From Ignavibacteriales bacterium (lineage in GTDB: Bacteria > Bacteroidota > Ignavibacteria > UBA10030), in contig JACPUH010000002.1 in NCBI GenBank assembly GCA_016192345.1, positions 8,875 through 72,874 of the forward strand: a stretch of 64,000 nucleotides of DNA, in the 5' to 3' direction. The notes under the pieces were generated by a model, which saw only the letters and a list, made by a program, of their open reading frames with translations, did no database searches and had not been told where the DNA came from. Positions within the stretch are counted from its first letter, which is position 1. Every line of letters begins with the position of its first letter. The position numbers were made by a program, and so were the translations under genes. Positions 1 to 64,000 of the stretch are shown here, piece by piece.

Positions 1-310
1 CACACGTTTTTTCCATGGACGCCTGCTCAGCACCCACGAGCCCCAACTGCTCCTTGGTATACAACTTTCTGACCGATTGTAGTTGTTGCTCCATCGCCCG
101 GAGGTTCTTGACCACCTCACCGGCATGAGCCCGGGCAAGGGCCGCATTCAGTTCCGATTGGCTCGCTTCCTCCACCACGCGACCGGCGTGGCCGCGCACG
201 TTCTTGCAATCTCGAGTCAGCAACTCCTGTTGTTGTGTAAGTTCCGGGGCCTGGGCGATTGTGAGGCCAGGGAGGAACATGAAGAGAATACAGATCCGTA
301 CGGTGTTCAT
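1..310 (-). CDS. Secreted hypothetical protein, partial (runs off the left edge; absent from the ORF track)
   Basis: ATG at 310 preceded by AGGAGG; reads MNTVRICILFMFLPGLTIAQAPELTQQQ... with no stop to position 1; Sec-type signal peptide followed by a helical region. Confidence 0.7.
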   Translation of the reverse strand, partial: MNTVRICILFMFLPGLTIAQAPELTQQQELLTRDCKNVRGHAGRVVEEASQSELNAALARAHAGEVVKNLRAMEQQLQSVRKLYTKEQLGLVGAEQASMEKTC

Positions 311-409
311 GGTGCTTCCTCCTATGATTGTGAGGAATAACGAACATGGGTTCCCCTGCCGGTGGTTGATTGCCTCTTTCAGGATGACGCCGGACTGGGA
401 ACCTTTTCT

Positions 410-838
410 CTAGGCACTGCCCCGGTCAGCGACATCGGCAGATCCGGGGGTACGGCCTACTTTACACCCCATGCAATGCTGAGTATGCGGAACAATCTGC
501 AGGCGTTCTTTGCCGATCAGATTGCCGCAGATGACGCATCGACCGTATTCTCCCCGTTCAATCCTCTTCAGTGCTTCATCCAAGGCCCGAAGAATTTTAG
601 TTTGGCGACTGATCATGGCAGCATTCTGTTCGTGGGCGGCAGCACCGAAGGACCGCTCGACGAAACTTGCCTCAACGACCTGCGAATGGTCGCTCCCCTC
701 GCTCCATGAGGGGGATTGCGCCGATTCCGTCAACGCGGCCAGATCCTGCCGGAATCCTTCACGCATTTGGAGGATAATTGCCTGAAAATGGTCAAGTTCC
801 GCACGTGTGTATCGGTCCTTTGTGTCTGTCATAAACAT
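410..838 (-). CDS. TraR/DksA family C4 zinc-finger protein
   Basis: Coiled coil followed by EYGRCVIC...IGKERLQIVPHTQHCMGC (four Cys); start moved to ATG 838 (or 832) behind a GGAAGAGGGAGG RBS. Confidence 0.85.
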   Translation of the reverse strand: MFMTDTKDRYTRAELDHFQAIILQMREGFRQDLAALTESAQSPSWSEGSDHSQVVEASFVERSFGAAAHEQNAAMISRQTKILRALDEALKRIERGEYGRCVICGNLIGKERLQIVPHTQHCMGCKVGRTPGSADVADRGSA

Positions 839-970
839 CCTCCCTCTTCCTTTCACTGCTCGATCAACGGGAACACCCCCGGCGCTCGCTGCTGTTTCCT
901 GGGTGGATGCAAGGCCCGTCTTTCCCCCCAGGGGAGATAGGAAACTCCTTGCCTGCCCCTGGCATGGCAT

Positions 971-1018
971 AAAAAAACCAACACCCCGACCGCCCACGCG
1001 GCGCTTTGGTGTTGGTTT
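971..1018 (-). terminator. Rho-independent terminator downstream of the YbaK-family gene
   Basis: 11-bp inverted repeat AAACCAACACC (975-985)/GGTGTTGGTTT (1008-1018); on the minus strand the 3' arm ends in a 7-T run. Confidence 0.6.
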
Positions 1019-1155
1019 GATGCGAACAGCGAGCGTACGCGTGTTACGACGGATAGGTGATGCGTTCGTGCATGCGTGTTTGTTCCTTGAAATTGTCCTG
1101 GCTCAATTTACAGAACTTGGGATATTGAGTCAACCAAAAGTGCAACAATCGCATC

Positions 1156-1683
1156 CTATGAGACCTTGTCGTCGGCACTCCGTTCCCAAGTTGCCTCATC
1201 CTCATCGAACTCAGATTCAGGAAGGGCGATCTCTGCGATCATCGGGTGCACGAGCCGCTCGTACTCCGCGAACTTCATCCTGACCGAGTCGGTGTGTGTG
1301 CAGGCGTTGAACACGATCTCGTCATCATCCGCCAGCGTCTTATCGACAACTACCGGAAAACCGTAGAGATTCCCGAACGGTGGCATCGCACCGATTTCGC
1401 AACCGGGAAACAGAAGATCCAGATCCTCTTCGTGCGCCAGGTGGGCATGATGCACTTCGAGCGCACGTTTCAGACGGTGTTCGCTCAACCGCTGGTCCCC
1501 ACGCACAACAGCCATCCAGTAGACATTCCCTGCCTTCACCAGCAACGTCTTGGCCAATGCCGTGTCCGGAACGTGCGTCGCCTGCGCAACATCGTGTGCG
1601 CTGAACACCGGGGCGTGGCGAAGGAGCCGGAATGAGGCATTATTGGCGGTCAGATATTTAATGAGATCATGCGTCCGAGCCAT
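1156..1683 (-). CDS. YbaK/EbsC (aminoacyl-tRNA deacylase) family protein
   Basis: LAKTLLVK and GCEIGAMPPFG motifs, VVVDKTL...IVFNACTH; acidic C-terminal tail. Confidence 0.9.
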   Translation of the reverse strand: MARTHDLIKYLTANNASFRLLRHAPVFSAHDVAQATHVPDTALAKTLLVKAGNVYWMAVVRGDQRLSEHRLKRALEVHHAHLAHEEDLDLLFPGCEIGAMPPFGNLYGFPVVVDKTLADDDEIVFNACTHTDSVRMKFAEYERLVHPMIAEIALPESEFDEDEATWERSADDKVS

Positions 1684-1760
1684 CGGACTCCTCCAAGTGA
1701 TTGATCGATATCACGGTTCTTCCTCCCCGACCTTTCATCACCGGTCCAGCCGGCAAAGCA

Positions 1761-4079
1761 TCAGTGCGCTGCGACTTCCTTCACCGTTTCCTTTCCATGT
1801 CCACCGTTTTCTTTTCCATGTGCAGCGCCGAACCGGGATTGGGATTCAAAAACCGCCATGGCGGTGATGTTCACGATATCATTGACCTCCACTCCGGGCG
1901 TCAGCAGGTAGACGGGCTTCTTAATGCCCATCAGGATCGGTCCAATGGCCGTTGCACCTCCCAGCTTCGCAAGCAACTTATAGGCGATGTTTGCGGAGGT
2001 AAGGCCTGGGCAGATCAGGACATTTGCCGCGCCTTGAAGCGAGCTGAACGGGAAAAATTCGGACAGGATTTCAGGGGAAACTGCCGTGTCCGCCATCATC
2101 TCACCGTCAACGATCAGGTCGGGAGCCCGATGCTTGATGATACTCACGGCCTGGCGCATCTTGTCTGAGAAGGGGTGCTTCGTACTGCCGAAGTTGCTGA
2201 AGGAGAGCATCGCAACCCGGGGTTCGATCTGAAGTTGCTTGACCTTTTCAGCAGTCAGGATGGCAATATCCGCAAGATCTTCCGCACTGGGGTCGATGTT
2301 CACCGTCGCATCGGCAATAAAGATGGTTTGGTTCTTGAACACCATCATGTACAGGCCGGCGATCGTCCGCACTCCCTCCCGTTTACCGATGATCTGAAGC
2401 GCCGGTTTGACCGTATCGGGGTAATGGGTGGTAAGCCCGGAGATCAGCCCATCGGCATCCCCCTGCTGCACCATCATCATGCCGAAAATATTGTGCGTCT
2501 TGATCAACCGGTCCGCGTCAAACTTCGTGATCCCTTTCCGCTGGCGCATACTGTAAAACGCGGTCACATACTGATCGTGTTTCATGGACTTGGAGGGATT
2601 GATAATCTCCACCCCCTCCATTTCGATCCCCAATTCCTTCATCCGCTGCGTAATGAACGACCTGCTGCCAAGAAGAATGGGGGTCGCGATTTTCTCCTCC
2701 ACCAGGATATGCGCTGCCCGAAGGATCTTATCCTCTTCGCCCTCCGGGAACACGATCCGTTTGGGGGACTGCTGCGCCCGGCTGATGAAAAACCGCATGA
2801 CCTCGCGGGATTTTCCGAGTCTCGCCTCCAGCGCATCGCGGTACGCATCCATGTCCTTGATCGGCGTCCGGGCCACCCCGGTTTCCATGGCCGCCTTCGC
2901 GACAGCGATGGTCTCCCGCAGCAATACTCTCGGGTCAAACGGTTTGGGGATGATGTATTCTTTGCCGAACTCGATCCTCTTTCCGCCATAGGCTCTCGTC
3001 ACCGAATCGGGCACATCTTCCCTTGCCAACATTGCCAGGGCGTGGGAGGCCGCGATCTTCATCTCATCGTTGATCGATGTTGCGCGAACATCCAGGGCTC
3101 CGCGGAAAATAAAAGGAAACCCGAGAACGTTGTTGACCTGGTTCGGGTAATCAGATCGCCCCGTCGCCATAATAATATCATCCCGGACACTGACGGCATC
3201 ATCGTACGTGATTTCCGGGTCGGGGTTCGCCATGGCAAAAACGATCGGCTTGTCCGCCATGGAACGGACCATCTCCTTGGTGACGATCCCTTTTACGGAA
3301 ACGCCACAGAACACATCCGCACCGCTCATAGCTTCGGCGAGTGTTCGGGCCGGGCTTTTCGAAGCAAAATACTCCTTGTAGGAATTCATCCCCTCCTTTC
3401 GTCCCTTGAAGACGACTCCTTTCGTGTCGACAAGAAGCATGTTCTCCCGTCGCACTCCCAGTTTTTCGTACAATTTCGCGCAGGCAATCCCTGCCGCACC
3501 GGCCCCGCTGAACACGACCCTGACCTGATCGATCCTTTTTCCGGAAACTTCCAGCGCGTTGAGCAACGCCGCACCGCTGATGATCGCCGTTCCATGCTGA
3601 TCGTCATGGAAGACCGGAATATTCATGGTCTTCTTCAACGCCTCTTCGATGGCGAAACATTCCGGGGCCTTGATATCTTCGAGATTGATACCGCCAAAGG
3701 TCGGCTCGAGCAACTGGACCGCCCTTATAATTTCATCCGGGTTGTGGGTATTGAGTTCGATATCGAACACATCGATGTCGGCAAACCTCTTGAACAGCAC
3801 CCCCTTTCCCTCCATGACCGGCTTCCCGGCCAGGGCACCGATATCTCCCAACCCCAGAACCGCGGTGCCGTTCGAAACCACGGCGACGAGGTTCCCCTTC
3901 GCCGTATACCGGTACGCATCCTCCGGGTTTCTGGCGATCTCCAGGCACGGCTCAGCTACACCCGGCGTGTACGCCAGTGATAAATCCCGCTGAGTCTGGC
4001 AAGGCTTGGACGGCACCACTTCAATTTTGCCGCGCCTTCCCTGCGAGTGATATTCCAAAGCTTCTTCTTTTCTGACCAT
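1761..4079 (-). CDS. maeB: NADP-dependent malic enzyme with C-terminal phosphotransacetylase-like domain
   Basis: [61 protein letters not shown]; C-terminal [10 protein letters not shown]...DGEMMAD PTA-like domain; 772 aa. Confidence 0.95.
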
Positions 4080-4103
4080 GACATTTACTCCTGACAGGTT
4101 TAA

Positions 4104-4454
4104 TTATCTTCGAATACGTCGTGAACGGGGACAACACGCAGCACATACTTCTACCAGGGGATTTTTCAAAAGCTGGTGCGGCTTCAACGCCGCACCGCAC
4201 AGCACACAGCAACGTTCCCCCGTATGGACAAATTCGACCGTCGCTTCATCGATAAGTTTCAACAATGTCCCATCAAGCCTCATCGAAGGACACTTCGTCG
4301 TCGGATATTTCTTGCAGGGTTTGGTCGGCAGGGAGCACAGTGAACAAATGTATGCCTCACCCTCTTCCCGCAGAAGCAATTCACGGCCATCCGAACCGCG
4401 ACGGACGGCCTGTTCCAGAGCATGGAGAAATAGTCTGTTTCCAGCGTGTTTCAT
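4104..4454 (-). CDS. Small Cys-rich hypothetical protein (116 aa, 10 Cys), putative metal-binding
   Basis: ATG 4454 with AGAGG RBS; CSLC, CCVLC and CAACC clusters; stop lies 24 nt before the maeB start. The ORF-track extension to 4760 looks non-coding. Confidence 0.6.
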   Translation of the reverse strand: MKHAGNRLFLHALEQAVRRGSDGRELLLREEGEAYICSLCSLPTKPCKKYPTTKCPSMRLDGTLLKLIDEATVEFVHTGERCCVLCGAALKPHQLLKNPLVEVCAACCPRSRRIRR

Positions 4455-4497
4455 TATTGGAAAGAAAAACCTCTGTGGTGTGTACTGCAAAAAAGGA

Positions 4498-4513
4498 GAC
4501 AACAAGCGTTCCA
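4498..4513 (-). promoter_or_regulatory. Candidate sigma54 -24/-12 promoter for the Cys-rich gene/maeB
   Basis: Minus strand TGGAAC-GCTTG-TTGTC with correct 5-nt spacing, about 45 nt before ATG 4454; two deviations from TGGCAC-N5-TTGC. Confidence 0.4.
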
Positions 4514-4722
4514 CTGCAAGCCTGCCAAACCCTTCGGGAAGCACAAACTTTCCAAGGGGGAGGCTTCCTTCTTTCTCATTCTTAGGAAGATGGGGGGGAG
4601 ATTTTTCAATTCGGGGAAGGTTTGATGCAAAGAGGTGAGGAACAACGGGAAAAAGGGGAAACACTAACGCGGAACGGAGCAGTGAAGAGTGGAAAGATCC
4701 TTCAAAATATCTTTTTTGATGT

Positions 4723-4959
4723 TCACGGGGACCAGTACCGCAAAAACAATCTGTGGGCATATTGCTTTAGGAAAGTCCGAAGAATCGAACTTTCACAAAC
4801 CCGATCGAATCCCTCACAAGCGTCTGCAAGGACCCCTTCGGCCTGCAGCCGTGTCGGGGCCGACTTGATCTGTTCCTCCAACCCTGCGCAATGCAGACCA
4901 ATGACCTCCTGTTGCCGGCCCGGCTGCATCAGCTCATTGGACGCCAGTTCATCCTGCAT
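4723..4959 (-). CDS. Small hypothetical protein (78 aa)
   Basis: ATG 9 nt after the OsmC-family stop, same strand, fills the gap; C-terminal SSILRTFLKQYAHR loosely resembles small three-helix domains. No firm family. Confidence 0.35.
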   Translation of the reverse strand: MQDELASNELMQPGRQQEVIGLHCAGLEEQIKSAPTRLQAEGVLADACEGFDRVCESSILRTFLKQYAHRLFLRYWSP

Positions 4960-4968
4960 GGCAATGGA

Positions 4969-5442
4969 TCATCCCCCGTGCACGCGAATCACCGGTTCCA
5001 CAACAACCCGGGACTTCACCGAGTTACCGATCAGGCAATTCTTGTGTGCGGCGTGGATGGTGTCCTCCGCTTGAAGAACGGCTTCGGGCGAGCCGACCTC
5101 GATCACCGGACGGATAACGACTTTGGTGAAACTGTACCCCCCGTCGGCGAATTCCAGGACTCCTTCCGCGTCGCTCGTATAAGAGACCAGCGGAATCTGG
5201 AGCCGGGTCGCCAACGCGATAAAGGTGGTCATCGTGCAGGCGTTGACCGCCGCGACGAACAGATCCTCCGGGCTCCAGACTCCTGCTTCGCCCTTGAACT
5301 CAGGAGGACTGGCAACCCGGAAGGACGGTTTCCCTTCCGAGGTGAGCGTTCCTGCGCGGTTTTCCAACCATGCAACATTGACCTGGTAGGTGTAGGTCTT
5401 GCGCTTGATACCGGTTGAAGGTGCTGCGACTGTTTGTTCCAT
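4969..5442 (-). CDS. OsmC/Ohr family peroxiredoxin-like protein
   Basis: VASPPEFKGEAGVWSPEDLFVAAVNAC ... AAHKNCLIGNS (two conserved Cys); start moved to ATG 5442 because the track start overlaps trxA. Confidence 0.9.
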   Translation of the reverse strand: MEQTVAAPSTGIKRKTYTYQVNVAWLENRAGTLTSEGKPSFRVASPPEFKGEAGVWSPEDLFVAAVNACTMTTFIALATRLQIPLVSYTSDAEGVLEFADGGYSFTKVVIRPVIEVGSPEAVLQAEDTIHAAHKNCLIGNSVKSRVVVEPVIRVHGG

Positions 5443-5473
5443 GAGATGCTTTTGTCGTGATGTGTGTGAATGA

Positions 5474-5818
5474 TCAGGCGACAACCTGCGCAGCAAGATG
5501 CTGATCCAGTTTTGCCTTGAGCATGGATTTGGGCGCCGCACCGACGATGCCGTCCACCAGTTGTCCTCCCTTGAAAATCCCGAGGGTAGGAATGCCGCGG
5601 ATCCCGTACGTTGCCGGTGCCTCGCTGTTTTCATCCGTATTCAGCTTGACAATTTTTACTTTTCCGGCATATTCGATCGCAAGCTCATCGACGATCGGAC
5701 CGACCATGCGGCATGGCCCGCACCATGGGGCCCAGAAATCGACCAGCACCGGGACGGAGGCCTTCAAGACTTCCTTCTCAAAGGTTCCATCGGTTGCATG
5801 AATAACGTTTTCGTTCAT
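5474..5818 (-). CDS. trxA: Thioredoxin
   Basis: [18 protein letters not shown] and GIRGIPTL; 114 aa. Confidence 0.97.
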
Positions 5819-5882
5819 TGTTTTCTCCTGAGTGAGGCGATCGTACGGTCTCTCTTCCGTGATCGCGTAAGAATTGGTTTTG

Positions 5883-6095
5883 TTATGAGACTTTGGGACT
5901 CTTCTTCGTTGAGACCTTGAGGGCCGTGTAGATGGGACAGAAGGAAAGGGAGCTTGTCAGCACAAAGACGAAGGCGGCGATTCCCAGCACCGTCGCAGCC
6001 AATCCCGTGATTTGGTCGGTGAAATACAGCGCGCCGATGAGAAGAGCGATAAGCACCCGCATCAGACGGTCGGTGGATCCTATATTGGTCGTCAT
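5883..6095 (-). CDS. DUF2892 (YgaP-like) small membrane protein
   Basis: [17 protein letters not shown]... two TM helices ...SFCPIYTAL motif; start moved to ATG 6095. Confidence 0.9.
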
Positions 6096-6182
6096 TGTTG
6101 ACCCTTTGTTGAACCGCGAATTGGAATATTGTTCGAACAGCTTGTGTAGGTAAGATGCGGGAGGATGCAGAAAGGGGTCACG

Positions 6183-6204
6183 AAAAAGGGGCCGAAAAAG
6201 CCCC
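6183..6204 (-). terminator. Weak Rho-independent terminator after the anti-sigma gene
   Basis: GGGGC/GCCCC stem (6188-6192/6200-6204) followed by 5 T on the minus strand. Confidence 0.4.
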
Positions 6205-6216
6205 GGACTCACACGA

Positions 6217-6456
6217 TTACTCGGAGGGCTTCGCCCGGGAGCTCTTGATGACCGCCAGCACATGAGAGAGAAGGGATTGCGGGACAATGAGGCTGGGTTG
6301 TGACTTGTAGAGCGAGACTGTTTTTTTCAGAGACTGCAGTGTTGTCGCGCAGTTCCCGCAACTGCTCAAATGCTCCTTGATGGAGCGACGGGACGGTTCA
6401 TCAAGATGCTCGTCCAGTTCTTCAATCAGAAAACGATACACTTCTGCACAGTCCAT
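6217..6456 (-). CDS. Zinc-binding anti-sigma factor (zf-HC2/ZAS), soluble
   Basis: N-terminal MDC plus HLSSCGNC (HxxxCxxC); 79 aa, no TM helix; starts 3 nt after the ECF sigma stop. Confidence 0.9.
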   Translation of the reverse strand: MDCAEVYRFLIEELDEHLDEPSRRSIKEHLSSCGNCATTLQSLKKTVSLYKSQPSLIVPQSLLSHVLAVIKSSRAKPSE

Positions 6457-6459
6457 GGT

Positions 6460-7068
6460 CTAGTCGGCAAGATAGTCGGTCAATTGTTCACGCAGGAATG
6501 CCCGCGCGCGCCGGAGCCGCGATTTGCTCGCTTCCTGTGAAATCCCGAGGATCGCGGCAGTCTCCTCATTGTTGTTTCCCTCCAGATCCCTCAGGATAAA
6601 AACCACGCGATACTCCATGGGGAGCCTGAGGATGGCCCTGTCCAGATGGTCCTGGAGCTCCTTGTTGATCAACGTCTGCATCGGACCGTGACCGGGATCG
6701 GCAACCTGGAGCGCCGGCTCGCCCCCCTCCTTCTCCCCTGGAAATTCATCATACGCCTGCATCTTCTCGTCGATCTTGCGGCGGCGGCGCTTCATCAGAC
6801 AACTGTTGGTCACGATGGAGTACAGCCACGTAGAGAACTTGGACCTTCCGTCAAACTGTGAGAGTTTCTGGTAGACGTTAATGAAGGTATCCTGGAAGGT
6901 CTCCTCCGCTTTGGAGCGGTCGCGGCAGACCTTGTGCGCAAAGTTCAGCACCAGTGACTGATGTTGCTTCATCAAGGCCGTAAAGGCACGCTCATCCCCC
7001 TCACGTGCCTGCCGAATCAACTCGCCTTCTGCCTGTTCCTGCCCCGCCGTCAAGACCTCAGCCATCAT
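6460..7068 (-). CDS. ECF RNA polymerase sigma factor
   Basis: Region 2 (AEETFQDTFI...FDGRSKFSTWLYSIVTNSC) and region 4 (LPMEYRVVFILRDLEG...ETAAILGIS...KSRLRRAR). Confidence 0.95.
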   Translation of the reverse strand: MMAEVLTAGQEQAEGELIRQAREGDERAFTALMKQHQSLVLNFAHKVCRDRSKAEETFQDTFINVYQKLSQFDGRSKFSTWLYSIVTNSCLMKRRRRKIDEKMQAYDEFPGEKEGGEPALQVADPGHGPMQTLINKELQDHLDRAILRLPMEYRVVFILRDLEGNNNEETAAILGISQEASKSRLRRARAFLREQLTDYLAD

Positions 7069-7077
7069 AACCCCTCT

Positions 7078-8064
7078 TCAATTAAGATGAATTTTAAACT
7101 CCATCTTCCGGATAAGTTCTCCCTCCGTCCCCTCGATCGCCTTGTAATGCTTCCGGTCATAGTAGAAGAACGACTCAATAAGGCCTTCCTCTTCCATGAT
7201 CCCCAGTGAGATAAGGACATCGAGATGCGACAATCCGAGAGCGCGCGCAAGTTCATCGAGCGTCATCGCCCGGCGGTGCAGCGCGGCAAGAATTTCGTCA
7301 TTATTGATCCTGTGCCGGGCCGTGACCGGTCTTGCGCCGCTCACCCCAATGACTTCACATGTTTCCCCGAACAACTCCCTGAGCCTGTACAGCTCCTTCT
7401 CCGCCACAGGTCCAAACACGGCATTGGACGGGGGCCGGATGATGGTGTTCAACTGGACCTTATCCGGCTGGATTTCCCCAACCACCCGCCTCAATCTCTC
7501 CACTTCGGATCGTTCATCGTTCAACCCTTTGACGAAGAGAATTTCCAGCCAGATCTGACCATGAAATTCCTTCCGGAACGTCTTCAGTCCTTCGATGATC
7601 GTTTCGATCTGAAGCGCGGGATGGGGACGATTCACCATCCCGAACACCCGGGTGGAAACCGCATCGAGCGATGGGAGGATAATATCGGCCTCCCTCAAAT
7701 CGTTCCGGACACTCTCCAGATACAACAAGGAGCCATTGGTGATGACCGCCACCGGTATCTGCGTGAGTTGCTTGACGGCATGGATGATCTCGCCAAGCTT
7801 TGAGTTCAGCGTCGGTTCACCCGCACCGGAAAATGTGATGGTATCGATCTGTTGTGGTTCCGCCAAGACCTCGGTCAATTCAGCGATAATCTTGTCCGCA
7901 GGGCAGTACTCCTGGCGGCGCATCGCCCGCTTATCGGTTGGTCCTACTTCACAATACACACAATCGAAATTACACAGTTTATGAGGAATGACATCGACCC
8001 CAAGGGACCTCCCGAGACGACGCGACGGGACCGGTCCGAAAATGTACCTCCGTCCATGGTTCAT
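7078..8064 (-). CDS. Radical SAM protein (YIFGPVPSRRLGRSLG family), function unknown
   Basis: CNFDCVYC triad, ITFSGAGEPTL, VAVITNGSLL; C-terminal HTH-like segment. Confidence 0.9.
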   Translation of the reverse strand: MNHGRRYIFGPVPSRRLGRSLGVDVIPHKLCNFDCVYCEVGPTDKRAMRRQEYCPADKIIAELTEVLAEPQQIDTITFSGAGEPTLNSKLGEIIHAVKQLTQIPVAVITNGSLLYLESVRNDLREADIILPSLDAVSTRVFGMVNRPHPALQIETIIEGLKTFRKEFHGQIWLEILFVKGLNDERSEVERLRRVVGEIQPDKVQLNTIIRPPSNAVFGPVAEKELYRLRELFGETCEVIGVSGARPVTARHRINNDEILAALHRRAMTLDELARALGLSHLDVLISLGIMEEEGLIESFFYYDRKHYKAIEGTEGELIRKMEFKIHLN

Positions 8065-8128
8065 ACAAGCCTCGATTTCTCATCAATCTCCCAAGCGGGA
8101 GTGTGGTCGCTTTGACAACGACACCGTA

Positions 8129-9460
8129 TCAGTGTGGCCGTTCGGCTTCTGCTGTGTGGAACTGTTTATAATTTGAAGATTCACGCAATGCTGCCTCCAG
8201 TTCCGGGCGGAACTCCGGATGGGCAATGGACAGCAAGGCCTCAGCACGCTGCACCAGGTTCCTTCCATGCAGGGAAGCAACCCCATACTCCGTGACGACA
8301 TAGTGAACGTCCGCCCTCGAAGTCACGACACCCGCTCCCGGCTTCAGCTGCGACACGATGCGCGAGACGGTGCCATCTCTTGTTGTGGAAGGGAGGGCGA
8401 TAATCGGCTTCCCTCCTTTGGAATAGGAGGCTCCGCGAATGAAATCCACCTGTCCGCCGAACCCGCTGTAGATCCGGCTTCCGATAGAGTCGGCACACAC
8501 CTGGCCGGTAATATCGACCTCGATGGCCGAATTGATTGCCACCATCTTTGCATTCTGGGCGATGATGAACGGATCATTGGTGTAATCACACGGGTGAAGC
8601 TCAAAGAGAGGGTTGTTATGGACATAGCGATACAATACTTCCGATCCGAGGACGAACGTGGCAATCACCTTGCCGGGATGAAGCGTTTTCCTCCGGTTCG
8701 TAATGATCCCTCGATCGATGGCCTTGACCACGCCATCGGAAACCATCTCCGTGTGGATACCCAGATCGTGCTTCCCTTCCAGGAGGGAAAGGACCGCGTC
8801 CGGGATACCGCCGATGCCGAGCTGCAGGGTTGAACCGTCTTCGATCAGGTCAGCGATGTGGGAGGCGATCCGCCGCTCAATCTCCGTCGAGCCCCCTTCC
8901 CTGAGGACCTCAAGCGGTTCGGAACATTCAACGATCTTATCGACACGGGAGCTATGGATGAACACATCTCCCAGCGTGCGCGGCATCCTCTCATTCACCT
9001 GCGCCACGACGATCTTGGCGCTTTCCGCCGCTGCCTTCGACGCGGCGCATTCAACGCCGAAACTCATGAACCCATGCTCGTCCGGTGGCGAGAGATGGAT
9101 GAACGCGACATCCAGAGGAATGATACGGTCGGTGAACAAGGACGGGATGTTGGAGAGATGCACCGGCACATAGGCCGACCTTCCATTGCTGATCGCCTTC
9201 CGATCCGCGGCCCCCACGAAGAGGGAGTTATGGCGGAAATGGCCATCCATCTCCGGACGGGAAAGGGGATCGTCCCCCATCAGCAAAACGTGGTTGACCT
9301 CAACATCGAACAGCTCATCCTTCCTGCGGACAAGCCCTTTCGTCAGCAAGGAAGGAGTGGCAGCGTTGCCGCTGATAAAGATCCGGTCCCCGGACTTCAC
9401 GACGGAAACCGCTTCATCCAGGGAAACAACTTTTGATTTATAGAGTTCGAGCCAGGTCAT
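8129..9460 (-). CDS. Acetyl-CoA hydrolase/transferase family protein (4-hydroxybutyrate CoA-transferase-like)
   Basis: LQLGIGGIPDAV, LGIHTEMVSDG, NSAIEVDITGQV, SGFGGQVDF, VVTEYGVA. Confidence 0.9.
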   Translation of the reverse strand: MTWLELYKSKVVSLDEAVSVVKSGDRIFISGNAATPSLLTKGLVRRKDELFDVEVNHVLLMGDDPLSRPEMDGHFRHNSLFVGAADRKAISNGRSAYVPVHLSNIPSLFTDRIIPLDVAFIHLSPPDEHGFMSFGVECAASKAAAESAKIVVAQVNERMPRTLGDVFIHSSRVDKIVECSEPLEVLREGGSTEIERRIASHIADLIEDGSTLQLGIGGIPDAVLSLLEGKHDLGIHTEMVSDGVVKAIDRGIITNRRKTLHPGKVIATFVLGSEVLYRYVHNNPLFELHPCDYTNDPFIIAQNAKMVAINSAIEVDITGQVCADSIGSRIYSGFGGQVDFIRGASYSKGGKPIIALPSTTRDGTVSRIVSQLKPGAGVVTSRADVHYVVTEYGVASLHGRNLVQRAEALLSIAHPEFRPELEAALRESSNYKQFHTAEAERPH

Positions 9461-9465
9461 GATGT

Positions 9466-10608
9466 TCAGTTCGAAGTGTGCTTGGCAAATCCTGAAACCA
9501 GATGCGACAATTGGGACGGCTTAAGATCAAAAACTTTCGCGACCGCTTCGTTCGTGCAATTGCCGTCGTAGGTGCATACACCTTTACCAAGGCCCTGGTC
9601 GTTCCGGAGCGCGTTCACGAGCCCTCCTTCCGTGATCTCCAGGAGATACGGGAGCAACGCGTTCGTCAGCGCGGCGGTCGCCGTCCGTGCGACGGATGCG
9701 GTCATATTGGGGACACAATAGTGGATCACGCCGTGACGGACAAATACCGGATCGGCGATCAACGTGGGCCTGCTTGTTTCAACGCACCCTCCCTGGTCGA
9801 TGGAGGCATCGACGATAACCGAACCGACCTTCATATCCCGCACCATGGTTTCGGTCACAACATGAGGAGCCTTTTCTCCCTTTAAGAGAACCGCCCCAAC
9901 CACCAGATCTGCAAACCGGACAGCCTTGGCGATATTGGGTTTTGTGGCCATCGCCGTGGTAATGCGCCACTGGAACAGATGCTCAAGCTCGCGCAACCTG
10001 GAGACTTCCTTGTCCAGCACGGTAACGTTTGCCCCCATACCCAACGCCACGCGGGCCGACGTCCTACCAACGGTCCCGGCACCAAGGATCACAACGGACG
10101 CAGGAGGAACCCCCGGCACGCTGCCAAGGAGAATCCCGCGGCCGCCATCCCGTCCTTGCAAATGATGCGCACCGACCTGGACAGCAAGCTGACCGGCGAT
10201 TTCGCTCATCACCTGCAGCACCGAAAGAACGCCGGCGGCGTTCTCAATCAACTCATAACTGATCCCCGTGACTCTCCGGTTCAACAGGATCTCGATGAGC
10301 CGACGCTGGGAAACGGCAAGATGCAGGAACGAAAGCAAGACCTGTCCCTGGCTGAACATGCTCAACTCAAAATCGGTGGGCGGCGAGACCTTCAAAACTA
10401 TTTGTGACCGCGTGATGACTTCCTCCGCACTGTAACTGATCAGGGCCCCGGCATCCCTGTATTCTTCATCCTGGAAGAGCGCGGACGAGCCGGCCTGTTT
10501 TTCGATATACACTGTATTGCCCGCCCCTATGAGCGTTTGCACGCCGACGGGAGAGAGGGCAACCCGTCGCTCGTTCACGCCGTCTTCCTTGAGAATTCCG
10601 ATGTCCAT
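9466..10608 (-). CDS. ald: Alanine dehydrogenase family (AlaDH/PNT) protein, divergent
   Basis: ERRVALSP, FLHLA, MSEIAGQLAV, ILGAGTVG, SIDQGGCVETS, HYCVPNM; but the usual KVKEP is KVSPP (see findings). Confidence 0.75.
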   Translation of the reverse strand: MDIGILKEDGVNERRVALSPVGVQTLIGAGNTVYIEKQAGSSALFQDEEYRDAGALISYSAEEVITRSQIVLKVSPPTDFELSMFSQGQVLLSFLHLAVSQRRLIEILLNRRVTGISYELIENAAGVLSVLQVMSEIAGQLAVQVGAHHLQGRDGGRGILLGSVPGVPPASVVILGAGTVGRTSARVALGMGANVTVLDKEVSRLRELEHLFQWRITTAMATKPNIAKAVRFADLVVGAVLLKGEKAPHVVTETMVRDMKVGSVIVDASIDQGGCVETSRPTLIADPVFVRHGVIHYCVPNMTASVARTATAALTNALLPYLLEITEGGLVNALRNDQGLGKGVCTYDGNCTNEAVAKVFDLKPSQLSHLVSGFAKHTSN

Positions 10609-10657
10609 ACGATTCCTTCAGTCGTGGTCTTGGTTGATGGAAAGTGTACCGGAAGGG

Positions 10658-10672
10658 TCAAAAAGCGTGCCG
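10658..10672 (-). promoter_or_regulatory. Weak candidate sigma54 element upstream of ald
   Basis: Minus strand CGGCAC-GCTTT-TTGA; -24 half good, -12 is GA rather than GC; 50 nt before the ATG. Confidence 0.25.
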
Positions 10673-10775
10673 TTTGGAGTGGCAAAACCTACACGGATAG
10701 AAACGAATTTGCAGGAGCCCGGCTCCGGGGATTCGCAGAACTGAGAAATCTTCGGGGGAGGTTCTCAAAGGGCGG

Positions 10776-10807
10776 AAAGAAAAGAGCCGCAGAGAAAGCC
10801 CTGCGGC
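10776..10807 (-). terminator. Rho-independent terminator after ccmF
   Basis: GCCGCAG/CTGCGGC stem (10786-10792/10801-10807) followed by TCTTTTCTTT on the minus strand. Confidence 0.6.
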
Positions 10808-10858
10808 CCCGGACCATGGGATCCCATGATCATATCCATCATTACTCAGCGGAGTGGT

Positions 10859-13186
10859 TCAGGCAAATTCCTTTTCCTGCACCGGCTTGGATTTCCCGTT
10901 CCCCCGATCACCCTCACGATGGTTTTTTATTCCCGCCTCGAGCCGTGCCGTCCGCACTTTGCTGACGATGGACAGGAACAGGCCGATGGAAATCAATGTT
11001 GCCGCGACCCATATCAGACTGATGAAGGGCTTGATGCTCGCCTCGATGACAAGCATCTCCGGTCCGGCAGCTTCTTCCGCGTGATCATCCAACCCTGCAA
11101 CCTCAACCTGGATGGAGGAGGTCTTGTTCTCGGGATTAATATTCATGCTCAGCATGGAAAATCCGGTTTTCCCATCCTTCAGCACAGCCGGTTTCACTTC
11201 GGGCTGTTGACCCTCCTTGTACAAGGTCACCGCGGTCACGGTTTCCTTCTTGCCGTCGCGCACAACCTCGAGAACGGCTCCCACGGGAAATCCGCTCGCC
11301 CCTCCCATCATACCTTCCATCCCGTGCTGGTTCATCTCGAAACGGACGAACGTGACCGACATATCACCGATCCTTGTGGCAACACCTTTGGAAAGGTCGA
11401 ACGCATGGTGTTCGTGACCTCCGGCGGTCGCCCGCTCCACCGAGACGGGCTCGATGTAGAAATCCTTCGTCATAAAACTCGCGTAATCCGGATTCCTCAT
11501 GATCTGGTCATTGTAGCTGCTCTTGAACATCACCGGTTCCAGGAGAAACGATCCGCCTTCACGGTCGGCCTTGACGAGAAATTTCCATTTTCCATTCTCC
11601 GTCGGTTGGGAGCCGGTATACGTCAACGTGTAGCCGAGGACCTCCTTCGGCTGACCCTGAGTCAGGGATGTCGTCTCTTTCTGTCCGTAGAATCCTGAAC
11701 CGATGATGCCGAGGAACAGGAGGGCAAGACCGATGTGCGCCATCGGCCCGCCAATCATGAACCAACCCTGTTTGCTTAATCGGTAGCCATGCGTAAGGTT
11801 CACAAAGAATGCAAAGAGGGAAGCAAACGCCAGGAGAGCCATCGACCATTCGTCCAGACCGCTCAACAGGAGGCCGAGGAGAACGAGCCCGGAGGCCCCG
11901 AGGGCAAAGGATGCGCGTTTCATGAGGCCATGTGCCGATTCCTGCCGCCACAGGACCAGGAGGCTGATCCCGAGCACGAAGGCAAGAGCAATGGCTATCG
12001 GCAGGTTCATCCGATCGTAGAACGACGGCTCCACAGTCGAGTTACCGACGATCGGCCAGCTCGTCCCGAAGAAAATAATGATTGCGCTTGCCGCGAGCAC
12101 GGCCGTCATGATGGAGATCAACGATTCGCGGGTCATCATACCAACCTTGCCGGCGAGCGGTTTCAGTTCAGTCCAACGCCGGGCAAGCAGCCCGAAACCA
12201 AGTCCTGCAACGCCCAACAGCCAGGCAACCAGGAGGGTATAGACAAACGATCCCGGATCGGTAAAGGAATGAACGGACGCGGATCCGAGAACACCGCTGC
12301 GGGTAAGAAACGTGCTGTAGACAATGAGGGAGAATGTCAGGATTGCCAGAAAGAAATTGGTGCGCGCAAGATTCCCGGTGAGCTTCTGTACCACGAGTGT
12401 GTGGAGCAGTGCCACGCCGGTGATCCAAGGAATCAACGAGGAATTTTCGACCGGATCCCATCCCCACCATCCTCCCCACCCCAACACGCCATAGGCCCAG
12501 TATCCGCCGATCATGATACCGGCTCCCAGCCAGAGAACGCCGAAAAGGACCCAGGGCAAAGCCTTGGGGATCCACTCACGGAAGGTCTTCTTCCAGAGCG
12601 CCGCAACAGCGAAGCAGAATGGAACCTCCATGGCTGCAAATCCGACGAACAGGACAGGGGGATGGATGATCATCCAGAAATTTTGGAGCAACGGGTTCAG
12701 CCCCTTGCCATCCGCCGGTATCGCCCCAACGGCCATCTGTTCGGGATAGGCATCCCAGATATATTGAAAGGGGGATTTTACAATCAACAGCAACAAGAGG
12801 AACGCCTGAACAAATCCGTACACGGCCATGACTTCAAATTCGACCTTTTGCCGTTGAGTGTATCGCTGCAAGCCGATTCCGATCAGTGTGCTGCACAGGG
12901 CCCAGAACAGGAAGCTCCCCTCCTGCCCGGCCCAGAACGTTGTGATGAGAAGGTGGCTCGGAAGGTCACGGGAACTGTAGCTCCAGATGTAACCATATTC
13001 GAATTGATGACGCAGGATATACATCATCAGCAGAACGGACACCGCCACCACTCCGCCGGCCATAAAGAGAAAGCTTCTCCGCGCCAGGGGTACCAGCATC
13101 TTTCTCGTTGTCGCGCTTTGATAGTATGCGTACGTGGACACGAGGGCTGCCGCAAACGCCATCCAGATAATTACCGTTGCTATCAT
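10859..13186 (-). CDS. ccmF: Cytochrome c biogenesis heme lyase CcmF (System I)
   Basis: FWAGQEGSFLFW, GLNPLLQNFWMIIHPP, WWD motif WAYGVLGWGGWWGWDPVENSSLIPW, TFLTRSG...SVHSF; many TM helices. Confidence 0.95.
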   Translation of the reverse strand: MIATVIIWMAFAAALVSTYAYYQSATTRKMLVPLARRSFLFMAGGVVAVSVLLMMYILRHQFEYGYIWSYSSRDLPSHLLITTFWAGQEGSFLFWALCSTLIGIGLQRYTQRQKVEFEVMAVYGFVQAFLLLLLIVKSPFQYIWDAYPEQMAVGAIPADGKGLNPLLQNFWMIIHPPVLFVGFAAMEVPFCFAVAALWKKTFREWIPKALPWVLFGVLWLGAGIMIGGYWAYGVLGWGGWWGWDPVENSSLIPWITGVALLHTLVVQKLTGNLARTNFFLAILTFSLIVYSTFLTRSGVLGSASVHSFTDPGSFVYTLLVAWLLGVAGLGFGLLARRWTELKPLAGKVGMMTRESLISIMTAVLAASAIIIFFGTSWPIVGNSTVEPSFYDRMNLPIAIALAFVLGISLLVLWRQESAHGLMKRASFALGASGLVLLGLLLSGLDEWSMALLAFASLFAFFVNLTHGYRLSKQGWFMIGGPMAHIGLALLFLGIIGSGFYGQKETTSLTQGQPKEVLGYTLTYTGSQPTENGKWKFLVKADREGGSFLLEPVMFKSSYNDQIMRNPDYASFMTKDFYIEPVSVERATAGGHEHHAFDLSKGVATRIGDMSVTFVRFEMNQHGMEGMMGGASGFPVGAVLEVVRDGKKETVTAVTLYKEGQQPEVKPAVLKDGKTGFSMLSMNINPENKTSSIQVEVAGLDDHAEEAAGPEMLVIEASIKPFISLIWVAATLISIGLFLSIVSKVRTARLEAGIKNHREGDRGNGKSKPVQEKEFA

Positions 13187-13230
13187 GATTCTCCTTCAAT
13201 AAAGAATAGTGTTGTGATATGTCCCTCTAA

Positions 13231-13246
13231 AGCAATCTTTATGCCA
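13231..13246 (-). promoter_or_regulatory. Sigma54 -24/-12 promoter of ccmF
   Basis: Minus strand TGGCAT-AAAGA-TTGCT, consensus spacing, about 46 nt before ATG 13186. Confidence 0.75.
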
Positions 13247-13420
13247 TTATCGTATGGGCATCCCTGGATATTCAGTCAGGAATCGCTGATTTCGGAATCA
13301 CGTAAAGTGGTTGTGCAGAAGCTTTTGGTTCTTTTTTTTCAGAAGTAGGAAATCTTATCAGTTTGTCTCACATGTCGGAACGTGCTTCAAGTCGTATTGC
13401 CAATCCGACTCAAAAGGGGC

Positions 13421-13453
13421 AAAAAAAAGGGAGGCGGTTTCCCGTCTCCCTTT
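13421..13453 (-). terminator. Rho-independent terminator ending the porin-cytochrome operon
   Basis: Minus strand AAAGGGAGACGG-GAAA-CCGCCTCCCTTTTTTTT (one mismatch in the stem), starting 21 nt after the stop at 13475. Confidence 0.7.
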
Positions 13454-13474
13454 CAAGTGAAATCGATAAGGGGG

Positions 13475-14668
13475 TTACGGCTTCCTCATTTCTTCGATGG
13501 AGTCGTTGAGCAACTGAATGGCGTACTGCGGATTATGAATGCCCCCGCTCTTATCGTGTTCGATGAAGAAATAGTTGTACAGAGCGCCGGCCTTGCGAAG
13601 TCCTGCAGGCCCGACGAAAGTCCGCGGACTCGAGCTGCTGGCGCTTGAGGTTCCGTTGTTAGCCTGGACCAACCCGCTGGAACTGAGGATGCCTTTCGCC
13701 TGCAACAGCGTCGCCAGAGTGTCCAGGTATTCGTGGACATATTTATGGGCGCCCATGCCACCTGTCAGTGTACCCGAGGTTCCAACGTAGGTGTCCACAT
13801 TCATGGTGGCATGACATCCGGACTGGCGACAGCCGTTGGTGTTGTAGGCAGTCGTTGTGCCGGAGGGATATCCAATCACGTTCGTATGGCCACCGTTGCC
13901 TCCAGAAACAGGCTGCGCCATATGGCAGGTGGGACATCCACTCTGGGTGATTCCAGACTGCGTGGAGTGCGGTGAATTCACATAGGCCTTGCCCGGAAAT
14001 TCAAAGCCTCCCCCCTTCCCGGCTCCCAGGAACATCAGACCCTGCACACCATAGTGCGGATACCACCGGTTCGTAGTGATTTTGAGTGTATCAGTCGCAC
14101 CCGCGGTCGTCTTCATCTTGGGTGTGAAGCCCGACGAGCGGGGTTGATGGCAGTTCAGGCAAATATTTCCCTTGCCTAAATTGATCGTCTGGTCGGAGAT
14201 CCCTTCCATCGGAGACCAGAGAACAACGCTGGCTTCCGTCCGACGTGAGAAGTCCCCCTTCGAGTGTGGGGAATGACAGGCAAAGCATCCCACCGGGGAG
14301 GGCCTGTACTGGTTTGTCACCACGCTCCAAACCGCCGGCAAAGATTGGGGAGGGAAGCCCGCCTTGGCCCTCTGGACGAATCCTTCGGATGTATGGCAAC
14401 CCGAGCATGGGGCAGTGTTGCGGTCGTCAAACGTTCCGCCGGTGACATGGCCTGCCTGCGCCCATTGGTATTTTACCGCCCAGACATAGTAGGTCGTATC
14501 GATGTCCGGATTGTGGCAATTGCCGCAGTTAATCCCGGGAGCAAACCCTTCGAGATTCACGACCGTTGATTCACCTGACGGTCCTTGCGGCCCTTCCGGT
14601 CCGCGGCAAGCGGACAATGCCATCAGGACCACCGCCACCGTCGAAAGAGCAAGAAATCGTTGAGTCAT
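13475..14668 (-). CDS. Hexaheme lipoprotein cytochrome c (ExtD-like outer-membrane component)
   Basis: Lipobox LSAC, collagen-like GPEGPQGPSG linker, CGNCH, CSGCH, CFACH, CLNCH, CPTCH plus CRQSGCH (CX4CH), C-terminal GIHNP. Confidence 0.85.
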   Translation of the reverse strand: MTQRFLALSTVAVVLMALSACRGPEGPQGPSGESTVVNLEGFAPGINCGNCHNPDIDTTYYVWAVKYQWAQAGHVTGGTFDDRNTAPCSGCHTSEGFVQRAKAGFPPQSLPAVWSVVTNQYRPSPVGCFACHSPHSKGDFSRRTEASVVLWSPMEGISDQTINLGKGNICLNCHQPRSSGFTPKMKTTAGATDTLKITTNRWYPHYGVQGLMFLGAGKGGGFEFPGKAYVNSPHSTQSGITQSGCPTCHMAQPVSGGNGGHTNVIGYPSGTTTAYNTNGCRQSGCHATMNVDTYVGTSGTLTGGMGAHKYVHEYLDTLATLLQAKGILSSSGLVQANNGTSSASSSSPRTFVGPAGLRKAGALYNYFFIEHDKSGGIHNPQYAIQLLNDSIEEMRKP

Positions 14669-14698
14669 ATTGTTTCCTCCTGAGCAATACCGTTCAGA

Positions 14699-15583
14699 TT
14701 AAAATTCAAACTCGCCTGTCCCGATACTGATCTTTCCGTTGATGTGTTTGTTGGTGTTAATAATTTTCATCGATGCATCGACCACCTCTTCGTGGCAACG
14801 GCTGCATGGGGTTGTTGCAAAATCATAAACGGGATGCGTCCCACCCTGGGCCGTCGTTTTTGGCAAAGCCCGCTCTGCCAAGGTCGGCTTCGTCACATCC
14901 CCGTGACAGGTTCCGCAGGCCGCTTGCGTCCCGGAGACATCATTCCAGACCGGAGCAAAATTATTGCCGTTCCTGAAATTCCCGTGGCAATAGGTGTTGG
15001 AACATTTGAGGGTCTGTGGGTCATAGGACGGAGCAGGGGTAGGCTGCGGGAGATACGACCTCGCGAACAGAATATCGGCAGGTGTAACGACTCCGGCGGC
15101 ATCAATGTGACCGGGCGAAGAGACGGACGAAGGAACGGCATGACATTCCGTGCAAGGAGCATTCCTGGAGATTGCGCCCCCCAGCAAGTGCAGCTGGTGC
15201 GCCCCAACAGCCCGGGCCGTGCGCGCGGTATTCCTGCTCAGGTCGCGCGGGGGAGCCGGGTTCACCGTTCCATGGCAGGTGGAACAATTTTCCGGGCCGG
15301 CCGCGTTGGTATGGCATGTCAGGCACGAAGTCTGTGCAATGCCGCCGTCATACCGGGAACCATGACATGTCTGGCAACGCTTCATATCCCAACCCTGGCT
15401 CCGGATTTCCATCCCGTGAAAGTTGGCCGATGCGGGTGTCGTCCAGCCGTCGGGATGCACCTGCAATTCCCCCGTGGAGGGGGCCGGCAGATCCGTCTTC
15501 AGTTCACTGCAGCCGGTCAATCCGAAGGCCACGACAAGCGCCAGAAGGACACCGGAGAGACACACTCTATGCATGCTTTTCAT
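14699..15583 (-). CDS. Heptaheme lipoprotein cytochrome c with Geobacter-type CxxxxCH...CxxCH domain
   Basis: Lipobox LTGC; CQTCH, CLTCH, CSTCH, CTECH, CSNTYCH, CGTCH, CSRCH; CSNTYCH...W...CGTCH and H.NG.I match the CxxxxCH/CxxCH repeat style. Confidence 0.85.
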   Translation of the reverse strand: MKSMHRVCLSGVLLALVVAFGLTGCSELKTDLPAPSTGELQVHPDGWTTPASANFHGMEIRSQGWDMKRCQTCHGSRYDGGIAQTSCLTCHTNAAGPENCSTCHGTVNPAPPRDLSRNTARTARAVGAHQLHLLGGAISRNAPCTECHAVPSSVSSPGHIDAAGVVTPADILFARSYLPQPTPAPSYDPQTLKCSNTYCHGNFRNGNNFAPVWNDVSGTQAACGTCHGDVTKPTLAERALPKTTAQGGTHPVYDFATTPCSRCHEEVVDASMKIINTNKHINGKISIGTGEFEF

Positions 15584-15612
15584 GATCGATCTTCCAGAAC
15601 AGAAGTGACATG

Positions 15613-16851
15613 TTACTTATGGCAATATCCGCAGAAGCCCGTACCCTTCACACCCCCGACACGAGCGTTGGCATCGCTGTGACACGTAAAGCAATTGGCT
15701 CCGGGATCGCTATGCCAGTCGCCGTTCACCCCGGCCATGAATCCGCGGATGTGCGTCTTCGGATCCGTCCCTTTAAACCCGTCGGAATCCATATGGCAGG
15801 TGACACATGTCGGATCAGCGCCCTGAGCGTCATGACAGGAAGCACAGGTTTCCATGTCGCGTCGCGCCAGTTGTGCATGCAAACCGCCACCGGTTCCGAC
15901 GCCAATCGTCACGAATCCCGCCTGCTGATGCGTCGTTGGCTTGAATGTAACTTGATTGACATTTCCCCCTGCGGCGTGACACGTTGCGCAGAATTGTCGC
16001 TGACTGTGACAGGTCTGGCAATCGGCCGCTTTCCCCTGGGCCGCGATGCCGTGGGTGAAACGGAAGTTAAGATCGTGCACCTTCAGGAGCGAGGTCGATT
16101 TGCCGCGGTCCATCGTCATCAATCGGGGCGAGCGCGGAGAGATCGGGTCCCTCCCTGCCAAATCCACCTTTATGAGGTCCGTACCGTTGTGGCAATCGAT
16201 GCATGATTCCTGGGTGTGACAGCTTGCGCAGGACGCAGTGGAAAGCCGTGCGGTCTGTTTATGCTCCCGGACAAAATCAGTTCTGTTATGGTCCACCGGG
16301 CGAAGGCCCGCAAGGTCCGTATGACACGTTTCGCAGGTGTTCGAGGCCTGCACATCATTGTGACACGTATTGCACGTAGCCATGGCGGGAACGAGCGCCC
16401 CTGTGGGCATGCCTTCCTTTTCGAGATTGGTATGGCACGTGACGCAATCCATTTTTTGAACGCCGACATGCGCCTCGTGCGAAAAGACCAGCTCGCGCTG
16501 CGGACTTGCCGCCGCGGCGTAGGTGCTTTGGTCGCTGCTGGTATGGCAATAGGTGCAGTTCTGTGCCAGTTGCTCTTCGTGGCAACTCTGGCAGTTTTCT
16601 TTCTTGGCCAAGAGGTTCTCGGAAGAGAGCTTGCTCGTCGCAGCAGATTCATGGCAGGTGGCACACTCCAGGCCCGCGCCTTCCACATGCAGGGAGTGAG
16701 AGAACCTGATCGCTTTCGGTTGTTCCGGCTGGTCACCGACCTCCCTGGACTTCGTGACCATCGTGAACATAAGGGCGAGGACGCCGGAAATCATGACCAG
16801 CGCATACACCTGCTTCAGCGTCAATAGTCGGATTCGTCGGAGGATAGACAT
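15613..16851 (-). CDS. 14-heme periplasmic cytochrome c (c3-like N-terminus; ExtA-like)
   Basis: N-terminal hydrophobic signal/anchor, FSHSLH and FSHEAH c3/c7-type motifs, 14 CxxCH counted; starts 7 nt after the porin stop. Confidence 0.9.
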   Translation of the reverse strand: MSILRRIRLLTLKQVYALVMISGVLALMFTMVTKSREVGDQPEQPKAIRFSHSLHVEGAGLECATCHESAATSKLSSENLLAKKENCQSCHEEQLAQNCTYCHTSSDQSTYAAAASPQRELVFSHEAHVGVQKMDCVTCHTNLEKEGMPTGALVPAMATCNTCHNDVQASNTCETCHTDLAGLRPVDHNRTDFVREHKQTARLSTASCASCHTQESCIDCHNGTDLIKVDLAGRDPISPRSPRLMTMDRGKSTSLLKVHDLNFRFTHGIAAQGKAADCQTCHSQRQFCATCHAAGGNVNQVTFKPTTHQQAGFVTIGVGTGGGLHAQLARRDMETCASCHDAQGADPTCVTCHMDSDGFKGTDPKTHIRGFMAGVNGDWHSDPGANCFTCHSDANARVGGVKGTGFCGYCHK

Positions 16852-16858
16852 AAGGGGC

Positions 16859-18151
16859 TCAGAAAATATTCAATCGTTCGCTGACAAGAAAACTTCCGCG
16901 CACAAAAAACCTCACATCACTTTGGTAGATCGTATTCTGAATCCATTGGACCTGGGTATCGAGGCCAAGAGCGGGGACCGGCCGGAAGGCAACCCCGATG
17001 GCTGCGCTCAAGGCATCCTCAAGCTTCGAGGCAGATTCACTCAGTTTATACTTTGCATAGCTCAGCAGGAGCGACGGCGTCAGCCTGGCCTCCATCAGCG
17101 GATAGCTGACTTGGGCGGAGGCGGCGCTCAGTTCACCGGCATAGCCCACGTTCCGGGCAAGACTGACGGAAACATATTTTCCGCTCACACCCAGCGTCAC
17201 GCGGTCCGACGATTCGCCATCCCCATAGTCAACCGACCCGTATTTACCGAAGAGCTGCCATGAGGTCATCAGCGCATATTCTGCCCCCACTTCATACTCT
17301 TTCAACGTGTTGAATGTAAAAACCGAGAAGATGGAGTTGTAGGAGATGCGGGGCTCGCGCTGGAGGTATTCTCCCGTAAGACCAAGCGATTCCATCACCT
17401 TGACACGCGTAAAAAACTGGGCGCGCGCCATCTTTTCCGTATCAAAATCATAATCATAGCGGGCATACCCGGAGACAAGGTCTTCATAGTCAACGTTCAC
17501 ATCGCCGCTGAGGTAGCGCTCCGAGCTCGCCATCGGCTTGATTTCAACCAGGTACGGATTAAAGAGCGAGTCGCGTCGGTATGCGCTGTAGGGCTCCGCC
17601 TGAATTGTCCTGTTCATGTAACTGACGGAAACGCGGGCAGCCTCAAGAGGCTCTGCAACAACCTGGGCACCGGCCATCCTGTTATTGCTTTTGTCGCCGA
17701 TCATTTCCGCCTTCGATCCCGGGGGCGGAAGCGCTCCATAGTACCCGACGACCTTGAGCCTGGAATCGAGAAATTTCAGCGAAGCCAACCCACCGTCGAT
17801 GGTCCCGTTTCCCACACCTGCAAAGACCAGCTGCCGTCCGACGCTTACGTTCGCCACATCGAAAATATTGGACCATTTCAGATAGAGATTGTAGAGCCGG
17901 TACTTCGATTCTTCCGCGACGGGTCCACTGAGATCGGTAAAACCGTTGCCGTAGGCATGGAACGAAAGGTCGCCTCCGGTCAATGACAACGAGAGGGAGG
18001 TGTGACCAAAAAGATGATCGGACGAGCGGCCAACGGTGTCCTGGCGCTGCCAGGCGTAGGCCGACGTCACCACCCTGGCCTGAAAGAGCTGGGCCGAAAG
18101 GGTTGAGGTCACAAGTGCTGAAAGGATAAGGAACTGCAGGAGCCTTCGCAT
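16859..18151 (-). CDS. Outer-membrane beta-barrel, porin of a porin-cytochrome complex
   Basis: Signal peptide MRRLLQFLILSALVTSTLSA, alternating hydrophobic beta-strands, C-terminal Phe (...SERLNIF); start at ATG 18151 with GGAGA RBS; about 430 aa. Confidence 0.8.
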   Translation of the reverse strand: MRRLLQFLILSALVTSTLSAQLFQARVVTSAYAWQRQDTVGRSSDHLFGHTSLSLSLTGGDLSFHAYGNGFTDLSGPVAEESKYRLYNLYLKWSNIFDVANVSVGRQLVFAGVGNGTIDGGLASLKFLDSRLKVVGYYGALPPPGSKAEMIGDKSNNRMAGAQVVAEPLEAARVSVSYMNRTIQAEPYSAYRRDSLFNPYLVEIKPMASSERYLSGDVNVDYEDLVSGYARYDYDFDTEKMARAQFFTRVKVMESLGLTGEYLQREPRISYNSIFSVFTFNTLKEYEVGAEYALMTSWQLFGKYGSVDYGDGESSDRVTLGVSGKYVSVSLARNVGYAGELSAASAQVSYPLMEARLTPSLLLSYAKYKLSESASKLEDALSAAIGVAFRPVPALGLDTQVQWIQNTIYQSDVRFFVRGSFLVSERLNIF

Positions 18152-18192
18152 GGTCGTTTCTCCAAAAAATAGAATTCCATCCACACTCCGTT

Positions 18193-18209
18193 TACAACTG
18201 CCGTGCCGA
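18193..18209 (-). promoter_or_regulatory. Candidate sigma54 promoter of the porin-cytochrome operon
   Basis: Minus strand TCGGCAC-GGCAG-TTGTA, about 43 nt before ATG 18151; TTGTA at -12 is the variant seen in E. coli pspA. Confidence 0.5.
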
Positions 18210-18222
18210 CATGCAAAAACCG

Positions 18223-18315
18223 GGAAAACCTCCGAGGTTGTTCAAAAATTCAACAATTTTTCCGGTCCAGTGTAGACCTTTCCTACACCTAAGAAACAAC
18301 CGTGGGAGGTTTTCC
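18223..18315. other. Multi-branched inverted-repeat element between c554 and the porin
   Basis: Outer 11-bp GGAAAACCTCC/GGAGGTTTTCC, inner 7-bp GGTTGTT/AACAACC, enclosing hairpins AAAAATT-CAAC-AATTTTT and GTGTAG...CTACAC. Confidence 0.55.
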
Positions 18316-18343
18316 AGAATAGGGGAATATGGTCCGGTCCGAT

Positions 18344-18889
18344 TTACCCGGCTTTCGGGACCGGATGATGGATCTTCTCCCAGTACTCTTTGAATTTGAA
18401 CTCCTTATAGAACGGACTCTTCGCATTGTGGCATGTTTTGCAGAATGCCTCGATCGCGGCTTCATCCTTGAACTCCGTCAATCCTTCCGCAACAGCTTTC
18501 TCCTTGCTCTTCATGACTGTCATGTTGCGATAGGCTGAACCGGCGCCATGGCATGTTTCGCACTGCACGCCGTCTTTGATATCAAAACCCTTGTCGAGCA
18601 GTTTGGCATCTGCAACCGTGGTATGGCACTCAAGGCACTCTTTGGCTCCTGCCGCCGGCCCAGAGATGCCTTTCGCCTTGGCAACCTCATCGGCTTTTGC
18701 AGTTGTCAAAGTCTTGTAGGCACCGGCATGGGCGCTCTTCATCCATATATCCTTTTGCTTACCTTGTTTCTCCGTCTGGTGACACATAAAGCAAGATTTT
18801 GTCCCTACATACTTCTTCTGCGCGCTTGCCACAGTCGGCACGAGTAAGACGATGGCAACTATCAAGCTGGCAGCATTGATTGTCTTCAT
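18344..18889 (-). CDS. Tetraheme cytochrome c554-family periplasmic protein
   Basis: Signal peptide; YVGTKSCFMCH...W..SAH..AY, CLECH, GVQCETCHGAGSAY, CKTCH. Confidence 0.9.
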   Translation of the reverse strand: MKTINAASLIVAIVLLVPTVASAQKKYVGTKSCFMCHQTEKQGKQKDIWMKSAHAGAYKTLTTAKADEVAKAKGISGPAAGAKECLECHTTVADAKLLDKGFDIKDGVQCETCHGAGSAYRNMTVMKSKEKAVAEGLTEFKDEAAIEAFCKTCHNAKSPFYKEFKFKEYWEKIHHPVPKAG

Positions 18890-18954
18890 GAGTATCTCCC
18901 TCTGGTGATTGATGAGTTACGTGTTCGAGCGTATCATTTCTACAAGAACACTTC

Positions 18955-20298
18955 CTATGATGAGGTGGCACCTCTTCCCGGCAAATAGCTGTGAATCCGC
19001 TCTTCCACTTCTCTAAGCCCATGAGTTCGACCCTCTTCAATCTCCCATATCGAGATAAGGGGGAAGAACTTCGAGAACAGCATGAATCCCATGACGAAAG
19101 CTGATATCCCGCCTGCAAAGAGCGCCCATTCGAGGATGGTCGGCACATAAATTCCGGCAGGAAGGTCGAGCCGCGGGTTTGCGAGAGATGGTACGACGAT
19201 AATCAGGCGCTCCAGCCACATCCCGATCACAACGGCGACTGAAGCAATGAACATGCCCTTAATCGTCCGGAGTCTTCGGAAACTGAGTATGATGAGAGGA
19301 AGCACAAAATTGCACAAGACCATTCCCCAGAAGTAGAAGGCAAAAGGCCCTGTAAACTTGTACATAATGATATGCATTTCGTGCGGTTCTGCTCCGAACA
19401 CACCTGTCAGGTATTCTGAAAAAGTGAAATAGAACCAGATGATGGACATGATGAGGAGCAGCGTACTCAAGTACCGAAAATGAATTTCCTTCAAATACTC
19501 TTCAAGGTGGTACGCCCTCCGGAAGGCTATCATGACGATCATCAATGCTGCGATCCCGGAGAAGATTGCGCCCACGACGAAATAGGGGCCGAAGATCGTG
19601 CTGTGCCAGCCTGGCTGAAGCGTCATGGAGAAGATATACGATATCACCGTGTGAACCGAGATCGCGATGGGAATGACCATGATCATCAGAATATTAATTG
19701 CGCGGTTCAACACCCGTTGTTGGTGCTCCGTGCCGGTCCACCCCCATGCCATAATCGAATAAAGCCATGTGAGTTTCCCCCCCCGATCACGAATTCTCGC
19801 GATGTCGGGTATCATGGGCAAATACAAATAGACCGTGCTTGCTGTGAAGTAGGCGGTAATACTCGTAACGTCCCACAAGAGCGGTGATTGTAATCGTCCG
19901 GCAGTGAAGAGATTGAGCATTCTATCGGGCCGCCCGAGGTCAAGGATAGGATGCAACCCGCCGATGGCAAGGACGATGGCTGTAATAACTTCCGCCATGC
20001 GTGTGATGGGGCGCCGCCATTCCGCCTTTGAAAGTCTTAGAATTGCGGAAATCAGCGTGCCCGCATGGCTAATGCCGATGAAAAACACAAAATTGACGAT
20101 GTAGAATCCCCACGTGACCGGCTGATTCATCCCGGTCAGTCCCAGTCCGAACCACACCTGGGTGACATACATGTACAAAGCCCAGAGAAAAATGATCCCG
20201 AGGATTCCAAACGCGACGTAGAACCCCGTGCCTGTCTCGTAGATGGGCCTGAAAAGGGCTTCGTCGCGATCCTGCGCTGCGGTCGGTTTTGTTTTCAT
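18955..20298 (-). CDS. NrfD/PsrC family quinone-site membrane subunit (ActC-like sequence) of the Qrc/ACIII-related complex
   Basis: [58 protein letters not shown]; about 10 TM helices. Confidence 0.9.
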   Translation of the reverse strand: MKTKPTAAQDRDEALFRPIYETGTGFYVAFGILGIIFLWALYMYVTQVWFGLGLTGMNQPVTWGFYIVNFVFFIGISHAGTLISAILRLSKAEWRRPITRMAEVITAIVLAIGGLHPILDLGRPDRMLNLFTAGRLQSPLLWDVTSITAYFTASTVYLYLPMIPDIARIRDRGGKLTWLYSIMAWGWTGTEHQQRVLNRAINILMIMVIPIAISVHTVISYIFSMTLQPGWHSTIFGPYFVVGAIFSGIAALMIVMIAFRRAYHLEEYLKEIHFRYLSTLLLIMSIIWFYFTFSEYLTGVFGAEPHEMHIIMYKFTGPFAFYFWGMVLCNFVLPLIILSFRRLRTIKGMFIASVAVVIGMWLERLIIVVPSLANPRLDLPAGIYVPTILEWALFAGGISAFVMGFMLFSKFFPLISIWEIEEGRTHGLREVEERIHSYLPGRGATSS

Positions 20299-20984
20299 GA
20301 CCCGGTTCTTCTGGCTAAGTAGTATACTTTTGGTTTGACACCGAGATCTTCCCCGTACCGATACACGCGATAGCTGCGGGAGAGACGTGAGACGTCGCTG
20401 TCTCTGTTTTCAATGTCCCCGAAAACGATGGCGTCTGCCGGACAACTCTCCAGGCAGGCAGGAACATATTCCCCGTCACGAATCTGGCGATCTTCGATGT
20501 CCGCATTTTCTTTTACCTTCTGCAATCGGTGCGAACAGAAGGAGCACTTTTCGACTACGCCAACCATCCGTCGGGAAACATCGGGATTACCGACGTCGGA
20601 GGCTCCCTCAATCCATTTGGGGTCGTACCAATTGAACGACTTGGCAGTGAACGGACAGGCGGCCATGCAATAGCGGCAGCCGATGCACCGGTGATAAATC
20701 TGGGCCACAAGTCCCTCCGGATTGCGATACGTTGCACCAACGGGACACACTAGAGTGCAGGGGGGATCATCACAATGAAAGCACGGTTTCGGAACTCGCT
20801 TCACATGGGTGTTGGGATAATCCCCCTCGACTGTCGTCATCATGTCCATCCAAACCATGGCGCGGCCATTCCGGGCCTCTTCCGGATCGACGATGGGGAT
20901 ATTGTTCTCCATTTTGCAGGCCACGCTGCATGCCCCGCAGCCTGTACACTTGTCGAGATCAATCACCATTGCCCACTTTGGCAT
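20295..20984 (-). CDS. 4x[4Fe-4S] subunit (NrfC/PsrB/QrcC-like)
   Basis: CTGCGACSVAC, CFHCDDPPCTLVCP, CIGCRYCMAACP, CSFC...PACLESCP; start MPKWAMVIDLDKC at ATG 20984 with AAAGGAG RBS. Confidence 0.92.
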   Translation of the reverse strand: MPKWAMVIDLDKCTGCGACSVACKMENNIPIVDPEEARNGRAMVWMDMMTTVEGDYPNTHVKRVPKPCFHCDDPPCTLVCPVGATYRNPEGLVAQIYHRCIGCRYCMAACPFTAKSFNWYDPKWIEGASDVGNPDVSRRMVGVVEKCSFCSHRLQKVKENADIEDRQIRDGEYVPACLESCPADAIVFGDIENRDSDVSRLSRSYRVYRYGEDLGVKPKVYYLARRTGS

Positions 20985-21001
20985 ATCAGCACTCCTTTGT
21001 T

Positions 21002-23452
21002 CTAGGCAGCCGGAGAGATTTTGACCTTTGTTGCCTGCAAGGCAGGTTTCCCACTCACCATATCGTACAAATTCTTCATAATCACATTGGGATTCGTGCC
21101 GTGCCCTTTTGCATAGCGGCCCATCGATGTATGTCCAAGCCCGAACGGAACTGCGATGACATTTGGCATGATTCCTTCGGTGGTCTTCGCCCTGGCCCGG
21201 ATGGTGCCCATGGTCGACTGAACCAGGACCCACTGCCCATCAGTAATTCGATACGAGGCCGCGGTTTCCGGATGTATCTCGACCCAACTTTCCCAATGTC
21301 TGTGAATGGCATGCCCAAACATCTCCTGCATCATCGGAAGCGACGCGCCCTGGCCGTCCCTGACAGGCAAAACACGAAACGTGATCAGGTGAAGGGGCAT
21401 ATCAGGGTCATACCGAACGGGCTCGTGATGCGGAAGGAACACATTGTCCCCGCGTGCCGAAATGTTCAATTCGTTAAGGATGCGCTCCCGGTTCTGGGCA
21501 GAGCCGGTTTTCCCTTGTTGTGCGACAAGAGTATCGATGGCTTCTTTGAGCTTCTGCGAAAAGAATTCGAATCTGTTCGAACGCGTTTGAAAAACCTGAT
21601 CCCATCGTTTCTGTTTTCGAATCGGGTTCCACCACCCCCCTTGCTTCACCAGCCGATCCCAGAACTCATCGAACGAATCGTATTGCCCTATCTGCCAGCC
21701 CCGCTGCTGGAGGTATTGAATCCACATCGTGCCAACCCCCTCCGAGACAATAGATCCGGTGCCCGACAGGTACACACCCTTTAAGGCATTTCTTAATTCG
21801 TGTTCATAGGAATCGAACTGAAATGCTCGGGCGACCGATCCACCAATTCTCTTTGCGAGATTCATAAAAACGTCGCCGCTCTGTTTCGTGTCATACAGGG
21901 GAGAGACAACCGGATGCTGGATCCCAACGTGTGTGAATCCTACGGTTCCCACGTTTGATACTTCGTCCCACCGTTCCATGAAGTGATGGTCGGGAAGAAC
22001 GATATGGGCATGTTCGCTCGTTTCATTGAGCAACGTATCCAAGCTGATCACGAGCGGTATTTTCCGAAGCGCGTCCGCCAGTTCGCGGTGATTTGGCGAT
22101 TGGAACAGAGGATTGCCCCCGTACAGAAACAAGACGCTGATCGGATAGGGGGAGCCATCGAGAATGTTCCTGGTAAACGATTCTATCGAGAATTGTGTCA
22201 CTGGAAATGTACTGGCATTCGGCTGACCGATAGGAATCTGACCTAACCCCGCGCGGGCAATCGCATCAATGCCTGCCACTCCGGATTTCGTGAATGGCGG
22301 ATCATCGACAAAAAAGAGCCCGCCTTTCTTTTCAAAATTACCCAGTAGAGCGTTCAGACTGTGCACCGCCATTGCGGCAAACGTACCGTTCGTATTATCG
22401 ACTGTTCCCTGGTCACCCATGACAAGTGCCGGGCCGGTATTGCCCAGTTCACGGCCAAGTCGAAGGATGGTCGAGCTGGGAACACCCGTCAGCTCTTCAA
22501 CTTTTTCCGGATAGTAGTTTCCGAGAACCATGTTTTTGAAACCAACTTGTCTCGTTCCGGAGCTGTCAACGCGATCTTCGAAGCCGAACGAATGGTCGCG
22601 GACAAATCCCTTGTCATACAATTCTTCACGAATAAGAATATACGCAAGGCCGAGCGCCAGAGCTCCGTACGTTCCGGGCCGGATCGGGATCCATTGATCA
22701 GCATTTCCTGCCGTGAGGCTCAACCGGGATTCAATCTGCACGTAACGCGTCCGCTGTTCTTCGTGGTGACTGTACAACTTCGTGTAGTAGATCGGGGAAT
22801 ATCCTTCTTCGAGAAAATTCGCTCCAAAGCTCACGACGAGCCGCGCGTTGAGGATGTCATAGGCCGGGACGGTGGAGTGTCCGTGAAGGAGCGAGTAGGG
22901 GACGGTGTTGTTTTGGGCAGAGGAGAATTGATAATAATTCGGTGAGCCATACACCTGCATAAAGCGGCGGATGTGTTCCTTCATGAGACCGTTCTCTTCG
23001 TTACCCAGGAATGCCACCTCATGCGCTTTCCCCGCGTTGCGAAGATCCAGCAATCGGTCTTTGACCATCGTGAGGGCCTCATCCCAGCTCATGGAATCCC
23101 ATTTCCCGCTGCCGATTGCCCCGGTTCGCTTCATCGGCCCTTTGAGGCGGTCCGGATGATAGAGAGAATGCAGAGCGTTAAGGCCTAACGGGCACAAGCC
23201 ACCCCTATTGACCGGGTAGACCGGATTGCCTTTTATCGAAACCGGAATTCCGTCGATAAGACGAACACGGAGACCGCAGCCTGCCGGGCACAGACCGCAA
23301 ATGGTGTTTTGCCACGTTTCGATCTTTGGTCCGTTCTTCGCCCTCTCCAGCAATTCCTCTGGGACAGCGATGACGTCATCCAGGTTGCCGAACAAGACTG
23401 CTCCGGAAACACCGCCGAAGAATTTTAAAAAATCACGCCGCTTGATTTCCAT
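21002..23452 (-). CDS. Tat-exported molybdopterin-oxidoreductase-fold subunit (QrcB/ActB1-like)
   Basis: RRDFLK Tat motif; CGLCPAGC...GGLCPLG FS0 motif; molydopterin-binding C-terminal domain (WVEIHPETAA...GLGH); no Cys seen near the expected Mo-ligand segment. Confidence 0.85.
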   Translation of the reverse strand: MEIKRRDFLKFFGGVSGAVLFGNLDDVIAVPEELLERAKNGPKIETWQNTICGLCPAGCGLRVRLIDGIPVSIKGNPVYPVNRGGLCPLGLNALHSLYHPDRLKGPMKRTGAIGSGKWDSMSWDEALTMVKDRLLDLRNAGKAHEVAFLGNEENGLMKEHIRRFMQVYGSPNYYQFSSAQNNTVPYSLLHGHSTVPAYDILNARLVVSFGANFLEEGYSPIYYTKLYSHHEEQRTRYVQIESRLSLTAGNADQWIPIRPGTYGALALGLAYILIREELYDKGFVRDHSFGFEDRVDSSGTRQVGFKNMVLGNYYPEKVEELTGVPSSTILRLGRELGNTGPALVMGDQGTVDNTNGTFAAMAVHSLNALLGNFEKKGGLFFVDDPPFTKSGVAGIDAIARAGLGQIPIGQPNASTFPVTQFSIESFTRNILDGSPYPISVLFLYGGNPLFQSPNHRELADALRKIPLVISLDTLLNETSEHAHIVLPDHHFMERWDEVSNVGTVGFTHVGIQHPVVSPLYDTKQSGDVFMNLAKRIGGSVARAFQFDSYEHELRNALKGVYLSGTGSIVSEGVGTMWIQYLQQRGWQIGQYDSFDEFWDRLVKQGGWWNPIRKQKRWDQVFQTRSNRFEFFSQKLKEAIDTLVAQQGKTGSAQNRERILNELNISARGDNVFLPHHEPVRYDPDMPLHLITFRVLPVRDGQGASLPMMQEMFGHAIHRHWESWVEIHPETAASYRITDGQWVLVQSTMGTIRARAKTTEGIMPNVIAVPFGLGHTSMGRYAKGHGTNPNVIMKNLYDMVSGKPALQATKVKISPAA

Positions 23453-23467
23453 AGCAACTCCGGTGTA

Positions 23468-23995
23468 TCATCGGTGGCAGGTGAGACAGTCGTTGGAAAC
23501 GTTGTTCTCGCGATGGCACTGCATGCAATTCTCCATCGTGATGGGAAGAAACTGGGAAGCAACGGGTTCGGTGAATCCGGATACATCGCCATGGCACGCC
23601 TTGCACTCGAGCCCTGCCTTGGTGACGTGACGCCGGTGGGAAAAATAGACATGGTCGGGCACATGATACACGCGCTGCCAGAGAATCAACTCCTCCTTCT
23701 TTACGAACTCGAGCAGTTTCACCTCTTCAGCCGACTGCGAGAGTGGTTGATCCGAGTGGCAGGTGCTGCAGACTTCGAGACTTGGAATCGAGGCGCTGGA
23801 AGAGGTCAGAACGGATGCGTGACAGTCGGTGCAGGTCATGCCGGCCGTTTCCATGTGAGCTTTGTGACTATAACGGATGGGCTGGGTTACGATGTCTCCT
23901 GAAGTTGAGGCAAGATAGACAACGACGACAATGAGTATACCAGCGGCAGCGCCGGCGCGTACCGTCCATTTCACAAAGGGTGTCATACTCTTCAT
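23468..23995 (-). CDS. Membrane-anchored pentaheme cytochrome c (QrcA/ActA-like)
   Basis: N-terminal TM; QPIRYSHKAH, CTDCH, CSTCH, PDHVYFSHRRH, CKACH, MENCMQCH, CLTCH. Confidence 0.9.
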   Translation of the reverse strand: MKSMTPFVKWTVRAGAAAGILIVVVVYLASTSGDIVTQPIRYSHKAHMETAGMTCTDCHASVLTSSSASIPSLEVCSTCHSDQPLSQSAEEVKLLEFVKKEELILWQRVYHVPDHVYFSHRRHVTKAGLECKACHGDVSGFTEPVASQFLPITMENCMQCHRENNVSNDCLTCHR

Positions 23996-24031
23996 GAGGC
24001 TGCCTCAGGTTGAGGGTTCGGACAAATGACG

Positions 24032-25189
24032 TTAGTTCTTTGAGACCTTCCGGAGATAGCTGTAAAGATCTCGCATCTCGGTGAGTGAAAGTTCCGGCCA
24101 TCGCTTGTTTTGCGTGACAAGCATATCTTCCATGTCACCGGCATGATTCCACATAAGTTGGATCATGCGAACGGGAGTGTTCATTTTCTTTACAGATCGA
24201 AGATCCGGTCCTTTGCCCTGACCGCCCCCATGGCAGCTGACACACCCTTTCTCGTTGAACGTGACTTTTCCCCGCTCGGAATTCCCTTCTTTATCTTCAA
24301 ATCCCAGGAAATACACATAGGCGATGATATCCGCCATTTCGTTTTTGTCGAACCGCGGCCATTCGATAGACTCTTTTTGCATATGCTGGAGCATCAACTG
24401 TCCATGATTCCACATCGCGCTCGCCACCTCCGTCACGCCTTTCTTCAGATCGATCTTCACAAGACCTGCTTCTATTCGCTTCCGCTTCCCCTCACCGACG
24501 TGACAGGTGGAGCATCGCTTTTCGTCGAAGAGTTCTCGTCCCCTCTTCGGGTTGCCGACCGAGAGCCGGACCTCTACGTCCGCCGTACTTGCCTGGCGCA
24601 AATACGCCGCAATGTCGACGACATCTCGACCGCTCAGCATCGGATATTTCATTTTGCCTTTTGTGATCTGCTCTTGCATCGCTGGTCCATGGTTCCACAT
24701 AGCCTGTACCAAATAGAGTGGAGCAGAATAACGCTGAATCGTTTTGAAATCAGGACCAGTAGTTCCGCCTTGGCCCCCGACAGCATGGCACGCGATGCAA
24801 CCTTTTGAGTTCAGTACGCTCCTTCCGTTTGCAACGCTGCCCGGTTCTCCCAAATATCGGAGATAGTACAGGAAGCCGAGAAGATCGAGCATTTCACCCT
24901 CGGTGAGCTGAGGACGATCCATGCGGAGCAGCCGGAATTTCCTGTTCATTTGCGGTGCGTGATTCCAAATGACGGACGCTAATTCCAGGGCGCTTCCAAA
25001 ATACTGATCACGGCTTAAGTCGGGCCCCGCTGTTCCTCCGTACCCGCCGATCATATGACATGCGATGCATTTCTTCTCTTCAAAGACAATCCGTCCGTTC
25101 AGAGGATCAGTTGGCAATTCAATTTCCTGGGCTTGAAGAGTCCCGGCAAGGAGGATGACGGACAGTGCGATTAGCTCTCGAATGCGCAT
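24032..25189 (-). CDS. Periplasmic cytochrome c with four class I monoheme domains
   Basis: Signal peptide MRIRELIALSVILLAGTLQA; four G..(F/L)..K.CxxCH units (CIACH, CIACH, CSTCH, CVSCH), each followed by WNHx(3)M. Confidence 0.88.
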   Translation of the reverse strand: MRIRELIALSVILLAGTLQAQEIELPTDPLNGRIVFEEKKCIACHMIGGYGGTAGPDLSRDQYFGSALELASVIWNHAPQMNRKFRLLRMDRPQLTEGEMLDLLGFLYYLRYLGEPGSVANGRSVLNSKGCIACHAVGGQGGTTGPDFKTIQRYSAPLYLVQAMWNHGPAMQEQITKGKMKYPMLSGRDVVDIAAYLRQASTADVEVRLSVGNPKRGRELFDEKRCSTCHVGEGKRKRIEAGLVKIDLKKGVTEVASAMWNHGQLMLQHMQKESIEWPRFDKNEMADIIAYVYFLGFEDKEGNSERGKVTFNEKGCVSCHGGGQGKGPDLRSVKKMNTPVRMIQLMWNHAGDMEDMLVTQNKRWPELSLTEMRDLYSYLRKVSKN

Positions 25190-25220
25190 ATCACTTCTCC
25201 TCTGTCTTTGATGTGGATGA

Positions 25221-25469
25221 CTATGTCTTCTTGTGCAATCCGACAAAAACAAATGTTAGGATGGAAGCGAGGGTGATGAAGATGGGAATTGCGACAATAC
25301 TGATTGCCACGGATGCCCCAGGAGCATCGTTGAGGTCAACGGCAAGCAGGATGAGGTTGATAATCCAAAGGGTGATTGCTACCACAAAGACCCAGATAAA
25401 GAGAACGCTGAAAATCTGGGCTACGAGAATGGCTTTCTCCGCGATCGAGCTTGGCTGGTCGTTGCTCAT
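25221..25469 (-). CDS. Small two-TM membrane protein, first gene of the Qrc/ACIII-related operon
   Basis: 82 aa, two hydrophobic helices, AGGAGG upstream, directly after a sigma54 element. Confidence 0.65.
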   Translation of the reverse strand: MSNDQPSSIAEKAILVAQIFSVLFIWVFVVAITLWIINLILLAVDLNDAPGASVAISIVAIPIFITLASILTFVFVGLHKKT

Positions 25470-25505
25470 AACACCATAGTCCTCCTACGAGTGTTCCAGG
25501 AAGTG

Positions 25506-25522
25506 CGCAAGAAGCGTGCCAA
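25506..25522 (-). promoter_or_regulatory. Sigma54 -24/-12 promoter of the Qrc/ACIII-related operon
   Basis: Minus strand TTGGCAC-GCTTC-TTGCG, near-perfect consensus, 38 nt before ATG 25469. Confidence 0.85.
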
Positions 25523-25585
25523 TTTGACCGACTTACGATGAAGGCAGAATCAGTGTCAGATGAAGGCTTAATGCAGAAACTGACC

Positions 25586-25680
25586 TTCTGAGAATCACCT
25601 CAACGACGGCTTTCCCAGCTTTGCGAACCACCTTGATAATGATTCTCAGAAATTGGGAGTTTTGGGAAACGATGATTCTC
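25586..25680. promoter_or_regulatory. Repeated TGATTCTC(A) sites: candidate enhancer (bEBP UAS) or Fur-type boxes
   Basis: 12-bp inverted pair TTCTGAGAATCA (25586-25597)/TGATTCTCAGAA (25640-25651) and a third TGATTCTC at 25673-25680. Confidence 0.45.
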
Positions 25681-25695
25681 CTGAAATGTCACGGT

Positions 25696-27180
25696 CTAGC
25701 GATTCTGCACCTGTTCTTTTTCGATGCGTCGGATCGAGATATAGAGCGCGAAGGCGAGAATTGTGATAATCAGGGACGCAATGAAAAGCCCCCATCGGCG
25801 GAAATAGTACTGGTCAATTGCTTCGCTTGCTTCTGTGGAGACCTTCGCGGCGGATCCAAAACCGCGGGTGGCAACTTCCGAAAACTGATCAAGATCGAAT
25901 GAATGGACCTTTGTGCGAGTTTCCAGACGGGCTTGCCGAATTTCCCGCAACTTGAACTTTGCTTCTCCCACTTCCATCCCTTTTTGCTCCGCCTCGTCCA
26001 CTAGCATGATGGCGTTTTCTTCACTGACGATAAGGCTGTCCGCAAGTGAGCGCATCGTTCGGGCTATTTGATATCCCTTGATGTTGCTATTCTCTTTATG
26101 ACACCATGCACACACGGCTCCCTCCCCAACTCCAAGAAGCTCATCCTTGGCGGCGACGATCTCGTGGTTCCCGTGGCATGTTTCGCACTCGGGCAGTTTT
26201 CGGGAATCAAATGCCTTCTTATGAGGGCTGGAAGAAAAGAGTTCTGCATTCAAAGCGTGACATGTCCCGCATACCTTGGAAACTGATTCCACGCCCGGGG
26301 GCGCGGCACCATGATTGCCGTGACAATCATTGCACGCTGGCGCTCCAAGGTCCTTTTTCTCGAGGAGCGCCTGGCCATGCACGCTCCTGGCGAATTGTTC
26401 GAATTGGTCCGAAGCTATGCCATACGGTCTCATATAGGTCGCGTCGGAATGGCACTTGGCACATGTGGCGGGAAGTTTCGTCGGATGAACCTGAGACCTG
26501 GGATCTTTTGCCGAGAGAATCTCATGACTGCCGTGACAGCTGGCACACTCTGCTGTCTTAGGGTCCCCGTTTTTATTTCGCTTGCCGTGAACGCTCGTTT
26601 TGTATTTTTCAAGCTGATCAACCGGGAGGCTCGGATTATAGGTCCGCATGAAGGTCGCGTCAGAATGGCACTTCGCGCACGTAGCGGGAAGGTTCAAAGG
26701 ATGAACGGGGGAAGATCGATTTGTTTTTGTCACGATTCCGTGAGCTCCGTGACAGGAGGTGCACTGTGCAATGTGCTCTCTCCCTGAAGTAGAGAGCTTT
26801 CCGTGGACGCTTCCTCCCACAAGCTCCATCTGGTCCAAAGGAATAGCGGAATTGTACTTCTTGACCATCACTCCCGCGTCCGAATGGCATTTTGCGCATG
26901 CGACAGAAATTCGGTCTCCCTTCGGAACGCCGATGAATCCCGCCGCCGTTCCCATCGCTTTCTCCATGTCGTCGGTGTGTGAATCGCCTCCATGGCAGGA
27001 AGCGCACGTAAGCCCGTTCCGGAAATGAATATCGCCTTTGAACGCGGTCGATGCATTGTCCTCCAGCGTGGAGTGACATGTAAGACACTGGTCCTGAGCC
27101 TGGGCGGTCCCAAAGGCCGTTGGAAGGGCGAGCACACTGCAAAGCACTATGGCAAGAGCATTGTTGTTCACGAGAGCCAT
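25696..27180 (-). CDS. 11-heme cytochrome c with C-terminal membrane anchor, partner of the Rieske/cytochrome b pair
   Basis: Signal peptide, 11 CxxCH, repeated SVHG...C..CHG.H modules, helical stalk, C-terminal TM; start overlaps the cytochrome b stop by 13 nt. Confidence 0.9.
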
Positions 27181-28247
27181 CCGATCGTGGTAAGGATGAT
27201 GATGTAGATCAGCGCAAAGAGCCCAATATAGTTGATGAACCGGTTCTCTTCCCCTCTCGAACTCTTCTTATCCCAGAACGGTATAAACATCCAGACAACA
27301 CCTGCGAGGCTGAAAAGCAGGATGCCGACAACTTCCCCCTCCAGGAACCAAAGTTCACCCGGAATGTACTTGAGAGTCTGGAACATGAACATAAAGTACC
27401 ACTCCGGCTTGATCCCGGCGGGGGCGGGAGCAAAGGGATCCGCCTTAACGCCAAGTTCCCAGGGGAAAAAGACGGCCAGGATGGCAAGGAGGTTGAGCAC
27501 GAGAAGCCACAGCAACAGATCGCGCAGCATGAAATTCGGGAAGAACGGCATCGTCTTCTGATCGGTGACCGGCAACCGTTCATACGATAAGGGTTTGCTC
27601 ATCCCTTGACGCTGGACAAGGAGAAGATGGAGGCCCAACACCACGGTAAAAATGCCGGGAAGCACGGCGACATGGAATCCGAAGAACCGGGAAAGGGTCG
27701 CGCCCGTCACGTCCTCTCCACCGCGCAGAAATACCATGATCGGTTCTCCGACAATGGGCAGGACCCCTGCGATGTCGGTCCCGACTTTGGTTGCGAAGAA
27801 CGACACCTCGTTCCACGGCAAGAGATAGCCGCTGAATCCGAAGCCCATACCGAGGAACAGCAGGATCATGCCGCTCAGCCACGTCAATTCGCGCGGCTTC
27901 CGGTACGCTTTTTCGAACAGCACACTGAACATGTGGATGAACGCTGAGAGGATGAACAAATTTGCCGCCCAGCTATGGATGGATCGGATGAGCCAGCCGA
28001 ACTCCACTTTCGCCATGATGAACTGAATGCTCTCAAACGCAAGCTCCTCACTCCCTTTGTAGTAGAGGAGAAGGAGGATGCCGGTGACAACCTGAATGAT
28101 GAAGAGGAAGAGGGAAACCCCGCCGAAGTAATACCAGACTGAGTGGCTGTGTACCGGCACGCTCTTCTTCTCCAGGAAGTGCATCACATCGCTTAACTGG
28201 ACGCGCTCGTCAATCCAGGTGAAGGTTCGGTTCCAGAGTGTCTTCAT
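27168..28247 (-). CDS. Cytochrome b of a Rieske/cytochrome b complex (b6 and subunit IV fused)
   Basis: YYFGG...[15 protein letters not shown]...[23 protein letters not shown]...LHLLLV (four heme b His), Qo motif PEWY. Confidence 0.95.
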
Positions 28248-28702
28248 GTGCGGCTCGAAATGATGACTTCATCGGCTTGGATGATGACACGGTATTCATC
28301 CAGCGGCCGCGGTGGAGGGCCGCCCACCACGCGGCCGTTCAAGTCGTATTTGCCATTATGACATGCGCACCAAATCACTCCCGTGTCTTTTCGAAACTGG
28401 ACCGTGCAGTCGAGGTGCGTGCAGGTCGCGGAAAACGCCCGAACCTCTCCCTCGGCCGTCCGAATCATCATTACGGGTTTGTTGCCGAAACGGACGATCA
28501 CCCCACTCTCCTTCTCGATCTCGCTGAGCTTGCCCGCTTTGACGCTCGTGACTTCCACGTCCCCCTGCTTGGGGGGCTTGAGATAGGCAAAAACCGGGTA
28601 GAACACGGCACCCAGCCAGGCGAGAATCCCACCCCCCAGGAGGTATTTCAGAAAATCGCGCTTGCTGTGTTGTGGCTGGTCCAGTGTGGTGGGAGTATCC
28701 AT
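28244..28702 (-). CDS. Rieske [2Fe-2S] subunit
   Basis: Tat-like KRDFLK TM anchor; CTHLDC and CACHNGKY boxes; GPPPRPL; ATGA overlap with cytochrome b. Confidence 0.95.
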
Positions 28703-28709
28703 AATGCTC

Positions 28710-30203
28710 CTATTGGGCCTGGTGACAATCGCTGCAGTTCATTTCTTTCCATGCCGTACCGATGTCGACAGGGTGCTCGTACTCGAGCCCTTCAAGGGAC
28801 ATCTTGAGTTTTTCGTTCTCGTACTGTTGAGCAACAATGGTATGGCACGTATTGCAGTCCCTCGACAGGACTTTGCCGTCCTCGCTGACGTGCTTACCGT
28901 CATGACACCGGAAGCATCCCGGAGCGTACATATGGCCGATATGGTCCGGGTACTGACGCCAGTCATGTTTCATTTCCGGGAAGTAATTCCTCCGATATAC
29001 CTTCTGGAGCTCCGTAATGGCCCGCTCGATGCTCTCATGCCGTTCAGCCGCGATGACGGGGTAGTTTGCCCTGTAGTATTCCTCGATGACGGTCCTGATG
29101 CTGTCCGCCGCCTTCTCCCTCGTCGTGTACGGATGTTCCAGCACCTGCACCGCAAGGCTCTTGACGTACGGAAGGTTCCGGTCAAGCCACCCCAGGTCCA
29201 TGATATGATTCACGCTTCGCTGGGGGGGCTGGTAAATGTGTGTCGGGCGGTTGTGGCAGTCGATACAATCCATTCTTCGCGTCGTTGCCAAGGCCAGTTC
29301 TTCCTCCGTCGGCTTCACCTCCGTACTCTTGTAGACACGTTCCACTCCGTCCCTGCTTCGTGACTTGACCCACGGGATGACCATGCGCTGCCGGTCGAGC
29401 GCCGTGTAGGTCACCTCATTATCAATGTTCATGTGCCAATGGATGCCCGAGTTCGCACCGGATTCCGGAACACCCCCTCCGATCTTCATCAAGAGAGAGA
29501 GGTTCCACTTGGTATTCTTTTCGTCCGAAATATAATTCGTGATTTCCTTCTTTTTCTCGTTGAAGAAATGTTGCGGCCAGTGGCATTGTTCGCACGTTTC
29601 CTGTGCAGGCCGCAGGTTCTCGATGGGAGTCGGAATGGGTCGCGGATATTTATTGAACGCCGTGGCATAGAGCTGGTACGCACCGGAGAGTTTTGAGCGC
29701 ACAAACCAGCCCGCGCCGGGTCCGATGTGACACTTCACGCAACCGACCCTGGCGTGGGGAGAGAATTGATAGGCAGTGTATTCCGGCTCCATCACTTTGT
29801 GGCAGGTTTCCCCGCAGAATGCGTCAGAGTCGGTGTATTCGTATGCCTTGAAGCTTCCGAAGGCCGAGAACATGAGAAGCAGAATGCTTCCGACGGAAAC
29901 ATAGAAGAACGCAGTTCGATGGCGCGGATTGTTCAAATCGATCTGTGGCAGGCGCAGCCCATGCGGTTTTCCGCTTCTTTCCCTTTTGTGCTCTCTCCAG
30001 ATCCCCACCGCGATAAGAGAAAGTCCAAAAATCAAAATGGCGGGGAGAATCACGAACGCAATGATTCCCATGTACGGCTTTTGCTCTTCCGAAAAGAACT
30101 CCAGGGCTATAAGAAACAGGATGAGGCCGAAACTGACCGCGGCAACGGTTGCCCCCACCAGCGTTATGAGGTTGTAGAAACTATCCGGGAAGATTCTCTT
30201 CAT
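28710..30203 (-). CDS. imcH: ImcH-like inner-membrane heptaheme NapC/NirT-family quinol dehydrogenase
   Basis: Three N-terminal TM helices, CGETCH plus six CxxCH; HIGPGAGWFVRSKLSG, PIENLRPAQETCEQCHWP, GIHWH, RRMDCIDCHNRPTHIY and HIGH.Y.PGCFRCHDGKH match my recollection of Geobacter ImcH. Confidence 0.8.
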   Translation of the reverse strand: MKRIFPDSFYNLITLVGATVAAVSFGLILFLIALEFFSEEQKPYMGIIAFVILPAILIFGLSLIAVGIWREHKRERSGKPHGLRLPQIDLNNPRHRTAFFYVSVGSILLLMFSAFGSFKAYEYTDSDAFCGETCHKVMEPEYTAYQFSPHARVGCVKCHIGPGAGWFVRSKLSGAYQLYATAFNKYPRPIPTPIENLRPAQETCEQCHWPQHFFNEKKKEITNYISDEKNTKWNLSLLMKIGGGVPESGANSGIHWHMNIDNEVTYTALDRQRMVIPWVKSRSRDGVERVYKSTEVKPTEEELALATTRRMDCIDCHNRPTHIYQPPQRSVNHIMDLGWLDRNLPYVKSLAVQVLEHPYTTREKAADSIRTVIEEYYRANYPVIAAERHESIERAITELQKVYRRNYFPEMKHDWRQYPDHIGHMYAPGCFRCHDGKHVSEDGKVLSRDCNTCHTIVAQQYENEKLKMSLEGLEYEHPVDIGTAWKEMNCSDCHQAQ

Positions 30204-30309
30204 AGGCTCCTTTTGGCATATTCTTCCTTAAAAACCTACCAACAAAATTACTCAGAGTCCAACTCTATCTTGACGAATACTTGTTCAGTTCGGGGGGGAA
30301 CAGCGGAGA

Positions 30310-31554
30310 TCAAGGCCTGGCGACGTCCTTGGCACGTTGTCTTTGAAGAAAGCGCTCTATCAGTTGTTTATCCGACAACGATGTTTCGATACGGCGCAAA
30401 GCCTCTTGAATGTCTTTACTGGAGGAAACGTATGAGAGCCTGATGTACTCCTGATCTTCATCAAAGGGCCGGTGGCCGAAACACTGCTGCCCGAGCACTG
30501 CAACACCGGCTTCGAGAAGCAAAAATTGCTGCAGATCGCGTGAGCTTGAAAATCCATGGTTGCGGCACGCCTGCGTGACGTTAGGATAAGCGTAAAAGGC
30601 ACCTGCGGGAGTGTGGCATGAAAATCCCTCGATCTTGTTCAGCCCTTCTACAATGAGGTCCCGATTTCCGCGAAACTCCTCAACCATGGCTGTGACGGAA
30701 TCCTGGGAGCCGGTGATGGCCTCCATGGCGGCATGTTGCGTGAACGTCGCCGTGCAGGAATTGGAGTTGGTCATCAAACGGCCGACATGAATCGCCAGCT
30801 CTTTGGGCATGACGCCGTACCCAACCCTCCAACCGGTCATCGCATACGTTTTCGAATGCCCGTCGAGAATAATCGTTCGCTCCTTCATTCCCGGGAATTG
30901 ACTGATGCTCTCCGGTTTGCCCGAATAGAGGATGCGGGAGTAAATTTCATCCGAGAGGACCCAGAAGTCGTGCTTGAGAGAGAGTTCGGCGACTTCATGG
31001 AGATCCCGTTTGGGGATAACTCCGCCAGTGGGGTTATGAGGCGAGTTCATGATGACCATTTTTGTCCGATCGGAAATTTTCGATCGGAGCTCCTTGACGT
31101 CAAAACTGAACTGACGCTCTTCCTGGAGCCGCAACGGAACAGGGGTTCCACCGGCAAAGTTGATCATCGATTCGTAAATCGGGTAACCGGGAACAGGATA
31201 AATCACTTCATCGCCCTCCTCGATGCACGCCAGGATGCTGAAAAAAATGATCGGCTTGCCGCCGGGGACAACGACCACTTCGCTCGGGTGGACGGGGATT
31301 CCCCGTGTTGATGAAACATAGTCGGCGATGATTTGGCGGAACTCTGGAATACCTGACGAAGGGCTGTAATGCGTGAGATCGTTGTCCAGAGCCCTCTTGG
31401 CCGCTTCTTTGATGTTCGGCGCAGTTGCGCAAGCCGGTTCACCAATCGAGAGCGCAATGATGTCCCGCCCTTTCGAGCGGAGTTCATTGACCTCTGCGAG
31501 TACTTCAAACGCGGTTTCAGTGCCGAGACGTGACAAGCGGTTTGCGAGTTTCAT
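30310..31554 (-). CDS. PLP-dependent class I/II aminotransferase (aspartate aminotransferase-like)
   Basis: SIGEP, VVPGGKP, PGYPIY, NSPHNPTG, LSDEIY, DGHSKTYAMTGWRVGY (PLP Lys), YIRLSY. Confidence 0.93.
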   Translation of the reverse strand: MKLANRLSRLGTETAFEVLAEVNELRSKGRDIIALSIGEPACATAPNIKEAAKRALDNDLTHYSPSSGIPEFRQIIADYVSSTRGIPVHPSEVVVVPGGKPIIFFSILACIEEGDEVIYPVPGYPIYESMINFAGGTPVPLRLQEERQFSFDVKELRSKISDRTKMVIMNSPHNPTGGVIPKRDLHEVAELSLKHDFWVLSDEIYSRILYSGKPESISQFPGMKERTIILDGHSKTYAMTGWRVGYGVMPKELAIHVGRLMTNSNSCTATFTQHAAMEAITGSQDSVTAMVEEFRGNRDLIVEGLNKIEGFSCHTPAGAFYAYPNVTQACRNHGFSSSRDLQQFLLLEAGVAVLGQQCFGHRPFDEDQEYIRLSYVSSSKDIQEALRRIETSLSDKQLIERFLQRQRAKDVARP

Positions 31555-31575
31555 GATGTTCTCCTGTCGTGTAGA

Positions 31576-33609
31576 TCAATACTTCATTGCGACAGATCGT
31601 TTTTTGATGGTGATGAGCTCAAGGGCTTTGTGTGCGATATGTTCTGCGCTCACTTCAAATTCCTTCACAAGTTCCCACGGGGCACCGGATTCGCCAAACC
31701 GGTCCTTGACGCCAATCGACCCGGTAATGACAGGAACCTGATACAAGAACGGGGACTCCGTGATGATCCTGCAAACCCTGTCTGCCAGACCTCCGATTTG
31801 ATGTTCCTCGGCTGTCAGAACCACCCCGGTGGCCGCTGCGGCATCCGTAACCGCCTTCTCGTCAAGGGGCTTGAGCGTGTACATGTTGACGATGCGGGTC
31901 TCCAGATCAAAATCTTTTTTCAGGATATAGGCTGCCCGCATCGCTTCCGGGACCATCGGGCCGCAGGCAATAATGGCCAACTGCTCCTCTTCACTTGAAT
32001 ACTCGGAGGCCAGAATCGTTTCGAAGGCATCCACAAATCGCGGTTGTTCGCCTCTGAAGCGTATGACGTTGGCTTTGCCAAACGTGAAGGGAGTCTTCTC
32101 CGTTGTGACGATCGGAGTCGCTTCGCGCGCGAACCGAATAAACTTCGGACCCTGCATGCCAAAGAGAAAATACTCGGTCGCCTTCTTTGTTTCCGTCGTA
32201 TCGCACGGGACCGAGACTTTCATATTGGGTAATCCACAAACCTGGAAGATATCCTCCAGCGCCTGGTGGGTCGCACCATCGGGACCGACGGAGACCCCGC
32301 CATGCGCTCCTGCAATCAAGACGTTCAATTCTCCATAACACACTGTCGTCCGAATCTGATCGAGGCAGCGGCCGGCCGCGAAGGTGCCGTAGCTTCCGAG
32401 AACCGGGATCTTTCCTTCGCGGGCAAGTCCCGCTGCAACACATACCGCGCTTTGTTCGGCAATCCCCACGCTGACCCAGCGGTCTTTTCGCTCAGGGTGC
32501 TTATCATAGAAATCGCTGATCGTAATCGAACCGGAGATGTCAAGACCGAGACAAACGATCCGCTCATCTCCCCCATGCTCCTTCAACGCGTTGCCGAATC
32601 CCTTGCGCGTGGGCTGCATCTCGACCTTCATCAGTTCATCGGTGTTCCACCAGTAATTGCGTTTGAACTTGGGCATCTTCTTTTCCAACTCGGCTTCAGC
32701 TTTCTTCTGATGGGACTTTGCCGAGAGGAGCATTTCATCAACCGGCAGTTGGCCTTTGAGCCCAAGTTGTTCAACGCCCTCATACATTTCTTCCATGCTC
32801 GGGGTTTTGCCATGCCAGCCGGCGACGTTCTCCATGAAGTCGACGCCTTTTCCCTTAACCGTCTCGGCCAGAATCACCACCGGTTTTCCTTTGACCGCCT
32901 GCGCACGATCGTACGCTTTCACAATCTGATCCATCGTGTGCCCGTCTGTCTCTATCACTTCCCATCCAAAGGAACGGTACTTCTCCGCCAGCGGATCGAC
33001 ATCCATCACGTCTTTGACCCAACCATCGATCTGGAGACGGTTTTTGTCGATGATCCCAATGAGGTTGTTGAGTTTATAATGGCCGGCCTCCATCGCGGCT
33101 TCCCAGATTTGGCCTTCCTGCTGCTCTCCATCCCCCATGATGCAATACACCTTGCTGTTCAGTTTCTTCATCTTGAGGCCCAGGGCCATCCCGACAGCGA
33201 TACTGAGTCCTTGACCCAGCGAACCTGTCGACACTTCGACTCCCGGCAGTTTCAACCAATGAGGATGACCCTGAAACAAACTTCCGAATTTGCGCAGCGT
33301 AACGACATCCTTGACATCGAAGAAGCCTGCCATACCAAGTCCCAAGTAGAGGCTCGGCGCCTTGTGCCCAGCCGACCACACGATTCTGTCCCGTCCCTCC
33401 CATGCAGGAACTTCCGGATCCAGTTGAGCTGCATAAAGATACAACGCTGCTGTAAGATCCATGACCGAAAGCGTTCCGCCGGAGTGACCGGAGCCGGCAG
33501 CGGCAAGGCAAATCAGATCATATCCGCGCATCATGCGCGCCGCTTCTTCCAGTTGCGAGACGGTGTAGGTCGTCCGAATCTTACCGGTTTGCGAGTTCAC
33601 GAGGGGCAT
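31576..33609 (-). CDS. tkt: Transketolase (N- and C-terminal subunits of the split type fused)
   Basis: SGHSGGTLS, FQGHP...STGSLGQG, GDGEQQEGQIWEA (ThDP motif), GIAEQ, GPDGATHQ. Confidence 0.9.
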   Translation of the reverse strand: MPLVNSQTGKIRTTYTVSQLEEAARMMRGYDLICLAAAGSGHSGGTLSVMDLTAALYLYAAQLDPEVPAWEGRDRIVWSAGHKAPSLYLGLGMAGFFDVKDVVTLRKFGSLFQGHPHWLKLPGVEVSTGSLGQGLSIAVGMALGLKMKKLNSKVYCIMGDGEQQEGQIWEAAMEAGHYKLNNLIGIIDKNRLQIDGWVKDVMDVDPLAEKYRSFGWEVIETDGHTMDQIVKAYDRAQAVKGKPVVILAETVKGKGVDFMENVAGWHGKTPSMEEMYEGVEQLGLKGQLPVDEMLLSAKSHQKKAEAELEKKMPKFKRNYWWNTDELMKVEMQPTRKGFGNALKEHGGDERIVCLGLDISGSITISDFYDKHPERKDRWVSVGIAEQSAVCVAAGLAREGKIPVLGSYGTFAAGRCLDQIRTTVCYGELNVLIAGAHGGVSVGPDGATHQALEDIFQVCGLPNMKVSVPCDTTETKKATEYFLFGMQGPKFIRFAREATPIVTTEKTPFTFGKANVIRFRGEQPRFVDAFETILASEYSSEEEQLAIIACGPMVPEAMRAAYILKKDFDLETRIVNMYTLKPLDEKAVTDAAAATGVVLTAEEHQIGGLADRVCRIITESPFLYQVPVITGSIGVKDRFGESGAPWELVKEFEVSAEHIAHKALELITIKKRSVAMKY

Positions 33610-33669
33610 GGCGACATCCTTATTCTAATAGCATGCTGCCGTTGGAGAAAGGAGAACCATATCAAACTT

Positions 33670-33686
33670 AGCAATTCGCGTACCAG
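33670..33686 (-). promoter_or_regulatory. Sigma54 -24/-12 promoter upstream of tkt
   Basis: Minus strand CTGGTAC-GCGAA-TTGCT, about 62 nt before ATG 33609. Confidence 0.7.
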
Positions 33687-33816
33687 AAAATGTTCCGTGA
33701 GAAGGAAAAATGGATTGGTAGAGATACACCCACGGCGTAAAATTCCCAGGAATGGGAAGAAAAGCCTCCTATTTCTGCAAATGGGACCAGCGAAAAGAAT
33801 GAGGAGTTTCGAAGTT

Positions 33817-34659
33817 CTAGCGGTATGCAAACACCATGGCGTAGATGATCATGACGATCAACAGGAAGCCGAGGGAGAGTGCAGTCCACGCAAACACCTT
33901 CACGGTTCGAAGGACGATGGGGGGATAAGGATCCGCCATCATATTCTCAAGCTCACCTGATTTCTTGAGCGCCTCATATTCTCTGGGGCGCTCTTCCATG
34001 AACTCCTCCAGCGGGACGCGTCCCGTGAAGATCACGAGATCCATGGGAAACTTTTCCGGACGGAGATGGGTATTGAAAAAATGGACTGTGAAGATAAACC
34101 CCACAGCAAGCAAGGCTTCGTCACTGTGGATAATTGTGGCAACGTTGATGAACCAGCCCGGCATGAACTGAGTGAAGAACTCGGGGAACCAGAGCATGAG
34201 ACCGGTCGATCCGATAATAAACACTCCCCAGAAGACAGCGAAGTAGTCAAACTTTTCCCAATACGTCCAGCGTCCGTATTCCGGTCGAGGTCCGAGATTG
34301 AGAAACCATTTGATGGAGGCGACGAACTCCCGCAGGTCCTGTTTCGTCGGAAGCATCGTGTCGGGTCCCAGGAGCAGTCCCCGCAATGATCCTGCCTCCT
34401 TTCGCTTGCGTATGAGCACGTTGTAGAGGTGTGCAAAAAAGATTCCGAACATAAAGACCGCAGCAATCCGGTGGATATAACCGGCGGATTCATATCCTCC
34501 CAACATTCTTGAAAGGACATTCGCCCAGCCGGTGTAGGAGAATTTCAGGGTCATGCCAGTGAGAGCAAGACTGATAAAACTCACGATCATGACAATATGA
34601 AGCACTCGCTCGAGACGGGAGAACCGCACAACCTGGTGTTCCGATTCCGGACTATGCAT
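33817..34659 (-). CDS. Diheme cytochrome b (FdnI-like fold), CbcL-type membrane domain encoded separately
   Basis: [65 protein letters not shown] match my recollection of the CbcL C-terminal domain. Confidence 0.85.
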
Positions 34660-36646
34660 TGTCGTTCTTCGACTCCTGATTCTTTTTCTCCAACCTTCTC
34701 CGGCGCTCCCGCCTCATTTGCAGGGCTCGCGGGAGCCAGAGGAGAGTGTGGGCGCCGCCGAGAACAAAAGTTCCAATGAGCAGGCCGGTCATTCCCCAGA
34801 ATGTCCAGAAGAGGAACGGATACTTGTCGGGATCGTGATGGGTTGCGTGTGTGAGGTATCCTGCAAAACGGCGCGTGGCACCTGGATGGCATTTTTGACA
34901 CGTTCCGACAACGTTGTCGTGACTCAAATGCGATTGGGGATCGGCAACGGGACGAATGTCGTGAGCTCCGTGACAATCGTAACATTTTGCCGTTTGGGTG
35001 TAGCCGAGCTGCGAGACTTTTCCGTGATAGGTGTCGAAGTACGTGGTGGCAATCTTCTCATGACACTGTCCGCATTTTGTCATGATGTCGAGCTTAAATC
35101 CTGCAATGTCTGTCCGGCGGATGGTGTGTGCAGAATGACAATCGTTGCAGACGGGGAGTTTCTTGTCCGTCTTATGCTTCAAGGTGCTATGGATGCTTTG
35201 CACGAACTGTTCCTGGATCCCGTGATGGCATCGACCACATGTGACTGGTACGTTCTCGGGATTCACGCTTGACGCCGGGTCGGAGATCGGGCGGACATTG
35301 TGCGCAGGATGGCAGTCGCTGCACGTCGCAGTCACGGTGAGACCGCTTTTCAGCAATCCTTTCCCATGGATGCTCTCCGTATAATGGTTGACGATCTCGT
35401 GTTCCGAGCCCGTGTACCGCATGGCTGCTTTCTTCCCTTCCTGGTGGCACTTGCCGCACAGCCGGGGGATGTTCAGGGCAAAGATCGGGGAGCTCGAATC
35501 CGTCCGTCCTTTCACTTCGTGCGTACCGTGGCATTCCTTGCAGGTTGGCCCATTCGGGTCATTGTTGGCGATAAGTTTGCCGTGCATGCTGCCCTGATAT
35601 TGCTGCCCTACTTCCGCGTGACATGACGAACAATCAACTTTCTGCGCAATGGTCTCACACGGACGATGCCTGGACGCGTTGACACCTGCATGGCATTGAC
35701 TGCAGGAGATTTTCTGATGTTTCGAATGAGCCAGCGTATCCGATTGAACCGCCAGGGACCTGCCATCGGCGGAGGACCGAATGGAGAGGTTCGCGTGACA
35801 GCGCATGCAGTCCTGGTCCGCCATTCCCTGATCGTAGAAAACCTTGCGCGCTTTGTGGGGCTGATGACAATCCACACATGCCGGGAGAACGTGTTCTTCT
35901 TTTTCCCACAATGCACCCTTGATGACTTTACGATGAACGTCCTCAATTTGCGCGTGACACACCGTACACGTCGCGGCGATATTTCCCCGCGCGATCGAGG
36001 ATCGGGGATCGGTATGGGGGAGAATGAAGTGCGGTGTATGGCATGAGGCGCAATTGGCCGAGACAACGAGGCCCCGTCTCATGAGACCCTCGGCATGGAT
36101 GCTTTCAGAGTAATTCTCGAGAATATGCGACTGAAGAATGACCCGCTCTCGTTGCACGCGAGTTCCTTCCTGATGGCAGCGTCCACACATAAAGGGAATG
36201 CGGAGGGGCGAAACAGCCGACTCGGCGCTTTTGGTGCGGGCAATCGCGTGGCTGCCGTGACACGATTGGCAATTCGGCGCCAGCGCATCGCCACGGGCAA
36301 CCGCTTTGCCATGGAGACTTTCCTTGTGGAGTTCCTCTTCGGAGGTATGGCACGTGCCGCATACCACCGGCACCACAGGGACCCCATGCGGCATTTCTTT
36401 CCCTTCAAGATCCACGTGGCACGTGACGCACGAAAGATCTGCGTGCACCGACTTCAAAAAGATTGCCTGATCGACAAAAAGCGATACGGGTTTCCCTCGT
36501 CTCTCCGTGGTCAGACTTTTGTCTTCGTGGCACGTGAAGCAGTCGCTGTTATCCTGGCCAAGGGCCACCCCGCCAAGGAGGATAGTCAGGAACAAAGCCA
36601 TGATGGTCCGCCGTCGGATCGCCGGCAGCACGGGAATCGTTTTCAT
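34652..36646 (-). CDS. 19-heme cytochrome c with C-terminal TM helix (expanded CbcL-type heme domain)
   Basis: Signal peptide, 19 CxxCH counted, internal duplication, C-terminal HATHHDPDKYPFLFWTF...GAHTLLW; stop overlaps the cytochrome b start by 8 nt (ATGCATAG). Confidence 0.9.
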   Translation of the reverse strand: MKTIPVLPAIRRRTIMALFLTILLGGVALGQDNSDCFTCHEDKSLTTERRGKPVSLFVDQAIFLKSVHADLSCVTCHVDLEGKEMPHGVPVVPVVCGTCHTSEEELHKESLHGKAVARGDALAPNCQSCHGSHAIARTKSAESAVSPLRIPFMCGRCHQEGTRVQRERVILQSHILENYSESIHAEGLMRRGLVVSANCASCHTPHFILPHTDPRSSIARGNIAATCTVCHAQIEDVHRKVIKGALWEKEEHVLPACVDCHQPHKARKVFYDQGMADQDCMRCHANLSIRSSADGRSLAVQSDTLAHSKHQKISCSQCHAGVNASRHRPCETIAQKVDCSSCHAEVGQQYQGSMHGKLIANNDPNGPTCKECHGTHEVKGRTDSSSPIFALNIPRLCGKCHQEGKKAAMRYTGSEHEIVNHYTESIHGKGLLKSGLTVTATCSDCHPAHNVRPISDPASSVNPENVPVTCGRCHHGIQEQFVQSIHSTLKHKTDKKLPVCNDCHSAHTIRRTDIAGFKLDIMTKCGQCHEKIATTYFDTYHGKVSQLGYTQTAKCYDCHGAHDIRPVADPQSHLSHDNVVGTCQKCHPGATRRFAGYLTHATHHDPDKYPFLFWTFWGMTGLLIGTFVLGGAHTLLWLPRALQMRRERRRRLEKKNQESKNDNA

Positions 36647-38862
36647 GGTGATTGATCGTCTTTACGTCCGGACAAAGCTCTCATCTCTTCCTGTGCCTGT
36701 TCGCTGAGCACCCTTTCCAGTTCCAGCGGATGCTCTTCCTGCATCTCAGCTTCGCTCAGTGTTCCTGTCCAGAAAGCAAGATTGATGGGGTAGGTATCCG
36801 GATTGAACATGACGTAATAGAAGTGCCACACAATGATTGCCAGCGTGGCGAGCCAGGCTTCATAAAAATGGATCAAACGGGCAACGTCGTATCCGAGCTT
36901 GGTCAGAAGCCCGATGAAGGTGTTGTCGAACCACATGATGAATCCCGTGACCCCCATGACAATCGTTCCCCACACGAGCGCCCAGTACTCGCTCTTTTCG
37001 ATATAGCTGAATCGACCGAACCTCGGCTTTTCATTCGTGATCCACAGGTTGTATCGAAGGACATCGCGCGCGTCCACGAGATCCTGGAACCTTGGCATGA
37101 GATCGCGAATCAGTTCTTTTCCCCGGGGAATGAACAAGATATAATACGTATGGTAGAGGGCTGCAAGAACCATGACGACGGCTGCCACCCTATGGACAAG
37201 ACCCCGAAGGTCGAAGGCTGCGTCGCTGAGATTCCGGATCGAGACTACCCACCATGCATCAGGATAGCGTAGCATGAACCCCGTGATCACCAGAGTTACA
37301 AAGCTCACAACGAGTGACCCGTGCTGAAGGCGTTCGCTCAGGCTCATGCGCAGGTACAAATGATGTCCCACATGTTCTTCGTGGATCACGCCACGCCGAA
37401 CCAGCAGTTTCCTGCGCGCCTTCCTGATGAAATCCAGCGCATTGTGGAACACCATGCCGCCGATGGTCGACAGGATCAGCATGAGGTAGAGCGTTGCTAC
37501 CCAATACAGCAAGGGGTCGTTTTCACTGTTCGTAATATCCACATGCACGGACCCGATTGCGAATCGTTCATTGGCCCCCCTGTGACATTTCCCGCATGTT
37601 TCCGCAAGATTGTTTTTGTTCGTCGGGGAGGCAGGATCCGCGGACGGCTTGATGCTGTGAACACCGTGACAGCTTGTGCAATTGGCCACTTCGATCGATC
37701 CACCGCGGATCGCCAGGCCGTGATAACTGTCCGTAAATGTCGCGAAACGGTCCGATGCAATGCCGTACTTCTGAGTCAGCTTCACGGAACTATGGCAGGG
37801 AGAACAGACCTGCGCGCTCACATTCTTTGCGGCAATCGGTGACGCCGGGTCGGTATGAGCGAGAATGTTGTGCTCGCCATGACAATTGGTGCAAACGGGC
37901 GATTCCAAGTTTCCCAAACCCGATGCGATGCCATGGACGCTTTCATTGAATTCTTTCGTGATTTCCGCGTGGCACTTTGCGCATGTGCCGGGAATATTGA
38001 ACTTATAGACTTTCGATTCAGGGTCATTGCCCTTACGCATTTGGTGGCTGCCGTGGCAATCGACGCAGTTCGCTGCCTGGGCATTGCCCGATTGCAGTGC
38101 CGATCCGTGAACGCTGTGTTCATACGCGGCGATAAACCCGGCGGAGGGGGCAACGCGGGCCCGCACACTCTCATCGTCGAGATGGCACGAGAGGCAGAAT
38201 TTCTCCTGGGCGGTTTTCACCTGGACCGAATCCCTCCCGGGCCGAATCTTGGTAAGGTCATTCCGATGACATGTAATGCAGATGGGAGCACCCAGGATGC
38301 CCGCTTGGAGGGCTTGGCCATGTGCGGACTCGAGAAAAGTCTTTCGTTCCGTGAGGTGGCACGTACCGCAGAAATCCGGCTGCTTTGCACGAGATGTGCG
38401 TGCCGCGGGACTCCCTGGCGAAACCACATCATGAGTCCCATGGCAACTTTTGCAGGAGACGTCGGGGGTGCCGTCGTGCCCTGTTGCTCTCGCCATCTGA
38501 GGATGGAACGCGTGCTTGGAAGGAGCGTCGCGATGACACGTCTTACAGTTGACCGGCGTGATCGTTTCCTTGTGGGGAACATTTTCGGCGTCGAATCCAA
38601 CGTGGCAGGCCACGCAAACGAGTTTGCCGTGGGGAGATTTTCTGAGGACGGCTTCGTCGGCGTGAAGAGAGACTTCCCTCCCATTCCGTTCCATGGTGAG
38701 TGAAGGCTCACTGTGGCATGCGAGGCAATCCGCCCTTGTCTGTGCAAAGAGGGAACCACCCGGGGCAGAAAGGACGACCAGGAAAAGGTACGACAGAACA
38801 GATCCCCGTCGCTGATGAGACCTGGAGAGAATTCGTTTGAGAAGTATGAACGCTACAAACAC
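36643..38862 (-). CDS. 13-heme cytochrome c fused to a cytochrome b domain (Cbc-family quinol:cytochrome c module)
   Basis: 13 CxxCH followed by ERLQHGSL, LVHRVAA, RFSYIEKSEYWALVWG, IHFYEAWLATLAIIVWHFY; start uncertain (GTG 38862 with AAAGG preferred over TTG 38922); ATGA overlap with the next gene. Confidence 0.88.
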   Translation of the reverse strand: MFVAFILLKRILSRSHQRRGSVLSYLFLVVLSAPGGSLFAQTRADCLACHSEPSLTMERNGREVSLHADEAVLRKSPHGKLVCVACHVGFDAENVPHKETITPVNCKTCHRDAPSKHAFHPQMARATGHDGTPDVSCKSCHGTHDVVSPGSPAARTSRAKQPDFCGTCHLTERKTFLESAHGQALQAGILGAPICITCHRNDLTKIRPGRDSVQVKTAQEKFCLSCHLDDESVRARVAPSAGFIAAYEHSVHGSALQSGNAQAANCVDCHGSHQMRKGNDPESKVYKFNIPGTCAKCHAEITKEFNESVHGIASGLGNLESPVCTNCHGEHNILAHTDPASPIAAKNVSAQVCSPCHSSVKLTQKYGIASDRFATFTDSYHGLAIRGGSIEVANCTSCHGVHSIKPSADPASPTNKNNLAETCGKCHRGANERFAIGSVHVDITNSENDPLLYWVATLYLMLILSTIGGMVFHNALDFIRKARRKLLVRRGVIHEEHVGHHLYLRMSLSERLQHGSLVVSFVTLVITGFMLRYPDAWWVVSIRNLSDAAFDLRGLVHRVAAVVMVLAALYHTYYILFIPRGKELIRDLMPRFQDLVDARDVLRYNLWITNEKPRFGRFSYIEKSEYWALVWGTIVMGVTGFIMWFDNTFIGLLTKLGYDVARLIHFYEAWLATLAIIVWHFYYVMFNPDTYPINLAFWTGTLSEAEMQEEHPLELERVLSEQAQEEMRALSGRKDDQSP

Positions 38863-39009
38863 GGGGCAAACCTTTTCGTGAGAGTCGCTGTGAAGGTCAG
38901 CGACATCGACAGTGATATTCAAGTACGACCGACCTTCTCATCCCGGAGATATTGGTTGATCTTTGCACACCATACATCGTCCAAGGCCAACAGCGGGCTT
39001 GTTAAAACA

Positions 39010-39064
39010 ACCAAGCAGCTCCAACACATCGGGTCGCCTCGGTAGTGTCGAGGAGCTGCTTGGT
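39010..39064. other. Long stem-loop in the leader of the cbc-type operon
   Basis: Perfect 13-bp ACCAAGCAGCTCC/GGAGCTGCTTGGT plus inner ACAC/GTGT pairing; no U-tract. Confidence 0.55.
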
Positions 39065-39202
39065 AACAATCGTGCATCGTTGAAGCATCCAAAGGCTCGA
39101 CGATCGGGTTATTTTGAATGCATCGATTCCCGCCACTGCGTCAGGGTCTCAAGCTCCTCCACTGAACCCTCGAGGAACCCGGTTCTCCACGGTGTTCTGG
39201 AA

Positions 39203-39304
39203 CTACATCCCCACCGCGCCTGCGGTCGAAAACGCGATCAGCGTAAGGACTAACACCGTCAGGGCCAAGACGCACCCAGACAACCACATTCGTCGTTCGT
39301 TCAT
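39203..39304 (-). CDS. Putative 33-aa single-TM small protein (below ORF-track cutoff)
   Basis: MNERRMWLSGCVLALTVLVLTLIAFSTAGAVGM*; GAGG RBS about 7 nt upstream; directly after a sigma54-type element. Confidence 0.4.
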   Translation of the reverse strand: MNERRMWLSGCVLALTVLVLTLIAFSTAGAVGM

Positions 39305-39365
39305 CGAAAACCTCGTTCCATCGTTTGTCCACCGGGGTATTGAATACCTCAACACTTTACCCTGT

Positions 39366-39381
39366 GACAACCTCCGTGCCA
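39366..39381 (-). promoter_or_regulatory. Candidate sigma54 promoter for the sORF and cbc-type operon
   Basis: Minus strand TGGCAC-GGAGG-TTGTC, about 63 nt before ATG 39304. Confidence 0.6.
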
Positions 39382-39471
39382 CGACGCGTGTTGGCTTTAC
39401 AGGGAAATAAATGCTGAGGAATTCAACAAGGGGTTCCCAAAGCCGGGAAATCTCGTGTCACCTTCCAACGG

Positions 39472-40431
39472 CTAAGAATGTGGCCCCAAGGATGCATCAT
39501 GATGCACCTCCGGGCCTTTGAGGAGGGATGTGCCAAATGGTTTGACGGTGAATACGGGAACTCGGGAAAATCTTACAATCTTCTCTGCTACGCTCCCCAG
39601 AAGCAAATGCTCGATGCCCGTTAAACCGTGGGTGGCGATCACAATCAGGTCCGAAGCATGGCTCTCGGCAAACTTGACGATATCCCGGGCCGCGCGCCCT
39701 TCACGAATATGGATCTCGGCCTGCACCTCCGGCCCCCCCGACTCCATCAGCATCCGCTCAATTTCCCGGACGGAAGTGGTCTCGATCTCCGGCATGAACT
39801 CAAAAACCGAGCTGCGCCCCGTGGCATACAAGGCGGGATGCAATTGTTCCTCGACGATATGCAGGACTTGAAGTTCGGCCCCGTACAATATCGCGAGTTC
39901 CTTTGCATACCGCACCGCCTGCTCCGAGTGTTTCGAAAAATCGACCGGGACAAGGATCTTGCGAAACACACCGGCCCTGTGGGGTTCCATCGTCTCCCGA
40001 ATCGTAAAGACGGGGCATGAGGCAAATCGCACGATTTCCTCCGCAACGCTCCCCAGGAACAAGTGTCCTATTCCTCTTCGACCATGGGTTCCCATGACAA
40101 TCAGCTCGACCTCATGCTCGCGGGCATAGTCGATGATCACCGGTCCGATGGAGATATCCCGAACGACGTTCTGCGTGATGCGAAGCGTTTGCGCCTGCTG
40201 CTGTTCCAAAACCTGCAGCATCGGTGGTGTCAGGACGGTTGCTCCAGGCCTGACCTCCGGTGCAGCGGGGACCACCGTCAACAGGCTGGTGTGGTCCTCG
40301 TACGGAACGTACACGCGAAGAACATGCAATTCCGCACTGTGCCGCTTTGCTAATTGTACCGCCTGGACGAATGCCTGGTTAGCACAGCGGGAAAAATCTG
40401 TCGGAAAAAGAATTCTCTGGATCGTGATCAT
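39472..40431 (-). CDS. Tandem-domain universal stress protein
   Basis: ILFPTDFS...IVMGTHGRRG...LGSVAEEIVR..CPV, then ILVPVDFS...IATHG...LGSVAEKIVR; start at ATG 40431. Confidence 0.95.
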   Translation of the reverse strand: MITIQRILFPTDFSRCANQAFVQAVQLAKRHSAELHVLRVYVPYEDHTSLLTVVPAAPEVRPGATVLTPPMLQVLEQQQAQTLRITQNVVRDISIGPVIIDYAREHEVELIVMGTHGRRGIGHLFLGSVAEEIVRFASCPVFTIRETMEPHRAGVFRKILVPVDFSKHSEQAVRYAKELAILYGAELQVLHIVEEQLHPALYATGRSSVFEFMPEIETTSVREIERMLMESGGPEVQAEIHIREGRAARDIVKFAESHASDLIVIATHGLTGIEHLLLGSVAEKIVRFSRVPVFTVKPFGTSLLKGPEVHHDASLGPHS

Positions 40432-40471
40432 GGCTTCTGCTCCTTTCCTGAACAAATCGCCCGACGATGCG

Positions 40472-41191
40472 TCAGGACGATGTTGCGAGGCTGAAGCGAA
40501 CCGGAATCGATACCCGCACCTTAACCGCCTTGCCCCGCTGTTTGCCCGGATGAAACTTCGATTCCATCACCGCGCGCATTGCAGCTTCGTCACACCCGCC
40601 GCCAATCCCCTTCTGCACTTCGGTCTTCACAACATTCCCCAACTCGTTGACGAACGCAAGAACAAACACACGCCCCTGAATTCCCGCCCGAATGGCCATC
40701 TCGGGATACACCACACGCTTTTGCAGTCCTTCGATCCCTCCAACAAGTTCCGGGAGGTCCTCCACCGCAATGAAGTACTCCTCGTCGCCCCCGGTTTCAT
40801 GGCTTGCCGGCGGGGGAGGTGCCACATCCTGCCGGATGTCGATCTCGGAACTTGCAATCGAAATATCCTCCAGCGCTTCATCGGAGGGGGCCTCGATCGG
40901 TATCAACGGCTTGGGGGGCGGCGGTGGGCGGTTCTCCTGCTTCGTCCGCTCGATCTCCTCAAACTTCACCATTTCCTGGGAATGGATGAGGATCTTTTTT
41001 GCCCCCAGGGTTGCCGGGAAAAATTTCATCATGACCGTGACAAGCACAAGGGCGATAATGAGGGAGATCTCAAATACGACCCTTGATGAAAATCCAAGAC
41101 GGATCGTCTCGCTGTGCACCACCTTGGGGGATATCCCTTCGGGGCGCCTCATCCTGTTTAAAAAACCTTCTCGAATTCGCTCCAGTAACAT
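40472..41191 (-). CDS. Energy transducer TonB family protein
   Basis: One TM helix, Pro-rich RPPPPPKP segment, C-terminal YPEMAIRAGIQGRVFV...GGGCDEAA...F.PGKQRGKAVKV..SIPVRF. Confidence 0.9.
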   Translation of the reverse strand: MLLERIREGFLNRMRRPEGISPKVVHSETIRLGFSSRVVFEISLIIALVLVTVMMKFFPATLGAKKILIHSQEMVKFEEIERTKQENRPPPPPKPLIPIEAPSDEALEDISIASSEIDIRQDVAPPPPASHETGGDEEYFIAVEDLPELVGGIEGLQKRVVYPEMAIRAGIQGRVFVLAFVNELGNVVKTEVQKGIGGGCDEAAMRAVMESKFHPGKQRGKAVKVRVSIPVRFSLATSS

Positions 41192-41282
41192 TGTCGTTCG
41201 CGCTCCTTACTTTTTCGTCGAGAGCCTGCTCTGACTGCTATGGTCTGCCGAACTCACAAGTGACGCTATCTGCACCATGATG

Positions 41283-41299
41283 CGCAAACAATGTGCCTA
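41283..41299 (-). promoter_or_regulatory. Sigma54 -24/-12 promoter upstream of tonB-usp
   Basis: Minus strand TAGGCAC-ATTGT-TTGCG, about 93 nt before ATG 41191. Confidence 0.6.
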
Positions 41300-41423
41300 A
41301 GGAGAGCGGGTAAAATCAAGGGAATTGCTCGTTTTAAAGGAGAGAATGCTCTAAAAAGTGGGAATCAAAAAGAGGACTTCTCAGGAGTGGGAATTGCAGA
41401 ACAACAGGAAAACGGGGGAAAGC

Positions 41424-41768
41424 TTATGACGTTTGCCGTTTTCGGCTCCGTGCATGGGCTTCATCAATTGCTTCCAGAATAAGTGGGAGGTGATCGTCCA
41501 GGGCAAACATTAACTCCCCTTCTAAAACGGCGGAGGGAGATGGTATTTCTTTTGCCTGACCGCAAATCTCCAGATGAAGCGCTGCGATATAATCCTCAGG
41601 CATTCCGGTTTTGACGCTCTTCACAGCTTTGACAATCCCTGGCATGTGCCGGTTCAGCGCGCAGTCATCCGATTTTCCCATGCCGCAGATGCCCATGCCG
41701 GTTCGTTCGATACATTGTATGCATACCCTGGTTCGTATGACCTCTTCGAATTCATCCATGGTGTGCAT
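41424..41768 (-). CDS. Small Cys-containing hypothetical protein
   Basis: ATG 41768 with AAGGAGG RBS; RVCIQCIER...IC...DC...IC (5 Cys); follows the hemerythrin gene. Confidence 0.7.
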   Translation of the reverse strand: MHTMDEFEEVIRTRVCIQCIERTGMGICGMGKSDDCALNRHMPGIVKAVKSVKTGMPEDYIAALHLEICGQAKEIPSPSAVLEGELMFALDDHLPLILEAIDEAHARSRKRQTS

Positions 41769-41814
41769 AGGGCCCTCCTTCTGTTCCTGTTGGTCAACAA
41801 CCATCACGCTGTAC

Positions 41815-42306
41815 TTACAACGATCCATGACCCATGTTGGTCGCAACCAGGGTCAGTTCCTCGACCGAAAGAAGCCTTTTCGCAAGAGGAAACAGCAGTT
41901 CATTTTCCCGCGTAATGTGGCTGCGCATGATGGCCACAATATGCAGGGAGATCTGGACAATCTCGTGGATGGAGGATCCTCTCATGCGCCCCCGCTCAAT
42001 TTCCTGAACGATCTCCATGAATTGTGAAAACGCGCCCCGCAATTCATGATGGTCGTTGCGCATCGACTCCGGCAACTCCGAGCCGTGCCGTTCGATCACC
42101 GGGAACAAATACCTCTCCTCTCTCAAAATGTGCTCGCGGACATCGTTATTCATCCAGCGCACCGCTTCAATGATCTCTTCAATCGCCTCAGCAGAAAACC
42201 CGTTGGCTTGAATCGATTCAGCGGCCTGTTCCAACCGCGCAAGATGCTGTAACCCCTCCTGATGCTCTTCGAGCAAAATTTTCAGGGGGTCGTTTGAAAA
42301 CTCCAT
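41815..42306 (-). CDS. Hemerythrin (HHE) domain protein
   Basis: LLEEH, HILREE.YLFP, DHHELR, HITRENELLFP di-iron ligand pattern; start at 42306 (alternatives 42312, 42348). Confidence 0.9.
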   Translation of the reverse strand: MEFSNDPLKILLEEHQEGLQHLARLEQAAESIQANGFSAEAIEEIIEAVRWMNNDVREHILREERYLFPVIERHGSELPESMRNDHHELRGAFSQFMEIVQEIERGRMRGSSIHEIVQISLHIVAIMRSHITRENELLFPLAKRLLSVEELTLVATNMGHGSL

Positions 42307-42376
42307 ATCCATTCCTTGACGAAAAACCATTCGCTCACTCGATTTCATACAATCGCATCCCTTCCCCCTTTCCCCT

Positions 42377-42392
42377 CACAAGGATTATGCCA
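42377..42392 (-). promoter_or_regulatory. Candidate sigma54 promoter of the hemerythrin operon
   Basis: Minus strand TGGCAT-AATCC-TTGTG, after the nrfA terminator and upstream of the hemerythrin start. Confidence 0.55.
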
Positions 42393-42563
42393 TACACTCC
42401 GGGTTTGATAGAGAGGGGAAGAAAATGAGCTTGAGGGAGGAAACGGGGGGTTCCCCGGCGGGGGTCATCAAATTTGACGTGCCACTTTCGCAATCCTGAG
42501 TCTTTTTGATAGTGAAATGTCGCAGAACTGCGAAAAAAGGAGGGGGGCGTGATTCTCACAAAT

Positions 42564-42589
42564 AAAAAAGGGGGCGTTGTGCGCCCCCT
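42564..42589 (-). terminator. Rho-independent terminator after nrfA
   Basis: AGGGGGCG/CGCCCCCT stem with 5-nt loop; on the minus strand the 3' arm ends in TTTTTT; starts 23 nt after the nrfA stop. Confidence 0.8.
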
Positions 42590-42612
42590 GGTGGTTTCCG
42601 TCAGAAATACCA

Positions 42613-44091
42613 TCAATAGGATTTCATTGTTCCTTGGCGCTCCTCGGCCTGCTTCTTCCAGCGAGGGAGGACGGTCTGAAAAAACTCTTCTTTTTGCAGG
42701 GTGAGTTTCTTCATGTCCAATCCGATATAGGCCTGGGCTTTCGACTTTGTGGAAATATCGGGAAGAGGGAGTGGTTCCGTGATACCCCTCTTGGCAAGGA
42801 CACGGGCAAGATGAAGCCTCGCCTGCTCGGCTTTTTGAATAGAGGAACCGAGTACACGGGCAGCTTCCACCGGTGAATGGAATCCGAGTCCGTTGGAAGC
42901 CGCCACCCAATCCCACCGCCATTGGGCATGACGAATCAACTGCAAGGCCGGTTTCATTTCCTGTTCTGTCGCCCCCTTGTCCCATACGGCCTTGGCTTCG
43001 ATGTGTGCCCGGACAATGGCATCCTCAGCCCGCATCCTTAACTCCAGAATTTTTCCCTGCCGGTCATTGACGCTTTTGGTCAGTGTGGCTTCGCTCTCGC
43101 GGTGGCAGACCTGGCATGACCCGGCAATATCATTGAGGGGGCTTTGGATCTTGTGATTGGTGAACTTGACACCTCCCTCATTCCGGTACGGCATATGGCA
43201 ATCGGCGCAGGAGATGCCCCGCTCGGCATGAATGCCGGTTTTGAAGAGTTCATAGTCGGGGTGCTGCGCCTTGAGCATCGGCGCACGGCTGAGAGCGTGA
43301 ACCCAATCGACGTGTTGAACGGAATCGAAATAAACCTCCATGCTGTCCGCACTGAATCCTTTATCCCAGGGAAATGTGAGATACTTCTCCTCTTTGCCCT
43401 TGAAATAATACTCCACATGACATTGGGCGCAGACATAGGAGCGCATCTCCTGAAGCGTTGCTTTCCGGATATCGACCCCCTGCCGCTGCATCGCCTCGAC
43501 CAGCGCCGGACGCGTCACCCGCAGGTTCATCGTCTCAGGATCATGGCAATCCTGGCAGCCGATGTTGTTCACCACCTGGGAGCCGAGACTATCCCAACTC
43601 CCTTTATAGAATTCGGCCGGCCCCATCTCCGCCATCAGGCGCGGGACGTCGGTGCTCTTGCAGGTCCAGCAGGTTGCAGGTTGAGCGACCCCGGTCCGAA
43701 GCGTGGTCCGAATGTCCTCGATGGCGTAGTAATGCCCGCGGGCCTGTTCATACTCCCGTGAGAAAGCGTACCCGGCCCACAGGATCACAAGGTTGGGATC
43801 CTCGGCAAGATAATCGCGCCAGGAGCCTCCGGCGTACATGCTCCGGAACGAAGTATCGAGCGTGCTTCTATACGATTCGAACTCCCGCGGAAAATTTTCA
43901 CCCCACACCTCGTTTCGCGGCTCCCATGTCGCAATCGGCTTCACAAGCTGGAAAGCAAGCCGCGCTTCCTGGCGGCGCTCCATGATGGATGCGCCGAAAA
44001 GCCCAACAAGGAAAACGACGACTACCGTACCGATAAAAAGGGCCCACGCAACCCAGGGGTTTTCCTGAATAAGATCGACGACGCGTTTCAT
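42613..44091 (-). CDS. nrfA: Ammonia-forming cytochrome c nitrite reductase
   Basis: Catalytic CWTCK, CQDCH, CAQCHVEYYF, KAQHPDYE, CADCHMP, CQVCH, WRWDW...GFH; N-terminal TM. Confidence 0.97.
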   Translation of the reverse strand: MKRVVDLIQENPWVAWALFIGTVVVVFLVGLFGASIMERRQEARLAFQLVKPIATWEPRNEVWGENFPREFESYRSTLDTSFRSMYAGGSWRDYLAEDPNLVILWAGYAFSREYEQARGHYYAIEDIRTTLRTGVAQPATCWTCKSTDVPRLMAEMGPAEFYKGSWDSLGSQVVNNIGCQDCHDPETMNLRVTRPALVEAMQRQGVDIRKATLQEMRSYVCAQCHVEYYFKGKEEKYLTFPWDKGFSADSMEVYFDSVQHVDWVHALSRAPMLKAQHPDYELFKTGIHAERGISCADCHMPYRNEGGVKFTNHKIQSPLNDIAGSCQVCHRESEATLTKSVNDRQGKILELRMRAEDAIVRAHIEAKAVWDKGATEQEMKPALQLIRHAQWRWDWVAASNGLGFHSPVEAARVLGSSIQKAEQARLHLARVLAKRGITEPLPLPDISTKSKAQAYIGLDMKKLTLQKEEFFQTVLPRWKKQAEERQGTMKSY

Positions 44092-44104
44092 AAGATCCCT
44101 TTGT

Positions 44105-44743
44105 TTATTTGGAACGTGATAACCTGGCTTCTATCCAGGGGGGAAGAACGGGCGAGAGCCGGGGGACCCGGGCGTACGGTACAGAAGCAAGGCTGTTGAC
44201 ACGGCCATGCGGCGTTTCGCGATGGCATTCCCAGCACAATTTCCCGGCGCCATGGCCGGCATTCTCACCGGTCACCTCCACCAGGGAACCCTGATTCACC
44301 AGGTTGGCATGACAGCGAATACAGTTTTCCTGGAGGACGGTGATCCCGGCCTCCTTCACATGGATCACCTGCGGCTCAAGCCGGAAGGTAAACATGAACG
44401 AGTGACGCAACCCATCGTTTGCCTTGAAGGCGAACTTGCGGATCACATTATTCTGAGGAACATGGCAATCATTGCAAACGGTAAAACGGCCATGACTCCC
44501 CCGCTGCCACGTGGCATATTGCGGCGCCATGACGTGACAATTCATACATGCTGCCGGTTCATCGGACAAATATGAGGCTGCATTGGAGGTGTGAAGGATC
44601 ACCAGGCCCAATCCGCACAGGACTCCCACGACCAGGAGTACGGGGAGTTTCCATTGTTCAGGGGGGACCAGGAGGTCGAGGAGCTTTAATAAGTGCCGGC
44701 CAACAAAACGGAGAAATTTCAACATTGATCGTTTGAATGCCAT
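44105..44743 (-). CDS. nrfH: NrfH tetraheme quinol dehydrogenase/anchor
   Basis: SYLSDEPAACMNCHVM, CNDCH.P, K..DG.RH, QENCIRCH, CWECHRETPHG; start uncertain (44725, 44743 or 44800). Confidence 0.95.
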   Translation of the reverse strand: MAFKRSMLKFLRFVGRHLLKLLDLLVPPEQWKLPVLLVVGVLCGLGLVILHTSNAASYLSDEPAACMNCHVMAPQYATWQRGSHGRFTVCNDCHVPQNNVIRKFAFKANDGLRHSFMFTFRLEPQVIHVKEAGITVLQENCIRCHANLVNQGSLVEVTGENAGHGAGKLCWECHRETPHGRVNSLASVPYARVPRLSPVLPPWIEARLSRSK

Positions 44744-44822
44744 GAATGCCGTTCCGACCGGAGGAGCGACCCGACATCTCTGTGGGCGCGGTCGGTCCAT
44801 TCCGACGAAAACAATCTAAATT

Positions 44823-44851
44823 ACCTTACTTTATAAGAAGAATCCAGTCAA
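44823..44851 (-). promoter_or_regulatory. Candidate sigma70-type promoter of nrfHA
   Basis: Minus strand TTGACT-N17-TAAGGT in an AT-rich intergenic gap. Confidence 0.45.
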
Positions 44852-44943
44852 ACATAGAAATCACATCCTGAAAAATATGAGTTGGAATTGCCCCCTCCGC
44901 GATGATGAAACTGGCGATGTTGTATGAAGGGAACACAGAGTAT

Positions 44944-45762
44944 TCAATTGGATAACTCTCCCATCGCCATGCTGATGAAGAGTCCGAAGACGAGAGAGTG
45001 TGCAAGCAGGAGAACTCCAAGATTCTTGAACCTGACCCGGTTTGAAAGGTTGATCGTTCCATACACAGCGTGAACGATCACAGGGAAAAAGGCGAGTCCG
45101 GTGAGTTCCGGACGGTGCCCCATATCCATCAGCGTAAAAACCACCGCTATCACAAAGACGAGATAGAACAGGTTCACTTTGCCGAGAGAGAGTTTTTCGG
45201 ACCAAGTGAACCTCTCCCGGTTCAGGCTCGTTCCCCGGATCTTCATATGGACGTATACAACACTCGATCCGAAGAACAGGATGTGCACAAGCCACAGCAG
45301 GGCTGCCTGAAGGCCGGGATTGCCCGTACCAACGTAATAGGCAGCGGGAGCGGTGAGCGTCAGCCCGAGCATTGCCATGAAATCGCTCACCACGGTTTTA
45401 TGGTATTTCCGGACCAGGAGAACATTCATAACGAAGAACAACGCCGCGAGAAGGCCGATGGGAATGAGCACCCATAATCCCTGCAACAGCAAGGGAACAG
45501 CCATGACGATACCGAATCCCAGATAGAAAAGCGCCCAAAACTTCGAGGCGCTTGTTTTCTCCCGGTTCCGCTTCCCTCCCAGGCTTTCCCGGATCAATGC
45601 CTGGAGCGGGACATAGCTCATAAAAATCCCAAGCGAGGAAAGCATGAGCAAGGCGGTCGCCACCGTCCATGATCCTGCGACACTCGCTCCACTGATCAAA
45701 GGGATGAGGAGGACCGCCCATGAACCGTGCTCACGTGTGACGATGGGTTTCAAGAGAGCCAT
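44944..45762 (-). CDS. YwiC-like family membrane protein
   Basis: N-terminal REHGSWAVL motif, about 8-9 TM helices, FFGSSVVYVHMKIR; B. subtilis ywiC also lies next to nar genes. Confidence 0.75.
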   Translation of the reverse strand: MALLKPIVTREHGSWAVLLIPLISGASVAGSWTVATALLMLSSLGIFMSYVPLQALIRESLGGKRNREKTSASKFWALFYLGFGIVMAVPLLLQGLWVLIPIGLLAALFFVMNVLLVRKYHKTVVSDFMAMLGLTLTAPAAYYVGTGNPGLQAALLWLVHILFFGSSVVYVHMKIRGTSLNRERFTWSEKLSLGKVNLFYLVFVIAVVFTLMDMGHRPELTGLAFFPVIVHAVYGTINLSNRVRFKNLGVLLLAHSLVFGLFISMAMGELSN

Positions 45763-45868
45763 CGGGTGTCACCACGCAGGGGGTTGGCATCGCACTTGGT
45801 AGAGAAGAGATGCTTCAGCAAGTGTATCGTCCATGGTTCCGAATTCTTTTTCAAAGCAACACAGATTC

Positions 45869-46330
45869 CTATCCCTCTTTTCCTGCACTCAACGACTGCG
45901 CGATGAGCTCCAGCTTTCCATCGAGCCCTTTTCCCAGTTCGGCGAGCGTCTTCTTCTGCAGCATCGTGAGGATCACCTCTTTCGCACGCTTCCACTGGTC
46001 GTGAACCGGGCAGGGAGTCTGTTCACCACACGCGGGAAATCCAAGGACGCAACCATCGAGGGAAGATTCACCATCCACGGCGCGCACAATGTCGATGAGC
46101 GTGATTTCCTTCGGCGATCGCGCAAGGGCAAACCCGCCATTCGCCCCCTTCCGGGAGACAACGATCCCACCCCGGGTGAGCGTTTGCAGAACTTTGTTGA
46201 GGAAGTGGTAGGGGATGTTGAGATCGCTTGCGATCTCACGGAGATGCTTCCGAGAACCTTCTGGCTGTCGGGCCAGGTAGAGCACCGCCTGAAGGGCGTA
46301 TTCACATGACTTACTGAAGATAATGGACAT
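45869..46330 (-). CDS. Rrf2 family Fe-S transcriptional regulator
   Basis: FSKSCEYALQAVLYLA, GANGGFALA, ITLIDIVRAVDG, CVLGFPACGEQTPCPVH (3 Cys + His). Confidence 0.95.
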   Translation of the reverse strand: MSIIFSKSCEYALQAVLYLARQPEGSRKHLREIASDLNIPYHFLNKVLQTLTRGGIVVSRKGANGGFALARSPKEITLIDIVRAVDGESSLDGCVLGFPACGEQTPCPVHDQWKRAKEVILTMLQKKTLAELGKGLDGKLELIAQSLSAGKEG

Positions 46331-46345
46331 AGCCACGTTTCGCGA

Positions 46346-46370
46346 GTATCAGACTGATTTATCCGAAGTA
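46346..46370. promoter_or_regulatory. Candidate autoregulatory Rrf2 operator (IscR type-1-like)
   Basis: GTATCAGACTGATTTATCCGAAGTA, imperfect palindrome TCAGAC-N6-ATCCGA, 15-40 nt upstream of the Rrf2 start. Confidence 0.35.
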
Positions 46371-46439
46371 TACCTCCGGCCTGCTTTGGAAGCAAGAATT
46401 TTTTTCGCTCAGACGAAATCCGGAACGCACAACCCGTGC

Positions 46440-47456
46440 CTATCCTCCAATGGCGACCATGGCCCGGTCACGCAAGCGACTGAGTTCCAGCGGGTCGGGA
46501 CGTTGACCCCATTTTGCACGGACCGCCTCCCCGATGGCAAACTTCAGGGCCTCCGGGCCTTCACCCTGCCGAAGCAAGGAGCGCAAGTCCACCTCCCCGC
46601 GCGCAAACAAGCAGGTCCGGAACCTGCCATCGGCCGTGATCCTTAAACGCGAGCAAGAATGACAGCAAGGTTCCGTGATCGTCGCGATGAACCCCACACT
46701 CCCCCCTCCTCCTCGAACCAAAAATTCCTTTGCCGGACCACGCAGATCATCGGTTGCCTCCACGGGGTCAAGTGCATAACGGATTTCGATCAGCTCACGA
46801 ATCTCACGGCATGAGATCAGGCTCTCCATCGACCAGCCGTTTCCGGAGAAGGGCATGAATTCGATGAAGCGAACATGCACACCCAGGGCATTCGCCAATT
46901 CCACGAAGTCAACAATCTCATCGTCATTGAAGCCGCGAATCATGACACAGTTGATCTTCACGGAATCGAACCCCGCCCTGGTGGCAATCCGGATCCCCTC
47001 CAGCACCGAGTCGAAATTGTCACGCAGGGTGATGCGCTTGAACTTTTCCGGTACAAGCGTATCCAGACTGATGTTGATCTGCGAAACCCCTGCCTCGCGA
47101 AGCCGGCGGGCTTTCTGCTGCAACAGGACACCGTTCGTAGAGAGCGCCAACGTGTTCAAACCTGCGATTCCAGACAATGAAGCGCACAGTTCTTCAACCC
47201 CGGTCCGGACGAGTGGCTCCCCTCCGGTAAGCCTGATTTTTCGGACGCCGAGGCCCACGAACATCACCGCAAGTCGCTCGATCTCCTCGAAAGAAAGCAG
47301 GTGGAGTTTGGGTGTCAGGGGGATGCCTTCCGCCGGCATGCAATACCGGCAACGCAGGTTGCATCGCTCGGTGATCGAAATACGCAGATAATCGTGTCGC
47401 CGCCCGAATGCATCGGTCAATATCGTGGGTACGGAGGACTGCATCGACCAGTTCAC
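46440..47456 (-). CDS. moaA: GTP 3',8-cyclase (molybdenum cofactor biosynthesis)
   Basis: YLRISITERCNLRCRYCM, KIRLTGGEPL, CHSCSRLRITADGRFRTCL, C-terminal IGG; GTG overlaps the actF stop (alternative ATG 47444). Confidence 0.97.
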   Translation of the reverse strand: MNWSMQSSVPTILTDAFGRRHDYLRISITERCNLRCRYCMPAEGIPLTPKLHLLSFEEIERLAVMFVGLGVRKIRLTGGEPLVRTGVEELCASLSGIAGLNTLALSTNGVLLQQKARRLREAGVSQINISLDTLVPEKFKRITLRDNFDSVLEGIRIATRAGFDSVKINCVMIRGFNDDEIVDFVELANALGVHVRFIEFMPFSGNGWSMESLISCREIRELIEIRYALDPVEATDDLRGPAKEFLVRGGGGSVGFIATITEPCCHSCSRLRITADGRFRTCLFARGEVDLRSLLRQGEGPEALKFAIGEAVRAKWGQRPDPLELSRLRDRAMVAIGG

Positions 47457-48640
47457 GTATGAAGATTCAGGCTCTCACCCAGCATCGGGTCCCCAACCGG
47501 GAGGAGGTTTCCCTTCGCAAGGGACTTGAAGACGATCAGGAAGAAGGCAGCCAGGGCGGCAAGGATGGGCCCAAGCTCCCAGAGACCTACTATGGGGTCC
47601 TTCGCCATGAACGGGGGCATGATCATCCAGAACAGATCGATCCAATGCCCGATCATCAAAAAGATGCAGACGCGCAAAAGCACTCCCTCGTGTCGCTTCG
47701 TCCAGATGGGGAGAAGGGCAATGAAGGGGATGACCCAGTTGAAGAGGATGTTCACGATTGTCAGCACTCCCCAACCCCCCTCTTCACGCCGGGCGTAATA
47801 CGTCACTTCTTCCGGTATGTTGGCGTACCAGATGAGAACGTACTGGCTGAACCAGATGTACATCCAGAACGTGCTGAAGGCAAAGATGAGCTTTCCAAGA
47901 TCGTGAAGATGGGAATCGTTGATCACGTTTCGAAACGGACCCATCCGCTTCAGCAGGATGATGACCAGCGTCATGGTTGCGAGACCATTGAGAAAGAGCC
48001 CCGCGAAGTTATAGATTCCGAAGATCGTGCTGAACCAGTGAGGTTCCAGCGACATGATCCAGTCCATACTCGCAAGCGTAAATGTCAGGGCGAAGACAAC
48101 GAGAAACCCCGCCGAGATTTTTCTGTTCGTTCGTGTCAGTTCGAGATCCCCCGAGGCATCCTGCCGCTGCGAACGCTTCACAATGGCCGTGATCATCACC
48201 ATCCAAACGGCGAGGTAGAACACCGAGCGCGCGATGAAGAACGGCTCGTTCAACCAGCCCGACTTGGAATGCAGAATCGGATCGTTCGCCACCACGGCTT
48301 CGTGGCTCCACTCATACAGTGTGTGAATGCCGAGAAAGAGAACAACCAGCAAGAGGCCTGTGACCGGCAGAACCTCGGTCATCGCCTCCGGAATGCGCCG
48401 GAACGAGACGCTCCACCCGGCGTTCGACACATATTGCAACGCCACAAAAAGGCCTCCCGCCAAACCGAGGCTTATAAGGTAATAGGTCGAGAGGAGAACA
48501 TTCGGCCAGGCTCTGTCGGGCGCAGCAAAGATCCCGATGAGGGCGACGGCTGCGCCGATCAGCACAAGGATGGAGAGATTGCGCGCCCATCCCTCTGAAG
48601 GGCGGACGGCAAGCCGGGTCGCGGCGGAAATAGTGCTCAT
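47453..48640 (-). CDS. actF: Alternative complex III subunit F (NrfD-like second membrane subunit)
   Basis: AGWSVSFRRIPEA, WLNEPFFIAR, DWIMSLEPHWFSTIFG, HLHDLGKLIFAFSTFWMYIWFSQY..IWYANIPEE; start at ATG 48640 (ATGA with actE). Confidence 0.92.
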   Translation of the reverse strand: MSTISAATRLAVRPSEGWARNLSILVLIGAAVALIGIFAAPDRAWPNVLLSTYYLISLGLAGGLFVALQYVSNAGWSVSFRRIPEAMTEVLPVTGLLLVVLFLGIHTLYEWSHEAVVANDPILHSKSGWLNEPFFIARSVFYLAVWMVMITAIVKRSQRQDASGDLELTRTNRKISAGFLVVFALTFTLASMDWIMSLEPHWFSTIFGIYNFAGLFLNGLATMTLVIILLKRMGPFRNVINDSHLHDLGKLIFAFSTFWMYIWFSQYVLIWYANIPEEVTYYARREEGGWGVLTIVNILFNWVIPFIALLPIWTKRHEGVLLRVCIFLMIGHWIDLFWMIMPPFMAKDPIVGLWELGPILAALAAFFLIVFKSLAKGNLLPVGDPMLGESLNLHT

Positions 48641-49224
48641 CGGCGGCTCCCCTTCTGTTGTTGCTTCGACTGCCACGATCGAATGTAGGCGAGGACATTC
48701 CAACGGTCCGATCGCGAGACTTGCGAAGCCAGCGAAGGCATGTTCCTCTGTCCGAATGTGACGATATGGTACATCTGTCCATCCTTCATATTCAGTGCGT
48801 TATCTGCAAAGAGGGAGGGAGGAGGAGGAAAGCCCCGTTTGGTGATCACTCCATCCCCCAACCCGGTGGGGCCATGACATGGTTGACACATGGCGGCATA
48901 CACCGCTGCCCCCCGTTCCAGGGCGGCGATATTGGTATCGGCAACAGGACTGGTAAGTTCCCGACCGGCGCGGAGTGCATCTTCAGGAGTGGGTTTGTAT
49001 TCAAAGGGTTCAAACCCCCGTACCACGGTGCCGGGTACGAGCGGCGGACCCACATCCCCCTCCTGCCAGGGCGCCTGCGGCTTGTAGGCGATGGACGAGA
49101 CCATGCCGGGCATGAAGTCGAGATTCCGATGCGTAAAATCGCGTTGGACGAACACGATCATCCCAATCACCACCAGGAGAAGAATCAACAACGATCCGTT
49201 GAGAATCACCCATCCCTTCTTCAT
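48637..49224 (-). CDS. actE: Alternative complex III subunit E (monoheme cytochrome c)
   Basis: N-terminal TM, CQPCHG..G.GDG, FPPPPS, DGQMYHIVTFG..NMPS...RWNVLAYIR. Confidence 0.9.
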   Translation of the reverse strand: MKKGWVILNGSLLILLLVVIGMIVFVQRDFTHRNLDFMPGMVSSIAYKPQAPWQEGDVGPPLVPGTVVRGFEPFEYKPTPEDALRAGRELTSPVADTNIAALERGAAVYAAMCQPCHGPTGLGDGVITKRGFPPPPSLFADNALNMKDGQMYHIVTFGQRNMPSLASQVSRSDRWNVLAYIRSWQSKQQQKGSRR

Positions 49225-49745
49225 ACCCGCTCAATCCTTTCCTCAAGGTCCACAAGATGAAACCGCTCGAAGAGCGATCGTACTTCCTCCACCACGAAGG
49301 AGGCATTGTCCTGGATGAGGACAAGGATGAACCGGTCGTTCGTCGCGCCATCATAGATGAACGCCGGTTTTTTCCCTGGCCAGAGTTTCCTCATTGCCAG
49401 AAAGAGCAACACGGTCCCCACTCCCGCGAACAGGACCATCACCTCAAATGTCACCGGCACAAAGGCGGGGACGGACTTCAACGGCTTGCCCCCGACGTTC
49501 ACCGGCCAACTCGTCGCCGAGGTCCAGATCTGAAACCATAATTTCGCGACAGCCCCTGAAATACCCAGGATAAGCGTGGCCCATGCCAGCCTCGTCGAGC
49601 GCATCCCCATTGCCTTGTCCAAACCATGCACCGCAAACGGCGTATAGGCATCGAGAATGGTATACCCATGCTCACGCGCCGCTTGCGTCGCGGCAAGAAG
49701 ATCGTTTTCATGGGCGAAGGAACTAACCAACAAGCGTCTGCTCAA
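49221..49745 (-). CDS. actD: Alternative complex III subunit D (DUF3341)
   Basis: [21 protein letters not shown]...[22 protein letters not shown]; TTG start. Confidence 0.93.
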
Positions 49746-51141
49746 GCGCTCCCTCCTTTCGTGGTTCCAACGGTTTCAACTCACTCCGGCCCTTCCCGTA
49801 TCGGACGACTCCCTTGACTTCGCCTATGGCGATCATCGGCAGAAAGCGGGCGAAGAGTAGAAAGAGGGTGAAAAAGAGGCCGAAGCTTCCGAGCAGGGTC
49901 GTCAAGTCGATGATCGTCGGCGTGAACCCTGCCCAGCTTGCCGGGAGGTAGTCCCTGGTCAGCGAGGTCATAATGATAACGAATCGCTCGAACCACATAC
50001 CGACATTGATAAGGATGGACAACGCGAAGACGATGCCGGGGTTTCTCCTGATCTTCTTCCACCAGAAAAGTTGGGGGACCATGATGTTGCAACCCACCAT
50101 CACCCAGTACGTCCATCCGTACGGGCCAAGGGCCCTGTTGATAAAGGCAAAGCGTTCATATTCGTTCCCCGAATAATAGGCGACGAAGAGTTCCGTCATA
50201 TAGGCCAACCCGACCATCCCCCCCGTCGCGATGATCACTTTGCACATCTGCTCGATGTGGTGGAGCGTGATGTACTCCTCCAGGTTCATCACCTTGCGGA
50301 CGATCAGCATCAGGGTCAGCACCATCGCAAATCCGGAGAAGACCGCCCCGGCGACGAAATACGGGGGAAGGATGGTGGTATGCCATCCCGGGATGACCGA
50401 GGTGGCAAAATCCCAACTGACGATCGTATGCACGGAGACGACGAGCGGAGTCGCGAGCCCGGCCAGCAGCAGGTAGAGCTTCTCATACCGCTGCCACGTC
50501 CGGTTCGAACCGTCCCAGCCAAAACTGAAGAACCCGAAGAGCTTCTTGCGCAGGGCCGACTTCGTCCTGTCGCGAATGGTCGCCAGGTCGGGAATCATCC
50601 CGACATACCAGAACAGGGCGGAGATCGTCAGGTAGCAACTGATCGCAAACATGTCCCAGACCAGCGGCGAGCGGAAGTTGACCCACAGCGGACCGCGGAA
50701 ATTGGGATACGGAAGGAGCCAATAAGCAAACCATGGCCGGCCGGTGTGGAGGATCGGGAAAATCCCGGCGCATATGACGGCAAAGATCGTCATCGCCTCA
50801 GCCGACCGGTTGACGGAGGTCCGCCATCGCTGCCGGAAGAGAAACAGGATGGCGGAGATCAAGGTCCCCGCATGCCCGATACCGATCCAGAACACAAAGT
50901 TGGTGATATCAAATGCCCATCCAACGGTGTTGTTCAATCCCCACACCCCCACTCCTGTCATCACCTGATAGGCAACCGACAGAGCACCGAGGATCAGGAC
51001 TCCGACGGAGACGATGAACGCAATCCACCAGGAAAGCGACGCTCCCTTCTCGAGCGGCCCGCACACATCATCGGTGATGTCGGCATACGTTTTATTTCCC
51101 AGTACCAGCGGCTGACGGAGCACGGAGAAAACCTCACCCAT
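49723..51141 (-). CDS. actC: Alternative complex III subunit C (quinol-binding, NrfD family)
   Basis: [76 protein letters not shown]. Confidence 0.96.
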
Positions 51142-54139
51142 GGATCCCGGCTCCTTTCTCGTTGGCGGATGGCCTGGATTCAGAGTCTTCTGTGTCCCGA
51201 ACCAGGGTCATATATCCGATGGAAGGACGCACCCCCAGTTCCTCAAGGACTCGATAGAAACGCGGCTCGGTCATGGCTCGTGAAATCCGACTCTCCGGAT
51301 CGTTCATATCTCCGAAGGTGATCGCGTCGGCAGGACACGATTGCTGGCAGGCAGGTTGTATATCACCATCCCTCAGGGAGCGGCCTTCGTTTTTCGCTTC
51401 GATCTTCGCCAGTTGAATACGTTGGACACAGAAACTGCATTTCTCCATCACTCCACGCTCACGGACTGTCACATCGGGGTTCAGCACCATCCGGTGGAGT
51501 TCGTCCCCCCTCGGGTACTCAAACCAGTTGAAGTGGCGAACTTTATAGGGACAGTTGTTGGCACAATACCGCGTCCCGACGCAGCGGTTATAGATCTGCT
51601 GGTTCAATCCCTCCGAATCGTGAACAGTCGCAAGAACCGGACAGACCGTTTCGCAGGGGGCGTTGCCGCAATGCTGGCACATCATGGGCTGGTGGGAAAC
51701 GGACAACTCGCCGTTTTCATTGTCGTAGTACCGGTCGATGCGAAGCCATTGAAGCTCCCGGTTTCTCCCCACTTCATCTTTTCCGACCACCGGGATATTA
51801 TTTTCGGCCTGACACCCGATGACGCACGCCGAACAACCTGTACAGGCAGAGAGGTCGATAGCCATGCCCCATCGATGCCCATCATACTGGTGGTCATCCG
51901 GCCAAAGGGACTCGATCTCATGTTTCCGAAAACTCCCTGCCGATGGATCCTTGGCATAGGCTGCGAACGAAGTTTGCTGGATGATCGGTCGCCTCTCCCC
52001 CGTTCCCCCACCAAGCAGGTCCGGATTGGTCAGCGAATGATACTCCTGCGTCGAAGCGAGGGGATGCTTCCTGCCGGTTTTGGCAATCGTGACACTGAGA
52101 TTCGTGTACGCCAACTCCCCGTTTTCGAACCGAAGAAGCGTTGCAGCGTTCACACCGACAAGCTCCCCCGGCGCGACGGTTGGCTTTGCCTGAAGCCACT
52201 TGGGACCGACGTCGATGAAGCGGTCGGTTCCTTTCCTTCCGTACCCGAGGGCGATGGAAAGAACGCGATCATGCTGGCCCGGCTGAAGATGCGCGGGAAG
52301 CTCCAAACGGCCCTTTTCCTCGGTTTGAATGGTAACCACATCCCCCTCCCCGATCCCCAGGTTCGCCGCCACGGTCTCCGAGATCGACACGTAATTATCC
52401 CAGACGATCTTCGTCACCGGGTCGGCCAATTCCTGAAGCCACGGATTATGAGCGTGCCTTCCGTCCAACATTGTCAACGATGAGTGAAGGACGAGGGCAA
52501 AGGCACCTTCTGCGACCGGTTTGGGACTTGATGAACGTGGATGGAGAGCATCTCTCTTCAGAGACTTGACCTTGACTCCCTGGCCTTCGACCTCGACAAA
52601 TCCATCGTGCAACGTTTTGTTCCAGAATGCCGTGAACGATCGCTCCTGATTCCGCCGTCGAAACACGGAACGCTCCCACTCCTGCCTTATGAGGTCATAG
52701 GCTCCATGCCTCTCTCCCAACCACACGCTCAGGCTTTCTCCGAGAGTACGCGTATCTCTCAACGGCTGAATGGTCGGCTGCGACAGCGAAACGATCCCGG
52801 CAACAGTTTCTGCGTCGTTCCATCGTTCGAGTTCATGGGGTTGCGGCATGACAACGCGGGCAGTCTCCGATGTTTCGTCGACTCGTTCGGCAAAACTCAC
52901 CATAAGCCTGATCCTGGAAAACGCCTCCTTCAAAGCGGTCGAATCGGGAAGGTCGTAGAGAGGATTGACCCCTTCCACAAAGAGTGCTTGAACCGACCCG
53001 GACTGAATTTCGTCAATCAACCGGGTGAGCTCGCCATCATCTCCACGGCACTGGTAAGAGGGATTTTCAACGTCAATGGTCTTCCCGTAGTTGCCGAGAA
53101 GGTCGTTCAGGAGATTGACCTGAACCTGGAGCCCGAGGTCGTTTGTACCGCAGACAATGAGGCTCCTTCCACGGGTCTGCCAGAGTCGATCCGCGATCCC
53201 GGTTAACCTGTTTTCCAGGTGCTCCGCAAGGTTGGGGGAAACTGAATGAGCGGACCTCCCGGCCCTAGAGGAAACAAGAGCGACGAGCCGGGAGGTAACA
53301 AGAGCGACTTCATCAGGGGATACGATGATCCGCTCATCCGCATTGCTGCCGGTCAAAGACAGACGGGATTCGATTTGCGTGTGATGGGAGAATTTCTGCC
53401 CGGAGCCTTCCAGGGAGCGTCCGGCTCTGTATCCTTTCGTGAACTCGACCGGCGAGATCCAGGTCCCGAGGAAATCCGCGTCGAGGCTGACGATGGTTTC
53501 AGCTTGTTCGAACCGGAAACGGGGAAGGAGGCGACTTCCGTGCGTGTACTGATGGGCATCCAGGATGGCCGAAGAAGAGACGGGATCATACTCTCCATGC
53601 CTCCCGTCCTTGAAGGAGGCGAGAAACCGGCCGATGAGCCCCCGCGTTGTCGGACTTGTCACACTCCCCGTAAGGAATCGGACAGCCCCGCCGGAGTTTT
53701 TGATTGCTGCAAGTTCCGTCATGACTTCGGCGTCGACCTGATCCCATGTTGAAGGTGACCCCTTCAGCAGAGGACCATTCAAACGTTGAGAGTCGTAGAG
53801 AGAGACAATAGCCGCCTGCCCAATGGCACACAAACCGCCGCGGGAGACGGGGTGTGCCGGATTTCCCTCAATCTTGATCGGCCTCCCATCGCGGTTCTTG
53901 ACAAGCACGCCGCAACCCGCACTGCACGCACGGCATGTGGAAGCAAACCAGTACGGAACTCCCGGTGTGATCTCCTCCGGCCGAAGGAGATACGGTATCG
54001 CGTTCTCCAGATTCGATTGCTGGCAACCGGCGAGGGCCGTACCGGCAAACGAGAATCCTGCGAGTTTCAGGAACGATCGCCGGCTGAACTCCTGGACCGG
54101 TTCCATCGCTTCATCGTGATCGTGATGTTCGTGGCTCAT
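51134..54139 (-). CDS. actB: Alternative complex III subunit B (Mo-oxidoreductase-fold B1 plus Fe-S B2, fused)
   Basis: Tat RRSFLK...GC; B1 with [10 protein letters not shown]; B2 [37 protein letters not shown] ([3Fe-4S] type), CSFC; start at ATG 54139 with AAAGGGG RBS. Confidence 0.95.
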
Positions 54140-54178
54140 ATCCCCTTTATGCCTTTTATTCCTTGCAGCCATTCTTGT

Positions 54179-54844
54179 TCAATGATGACACACAACACAA
54201 TCGGTGGACGCCGTGACCTTCCTCCCGGTCGATGCCGTCAAACCCGGATCCCGATGGCAGTTGACGCATGAACCCATCGAAAGGGAGGAAACCTGGCGTA
54301 CTCGCTCCATCGTCTCGACATTCCCATGACACGTCTGACACAGAACGCCTGCGTTGACATGCGCACTATGATTGAAATAGACGAAACTCGGAAGACTGTG
54401 CACACGCACCCATGCCACACCGGAGGCCGTTCGGGAAGAGTCGGGTTTCAGTTCGTCATCCAGCCCTGTAGTGGCATAGAGCTTTCGCAATTCGGGAGAG
54501 AAGATACGGCGCGGCGGTCGGTTCTCCTTGGCCGCCTGCTCGTCTTCAGCCCGCACAGAGAGAATCGGCGCGGTGACATGCTTGTGGCAGTTCATGCAGA
54601 CATTCGTGGACGGGATCCCTGCCGTGCGTCCCTTCTCGGCGCCGGTGTGACAATGCAGACACGAGATGCCAAGCTCCCCCGCATGGAGAAGGTGCGAGTA
54701 GGCGATCGGCTGTACCGGCTCAAAGCCCTGGTGATTGTCCGGCAAGCGCATGTTCACCATGAACGAGGTAAGGAACACACTCATGGCCAACAAGACTGCC
54801 ACACCCAATATGACCGACAACAATCGGTTGTTCAGAAATTTCAT
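54179..54844 (-). CDS. actA: Alternative complex III subunit A (pentaheme)
   Basis: One TM; PVQPIAYSHLLHAG, CLHCH, CMNCH, LPSFVYFNHSAHV, CQTCH, SMGSCVNCH, CVVCHH. Confidence 0.93.
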   Translation of the reverse strand: MKFLNNRLLSVILGVAVLLAMSVFLTSFMVNMRLPDNHQGFEPVQPIAYSHLLHAGELGISCLHCHTGAEKGRTAGIPSTNVCMNCHKHVTAPILSVRAEDEQAAKENRPPRRIFSPELRKLYATTGLDDELKPDSSRTASGVAWVRVHSLPSFVYFNHSAHVNAGVLCQTCHGNVETMERVRQVSSLSMGSCVNCHRDPGLTASTGRKVTASTDCVVCHH

Positions 54845-54883
54845 CGTTTCAATCCATCACCAAGTGTTTCCGTCGTAGAGCAA

Positions 54884-55942
54884 TCATCGCGCTCCCTGCA
54901 AACGCGTCCGGGGCTTCAACGCCGTTGAGATGTGATTCATCACTTCCCACGCATTCACAAAAAGCACCAGGATCCCAAGGGCGAGCAATGCGGGGGGATT
55001 CAGCACGGCTTTCATAATCGACGGATGAGGATAGACGTATCCATAGTATGAGCATGCAAAGAACATCCCATAAGTGAAATTTCGTGCGTAGTTGCCAAGC
55101 TGAAAACGGAGCAACGGCTGCTTCCTGTTCGTGATCAAGAATACTTCATAGAGGAGTGATGAAAAAAATAACAGGCTCGTAATCACCCAGGCGGCCTGAA
55201 TCACGAAATGAAAATAAGGAAGAGAGCCCGGCATGTTGTTCTCAATCATTTGGGCTGCCAGCATCGTAATCGACAACGCTCCGTGGGTAATGTTGTTCTG
55301 CGGCACCCAATGCATGAGCGGTTCCACAAATCCCCCGACGACCCACGTCAATGCAAAGGAGATCCAGTAGAAGATGATTCCAAGGACGTTGGCCACAATC
55401 AGCACTGGAAGAAGATCTCCAATAGAGCCGGCGAGGACCGTCATACAACCCACGACAAGCGACTGTGTTGCCACCGTGACGAGGAACACCGTGCCCGTGA
55501 GATTTCCCCCTTTGAGTTCCCCACGCACGACCATCTTCATAAGCCAAACCATGTATACACCACACAAGAGCCAGGCGAGGAGATGAGCGATGATTGCGAC
55601 CGGCGGAACAATCGGATACATCACTACGGCAACGATGTTCATGGCCGCGACCCAGGTTCCCATCCGGAAGTGACCGGGCGAAAAATTCCACAGGACGCGC
55701 ACGTCGAGCCAAAGCTGTGCACCAAAACGGGCCACGACATACAGTGCAAACAGCACAAGGATAATCCCAAACCCGTCAAGAATGGTCCGATCCAGGGGAG
55801 GTTTGAAAAAATGCCCGATGATGTATTTGCCTGGATACAGTAAGAAAACACCAAGTGCCATGAAGATTGCCGGTACACCAATAATCTCCTGTTGCCACGT
55901 TTCAGACACATACCGGAGGGGTGTATTCCTTGCGCTGTTCAT
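54884..55942 (-). CDS. TDT/SLAC1 (tellurite-resistance/dicarboxylate transporter) family anion channel, putative
   Basis: About 10 TM helices; GTVFLVTVATQSL and HGALSITML resemble TDT-family motifs; starts 1 nt after the narK stop. Confidence 0.55.
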   Translation of the reverse strand: MNSARNTPLRYVSETWQQEIIGVPAIFMALGVFLLYPGKYIIGHFFKPPLDRTILDGFGIILVLFALYVVARFGAQLWLDVRVLWNFSPGHFRMGTWVAAMNIVAVVMYPIVPPVAIIAHLLAWLLCGVYMVWLMKMVVRGELKGGNLTGTVFLVTVATQSLVVGCMTVLAGSIGDLLPVLIVANVLGIIFYWISFALTWVVGGFVEPLMHWVPQNNITHGALSITMLAAQMIENNMPGSLPYFHFVIQAAWVITSLLFFSSLLYEVFLITNRKQPLLRFQLGNYARNFTYGMFFACSYYGYVYPHPSIMKAVLNPPALLALGILVLFVNAWEVMNHISTALKPRTRLQGAR

Positions 55943-55943
55943 G

Positions 55944-57281
55944 TCAGAACTCGTCCTGCAGGCTCTGGTTTGACGTTTTCGAAGACGATCCTGCCTCGAC
56001 CGGTTGTTCCCTTGTATACTTCAGGACCCACAGCATGGTCAAGGCAGAGAGCGCCAGGAAGATGAAGATGACAAAGCCGATGGGATAACCCGGCATCCCC
56101 AGATCGCTGACCGCGAACCCCATCGCTAACGGAATCAAGAAGCCTCCAAAGGCTCCGAGACCACCGACCCAGCCGGTGGCACCACCAACGGCCTGCGGAA
56201 CAAGTTGGGGTACCAGTTTGAAAACGGCCGCATTGGAGTTTCCCATGCCAAAGGCCATCAGGATGATACCTGGGATCGCCAGTTGATACTGTTGTGATAT
56301 CGTCATCATGAGGGCACCCATCAACATGATGAGCAGGGCGAGGATCCCTGTATTCTCTCCCCCCTCCCGCAACCGATCGGAAAGAACCCCGCCGCCGATT
56401 CGCACGACAGAGGTCAGAATGGAATAGCCGGCGGTCAACACTCCAGCGACGACGGCATCCATGTGATGAAACTGCGTCCAGTACGTCGGTAACCACGCCG
56501 TAAGGGCAATGAAACCGCCAAAGGTCGTGAAATAGATCGACACCAAGGCCCACGTTTGCCACACCTTGGCAGAGGCTACAAGGCTTTGCCTGATTCCGTT
56601 CAGAGGAAAGAGCTCCTGTCCCTCCCGTCTCGCAAGTTCGCGTGCCTCCGTAGGTGAAATTCCCGCTTTGACGAACTGGAAGTACCACGCGTTACTGCCG
56701 AAGACTGAATACAGAAGGGTCCCCCCGACCAAAACAGAGAGCCAGATCACGTATGCGCCGCTTAACCCTGCACCTGCCACGGCAACGGGAAGCAGGAGCG
56801 TAAACACTCCTGGCGCAACGTTTCCGACGCCGGCGTACACTGCAAGCGCTTTGCCTTGGTGCCGTTGCGGAAACCAGTATGCGACCTGGCTCGCACCAAC
56901 GGAAAACGTGGCGATACCGCAACCCGAGAGTGCACCAAAGAACAGAATCGGGAGATAGAATTCTCTCGTAAGTCCCTCAGGGTACAGTGTGAGAATCATC
57001 ACCGTTAATCCGATCATCCCGACAACGGAAAGGCCGAGCAGGGTCAACATCGGCTTCTTCCCGCCCGTCGTATCCACCCAACCGGAAAAGGGAATCCTGA
57101 GCAGTGAACCGGTCAGTGCAGGGACGGCGATAAGAATCGACACCTCGAGAGAGCTTAGTTCCATCAGCTCCTTCAGCTTCACAGCCGTTGTGCCGAACAG
57201 CGCCACGGCGGCAAACCCAATAAAGAAACCAAGGGTCGCAGCCTTGAGTCCGATATTTGGGTTCCCTTTAGTTCGCGGCAT
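55944..57281 (-). CDS. narK: Nitrate/nitrite MFS transporter (NNP family)
   Basis: GSLLRIP and SVVRIGGG.LSD (two conserved Arg), nitrate signature GCGIATFSVG..QVAYWFP..QG.ALA..AGVGN, GMGNSNAAVFK.VP; start ATG 57281 overlaps the narI stop. Confidence 0.9.
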   Translation of the reverse strand: MPRTKGNPNIGLKAATLGFFIGFAAVALFGTTAVKLKELMELSSLEVSILIAVPALTGSLLRIPFSGWVDTTGGKKPMLTLLGLSVVGMIGLTVMILTLYPEGLTREFYLPILFFGALSGCGIATFSVGASQVAYWFPQRHQGKALAVYAGVGNVAPGVFTLLLPVAVAGAGLSGAYVIWLSVLVGGTLLYSVFGSNAWYFQFVKAGISPTEARELARREGQELFPLNGIRQSLVASAKVWQTWALVSIYFTTFGGFIALTAWLPTYWTQFHHMDAVVAGVLTAGYSILTSVVRIGGGVLSDRLREGGENTGILALLIMLMGALMMTISQQYQLAIPGIILMAFGMGNSNAAVFKLVPQLVPQAVGGATGWVGGLGAFGGFLIPLAMGFAVSDLGMPGYPIGFVIFIFLALSALTMLWVLKYTREQPVEAGSSSKTSNQSLQDEF

Positions 57282-58011
57282 CGGCGAACGCTCCCGGTTC
57301 TGCAACTGAACCTTTTGGTTTCCTTCTGATCCCGTACCACCGCACGACCTGCGGCTTCCGCCAGAGATACGGATTGGGAACGACAAGAATATGAACCAGA
57401 CGGGTAAACGGCGCGAACGCGATCATGGTGTACGCACTCACAATGTGCAGCTTGACCATCCACGGCATCGCTGTGACGTACGTGATATCCGGCGTGAGCG
57501 TGACCAGCGACCAGAGATAGGGAACAGCAAGGGATGCAAACCAGGAGGACCCCCAGCTATGGAAGATCGCAACAGAGAGGCCGCTCAGGATCTGCACGAT
57601 GAAGTTGCCGAAGATCACCCAATCGGCAACACTGGTAACCATCCTGACTTTGCGATCCGTGATACGCCGGATGATGATGCTCACCAATCCGACCATGCTG
57701 AGGAGCGCCGCCATGAAGGCGGATCCCTCCAGAATGTACAACCGGGCCGGGTGGCTGTTCCACCACAGAATCTCACGAGGGACGAGGAAGGCCACCACGT
57801 GTCCGAGGAGAACCACAATAATCCCGTAGTGAAACGGCACAAGCCCCCAGAAGTGATGCTTGTTCTCCAGGAACTGCGACGAGAGACTGGAATAGGTGAA
57901 GCTTTCCGAACGATACCGGCGAATGGAGACGATCAGGAACAGCACCAGCGAGACATAGGGAAAAACGACAAACAGGACGGTGTCCAGCAGGAATGGTCCG
58001 ACGTCAAACAT
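57268..58011 (-). CDS. narI: Respiratory nitrate reductase gamma subunit (cytochrome b)
   Basis: SSLSSQFLE, FHYGII..L.GH, KLHIVS, PFTRLVHIL (four heme b His). Confidence 0.96.
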   Translation of the reverse strand: MFDVGPFLLDTVLFVVFPYVSLVLFLIVSIRRYRSESFTYSSLSSQFLENKHHFWGLVPFHYGIIVVLLGHVVAFLVPREILWWNSHPARLYILEGSAFMAALLSMVGLVSIIIRRITDRKVRMVTSVADWVIFGNFIVQILSGLSVAIFHSWGSSWFASLAVPYLWSLVTLTPDITYVTAMPWMVKLHIVSAYTMIAFAPFTRLVHILVVPNPYLWRKPQVVRWYGIRRKPKGSVAEPGAFADAAN

Positions 58012-58014
58012 GGT

Positions 58015-58563
58015 TCATTCTCCTCCGTGAGAGGTGACGGATTCACATGCCAGGATCCTTACCGACTTCAGCACGTGTTCATACGGGTTGGGATTGACTG
58101 CGAACCCCTCGAGCATTTTATCCAACGCGCGCACCAGCCGCGCCGGGACAAATTCCCGAATCTCCGACTCGTCCATCCTGCCGAGAGCGTGAAGTGCGTG
58201 GGTCAGATGATCCGGCAGTTCGCTCGATTCTTCGATCGCGTACCGGCGGAGAAGGTCCCTCATGTGTACCAGGAACGTCCCGCGTTCGTACGTCTCACCA
58301 TACAGATGCCATCCGACTTCGAGACTGCTGACAGGATTAATGTCGAAGGTCCTCGTATAGAGTTCCTCCAACTCCCCAACGGAGAGCGGTATAACCGCAT
58401 CGGAAAACTGTTGAAGGTGTTCAATCGCACTCTGCCTGCGCTCGGGATCGGGGAACTCCGACGTCCGGAGGGCTTCGAGACACATGGTCAGTCGGGATTT
58501 GTAATCCTCGCGCGGGTAGGCAAGGATCGAAGCCAGGCCATCGAACATGATCGTGTTCTTCAT
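58015..58563 (-). CDS. narJ: Nitrate reductase maturation chaperone
   Basis: LEELYTRTFD, LEVGWHLYGE...RG, ELPDHL; lies between narH and narI. Confidence 0.9.
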   Translation of the reverse strand: MKNTIMFDGLASILAYPREDYKSRLTMCLEALRTSEFPDPERRQSAIEHLQQFSDAVIPLSVGELEELYTRTFDINPVSSLEVGWHLYGETYERGTFLVHMRDLLRRYAIEESSELPDHLTHALHALGRMDESEIREFVPARLVRALDKMLEGFAVNPNPYEHVLKSVRILACESVTSHGGE

Positions 58564-60053
58564 CAGAGTCCTCTTTCGGGGGGTTCCATAAATCCGAAAC
58601 CGACAGCGGTCTTGTGCTCCTGCGGGTCCTTCATCATTTCTATCGCCTCTTCACGGTGCATCGGGGGGATGACAAAACGCTCTTCGAACGTGCAAAGCGA
58701 TGTGAGCTCGTAGATGCGTTCCGCCTCTTCCACCGTGCAGTCGGCTTCACGCAGGATCGCCTCCGCCGTCTTCATCGGGATGTCCCCCACGGTCTTTGCC
58801 CGACGATATACACGGACGGCTTTCTGTTTCTTGAGAGCGTACACGAGCTTCCCCTGGTGTCCCGCGCCAAAGAGATTGGCAAGAAACTGGAGCGGAACCC
58901 TGGCCTGCTCGATATCGTGGAAAAACTCGTCCGAGACACTCGACACGGTGTCGTCATTCCTGTTCGCCATGACCGGGGACATCGGCGGGACGTAGAATAA
59001 CATCGGCAGCGTGCGGTATTCAATATGCGGGGGAAGGGCTATCTTCCACTCCTTGACGAACTTGTACACGGGAGAGTTTTGGGCGGATTCGATGACCGAA
59101 TCGTGAATATTATTCTTCCGGGCTGCGGCAATGACTTCAGGATCATGAGGATCCAGGATCAAGGAACGCTGTCCGTCGATCAGTTGCTCATCCGGGAGCT
59201 TGGCGACTTCCTCAAGACGATCCGCGTCATAGAGCAAAACACCGAGATATCGAATCCTCCCGACGCATGAGTGGAAACACGCCGGCGCCTGTCCCGTTTC
59301 CAGGCGCGGGTAGCAAAGAACACATTTCTCCGACTTGCCAGTCGACCAATTGTAGAACGTTTTCTTATAGGGACAAGCCGCCACGCAAGCGCGCCAGCCA
59401 CGGCAGCGTTTCTGGTCGATCAGCACGATTCCATCCTCCCCCCGTTTGTACAAGGCTCCTGAGGGACAGGAGGCCACACAGCTTGGGTTCAGGCAGTGAT
59501 TACAGATGCGGGGAAAGTAAAAAAGCACCAGGCGTTCCACGGCGGAGAGTTGCTGCCGCTGCTCTTCGCTCAGTCCTTTCAGGTTTGGATCGCTTTCGGC
59601 GTAGATGCGCGACCCTCCAAGGTCGTCGTCCCAGTTCGGGCCGGACTCAACATTGATGTATTCTCCGGTCACCATGGAGACCGGGCGCGCGGTGGGCTGA
59701 TCCGACCCCTCCGGAGCATTGAACAGTTCATCATATTTGTACGTCCACGGCTCGTAGTAGTCGTCCATGCTCGGCATGGAGGGGTTATGGAAGATATTCG
59801 TCACCGTCTTCGCTTTGCTGGTGGATTTGAGCACCAGTTTCCCGTCCCGAAGCTCCCAACCACCACGGTACTTCTCCTGGTCCTCCCACTTCGTCGGGAA
59901 GCCGGTCCCCGGCTTGGTCTCGACGTTGTTCCACCACATGTATTCCGTCCCTTTGCGGTCGGTCCAGATGTTCTTACACGCGATGCTGCACGTGTGGCAC
60001 CCTATGCATTTATCGAGATGGAACACCATGGAAATTTGAGATCGGACGTTCAT
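58563..60053 (-). CDS. narH: Respiratory nitrate reductase beta subunit
   Basis: LDKCIGCHTCSIACKN.WT.R.G.EY.WWNNVETKPG, PRICNHCLNPSCVASCPSGA, CRGWRACVAACPYKK, ACFHSCVGRIRY. Confidence 0.98.
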   Translation of the reverse strand: MNVRSQISMVFHLDKCIGCHTCSIACKNIWTDRKGTEYMWWNNVETKPGTGFPTKWEDQEKYRGGWELRDGKLVLKSTSKAKTVTNIFHNPSMPSMDDYYEPWTYKYDELFNAPEGSDQPTARPVSMVTGEYINVESGPNWDDDLGGSRIYAESDPNLKGLSEEQRQQLSAVERLVLFYFPRICNHCLNPSCVASCPSGALYKRGEDGIVLIDQKRCRGWRACVAACPYKKTFYNWSTGKSEKCVLCYPRLETGQAPACFHSCVGRIRYLGVLLYDADRLEEVAKLPDEQLIDGQRSLILDPHDPEVIAAARKNNIHDSVIESAQNSPVYKFVKEWKIALPPHIEYRTLPMLFYVPPMSPVMANRNDDTVSSVSDEFFHDIEQARVPLQFLANLFGAGHQGKLVYALKKQKAVRVYRRAKTVGDIPMKTAEAILREADCTVEEAERIYELTSLCTFEERFVIPPMHREEAIEMMKDPQEHKTAVGFGFMEPPERGL

Positions 60054-60062
60054 CGAGGTCTC

Positions 60063-63000
60063 CTACCAGATCAGTTCGGGAAGTTTGCGGATCAACACGT
60101 GCGTGTCGCGGTTGCAGCCGGTCGGTCCCCAATAGTTGAAGTGATATGTGAATTGGCCGTACCCTCCCACCATCAGATTCGGTTTGAGGCGCGTTCGCGT
60201 AAGACTGTTGTGCCCGCCGGCTCTGCGGTTGTTTCGAAGAGGCGACTTCGGGACCGAATAGGTGCGTTCGGGAGAATGGTAGATGATGCAGATCCCACGC
60301 GGAATCCTGGCGCTGACGGCGGCACGTGTAACGACGACGCCATGATCGTTGTACACTTCGACCCAGTCGTTATCGTTGATGTTGAGTTCTTCAGCATCCT
60401 TGTCGTTCATCCAGAACGGCTCAATCCCGCGTGACAGGGTCGTCATGCGTTGATTATCGCTGTAGGTGGAGTGGATATGCCATTTGCCGTGAGGGGTCAG
60501 AAAGTTCAGCATTTTGGATTTGCCAGCCTCCGTGGTAAAGCGAAGGTCTGAGTACTGTGTCGGAGACGGCTTCGGCTTGTACGTCGGGAGATGCTCGCCG
60601 AACTGGATATAGCCCGGATGGTCAAGGTAGAAATGCTGGCGGCCGGTGAGTGTCCTCCACGGGACCAGGCTTTCGATATTGTAGGTGAAAGCGGAGTAGG
60701 CGCGTCCGTTTTCGGTGAGCCCGGACCACATCGGGCTGTTCAATAACCGCATCGGAGCCCCCTGCAATCCTTTGTAGCTCACGCGCGTTCCTCTGTTCTT
60801 TTCGGCAAGATGAGCAAGCGGCAGTCCGACCTTCTCCTCCATGTTCTTGTACGACCGGTATGCCAGCTCCCCGTTGGTCACTGTCGCCAGATGCAGGATC
60901 GCATCGCACACCTCGACATCCCGTTTGAGGGAGGGATATGTTTTCCCGTTAAAAGAGGTCGTGGGATGCGTGATCAACATTTGATCATAGAAATCATCGA
61001 TCGCGTATTTTGTCCCATGTGCCCCAAGGCCATTCTGACGAACCAGCGGGCCAAGGGAGATGTATTGGTTGTAGAGATTTTTATAGTCACGCGTCATAAC
61101 GGTGAACTGCGGCATCGTCTTGCCAGGAATCGCTTCGACTTCTCCGGTGATCCAGTCTTTGATCCCGGGCTGGGCGATCTCCGCCGAGGAATCGTGGGCC
61201 AGCGCCGTGGCAACGATGTCCTTTACCGGTTCCGGAAAATGATGGGAAGCCAGCTCGGAGAATTTTTTCGCGACAGCTTTGAAAATATCCCAGTCACTCT
61301 TCGATTCCCAGCATGGGGGAACGGCGGCGGACAAGGGATGAATGAAACTGTGCATATCGGTCGAGTTCAGGTCTGCCTTCTCGTACCACGTCGCCGCCGG
61401 AAGGACGATATCCGAGTACAAGGCTGAAGTATCCATCCGGAAGTTCAGATCGATCACAAGATCCATTTTCCCGTGTGGGGCAATTTCATGCCAGACCACT
61501 TCCTTGACGGAATCCTTTGCCATATCCTCGGCAACGGCATTGTCATGGGTCCCGAGATAATGCCGGAGGAAGTACTCATGCCCCTTGCTACTCGCCATCA
61601 AGGCATTGCCTCGCCAGATGAACCAAACCCGCGGCCAGTTTTCCTTTGCGTCGGGATCCTCGACTGAGAATTTCAACTTCCTTGATTTCAGGTCCTCGAC
61701 GGTCTTGTGGACGATCTGATCGTTCGTCGTTGCCCCGGCCTCCTCAGCCTCTTTGACAAGGTCGATGCTGTTCTTGGGGAACTGCGGGTAGAACGGAAGC
61801 CAGCCGTTTCGCACGGCCTTGACCTGCACATCCATCGTATGCCCGGAGGCAAGCGATCCCTGTTCCTGCTTCGCCGGCACGGTGTGATAATCCGTAAATC
61901 CTCTCTCGTACCGCCATTGGTCTGTATGGACGTAGTGCCAGCTCGGTGCATTTTGTTGACGGGATGCAGGATACCAATCCTTCGCGAACGCAATCGCTCC
62001 CCACGGCTCTCCCGGGGCAAGTTTCTCCTGGCCGACGTAGTGTCCCAGTCCGCCACCGTTGACGCCGATGCAGCCGCAAAACATCAACGCGTGGATGCCG
62101 GCCCGGTACATCAGATTGGCATGATACCAGTGGTTGATGCCCGCGCCGATGATGATGGTGCATTTGCCGTTCGTGTGTTCGGCTGTGCTCCCCCATTCCC
62201 GCGCAAACCTGATCAGGTCCTTCCTTCCGATACCCGTGTATTTTTCCGTCCATGCCGGGGTATACGGCCGTTCTTCATCGTCGTAGCCGGTCGGATAGTC
62301 ACCCTCAAGCCCGCGGGCGACGCCGTATTGAGCCATCAGCAGGTCGTACACGGTCGCAACTGTCACCGACGTACCGTCGGCCGTCGTGATCGTCGTTACC
62401 GGCACGTGCCGAACCAGGCTCGCGGCATCCGCAAAATTGTCGAACCGGACCGGAACCGATGCTCTGGTGGTTTCCAGAAATGTAATTTCGGGTGTGATCT
62501 CGGTTCCGTCCAGACCGTCTTTCAGAAGCAGGTTCCATTTTCCCTTCTCCGTACCCCACCGATCCCCGACACTCCCCAATGGCATCTTGGGCTTTCCTTC
62601 CTTCGCATCCCACATCAGGAATTTCCATTCGCCATGCTCGACATCTTTGTATTGCTCGAGCCGGTTGGCGCGAAGCATTTGGCCGGCCTCATACACTCCC
62701 CCCTCCTGCTTCAATTCCACGAGGTAGGGAGCGTCGGTGTATTTCTTCGTGTAATCGAGGAAGTACGGAACCTTTTTTTGGTGATGGAATTCCGTCAGAA
62801 GTACGTGATTGACCGCCATCCACCACGCTCCATCCTGTCCCGCGTTGATGGAGACCCAGTGATCTGCGTATTTTGCGACCTGGTTGAAATCCGGAGCGAA
62901 AACGTACATCTTCGTTCCATTATGGCGGGCCTCTGCGGCAAAGTGAACATCCGGAGTCCGCGTCATATTCAGATTCGACCCCATCACCGCGAGCAGTTTG

Positions 63001-63707
63001 GCGTTGTACCAGTCGGCAGACTCCTGCACATCGGTCTGCTCCCCCCAGGTTTCCGGCGAGGCGGAAGGAAGGTCACAATACCAGTCGTAGAAAGAGAGGG
63101 AGACACCCCCCAACAACTGCATCAGGCGTGCGCCGGACGCATAACTCACCATCGACATGGCAGGGATCGGAGAGAACCCTGCAATACGATCGGGGCCGTG
63201 CGCCTTGATGGTGTGAACATTGGCCGCCGCGATGATCTCCAGTACTTCATCCCACGTTGTACGGCGGAATCCCCCTTTCCCGCGTGCCCGTTGCCAGCGT
63301 TTTCGGTATTCCTGTTTCGTCACCAGCGATTTCCATGCCTCCACCGGATCCTCAAATTCCACGCGAGCTTTTCTCCAGAGATCGAGCAGAGCGCCGCGGA
63401 TATAGGGATACTTCACGCGAAGCGGGCTGTAGAGATACCAGGAGAACGAGATACCGCGTTGGCAACCGCGCGGTTCATACGGGGGCAGACCATGCTCGAG
63501 GGATGGGTAATCAAGCCCCTGCATCTCCCATGTGACGATGCCGTCCTTCACATGAATCATCCAGGTGCAACTGCCGGTGCAGTTGACGCCGTGCGTGCTT
63601 CGCACAACCTTGTCGTGTTGCCAGCGATTGCGATAGAATTCCTCCCATCCGCGCAGAAGAGGATTCTCTTCGTCTTTGATCCAGTGAATCTTCTGTGTGT
63701 CGCTCAT
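60063..63707 (-). CDS. narG: Respiratory nitrate reductase alpha subunit (cytoplasmic, no Tat signal)
   Basis: [11 protein letters not shown] (FS0), YSWYLYSP-like [17 protein letters not shown] (Mo-ligand Asp), [31 protein letters not shown]; 1214 aa. Confidence 0.97.
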
Positions 63708-64000
63708 GCGTTACTCTCCAGTTGACGTTCTTGAACCAGGGGCCGACGTACGGCCCGAAAGCGTTTGTTCCACACCACATCGAAGACCCCGAGCACAATG
63801 AGTGTTCCCGCGAGGCCGATGAGAATGAAATTCAGGCGGGCGGTAGATGCATCTTCGGGGTTGCGAGTGAGGGTGTGCTGAAAATAGGCAACGAGGCTGA
63901 GGATCTCCTCGGATTCGAGCGGTTCCTTCCTGAAGACTGATTGCATCGTGGGCGTGGCCGGGGCGGAGAGCCAGATGGAGAGCGCCTTGCGCCCCTGATA
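63704..64000 (-). CDS. narC: NarC-like membrane-anchored cytochrome c, C-terminal part (runs off the right edge)
   Basis: Open frame from 64000: ...[31 protein letters not shown] + TM helix + basic tail, a class I cytochrome c C-terminus like Thermus NarC; ATGA overlap with narG. The heme motif itself is outside the window. Confidence 0.6.

Follow-up and report, generated by a model that had tools for sequence, protein, structure and literature searches.

Our results make it very likely that about 41 kb on one strand of the analysed window, a 64,000-nucleotide stretch of DNA, consists of nine transcription units that each carry a predicted sigma-54 (-24/-12) promoter and the same enhancer. 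Since all nine units have such a promoter together with the same pair of activator sites, one regulator probably switches them all, and this uncultured Ignavibacteria bacterium probably keeps its respiratory, heme-maturation and carbon-metabolism units under common control. The regulon also takes in central-carbon genes, namely those for a malic enzyme-phosphotransacetylase (PTA) fusion, alanine dehydrogenase, acetyl-CoA transferase, a transketolase-like protein and an aminotransferase. The proposed mechanism is that of a classical two-component sigma-54 regulon, a type already known, and it is the scale, with nine neighbouring units, and the cargo that are notable rather than the mechanism.

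The first-pass annotation had placed nine sigma-54 elements in this region, and all nine are present on the minus strand as GG-N10-TTG(C/T/A), with 30-93 nt between the -12 position and the start codon. A 17-nt matrix built from 90 predicted Geobacter sulfurreducens RpoN promoters (PMC2725144 Additional file 3), which are computational predictions from Geobacter rather than mapped sites, gives these elements scores of 17.6 (13231), 17.0 (25506), 16.2 (33670), 12.9 (18193), 12.2 (41283), 11.0 (39366), 10.2 (42377), 10.2 (10657) and 7.7 bits (4498). The three highest scores of the whole window are all intergenic and all correctly oriented. On the gene strand, 3,850 non-coding positions hold 8 matches of at least 10 bits (2.08 per kb), compared with 1 (0.26 per kb) on their opposite strand and with densities of 0.17 and 0.15 per kb on the two strands of coding DNA. 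When the non-coding segments were shuffled 2,000 times with dinucleotides preserved, the mean was 0.36 matches and the maximum 3, and 0/2,000 reached 8. The gene-strand density is 8-13 times that of any control, an excess over shuffled and opposite-strand DNA that speaks for the promoters as first annotated. Dependence of the nine promoters on sigma-54 in vivo is what their sequence suggests.

The second shared feature is the palindrome TTCCCA-N4-TGGGAA, which occurs at 9/9 promoters in two copies that lie 23-32 nt apart and have their centres 60-135 nt before the -24 GG. The motif was derived from the tkt alignment and afterwards found upstream of the other eight promoters. Seven distinct strict pairs (28-33 nt spacing) were present where 0.13 would be expected from window shuffles and 0.005 from non-coding shuffles, and all 17 non-coding palindrome matches in the window sit upstream of the nine promoters. 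Comparison of the nine intergenic regions revealed no similarity beyond the motifs, and they are therefore not copies of a repeat. Across 2.4 Mb of related loci, a pair on a syntenic Ignavibacteria-type locus always has a -24/-12 site after it, and in a single orientation apart from marginal opposite-strand cases in L084 and L151; only four pairs lack any -24/-12 site, and all of these lie on unrelated loci matching tkt or ccmF.

Module P1 (42377-42534), which comes after the nrfA terminator (42569-42589), contains the element at 42377-42393 (ATGGCATAATCCTTGTG) and palindromes at 42487-42502 and 42519-42534, 32 nt apart; with 4 and 3 mismatches these form the weakest enhancer of the nine. It precedes unit 1 (41424-42348), two overlapping ORFs for a hemerythrin-domain protein (41815-42348; Pfam Hemerythrin) and a Cys-rich 134-aa protein (41424-41828), and in L008 a P1-like promoter (ATGGCATAACGATTGCC) and palindrome pair lie ahead of the homologue of the 134-aa gene. 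The sigma70-like promoter proposed earlier for nrfHA was not reproduced by a consensus scan; nrfH has neither a -24/-12 element nor palindromes, and a TAnnTTTG motif is present instead. Module P2 (41283-41393; element 41283-41299, TAGGCACATTGTTTGCG; palindromes 41349-41364 and 41378-41393, with 3 and 1 mismatches, 29 nt apart) serves unit 2 (39472-41191), which encodes a TonB-C protein (40472-41191) and a tandem-Usp protein (39472-40431; both Pfam); its equivalent in relatives lies upstream of a small ORF, after which come tonB and usp. In module P3 (39366-39478; element 39366-39382, GTGGCACGGAGGTTGTC; palindromes 39434-39449 and 39463-39478, with 1 and 3 mismatches, 29 nt apart), the -12 position is 63 nt from a single-TM 33-aa leader ORF (39203-39304) and 505 nt from the cytochrome gene, a 505-nt untranslated stretch. 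In the remainder of unit 3 (33817-39304), the gene for a multiheme/cytochrome b fusion (36643-38862) is followed by those for a multiheme cytochrome (34652-36646) and a cytochrome b (33817-34659; all Pfam). Site and palindrome were found at the P3 orthologues of 3/7 relatives (L002, L005, L010), and those of L001, L004, L007 and L009 had no site above threshold. In module P4 (33670-33781), the element (CTGGTACGCGAATTGCT) occupies 33670-33686, one palindrome (33743-33758, TTCCCATTCCTGGGAA) is perfect, and the other lies at 33766-33781, the spacing being 23-25 nt. Unit 4 (25696-33609) comprises transketolase-like, aminotransferase, NapC/NirT-type multiheme, Rieske, cytochrome b and multiheme cytochrome genes (Pfam), the last four of which may have an additional promoter of their own because a 106-nt gap (30204-30309) contains a TAnnTTTG motif.

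The remaining modules, likewise on the minus strand, follow the same plan. Module P5 (25506-25658; element 25506-25522, TTGGCACGCTTCTTGCG; palindromes 25612-25627 and 25643-25658, with 1 and 3 mismatches, 31 nt apart) has an orthologue in L032 with GTGGCACGATTCTTGAC and a palindrome at equal distance, and heads unit 5 (18344-25469), which encodes a 2-TM protein (small ORF), a class I cytochrome c repeat protein, a multiheme cytochrome, molybdopterin-fold, 4Fe-4S and NrfD-type subunits, and a c554-like cytochrome (Pfam). Module P6 (18193-18327; element 18193-18209, TCGGCACGGCAGTTGTA; palindromes 18280-18295 and 18311-18327, 31-32 nt apart) precedes a porin-like protein and three multiheme cytochromes (unit 6, 13475-18151; Pfam), and module P7 (13231-13380; element 13231-13247, ATGGCATAAAGATTGCT; palindromes 13336-13351 and 13365-13380, 29 nt apart) precedes the gene for a CcmF-like cytochrome c maturation protein (unit 7, 10859-13186; Pfam Cytochrom_C_asm, CcmF_C). 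Ten ccmF orthologues from metagenomes have sites of 13-19 bits 32-59 nt from the ATG, with palindrome pairs in 7/10. Module P8 (10657-10777; element 10657-10673, ACGGCACGCTTTTTGAC; palindromes 10732-10747 and 10762-10777, 30 nt apart) stands before the alanine dehydrogenase and acetyl-CoA hydrolase/transferase genes (Pfam) of unit 8 (4723-10608), whose transcript possibly extends to radical-SAM, ECF sigma factor, small ORF, YgaP-like and OsmC-like genes. Module P9 (4498-4618; element 4498-4514, GTGGAACGCTTGTTGTC; palindromes 4573-4588 and 4603-4618) shares the palindrome geometry of P8, 68.5 and 98.5 nt from the GG and 30 nt apart, and its palindromes, like those of P1, are degenerate. It precedes unit 9 (1156-4454), with a Cys-rich 116-aa protein (4104-4454), a malic enzyme-phosphotransacetylase fusion (1761-4079; Pfam) and possibly a YbaK-like editing protein (1156-1683). 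In L098 a P9-like TGGAAC-type site and pair are followed by a small ORF and then malic enzyme, and the gene neighbourhood of unit 9 also occurs in L081 and L163.

Conservation in orthologous intergenic regions is borne out: many related genomes (Ignavibacteria, not Geobacter), at 50-80% protein identity, have the elements at orthologous positions, with conserved sites set in non-conserved flanking DNA at tkt, porin, the 2-TM gene, the cytochrome fusion and ccmF. The tkt site is kept in 9/10 relatives, and in an alignment of 10 orthologous tkt regions (A1) the P4 blocks alone are conserved, with GG, TTG and the TT..CA..GA of the distal site invariant. The same comparisons support the suggestion that a -12 variant is tolerated. 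The porin promoter is kept with its palindromes in 9 relatives and always reads TTGT or TTGA, and about 11/13 relatives having a module before ald carry a promoter close to P8 (CGGCACG-N-TTTTTGAC) and a palindrome pair there, L095 and L151 differing from the others in their TTGC promoter. Among 47 distinct enhancer-anchored promoters, GG and TTG are each found in 46-47/47, and the base after TTG is A in 20, C in 19, T in 8 and G in 0, a tally that overweights the ald and porin families because orthologous promoters are not independent counts. Promoters of this regulon thus appear to need GG and TTG, while the canonical C at -12 seems dispensable; the element at 4498 rises from 7.7 to 11.6 bits once the -12 C column is ignored.

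In agreement with the first-pass annotation, Pfam scans and a GAFTGA-motif search found no enhancer-binding ATPase in the window, and no activator is encoded there or in the 8 kb beyond its start. Ahead of the syntenic cluster, the relatives L005, L009, L163-L165 and L167 encode a PAS-HisKA-HATPase kinase together with a REC-Sigma54_activat-HTH_8 protein, their operon directly adjoining the orthologous tonB-usp-cytochrome cluster and itself preceded by palindromes (a strict pair except in L167) and a 15-18 bit promoter. Among solved structures, Aquifex NtrC1 (PDB 4l4u, E = 3e-108) is nearest to the activator. All three metagenomes that contain the window also contain a collinear activator orthologue (about 80% nucleotide identity), on contigs with depths of 7.3, 36 and 21.3 compared with 6-9, 34-36 and 23-29 for the window in the same three samples, a coverage match that is circumstantial as a sign of the activator in the source genome. 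A sibling sample holds a different activator orthologue (L169) that agrees with the contig at only 16/31 variant positions, and several related populations therefore coexist. We infer that the source genome encodes an orthologue of the kinase-activator pair, which is our candidate regulator.

In our model, this orthologue, a phosphorylated NtrC-type response regulator with a receiver, an AAA+ ATPase with a GSFTGA loop and a Fis-type HTH, would bind the TTCCCA-N4-TGGGAA palindromes as dimers, oligomerise at the paired sites and, at each of the nine promoters, spend ATP on opening the closed sigma-54 holoenzyme complex. Quinol-oxidising cytochrome complexes, the porin-cytochrome conduit, the CcmF-like heme lyase, TonB/Usp, hemerythrin and enzymes of the pyruvate/acetyl-CoA node would be raised together, and the module ahead of the kinase-activator operon would provide positive autoregulation. 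Because the kinase has a second PAS domain that belongs to the FAD-binding NifL/MmoS type, its input signal may be the cellular redox state.

It is unlikely that the promoters use sigma-54 while their palindromes are bound by a protein other than the relatives' kinase-activator pair, whether another enhancer-binding protein or one acting as repressor or co-regulator, for instance a CRP/FNR-type dimer recognising a 6-N4-6 palindrome. Proteins of the CRP/FNR family do use this geometry, and the activator is absent from the window; against this, in the relatives examined, palindromes and promoter precede both the kinase-activator operon itself, the usual signature of an autoregulated cognate activator, and the gene directly after the operon, and tandem sites 60-135 nt upstream fit enhancer geometry rather than class I/II activation or repression. 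Less probable by a good margin is that every promoter answers to its own distant activator, with sigma-54 as the sole common factor and no single switch. Sigma-54 regulons in other bacteria are usually divided among many activators, and the degenerate palindromes at P1 and P9 would suit such a division. Joint RpoN control of heme maturation, conduit and inner-membrane modules was part of the first-pass annotation and is supported by the common motif; its several distant activators are not, as a motif common to all nine promoters points to one activator. That one motif has one geometry at 9/9 promoters, is found nowhere else in the window's non-coding DNA and accompanies the orthologous promoters in relatives.

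The least credible reading, and one already contradicted by the controls, is that the modules are chance matches or copies of a dispersed intergenic repeat without promoter function. Short degenerate motifs are common, and matches of 10-15 bits also occur within genes, for example at 19243 and 14954; yet none of the shuffles reaches the observed count, the matches have a strong strand and non-coding bias, their positions are conserved among the relatives, and the intergenic regions are alike in their motifs only.

The known systems closest to the proposed two-component sigma-54 switch are of the NtrB/NtrC type (the glnAp2 paradigm; Aquifex aeolicus NtrC1, PDB 4l4u/1ny5; ZraSR). As in these, the regulator seen in relatives combines a receiver with an AAA+ domain and a Fis-HTH and has a histidine kinase as its partner, the palindromic sites stand in tandem about 60-135 nt upstream of -24/-12, and the regulator operon would be autoregulated. 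The operator differs, however, being TTCCCA-N4-TGGGAA, the cargo serves respiration and central carbon metabolism and not nitrogen or zinc stress, nine promoters form one contiguous island, the -12 C appears dispensable, and the candidate regulator would lie away from its targets in the source genome. The RpoN regulon of G. sulfurreducens, with 110 predicted sigma-54 promoters (PMC2725144), and the control of cbcBA by BccR (bioRxiv 10.1101/2021.04.15.440034) offer a parallel: in an anaerobe that respires metals and nitrate, electron-transfer genes, among them those for b/c-type cytochrome quinol oxidoreductases, are governed by sigma-54 and a response-regulator activator, and central metabolism genes belong to both regulons. 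The likeness spans two phyla, Ignavibacteria (FCB group) and Desulfuromonadota; BccR lies divergent to a single operon, whereas here one enhancer motif serves nine units that include an outer-membrane conduit and a heme lyase. Finally, the relatives' kinase has a second PAS domain that can be aligned along its entire length with the FAD-binding redox sensors MmoS (PAS-A, PDB 3ewk) and NifL (PAS1, PDB 2gj3) and is without the LOV cysteine, reading N-x-I-L-N-S-G where LOV has N-C-R-F-L-Q, which makes flavin binding and redox sensing plausible, although this domain, unlike that of the anti-activator NifL, is part of a classical histidine kinase.

The best reading of the sequence is that this region carries a classical two-component sigma-54 regulon, in which one activator would act through one operator on nine promoters and ~38 genes. 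The predicted promoters lie at 42377 (hemerythrin), 41283 (tonB), 39366 (a cytochrome-fusion gene), 33670 (tkt), 25506 (a 2-TM gene and a Qrc-like complex), 18193 (porin), 13231 (ccmF), 10657 (ald), and 4498 (malic enzyme). At all nine sites, the GG of the -24 element is separated from the G of TTG by exactly 10 nt, and the -12 position lies 30-93 nt from the start codon; after site 39366, a 33-aa ORF follows at 63 nt and the cytochrome gene at 505 nt. Scored with a 17-column matrix built from 90 predicted RpoN promoters of G. sulfurreducens, which belongs to a different phylum than the host (PMC2725144, Additional file 3), the top three matches of the entire window are 13231 (17.6 bits), 25506 (17.0 bits), and 33670 (16.2 bits), all of them intergenic and oriented toward the next gene, while the ninth site, 4498, scores just 7.7 bits. 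The first-pass annotation had made its sigma-54 proposal dependent on an excess over shuffled intergenic DNA and over the opposite strand, and both comparisons yielded such an excess. The gene strand of the non-coding DNA contains eight matches of at least 10 bits in 3,850 positions (2.08 per kb) versus one on its complementary strand (0.26 per kb), and none of 2,000 dinucleotide-preserving shuffles of the non-coding segments reached eight matches (mean 0.36, maximum 3). Coding DNA (58,918 positions) contains 10 and 9 matches on its two strands (0.16 per kb).

What unites the nine promoters is a palindrome. In an alignment of the sequences upstream of tkt, only the GG, the TTG, and one upstream block are invariant while the remainder has diverged, and this block is a palindrome that is perfect in the window (TTCCCATTCCTGGGAA, 33743-33758). 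Allowing at most three mismatches, TTCCCA-N4-TGGGAA has 47 matches in the window, 17 of them non-coding, and all 17 are located upstream of the nine promoters. Because the pattern was taken from the tkt promoter, the other eight constitute an independent test. The palindromes are paired at a spacing of 29-32 nt (23 nt at tkt), the proximal one being centred 60-104 nt upstream of the GG and the distal one 89-136 nt. Seven distinct strict pairs were found (the porin pair registers twice, giving a raw count of eight) whereas shuffling the window gave 0.13 and shuffling the non-coding DNA 0.005. An all-against-all comparison of the nine intergenic regions revealed no likeness beyond the motifs themselves and thereby ruled out that the palindromes belong to a dispersed repeat. 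Palindrome pairs recur in 2.4 Mb of related loci. Wherever such a locus is syntenic and of Ignavibacteria type, every pair is followed by a -24/-12 site in one orientation only, except at L084 and L151, where the exceptions are marginal opposite-strand matches. Four pairs have no -24/-12 site at all, and these are all on unrelated loci that match tkt or ccmF. Tandem palindromic candidate activator sites stand upstream of each promoter in the window as well as in relatives. The enhancer-promoter distances (60, 67, 69, 80, 99, and 104 nt) follow no clear helical period.

Comparison of orthologous intergenic regions demonstrated that the sites are kept for tkt, porin, the 2-TM gene, ccmF, and ald, and partially for the cytochrome fusion; the first-pass annotation had proposed this comparison as a check. 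The tkt element is present 41-63 nt from the ATG in nine of ten Ignavibacteria relatives, and none was detected before ~60 more distant homologues, which are mostly labelled Acidobacteriota/Terriglobia. The porin promoter was found in L001, L002, L005, and L009, and the 2-TM gene promoter in L032; the cytochrome-fusion promoter is kept in just three of seven relatives. Ten metagenome orthologues of ccmF (50-60% protein identity) have sites of 13-19 bits located 32-59 nt from the ATG. The ald promoter, initially described as a weak TTGA case, ranks with the best conserved: of the 13 relatives with a module before ald, about 11 have CGGCACG-N-TTTTTGAC there. Regulon membership is kept for porin in nine relatives, for ald in 13, for ccmF in seven, and, in L098, for the small ORF that precedes malic enzyme.

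The suggestion that TTGT is a tolerated variant at -12 holds and widens to TTGA. In the window, five of nine sites have TTGT or TTGA in place of the canonical GC. Among 47 distinct promoters of the window and its relatives, which were anchored by their enhancer pairs with the -12 C column ignored, GG and TTG are each conserved in 46-47 of 47, while the base following TTG is A in 20, C in 19, T in 8, and G in none, counts that are not phylogenetically independent. The variant is kept per promoter family, every genome having TTGT or TTGA at the porin promoter and about 11 of 13 having TTGA at the ald promoter, which identifies it as a tolerated variant rather than decay; a non-C base at -12 is clearly maintained. 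With a conserved non-C base in over half of the promoters, this natural series is useful for studying promoter silence and strength at that position.

As expected from the first-pass annotation, the window encodes no activator, and no regulator was found in the 8 kb beyond its start, which were reached by a look-up of malic enzyme; exact-protein look-ups of NarG and NarH gave no match. The candidate comes from relatives. In the related locus L005, a kinase gene (1055-2482) is followed by a gene (2483-3856) for a protein with Response_reg, Sigma54_activat (2e-71), and HTH_8 domains and a GSFTGA loop, and a kinase and a REC/AAA+/HTH activator are also adjacent in L163-L168, in each case in relatives only. 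In L005, L009, L163-L165, and L167, a PAS-PAS-HisKA-HATPase kinase and the activator are located directly before the tonB-usp-cytochrome-tkt cluster. This operon is itself preceded by palindromes and a 15-18 bit promoter, with a strict pair in all loci but L167, and the gene after it is likewise preceded by palindromes and a promoter, the pattern expected of a cognate, autoregulated activator. The activator family is tightly conserved, at 70-97% identity across more than 100 clusters, and its nearest solved structure is Aquifex NtrC1. For the second PAS domain of the kinase, which has no LOV cysteine, the best alignments are to the FAD-binding PAS domains of MmoS and NifL, suggesting that the kinase might respond to a redox input. 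A search for an RpoN-box protein in the 2.4 Mb of related loci returned none.

In the window, the place that the kinase-activator operon occupies upstream of tonB in relatives (L005 1-5000, L163 8000-12200) is different: 41400-46400 contains the hemerythrin gene and a gene for a 134-aa protein, followed by nrfHA, the Rrf2 gene, and the nar-ACIII block. From this difference in gene order, the candidate regulator appears to have been split from its targets by rearrangement or insertion. The three metagenomes that contain the window also include a collinear activator orthologue (~80% nucleotide identity), on contigs with depths of 7.3, 36, and 21.3 versus 6-9, 34-36, and 23-29 for the window; these values are consistent with activator contigs and window deriving from one population, in samples in which several related populations coexist. 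A sibling sample carries a different activator orthologue, L169, which was ruled out as the activator contig of the window's samples with matches at 16 of 31 variant positions.

That different activators serve different promoters is hard to reconcile with one motif common to all nine promoters. Alternatively, a protein other than the kinase-activator pair could bind the palindromes, the pair being known from relatives; we regard this as improbable in light of the palindromes that precede the pair's own operon. NtrBC, ZraSR, and Aquifex NtrC1 operate by the same mechanism that we propose for the regulon. The RpoN regulon of Geobacter and the control of cbcBA by BccR provide parallel biology in a different phylum. 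BccR is divergently transcribed from the cytochrome bc operon that it controls, whereas the pair in relatives is co-directional with and upstream of its cluster. The literature on sigma-54 in Ignavibacteria or Melioribacter provided no usable description, and we found no described regulator of these pathways in Ignavibacteria. What is notable about the present system is that so many promoters share one island, that its cargo combines respiration with carbon metabolism, and that the -12 element is relaxed.

Almost every gene of the window is carried by the minus strand, as evident from ORF calls and Pfam scans. The highest coordinates contain the narGHJI operon with an alternative complex III, moaA, an Rrf2 regulator, and nrfHA, below which follow hemerythrin and a TonB-Usp pair, two multiheme/cytochrome b modules, a transketolase-like gene with an aminotransferase, a NapC-type/Rieske/cytochrome b/multiheme module, the Qrc-like complex, the porin with three multiheme cytochromes, then a CcmF-like protein, alanine dehydrogenase, and acetyl-CoA transferase, and, at the lowest coordinates, an ECF sigma factor and a malic enzyme-phosphotransacetylase fusion. 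Although this set of cytochromes resembles that of Geobacter, the host belongs elsewhere: syntenic relatives carry the label Ignavibacteriales or Ignavibacteria, and the transketolase-like protein is 94% identical to its counterpart in a 'Bacteroidota' MAG. The near-complete window was recovered from groundwater DNA metagenomes only and from no RNA run. Ignavibacteria are common in aquifers, sediments, and soils. It is tempting to speculate, at somewhat less than even confidence, that one flavin-PAS redox kinase and its sigma-54 activator serve as master switch for both anaerobic and extracellular electron transport across a widespread group of uncultured Ignavibacteria, co-inducing inner-membrane quinol oxidoreductases, the porin-cytochrome conduit, heme maturation, and the pyruvate/acetyl-CoA node via a -12 element relaxed to TTG(A/C/T), which may tune the basal silence and output of each unit. 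The operator, the nine promoters, and the candidate pair provide a testable handle on the control of multiheme-cytochrome respiration in these bacteria, and the shared enhancer links hemerythrin, two Cys-rich small proteins, the transketolase-like enzyme, and the CcmF-like protein to the electron-transport modules, which aids the assignment of their functions.

Scans of nrfHA, the Rrf2 gene, and the nar-ACIII operon for the promoter element and the palindromes reported neither, placing the nitrate/nitrite genes outside the regulon. A 10.3-bit -24/-12-like element at 46426-46442 (TAGGCACGGGTTGTGCG), ~90 nt upstream of the Rrf2 gene (45869-46336) and without palindromes, may be a chance match. 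TAnnTTTG, the -7 element of Bacteroidota-type primary promoters, occurs in three non-coding places only, i.e. before nrfH (44856), before the NapC-type gene (30250), and just after the -12 element of the tkt promoter (33670), hinting at possible housekeeping-type promoters there. Strong sense-strand sigma-54-like matches also occur inside genes, at 19243-19259 in an NrfD-type gene (14.8 bits) and at 14954-14970 in a heptaheme gene (13.4 bits), and L002 (15901) and L009 (15906) have 14-17 bit matches at an equal offset within a cytochrome b gene. Intragenic sigma-54 sites have been described for E. coli, and these matches are either such sites or a coding coincidence.

The Qrc-like operon (18955-25469), together with the enhancer-promoter module that belongs to it, is absent from L001, L002, L005, and L009, in which a c554-like gene directly adjoins the 11-heme gene, and present in L032, and thus acts as a variable cassette within a conserved gene order. 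Between the cytochrome-fusion promoter and its gene lies an unusually long stretch of 505 nt (38863-39365; 140-190 nt in relatives) containing the single-TM 33-aa ORF (39203-39304), and an Rfam search of the window, including this 500-nt leader, returned no known RNA family. The gene for the ECF sigma factor and a small ORF downstream of it (6217-7068), possibly encoding an anti-sigma factor, are in one gene string with the ald unit; co-transcription from the ald promoter would place a second sigma-factor cascade under the sigma-54 regulon. Finally, the two small Cys-rich cytoplasmic proteins of the regulon (4104-4454 and 41424-41828) are without Pfam matches, and their homologues in relatives occur together with PFOR/malic enzyme and with the kinase-activator operon.

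Follow-up and report, generated by a model that had tools for sequence, protein, structure and literature searches.

Why do genes for nitrate respiration, ammonium formation and multiheme electron transfer lie side by side on one strand of an ignavibacterial chromosome, and do they work together? We addressed this question in a 64,000-nucleotide stretch of DNA from an Ignavibacteriales bacterium (hereafter the window), in which all 44 genes of the 53 kb between positions 10859 and 64000 lie on the minus strand, separated inside units by gaps of mostly 0–40 bp or by overlaps (Table 1). Genes were identified by Pfam and NCBIfam profile searches with curated equivalog cut-offs. NarG, NarH, NarI, MoaA, NrfA and NrfH scored above these cut-offs, and profiles also confirmed NarJ, a NarK-family MFS transporter, ActA–F, a CcmF/NrfE-family protein, Rieske/cytochrome b, two b561-type modules, a NapC/NirT-type 7-heme protein and a four-subunit Qrc-like set. 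Our preferred reading, held at a probability of about 0.62, is that the window is an Ignavibacteria chromosomal stretch carrying an anaerobic-respiration island of recurrent blocks, with a nitrate-to-ammonium chain and a menaquinol-to-surface cytochrome conduit.

Table 1. Features of the window in the order of transcription, with the basis of identification or further detail.
Feature	Position	Strand	Basis or detail
NarC-like membrane-anchored diheme cytochrome c, 3′ end (98 aa)	63704..64000	-	overlaps narG start
narG	60063-63707	-	block 57268..63707
narH	58563-60053	-	
narJ	58015-58563	-	
narI	57268-58011	-	
NarK-family MFS transporter	55944-57281	-	TIGR00886 E 7e-43, below cut-off
8-TM protein	54884-55942	-	no family match (Pfam/NCBIfam)
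ACIII: actA, actB, actC, actD, actE, actF	47453..54844	-	
moaA	46440..47456	-	TIGR02666 354 bits (cut-off 284)
Rrf2-family regulator	45869-46336	-	Pfam Rrf2 E 1e-34
YwiC-like membrane protein	44944-45762	-	Pfam YwiC E 8.5e-17
nrfH (4 hemes, TM anchor), nrfA (4 CxxCH + CxxCK)	42613..44743	-	
92-aa ORF, hemerythrin/RIC-like, Cys-rich 134-140 aa protein, TonB-C protein, tandem Usp	39472..42613	-	Pfam
CbcL-like fusion: 13-heme periplasmic domain, FdnI/HydC-type b-cytochrome membrane domain	36643..38922	-	
Cbc-type 19-heme cytochrome with C-terminal TM helix	34652-36646	-	Pfam/NCBIfam
b561 subunit, separate partner of the 19-heme cytochrome	33817-34659	-	Pfam/NCBIfam
Transketolase-like gene (tkt), class I/II aminotransferase	30310..33609	-	Pfam; housekeeping passengers inside the cluster
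imcH-like, Rieske, cytochrome b, 11-heme cytochrome (C-terminal TM anchor)	25696..30203	-	
82-aa two-TM protein, periplasmic protein with four class-I monoheme c domains	24032..25469	-	Pfam Cytochrom_C, 4 stretches
Qrc-like: 5-heme QrcA-like, Mo-pterin-like subunit, 4-cluster FeS subunit, NrfD-type membrane subunit	18955..23995	-	
pcc operon: c554-type 4-heme, ~24-strand beta-barrel, 14-heme, 6+1-heme lipoprotein, 5+1-heme lipoprotein	13475..18889	-	
CcmF/NrfE-family heme lyase paralog, 775 aa, closes the cluster	10859..13186	-	Pfam Cytochrom_C_asm + CcmF_C

The 14 complete c-type cytochrome genes encode 101 CxxCH, two CxxxxCH, one CxxxCH and one CxxCK motif, a total of 105 that agrees exactly with the manual count in an initial annotation of the stretch. 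When the residues of these 14 proteins are shuffled, 0.6 CxxCH are expected, and the remaining 40 proteins (14,717 aa) hold a single one, in NarH. Every module that the annotation had named is present and co-oriented, including five candidate quinone modules besides ACIII (ImcH-like, Rieske/b, two Cbc-type and Qrc-like, all by profiles), a porin-cytochrome operon and a full gene set for nitrate to nitrite to ammonium, with Nar and Nrf above curated cut-offs; its quinone-to-surface chain is plausible from the gene inventory. Its guess of an Ignavibacteria-like organism other than Geobacter also held. The best relatives of tkt, at 75–94% identity and with conserved synteny, belong to Ignavibacteria/'Bacteroidota' MAGs, and the top relatives of the porin, the ImcH-like protein and NrfA are labelled Ignavibacteria/Bacteroidota. 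The source, which comes from groundwater, is an uncultured member of the class Ignavibacteria and does not belong to Desulfobacterota; the window is a genuine chromosomal stretch. Two corrections concern gene content: tkt and the aminotransferase lie inside the cluster, and a 15th cytochrome gene runs off the end of the window.

In Block A, narC-like, narGHJI, a transporter cassette, actABCDEF and moaA are packed tightly into a single unit. The 98-aa fragment at its head is 100% identical to the C terminus of a 278-aa protein on a same-species contig (L171), which carries a signal peptide, two CxxCH motifs (residues 31 and 153) and a TM helix at its C terminus; its gene likewise overlaps narG, and homologues lie upstream of narG in three further loci (L104, L110, L111). 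Thermus NarC, the product of the first gene of narCGHJIK, is a membrane-bound periplasmic diheme cytochrome c, and by this match in architecture and position we assign the truncated 15th cytochrome as a putative diheme anchor of the NarC type that could wire periplasmic cytochromes to Nar. NarG (1498 bits), NarH (655) and NarI (117) score as equivalogs, NarJ has a Pfam match and NarG carries no TAT signal, as predicted for a cytoplasm-facing respiratory nitrate reductase of the NarGHI type. This enzyme would reduce nitrate on the cytoplasmic side with menaquinol, and NarK would swap nitrate for nitrite. On L171, the transporter cassette (54884..57281) is replaced by two other MFS genes.

The act genes are predicted to encode an alternative complex III. 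ActA carries five hemes, ActB is a fused Mo-like and FeS protein with a TAT signal, ActC is an NrfD protein and ActE a monoheme cytochrome, with Pfam matches to ActD (E 3e-49), NrfD and Molybdop_Fe4S4 + Fer4, and PDB matches that include ACIII structures. ActF was assigned by its position, by its ~10 TM helices and by being 36–60% identical to what other ACIII loci encode as their sixth gene. The actABCDEF order is shared with 80 metagenome loci, and moaA overlaps the actF stop by 4 nt. The narGHJI–ACIII arrangement, already reported in 2023, recurs at 14 metagenome loci, and a Nar-linked six-gene 'NrfD-type' cluster is known from Planctomycetota/KSB1 MAGs (PMC10732223), where nar likewise lies directly upstream of a 5-heme/Mo-FeS fusion/NrfD/ActD/monoheme c/ActF set. 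By contrast with that cluster, the six genes here can be recognised as ACIII, and the unit carries moaA fused to its end. Set against the Planctomycetota/KSB1 and Thermus systems, a NarC-like, NarGHJI and ACIII unit adjoining nrfHA is found only in the present species.

Block B opens with the Rrf2-family regulator (54 bits against the NsrR model, cut-off 182), ywiC and nrfHA, with a putative di-iron RIC-like protein and Usp next. NrfA scores 627 bits against NF008339 (cut-off 595) and has its CxxCK at residue 141 in addition to four CXXCH, and the anchored tetraheme NrfH scores 152 bits against TIGR03153 (cut-off 134), which together predict an ammonia-forming nitrite reductase. NrfH would pass menaquinol electrons to NrfA, reducing periplasmic nitrite to ammonium. 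The hemerythrin/RIC-like protein has weak RIC/YtfE/DnrN matches, and the whole gene string after nrfA also follows nrfA in L085, L087 and L172.

Further into Block B, four candidate menaquinol dehydrogenases can be recognised: the CbcL-like fusion, the 19-heme/b561 pair, the ImcH-like protein and Rieske/cytochrome b with its anchored 11-heme subunit. Assignments to the ImcH, CbcL, CbcBA and Ext types were made from architecture and family models and are to be read as predictions. The CbcL-like fusion matches Ni_hydr_CYTB (PF01292; E 5e-18, residues 525–707) and TIGR01583 (E 7e-14). Its 13 CxxCH motifs are kept in 10+ relatives, and H534, H577, H591, H685 and H700 of its membrane domain are invariant in 15 sequences. 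By a simple hydropathy scan, four clear helices follow residue 470, against six in the family definition. A multiheme N terminus with a C-terminal HydC/FdnI-like b domain and conserved His would place it with Geobacter CbcL (GSU0274), MtoC and MtrH, and the 19-heme/b561 pair shares with CbcBA a multiheme periplasmic domain paired with an FdnI/HydC-type diheme b domain, a resemblance of architecture only. With 13 hemes the fusion, and with 19 the split version, differ from the nine of Geobacter CbcL, and both counts fall inside the 3–23 reported for homologues. The 19-heme cytochrome matches MtrA weakly (PDB 6r2q_A); the pair is present in L004, L005, L006, L012 and L172 and absent from L003, L007, L009, L011 and L085.

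The ImcH-like protein shows hydropathy peaks at residues 15–33, 47–65 and 98–116 (three TM), a CxxxCH at residue 130 and CxxCH at 155, 204, 313, 430, 450 and 490. PF03264 matches residues 98–186 (E 1e-11) and NrfH (PDB 2j7a) residues 112–212; its best 120 relatives are all ignavibacterial, at 66–99% identity. In architecture it agrees exactly with the description of G. sulfurreducens ImcH (GSU3259), which has up to three TM helices at the N terminus, seven heme motifs (CX3CH first, then six CxxCH) and NapC/NirT homology around the third helix (Levar 2014). Whereas Geobacter imcH is monocistronic, the gene here and in 7/7 relatives examined (L003, L004, L007, L011, L034, L085, L172) sits 8 nt upstream of the Rieske/cytochrome b/11-heme set. 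In the window the further gaps are -4 and -13 nt, and the four genes probably form a single operon. Pfam identifies NapC/NirT, Rieske and Cytochrome_B domains in the four-gene set, and its cytochrome b matches b6 and Geobacter ExtP models. All four candidate dehydrogenases would reduce the periplasmic c554-type tetraheme and the four-domain monoheme cytochrome c.

In L034 and L172, too, the 82-aa/four-domain monoheme pair accompanies the Qrc-like module. That module resembles Desulfovibrio QrcABCD in gene order (multiheme c, Mo-pterin-like protein without catalytic ligand, FeS, NrfD) and in its best NCBIfam matches to QrcA, QrcB and QrcC; however, all four subunits score below the curated cut-offs (QrcA 97 bits, cut-off 180; QrcB 319, 440; QrcC 285, 400; QrcD 34, 570), the membrane subunit is closest to DsrP and a four-domain monoheme cytochrome c lies alongside. 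The Mo-pterin-like subunit, as near ArrA as QrcB, keeps the full-length pterin-binding fold, a TAT signal and the FS0 Cys. Its Mo-ligand Cys is absent: in ArrA and PsrA alignments the ligand falls opposite a gap or 'FSSAQNN', a region hypervariable and unconserved in position among 41 representatives. We therefore describe it from its sequence as a Mo-pterin-family subunit without the catalytic Cys, in which Ser may be the ligand, in a complex that would function in the manner of Qrc without being classified as Qrc. Like ACIII and the NarC-like cytochrome, this inserted complex would join the pool of periplasmic cytochromes to that of menaquinone or to Nar.

For the step across the outer membrane, the pcc operon offers a candidate barrel with a signal peptide and a C-terminal Phe. 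Its AF2 model is all-beta with ~24 strands (pLDDT 83), and Foldseek returned outer-membrane barrels only, the best TM-score being that of the 24-strand FimD. Both the c554-type protein and the 14-heme protein carry a Sec signal, and the two lipoprotein cytochromes each have one CX4CH motif and a lipobox (LTGC and LSAC). A modelled beta-barrel beside multiheme cytochromes, with periplasmic and outer-membrane lipoprotein cytochromes in one cluster, points to a Pcc-type conduit. Electrons from the c554-type tetraheme and the four-domain monoheme cytochrome would enter the 14-heme cytochrome threaded through the barrel, and it would feed the two surface lipoprotein cytochromes and an extracellular or cell-surface acceptor. 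The CcmF-like paralog (253 bits against TIGR00353, below the 569 cut-off), which has an equivalent position in L085 and L086, is probably a dedicated lyase attaching heme to the atypical CX3CH/CX4CH motifs.

Compared by published pattern, the operon is of the same type as the pcc cluster of Ignavibacterium album, an organism of the same taxonomic class, IALB_1839/1838/1837 (Shi et al. [quoted passage not shown] The window differs in adding the c554-type tetraheme upstream, and a second lipoprotein cytochrome and the CcmF-like lyase downstream. I. album neither reduces nor grows on Fe(III)/Mn(IV) oxides (PMC4245776), a point that weighs against our preferred reading. The novelty claimed in the initial annotation was overstated: the pcc pattern was known in 2014, ImcH and CbcL homologues in Ignavibacteriae were counted in a 2018 table, and the block nrfHA…cbcL-like…imcH-like–Rieske/cytochrome b–11-heme…pcc…ccmF is found again in related MAGs, with nrfHA and the cytochrome block together in L085, L087 and L172. 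Each building block is known in the group, and in the loci compared only the joining of the nar–ACIII block to the nrfHA/cytochrome block is specific to the present species. New in detail are the probable imcH-like/Rieske operon, the Qrc-like Mo subunit without ligand Cys and the truncated NarC-like gene.

Blocks are gained and lost between close relatives, and in L085–L088 a formate-THF ligase holds the place of tkt and the aminotransferase. Because housekeeping genes interrupt the cluster and blocks come and go, the locus is unlikely to be a single co-evolving machine. The most likely reason for the clustering is that the genes are regulated together under anaerobic conditions and all depend on cytochrome maturation and Mo cofactor, with no obligatory mechanistic coupling; a coupling of surface electron transfer with nitrate reduction, whether as the switch between solids and nitrate or as the donor-driven DNRA suggested in the initial annotation, is proposed from co-location alone. 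Among the RNA runs searched, none contains the window sequence.

The alternative that survives best, although we consider it unlikely, is that the multiheme block does not serve solid-phase respiration but acts on soluble or cell-bound substrates (humics, chelated metals, sulfur/selenium species) or as a periplasmic electron buffer, its nearness to nrf/nar having no functional meaning. The I. album phenotype fits this, as do a cytochrome b near ExtP of the Geobacter selenite/tellurite ext operon and the presence of tkt, aminotransferase or FTHFS inside the block; L087 has a different Mo enzyme, not nar–ACIII, beside nrfH, and L089 has nrfHA with nos genes and without the cytochrome block. However, nrfHA adjoins the cytochrome block in two more lineages (L085/86, L087/88) and in the same-species L172, Ignavibacteria rich in MHCs/PCCs are enriched on anodes, and M. 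roseus, which has an ImcH homologue, reduces Fe(III).

Lower in our estimate stands an inward conduit, whereby extracellular Fe(II), a cathode or a partner cell would supply electrons that pass through pcc and periplasmic cytochromes to nitrate/nitrite (donor-driven DNRA). The Qrc-like complex, ACIII or both would then serve as cytochrome c:menaquinone reductases, or the NarC-like cytochrome would lead directly to Nar. The island does hold three modules able to link periplasmic cytochromes to the quinone pool or Nar (Qrc-like, nar-operon ACIII, NarC-like): NCBIfam names Desulfovibrio Qrc a menaquinone reductase, and NarC homologues are discussed in the literature as carrying electrons either way. 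CbcL/MtoC homologues are known in Fe(II) oxidisers, and the groundwater habitat is a further point in favour. Against this, ImcH homologues are reported from Fe(III) reducers only, the window contains no Cyc2, MtoA or other iron-oxidation marker, menaquinone reduction by Fe(II) costs energy, and nar–ACIII lies apart from the cytochrome block in relatives outside the present species.

More doubtful again is that imcH-like/Rieske/cytochrome b/11-heme forms an undescribed hybrid quinol:multiheme-cytochrome oxidoreductase which, with the NarC-type Nar, the nar-embedded ACIII and the Qrc-like complex as menaquinone reductase, allows two-way electron flow between extracellular solids and nitrate/nitrite. 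If true, the lineage could also drive nitrate ammonification with Fe(II) or a cathode.

That faulty assembly or binning brought the blocks together, or that the contig comes from Desulfobacterota, is very improbable and refuted as far as present data allow, no point in favour having been found and the contig's relatives being Ignavibacteria. Read depth is flat in three runs (~8, ~35 and ~25), and their contigs tile the window end to end apart from some gaps of tens to a few hundred bases, with single contigs crossing the main block junctions. GC is uniform (0.51–0.57). Independent 72.7-kb and 46-kb ENA contigs, at ~96% nucleotide identity to the window, keep the same gene order, and copies of flank and cluster genes at >=90% identity lie together on one LejiaF_55_30 contig. 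A local depth spike at narH comes from cross-mapping of a conserved segment only.

Every credible gene between 10859 and 64000 lies on the minus strand, and the island ends, where the initial annotation had placed its lower boundary, at a CcmF-like gene; positions 1-10800 on the left flank hold ordinary genes (malic enzyme, alanine dehydrogenase, acetyl-CoA hydrolase, an ECF sigma factor and OsmC). GC content is 0.51-0.57 throughout the window, in which no tRNAs, Rfam families (the Moco riboswitch included) or meaningful tandem repeats were found. A programmatic count over 14 cytochromes gave 101 CxxCH, two CxxxxCH, one CxxxCH and the CxxCK of NrfA. The sum, 105 heme motifs, is exactly the figure first reported for the island, whose description proved accurate. 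As residue shuffling of the same 14 cytochromes gives an expectation of 0.6 CxxCH, and the sole CxxCH in the other 40 window proteins (14,717 aa) is that of NarH, the heme-motif observation is real and far beyond chance.

Features of the island and of corresponding loci (L171, an independent contig of the same species; L085 and L004, loci in relatives)
Feature	Position	Strand	Content or setting
narC-like ORF, truncated	63704-64000	minus	15th c-type cytochrome gene; overlaps narG start; cut by window end
Full-length narC-like gene	L171:9168-10004		encodes 278 aa
Transporter cassette	54884-57281	minus	between narI and actA; NarK and 8-TM protein
MFS genes replacing the cassette	L171:16427-19352		two different genes
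8-TM protein	54884-55942	minus	
ACIII unit		minus	after narK and unknown 8-TM gene; actA (5 hemes), actB (TAT; fused Mo-like and FeS parts), actC, actD, actE (1 heme), actF
Rrf2 regulator, YwiC-like protein, nrfHA		minus	after moaA in transcription order
Genes downstream of nrfHA		minus	92-aa ORF, hemerythrin, Cys-rich small protein, TonB-C protein, tandem Usp
92-aa ORF	42335-42613	minus	
Cys-rich protein	41424-41846	minus	~134 aa
Cytochrome block, part 1		minus	13-heme/b561 fusion; 19-heme cytochrome and separate b561; tkt and aminotransferase
CbcL-like protein	36643-38922	minus	
tkt and aminotransferase	30310-33609	minus	
Formate-THF ligase	L085:8257-9930		
Cytochrome block, part 2		minus	7-motif NapC/NirT-type cytochrome, Rieske, cytochrome b, 11-heme cytochrome with C-terminal anchor
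ImcH-like protein	28710-30203	minus	
Cytochrome block, part 3		minus	small membrane protein, 4x monoheme c; 5-heme/Mo-pterin-like/FeS/NrfD set
Qrc-like large subunit	21002-23452	minus	
Cytochrome block, part 4		minus	c554-type tetraheme, 430-aa protein without Pfam match, 14-heme cytochrome, two smaller cytochromes
Cytochrome block, end	10859-13186	minus	CcmF/NrfE-family protein, 775 aa
Extra segment in one relative	L004:18569-20404		~1.8 kb

A scan of GTDB species genomes with the transketolase encoded midway along the cluster ranked MAGs with the labels Bacteroidota, Ignavibacteria, Ignavibacteriales or Ignavibacteriaceae first (75-94%), followed by a second tier in Acidobacteriota (66-70%). 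The same Bacteroidota/Ignavibacteria labels recur among the best-matching relatives of the porin, the ImcH-like protein and NrfA; NCBI taxonomy places Ignavibacteria in Ignavibacteriota, within the Bacteroidota/Chlorobiota group. These labels confirm the early guess of an Ignavibacteria-like organism, and an origin in Desulfobacterota is rejected, since the relatives are ignavibacterial. The window sequence is present in groundwater metagenomes; none of the RNA runs searched for it carry it. Logan contigs from three runs cover 9001-64000 at a flat depth of about 8, 35 and 25. They abut or leave short gaps, the main block junctions each fall within single contigs, and one 11-kb contig spans nrfH to b561. 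In NCBI nr, the window's proteins are assigned to a 74.3-kb contig. Two independent ENA assemblies with ~96% nucleotide identity repeat the stretch from the narC-like gene to actC and that from moaA to the 4x monoheme c gene, while the 54-kb LejiaF_55_30 contig carries both the cluster and a copy of the flanking acetyl-CoA hydrolase gene with at least 90% identity. Uniform GC, flat depth, junction-spanning contigs and the independent ENA assemblies lead us to reject a chimeric contig.

The products of narG, narH, narI, moaA, nrfA and nrfH all score above the NCBI curated equivalog cut-offs, and NarJ, the NarK-family MFS protein and ActD have Pfam matches. NarG has no TAT signal, which places nitrate reduction in the cytoplasm. 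With gaps of 0-40 nt or overlaps in the ACIII unit and a 4-nt overlap between moaA and actF, the genes from narC-like to moaA (63.7 to 46.4 kb) look like one unit. The truncated ORF at its head matches, with 100% identity, the C-terminal end of an L171 protein of 278 aa that carries a signal peptide, two CxxCH and a membrane anchor at its C-terminus and whose gene overlaps narG; homologs lie upstream of narG in L104, L110 and L111. The protein resembles Thermus NarC in architecture and position. NarC, the fourth subunit of Nar, binds NarI and is proposed to relay electrons between Nar and periplasmic partners, and we regard the fifteenth cytochrome as a putative NarC-like fourth Nar subunit.

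In a metagenome scan with ActB, all relatives showed 40-62% identity except one same-species fragment. At 13 of these loci narGHJI, usually with an MFS gene, lies directly upstream of actA, and L171 provides a fourteenth such locus; nrfHA is downstream in none of the 14. The transporter cassette has been exchanged: L171, from another strain of the species, carries two different MFS genes in place of NarK and the 8-TM protein, L112 also being indicated. Nucleotide identity in the L171 flanks around the swap is 96%, and a metagenome scan with the 8-TM protein gave no match.

The cytochrome block adjoins nrfHA elsewhere as well. In L085/L086 and L087/L088, related loci whose ImcH-like proteins are 79% and NrfA proteins 84-85% identical to those of the window, nrfHA, hemerythrin, TonB and Usp run directly into the cytochrome block, so this linkage is recurrent. 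In L087 a different Mo enzyme sits beside nrfH instead of nar-ACIII. Since nar-ACIII and the nrfHA-cytochrome linkage each recur and nrfHA follows nar-ACIII at none of the 14 loci, the island consists of two recurrent blocks, the junction between them (moaA, Rrf2, ywiC, nrfH) being peculiar to this species. The hemerythrin after nrfHA has weak similarity to RIC/YtfE/DnrN repair proteins. The Cys-rich protein and the 92-aa ORF are without family match; their position after nrfA/hemerythrin is kept in L083, L085, L087 and L172, the last a same-species contig.

Across Ignavibacteria MAGs the block keeps the order TonB, Usp, CbcL-like, (19-heme and b561), tkt, aminotransferase, ImcH-like, Rieske, cytochrome b, 11-heme, (Qrc-like), c554, porin, 14-heme and lipoprotein cytochromes, with invariant heme numbers of 13, 19, 11, 14, 4 and 6+1. 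The bracketed 19-heme/b561 pair and Qrc-like set are optional cassettes, and the closest relative (L003) lacks both. The housekeeping genes between the Cbc and ImcH blocks also vary, tkt and aminotransferase in the window versus formate-THF ligase in L085/L086 and L087/L088; this position seems to be a joint that tolerates insertions.

The ImcH-like protein has three N-terminal helices, a CxxxCH followed by six CxxCH, and NapC/NirT homology over residues 98-186, and residues 112-212 match the quinol dehydrogenase NrfH (PDB 2j7a). Compared by architecture, it matches the published Geobacter ImcH precisely, unusual first motif included. In limited literature searches, no paper connected ImcH with a Rieske/cytochrome b operon. 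The CbcL-like protein combines 13 hemes, within the 3-23 of published CbcL homologs, with an FdnI/HydC-type domain; five His are invariant across it, its relatives and the separate b561 subunit, and a PDB sequence search with its b-domain gave no usable match. For the Qrc-like set the best NCBIfam matches are QrcA, QrcB and QrcC, all below cut-offs, and the membrane subunit is nearer DsrP. The best solved relative of its large subunit is ArrA (E 3e-86), a match that could point to a working arsenate or polysulfide reductase. The FS0 cysteines are kept, but the Mo-ligand Cys of ArrA/PsrA aligns to a gap or to 'FSSAQNN', and in 41 representatives of the family this segment is hypervariable and seldom contains Cys. 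We therefore reject the reductase as the primary reading. The subunit is probably a non-catalytic scaffold as in Qrc/ActB, though it is not filed as Qrc.

The porin candidate has a Sec signal, a C-terminal Phe and >780 homologs, mostly in Ignavibacteria MAGs and some with weak OMP Pfam matches. Its AF2 model (pLDDT 83) is entirely beta, with ~24 strands, and Foldseek returned outer-membrane barrels only, the best by query TM-score (0.55) being the 24-strand FimD usher. As MtrB is not among the top 50 barrels, we claim no specific relation to it. The two small cytochromes have lipoboxes (LTGC, LSAC) and one CX4CH each; PDB searches with them returned nothing, and no OmcS/OmcE/OmcZ-type relation emerged. 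The CcmF/NrfE-family paralog is divergent (253 bits versus a cut-off of 569) and is kept at the end of the porin-cytochrome operon in relatives. Beside the CX4CH cytochromes, it may be a dedicated heme lyase. One relative carries the extra segment of L004 between the c554-type and porin genes.

From the observed parts list, protein topology signals, conservation and physical linkage, we propose an outward electron conduit alongside DNRA, a reading to which we assign a probability of about 0.6. Judging from the named families, NarI would oxidise menaquinol as nitrate is converted to nitrite in the cytoplasm, NarK would export the nitrite, and NrfH with NrfA would reduce it to ammonium. In parallel, the ImcH-like, CbcL-like, Cbc-type and Rieske/cytochrome b/11-heme modules would hand menaquinol electrons to periplasmic cytochromes, and these electrons would cross the barrel/14-heme conduit to the surface lipoprotein cytochromes. 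The atypical heme motifs are probably served by the CcmF-like lyase. ACIII, the Qrc-like complex and the NarC-like protein may form three further contacts of the periplasmic cytochrome pool with the quinone pool or Nar.

Alternatively, the island may not serve solid-phase respiration, its gene positions reflecting neighbourhood only. The porin-cytochrome operon shows the same pattern as the cluster of I. album (PMC4245776), an organism that, as Shi et al. stressed there, makes no use of Fe(III)/Mn(IV) oxides, and in a more distant Ignavibacteria contig nrfHA adjoins nos genes without the cytochrome block. Given the recurrent linkage, we consider this alternative unlikely. Inward-coupled flow, that is, donor-driven nitrate or nitrite reduction, is conceivable because ACIII, the Qrc-like complex and the NarC-like protein would touch both the cytochrome pool and the quinone pool or Nar, and we judge it less probable still. 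Functional coupling of the conduit with DNRA is hypothetical.

The initial annotation had presented the island as a highly novel Geobacter-like supercluster; that novelty is not upheld, because the blocks are already known and recurrent in the class Ignavibacteria. ImcH homologs were noted in Melioribacter in 2014, three ImcH and two CbcL homologs were tabulated for Ignavibacteriae in 2018, and anodes have yielded Ignavibacteria MAGs with PCCs and large multiheme cytochromes. I. album nrfAH has been known since 2012; I. album lacks a Rieske/cytochrome b complex and nitrate reductase and has ACIII beside caa3 oxidase genes, and M. roseus likewise lacks bc1. Porins, ImcH and Rieske proteins were not found in the M. 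roseus multi-omics paper. The remaining interest is in the block junction, the ImcH-like/Rieske/cytochrome b operon, the NarC-like and ACIII nar operon in an ignavibacterium and the ligand-less Qrc-like cassette.

Aquifers, sediments, anode biofilms and nitrogen-removal reactors commonly harbour Ignavibacteria, whose part in the iron and nitrogen cycles has been argued mostly from scattered gene matches. Here, one verified contig gives a single population a full nitrate-to-ammonium route, a predicted cytochrome conduit across the outer membrane and several alternative routes connecting periplasmic cytochromes with the quinone pool. The locus is valuable as an example resolved in detail and as a starting point for hypotheses rather than as a new type of system. 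The ImcH-like/Rieske/cytochrome b operon, the NarC-like subunit, the nar-embedded ACIII and the ligand-less Qrc-like complex are concrete testable targets that bear on whether DNRA and extracellular electron transfer are alternative or coupled in groundwater.

Two observations concern the surroundings of nar and ACIII genes. In many distant ACIII clusters (L115-L157; ActB 43-47%), actA is directly preceded by a gene for a NarI-like cytochrome b, 27-40% identical to NarI, and narGH is absent. Upstream of the narC-like gene, L171:1-9000 encodes a 435-aa heme-copper-oxidase-like protein (possibly an NO reductase), DUF2249/DUF1858/TusA proteins, a small cytochrome c, a second Rrf2 regulator and HemN, and looks like an NO-handling neighbourhood.

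Follow-up and report, generated by a model that had tools for sequence, protein, structure and literature searches.

On the minus strand of a 64,000-nucleotide stretch of DNA (the window) from an uncultured groundwater Ignavibacteria-like bacterium lies a genuine operon of four genes, which encode an outer-membrane β-barrel, a cytochrome with 14 haems and two lipoproteins that carry haem (Table 1). The genes are tightly packed in the order barrel, 14-haem cytochrome, heptahaem lipoprotein and hexahaem lipoprotein, with intergenic gaps of 7, 29 and 30 nt, and our analysis reproduced the coordinates and counts. Finding 14, 7 and 6 haem motifs in proteins of such size is far beyond chance. The initial annotation had described a barrel of about 430 residues ending in phenylalanine, a 14-haem protein starting 7 nt later and LTGC and LSAC lipobox cytochromes with 7 and 6 haem sites, and each of these elements is present as described.

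The operon is closed by the intrinsic terminator that had been proposed for it, a hairpin of −22.1 kcal/mol (z = −2.9; 0 of 200 shuffles equally stable) that a simple scanner overlooked because of one A·C mismatch. The sigma-54-type element placed at the other end fared less well: CGGCACGGCAGTTGTA is indeed present with 2 mismatches to the consensus TGGCAC-N5-TTGCW, but the window holds 47 matches at this stringency where 30 are expected by chance, so the element is not significant alone. Among nine relatives compared, similar elements occupy the same position in four (L001, L002, L006 and L007) and none is found there in L003–L005, L008 and L009. We therefore treat it as weak evidence for a candidate promoter.

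Table 1. Features of the operon and its flanks, with positions in the window
Feature	Position	Strand	Description	Basis or context
CcmF/NrfE-family haem lyase	10859..13186	-	775 aa, C-terminal extension	Pfam and NCBIfam matches
Intrinsic terminator	13421..13454	-	GGGAGACGG-GAAA-CCGCCTCCC-T8	Hairpin, then T8; closes the operon
Hexahaem lipoprotein	13475..14668	-	397 aa, lipobox LSAC then RGPEGPQGPSGE, 5 CXXCH + 1 CX4CH (CRQSGCH)	
Heptahaem lipoprotein	14699..15583	-	294 aa, lipobox LTGC, 6 CXXCH + 1 CX4CH (CSNTYCH)	TIGR01904
14-haem c-type cytochrome	15613..16851	-	412 aa, 14 CXXCH	ATG 7 nt past barrel stop
Outer-membrane β-barrel	16859..18151	-	430 aa (410 mature), no Cys, C-terminal Phe	ORF reading, AlphaFold2
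Sigma-54-like −24/−12 element	18193..18208	-	CGGCACGGCAGTTGTA, candidate operon promoter	~42 nt upstream of barrel ATG
Periplasmic tetrahaem c554-like cytochrome	18344..18889	-	181 aa, 4 CXXCH, signal peptide ending ASA↓Q	PF13435, E = 6e-15

We compared the operon with 89 related loci. In 65 of 73 loci the gene immediately upstream of the barrel encodes a tetrahaem c554-like cytochrome, irrespective of what lies further upstream; this protein is probably the conduit's electron donor in the periplasm. In the present locus its gene is the final one of an upstream operon for a Mo-fold/FeS/NrfD module, and most relatives carry a Rieske/cytochrome b complex (35 loci) with an 11-haem partner upstream. 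Downstream of the porin–cytochrome conduit (pcc) genes, 44 of 46 loci encode the CcmF/NrfE-family haem lyase, which has its own promoter region and is a possible maturation factor for the conduit cytochromes; a tie between this lyase and the CX4CH sites is something we only infer. The window also encodes a nitrate reductase with ACIII, and NrfAH.

The barrel and its 14-haem partner

The barrel ATG is preceded by GGAGA 8 nt upstream (starting from an in-frame GTG at 18184 instead, the protein would have 441 aa), and the protein has a signal peptide ending LSA↓Q and the C-terminus NIF. AlphaFold2 predicts a barrel (pLDDT 85.4, pTM 0.73) of 22–24 transmembrane strands, comprising 24 strand elements and one hairpin, in which the loops are very short, mostly 3–5 residues, and both a plug and a constriction loop are missing. 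A strand count had been proposed at the outset as a check, and a narrow or plugged barrel had been named as the outcome that would speak against a conduit; the modelled barrel is large and plug-less. Foldseek returns the 24-strand ushers FimD/PapC as best matches. Searches with the barrel sequence gave no Pfam match at E ≤ 0.01, no NCBIfam match and no PDB sequence match, and the Pfam and PDB searches detected no relation to MtrB or to any solved structure. The family is nonetheless large, with >780 close relatives and 394 clusters at 50% identity; the barrel is currently annotated as a hypothetical protein and has no family model.

A 14-haem gene directly follows the barrel gene in 57 of 57 loci. 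The barrel/14-haem pair is retained in KSB1 and Handelsmanbacteria at 27% / 37–39% identity with 14 CXXCH kept, and this strictly co-inherited core spans three phyla. All 14 CXXCH motifs are invariant across 60 homologues of the cytochrome, together with 12 further histidines and M157. The protein is composed of c7/c3-type units, matching Pfam c7/c3/MtrC-II-IV models as well as a Geobacter-type c7-repeat cytochrome and ActA among PDB sequences. At ~27 residues per haem it resembles the MtrA wire in compactness (25 residues per haem in the cited literature), and modelled alone it reaches a pLDDT of 48.5. We propose that it forms a wire inside and below the barrel. Its N-terminal hydrophobic helix reads either as a signal peptide or as a signal anchor; it resembles the anchors that hold ActA/QrcA in the membrane, and a clear A-x-A↓Q cleavage site is absent from most family members, suggesting that the protein may be tethered to the inner membrane instead of free.

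A barrel so wide and bare would leave an open hole in the membrane unless something fills its lumen. Residue conservation is 0.81 on the lumen-facing side and 0.70 on the lipid-facing side, and the lumen side is the more conserved in 20 of 24 strands. These observations bear on whether the barrel could be an ordinary solute channel that shares an operon with the cytochromes but forms no physical complex with them. Foldseek does also match it to OprD, AlgE and chitoporin, some relatives give weak matches to the porin-type models PF13505 and PF13609, and one distant relative is labelled an alginate export domain protein in UniRef. A channel of this kind would nevertheless be expected neither to keep the same 14-haem family next to it in 57 of 57 loci and across three phyla, at a gap of 7 nt here, nor to combine a conserved lumen with a model free of plug and constriction loop, and we regard the idea as scarcely credible.

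The two lipoprotein cytochromes

A lipoprotein cytochrome of the CxxxxCH family follows the 14-haem gene in 46 of 46 loci with enough sequence, and a hexahaem lipoprotein gene is present in 26 of these 46. Lipoboxes and haem sites are conserved in both downstream proteins. The heptahaem protein passes the TIGR01904 CxxxxCH/CxxCH domain model (46 bits, cutoff 27) and carries the family-conserved motif C-S-[DE]-L-K-x-[DE]-L-P from its lipid cysteine onward. The serine and acidic residue at +2/+3 resemble the Bacteroidetes surface-export signals SDDDD/SDDFE in a partial match only, and we propose that the protein is a surface cytochrome. In the hexahaem protein, for which we propose the position of outermost cytochrome, six haem sites and six further histidines are invariant in 8 of 8 orthologues, and a C-terminal helical segment resembles NrfA/octahaem nitrite reductase, with a weak match to the ONR C-terminus. 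The 14 + 7 + 6 haem sites are all conserved, with invariant distal His/Met residues in sufficient number for low-spin electron-transfer haems.

Immediately behind its lipid cysteine, the hexahaem protein bears a collagen-like run, GPEGPQGPSGE. Gly-X-Y runs recur in 26–27 of 28 hexahaem orthologues; their length is 3 triplets in the protein from this operon and ranges from 2 to about 9 in orthologues. The PF01391 Collagen match of the orthologues falls below threshold. Our literature search found no paper joining collagen-like repeats to multihaem cytochromes, and the conserved run is a small new detail. It is doubtful that the run folds as a true collagen-like triple helix, which would make the outermost cytochrome a lipid-anchored trimer (18 haems) on a rigid stalk. 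Were this so, the number of triplets would set the distance of the terminal haems from the outer membrane, ~2.5 nm here and up to ~7 nm in relatives, and the stalk would serve as an adjustable spacer that bridges the surface layer to reach minerals.

Identity among relatives is ~57–59% for the barrel and periplasmic parts and ~35–45% for the lipoproteins, which some relatives have swapped for 7+2- or 11+2-haem versions. Geobacter conduits likewise combine conserved inner parts with divergent or replaced outer cytochromes (Otero et al. 2018, PMC6148476). Faster evolution and exchange are what exposed parts should exhibit, and they count against an arrangement in which only the 14-haem protein crosses the barrel, its tip the only surface redox site, and both lipoproteins face the periplasm as collectors or storage haems. 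Such an arrangement has some appeal: Shi et al. (PMC4245776) considered that periplasmic cytochromes with 12–14 haems could cross the membrane unaided by an outer one, the Handelsmanbacteria locus has the barrel and 14-haem gene without an adjacent lipoprotein cytochrome, and the surface-export match of the heptahaem protein is incomplete. It is improbable all the same, given a lipoprotein cytochrome in 46 of 46 Ignavibacteria-type loci and in KSB1, and conserved acidic residues near the lipid cysteine.

Proposed electron route and direction

The plug-less barrel model, the invariable pairing with a 14-haem gene and the conserved lipoboxes and haem sites favour the four-part trans-outer-membrane porin–cytochrome conduit first suggested by the initial annotation. 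We consider it probable, at roughly 0.8, that the operon wires respiratory electrons outward across the outer membrane through a 14-haem protein seated in the barrel and lipoproteins at the surface. Inner-membrane quinol-oxidising modules encoded just upstream (in most relatives Rieske/cytochrome b with the 11-haem partner; here Mo-fold/FeS/NrfD as well) would reduce the soluble tetrahaem c554-like cytochrome, which would pass electrons to the 14-haem protein. The haem chain of the latter would run within the barrel and project into the periplasm. At the outer rim it would deliver electrons to the heptahaem and then, in the presumed order, to the hexahaem lipoprotein, and these would reduce extracellular acceptors that are large or insoluble, for example Fe(III)/Mn(IV) oxides or humic substances. 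Ignavibacteria bearing such clusters have been found on anodes and at sites of Fe(III) reduction, a capacity that Melioribacter has.

The same complex could instead run inward, drawing on extracellular Fe(II), reduced humics or a syntrophic partner as electron source and feeding reductases of the periplasm or inner membrane by way of c554, or electrons could pass uphill through Rieske/cytochrome b. Porin–cytochrome conduits work both ways, with Mto/Pio homologues supporting inward flow, and the Rieske/cytochrome b complex conserved upstream in most relatives is a module used by Fe(II) oxidisers; the nitrate- and nitrite-respiration genes in the window and the groundwater source fit inward flow as well. 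However, Melioribacter and Ignavibacterium, cultured relatives with this type of cluster, are known to be organotrophs, the former also an Fe(III) reducer. Surface cytochromes are usually missing from Fe(II)-oxidising conduits, whereas one or two candidates are encoded in each of the 46 loci here, and nearby genes specify quinol oxidases like ImcH and CbcL, which are typical of metal reducers. We judge inward flow unlikely and retain outward flow as the preferred direction. Porin–cytochrome conduits enable bacteria to respire minerals, humics and electrodes, and the Ignavibacteria-type conduit occurs abundantly in soil, peat, sediment and aquifer environments.

Relation to known porin–cytochrome systems

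In Shewanella MtrCAB (structure 6R2Q), a haem wire in a wide barrel is capped by a surface lipoprotein cytochrome, with 26 strands in about 700 aa for MtrB and 10 haems for MtrA. The locus described here appears to share this principle, and the hexahaem orthologues score above the cutoff of the Pfam MtrC/MtrF domain II/IV model (PF22113). Membership in the MtrCAB/MtoAB/PioAB group was rejected, as the barrel has no PF11854 match and the 14-haem protein reaches 17.3 bits with TIGR03508 (DmsE/MtrA), whose cutoff is 192.2. A fused cytochrome–porin of the Cyc2 type was likewise rejected because the barrel contains no cysteine.

The initial annotation likened the operon to Geobacter ExtABCD (GSU2645-2642), which is required for electrode respiration (Otero et al. 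2018, PMC6148476). Both share the four-part make-up of a periplasmic multihaem protein, a barrel and two lipoprotein cytochromes. In ExtABCD, A is periplasmic with 12 haems, B is a barrel of 18 predicted strands, and C and D carry 5 and 12 haems (PMC6148476). The periplasmic gene thus comes first there, haem counts are 12/5/12 versus 14/7/6, strands number 18 versus 22–24, and the phylum is another one. Ext components resemble neither one another nor OmcB (PMC6148476), and published HMM searches group Ignavibacteria porins with OmbB, not ExtB/E. The likeness to ExtABCD holds for design only and is not read as homology. Geobacter sulfurreducens OmbB–OmaB–OmcB, the only Pcc biochemically shown to move electrons across a bilayer, can by description be likened to the locus in combining a small porin-like barrel with a periplasmic and a lipoprotein multihaem cytochrome, although it carries 8 periplasmic and 12 outer haems where the operon here has 14 and 7 + 6.

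The closest counterpart is the cluster IALB_1840-1837 already described from the genome of Ignavibacterium album and classed as pcc (Shi, Fredrickson & Zachara 2014, PMC4245776), and the locus is a fresh example of this I. album-type cluster, not a discovery. The likeness rests on the published description of strain JCM 16511, a member of the same phylum. The order of periplasmic c-Cyt, porin-like protein, periplasmic c-Cyt and outer-membrane c-Cyt is as here, with the tetrahaem c554-like gene upstream of the porin in the position of IALB_1840. The protein directly after the porin has 14 haem motifs in both (IALB_1838, 400 aa, PMC4245776; 412 aa here), and the atypical CX(3-15)CH motif of the I. 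album outer cytochrome has parallels here in both lipoproteins, CSNTYCH (heptahaem) and CRQSGCH (hexahaem). The operon here adds the hexahaem second lipoprotein, of which the relevant passages of PMC4245776 make no mention for I. album. Shi et al. called the I. album porin and cytochrome "distantly related to the rest" (PMC4245776). I. album does not appear among the named homologues listed, and the scan of genome contigs returned MAGs only. Set against the pcc definition of Shi et al. 2014, the locus has a porin (a confident barrel model) adjacent to a multihaem gene (14 CXXCH, 7 nt downstream), and two predicted lipoproteins with 7 + 6 haem sites stand as its putative outer-membrane multihaem c-Cyt, a component that most such clusters include.

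Beyond genome surveys, our analysis contributes a confident model of a plug-less 22–24-strand barrel, a barrel/14-haem core reaching KSB1 and Handelsmanbacteria, an outer end that exists in two forms (a lipoprotein pair with 7 + 6 haems, or a single larger lipoprotein), and a fixed tetrahaem donor served by interchangeable inner-membrane quinol modules. An HMM of the barrel, used together with the 14-haem protein, offers a target for annotating such conduits, with Melioribacter and Ignavibacterium as cultured carriers.

Architecture and candidate transcription signals of the cytochrome locus

Four minus-strand open reading frames spanning 13475–18151, separated by intergenic gaps of 7, 29 and 30 nt, encode a β-barrel protein, a 14-haem cytochrome, a heptahaem lipoprotein and a hexahaem lipoprotein (genes 1 to 4). 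The best-supported reading of this locus, to which we assign a probability of about 0.78, is a trans-outer-membrane electron conduit of the porin–cytochrome (Pcc) type. The initial annotation had proposed such a conduit, and that interpretation is supported in substance by the fold of the barrel, the conservation of haem sites and the linkage of the genes; our analysis also reproduced the coordinates and counts of its four-gene layout, haem motifs, lipoboxes and terminator. An in-frame GTG at 18184 would extend the barrel by 11 residues, and homologue alignments begin at the ATG. The surrounding window is a respiratory island, and close homologues of all components occur in metagenome-assembled genomes (MAGs) labelled Ignavibacteriales, Ignavibacteriae or Bacteroidota.

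Features of the locus and its respiratory surroundings
Feature	Position	Strand	Description
CcmF/NrfE-family haem lyase	10859–13186	-	downstream; 775 aa, ~240 extra C-terminal residues
Sigma-54-type site ahead of ccmF-like gene	13231–13246	-	TGGCATAAAGATTGCT; one mismatch
Terminator	13421–13454	-	hairpin then T8; -22.1 kcal/mol, z = -2.9
Gene 4, hexahaem lipoprotein	13475–14668	-	397 aa; lipobox LSAC; five CXXCH + one CX4CH
Gene 3, heptahaem lipoprotein	14699–15583	-	294 aa; lipobox LTGC; six CXXCH + one CX4CH
Gene 2, 14-haem cytochrome	15613–16851	-	412 aa; 14 CXXCH
Gene 1, barrel	16859–18151	-	430 aa from ATG; GGAGA ahead of ATG
Sigma-54-like element	18193–18208	-	CGGCACGGCAGTTGTA; consensus match with two mismatches
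Long inverted repeat	18212–18330	-	GGAAAACCTCC...GGAGGTTTTCC, surrounding a second hairpin
Tetrahaem c554-like gene	18344–18889	-	upstream of barrel
NrfD/FeS/Mo-fold/pentahaem module	within 18955–25252	-	upstream
Sigma-54-type site ahead of Mo-fold/Qrc-like operon	25506–25521	-	TGGCACGCTTCTTGCG; one mismatch
Rieske/cytochrome b/11-haem module with ImcH-like cytochrome		-	upstream
nrfA + nrfH pair	42613–44800	-	nitrite ammonification; CWTCK active-site motif

The sigma-54-type element named in the initial annotation is present and is the weakest item of that description, since the window holds 47 consensus matches at two-mismatch stringency against 30 expected; the barrel-upstream element alone therefore says little and is not significant. 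Of nine related genomes, four have a similar element at the equivalent position, and in one of these the GGCAC-N5-TTGC core is perfect. A scan of window ORFs gave no gene for an enhancer-binding protein. The sites ahead of the ccmF-like gene and the Mo-fold/Qrc-like operon are nearer the sigma-54 consensus than the barrel-upstream element. Between the c554 stop codon and the barrel promoter region, the long inverted repeat is kept in the 87%-identical relative L001, is followed by a T-rich stretch, and is probably an upstream-operon terminator or a regulatory RNA structure. Sequence of the locus was found in groundwater, soil and sediment DNA runs only, with no RNA run among the matching runs.

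The CcmF/NrfE-like lyase could be dedicated to the CX4CH sites of the lipoproteins. NrfA in the window (42613–44091) has a CXXCK site, a type of haem site that requires a special lyase; besides NrfAH, other cytochrome modules lie further along from the CcmF/NrfE-type gene.

The barrel and the 14-haem cytochrome

The gene 1 product is cysteine-free, terminates in phenylalanine and starts with a signal peptide that ends in LSA↓Q; profile searches of Pfam, NCBIfam and the PDB with the barrel returned nothing meaningful, only chance matches to calreticulin with E ~1. An AlphaFold2 model built from a 68-sequence alignment is confident and all-beta (pLDDT 85.4, pTM 0.73). DSSP assigns 26 strand elements, two of which (269–273 and 276–279) form a short low-confidence hairpin within a 17-residue loop, leaving a predicted 24 that cross the membrane, a number that falls to 22 if the two six-residue strands at 188–204 do not span. 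Loops are 3–6 residues except for three. In structural comparison the model comes closest to FimD and PapC, usher pores of 24 strands (TM-score 0.5–0.59 on the query), and next to 18-strand channels, OprD and AlgE among them. By standard barrel geometry, a calculation rather than a measurement on the model, 24 strands would give a diameter of about 4 nm between C-alpha atoms, comparable in size to the Mtr sheath. With 22–24 predicted strands and no plug domain in the model, the barrel is neither the narrow nor the plugged transporter that the initial annotation had set against a conduit.

The strands alternate between hydrophobic and polar residues as expected, and conservation is higher on the polar lumen-facing side (0.81 versus 0.70 for lipid-facing positions), the lumen side leading in 20 of 24 strands. 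Charge complementarity between lumen and cytochrome was dropped as an argument because charges in the lumen nearly balance (19 K/R versus 18 D/E). Outside the strands, two near-invariant motifs, RRDSLFNPY (190–200) and EPRISYNSIFSVF (266–278), are candidate cytochrome contact sites; the latter segment is not placed by the model (pLDDT <50) despite its conservation.

In the gene 2 product, all 14 haem motifs together with 12 further histidines and Met157 are invariant across 60 homologues, enough for a predicted set of predominantly bis-His haems. At ~27 residues per haem the protein is packed as densely as MtrA, for which 25 residues per haem is cited in the literature. By sequence it is composed of c7/c3-type units and resembles a c7-repeat cytochrome of the Geobacter type as well as ActA from alternative complex III, and residues 1–95, including a hydrophobic helix, align with membrane-anchored ActA/QrcA-type cytochromes (PDB 8k9e, 6f0k, 6lod; NF041781). 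In most family members this N-terminal helix ends in T-x-S-R-E and has no clear A-x-A↓Q signal-peptidase site, so the 14-haem protein may stay anchored in the inner membrane; such a site is present in a few family members and in the orthologue from candidate division KSB1. An AlphaFold2 model of the protein from a 60-sequence alignment was unusable (pLDDT 48.5, pTM 0.33).

Lipoprotein cytochromes and a collagen-like run

A TIGR01904 match of 46 bits places gene 3 in the CxxxxCH/CxxCH family, and 120 homologues share the context C-S-[DE]-L-K-x-[DE]-L-P at the lipid cysteine. With a polar residue at +2 and an acidic one at +3, this context partially matches SDDDD/SDDFE, the signals for lipoprotein export in Bacteroidetes; such a signal would be putative in the Ignavibacteria lineage. 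In gene 4, six haem sites and six further histidines are invariant among eight orthologues, and gene 4 orthologues exceed the Pfam cutoff for MtrC/MtrF domain II/IV. The C-terminal segment of the hexahaem protein gives a weak NrfA/ONR-like match, and a catalytic role of this kind was weighed and rejected as the main reading because an invariant second histidine for all six haems leaves no obvious open coordination site; the conservation argues instead for electron transfer.

Immediately after the hexahaem lipid cysteine lies RGPEGPQGPSGE (residues 21–33), a Gly-X-Y repeat found in 26–27 of 28 orthologues at lengths of 2 to ~9 triplets, the longer versions matching Pfam Collagen below threshold (16–23 bits versus 27). 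Orthologues in loci L005, L023, L026, L083 and others also carry the run. The initial annotation had singled out this spacer; the repeat itself proved conserved, and it may simply be an extended linker, in line with that annotation. A trimerising stalk is a further possibility suggested by the repeat itself. In the literature library searched, no paper linked such repeats to multihaem cytochromes, and the run may be a detail new to the literature.

Co-inheritance, proposed electron flow and relation to known conduits

Our survey covered loci encoding a relative of the barrel, 9 from genomes and 80 from metagenomes. A gene 2 orthologue directly follows the barrel in all 57 loci with enough sequence and carries 14 CXXCH motifs in 56 of them, and the tetrahaem c554 gene lies immediately upstream of the barrel in 65 of 73. 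Wherever at least 4.2 kb of downstream sequence was available, a gene 3-family lipoprotein follows the 14-haem gene (46/46); the hexahaem protein is additionally present in 26 of these loci, one larger lipoprotein (7+2, 11+2, 5+2 or 6+3 haems) replaces the pair in 20, and a CcmF-like gene follows the pcc genes in 44. Identity to the window is ~57–59% for the barrel and 14-haem protein and 35–45% for the lipoproteins, the same contrast of conserved inner and swapped outer parts reported for Geobacter conduits (Otero et al., PMC6148476).

Clustered at 50% identity, the barrels recovered by a profile search form 394 groups, almost all with lengths of 400–460 aa. Among them are relatives at 27% identity in KSB1 and Candidatus Handelsmanbacteria, each with a ~395-aa 14-CXXCH orthologue nearby. 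The KSB1 order (L092:3979–8581) is c554, CxxxxCH lipoprotein, barrel, 14-haem; in Handelsmanbacteria (L091:4384–8581), PhoU-like and PHO4 phosphate-transporter genes separate the barrel from the 14-haem gene, and the stretch covered shows no lipoprotein cytochrome. Judged from this retention at 27% barrel identity, the barrel/14-haem pair is an old, coherent unit.

The module ahead of c554 varies. Rieske/cytochrome b/11-haem is commonest (35 loci), and the alternatives are Mo-fold/FeS/NrfD, as in the window, or an ImcH-like gene alone. The multihaem/Mo-fold/FeS/NrfD module lies between the 11-haem gene and c554 in the window and in L010, L034, L048, L056 and L060, whereas L001 passes directly from the 11-haem gene to c554 (L001:7640–9808) with no Mo-fold module, so the inner-membrane module feeding the conduit looks exchangeable. 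L060 has two tandem c554 genes.

In the proposed conduit, c554 would carry electrons away from quinol oxidases of the inner membrane, the 14-haem wire would be housed in and beneath the barrel, and the lipoprotein or lipoproteins, predicted to be surface-exposed and in a putative order where two are present, would form its outer cap. Outward flow to Fe(III)/Mn(IV) oxides, humics or electrodes is preferred to inward flow on two grounds, the constant presence of surface cytochromes and the proximity of quinol oxidases of the metal-reducer type; an inward or reversible conduit coupled to the nitrate/nitrite reductases of the island is possible.

Among known systems, the Mtr type is excluded by failing family scores of barrel and cytochrome, and the fused Cyc2 type by motif, as the barrel has no cysteine. 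The likeness to ExtABCD drawn in the initial annotation stands for the four-part design, whose role in electrode respiration is documented in Geobacter, and fails for gene order, haem counts (12/5/12) and the predicted 18-strand barrel of that system (PMC6148476). From Ignavibacterium album, Shi et al. (2014, PMC4245776) reported a single pcc cluster, with a periplasmic c-Cyt (IALB_1840), a porin-like protein (IALB_1839), a second periplasmic c-Cyt of 400 aa with 14 haem motifs (IALB_1838) and an outer-membrane c-Cyt whose haem motif is atypical (IALB_1837), its porin and cytochrome only distantly related to Geobacter groups. These descriptors agree one for one with the window locus, and the putative orthology is based on them and on the phylum. 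In later surveys, pcc clusters of the OmbB-like kind were recorded in Ignavibacteria MAGs and also in Melioribacter, which reduces Fe(III). The window locus thus fits best as a Pcc cluster of the Ignavibacteria type, which was already known from genomes and for all of whose members the conduit mechanism is a prediction.
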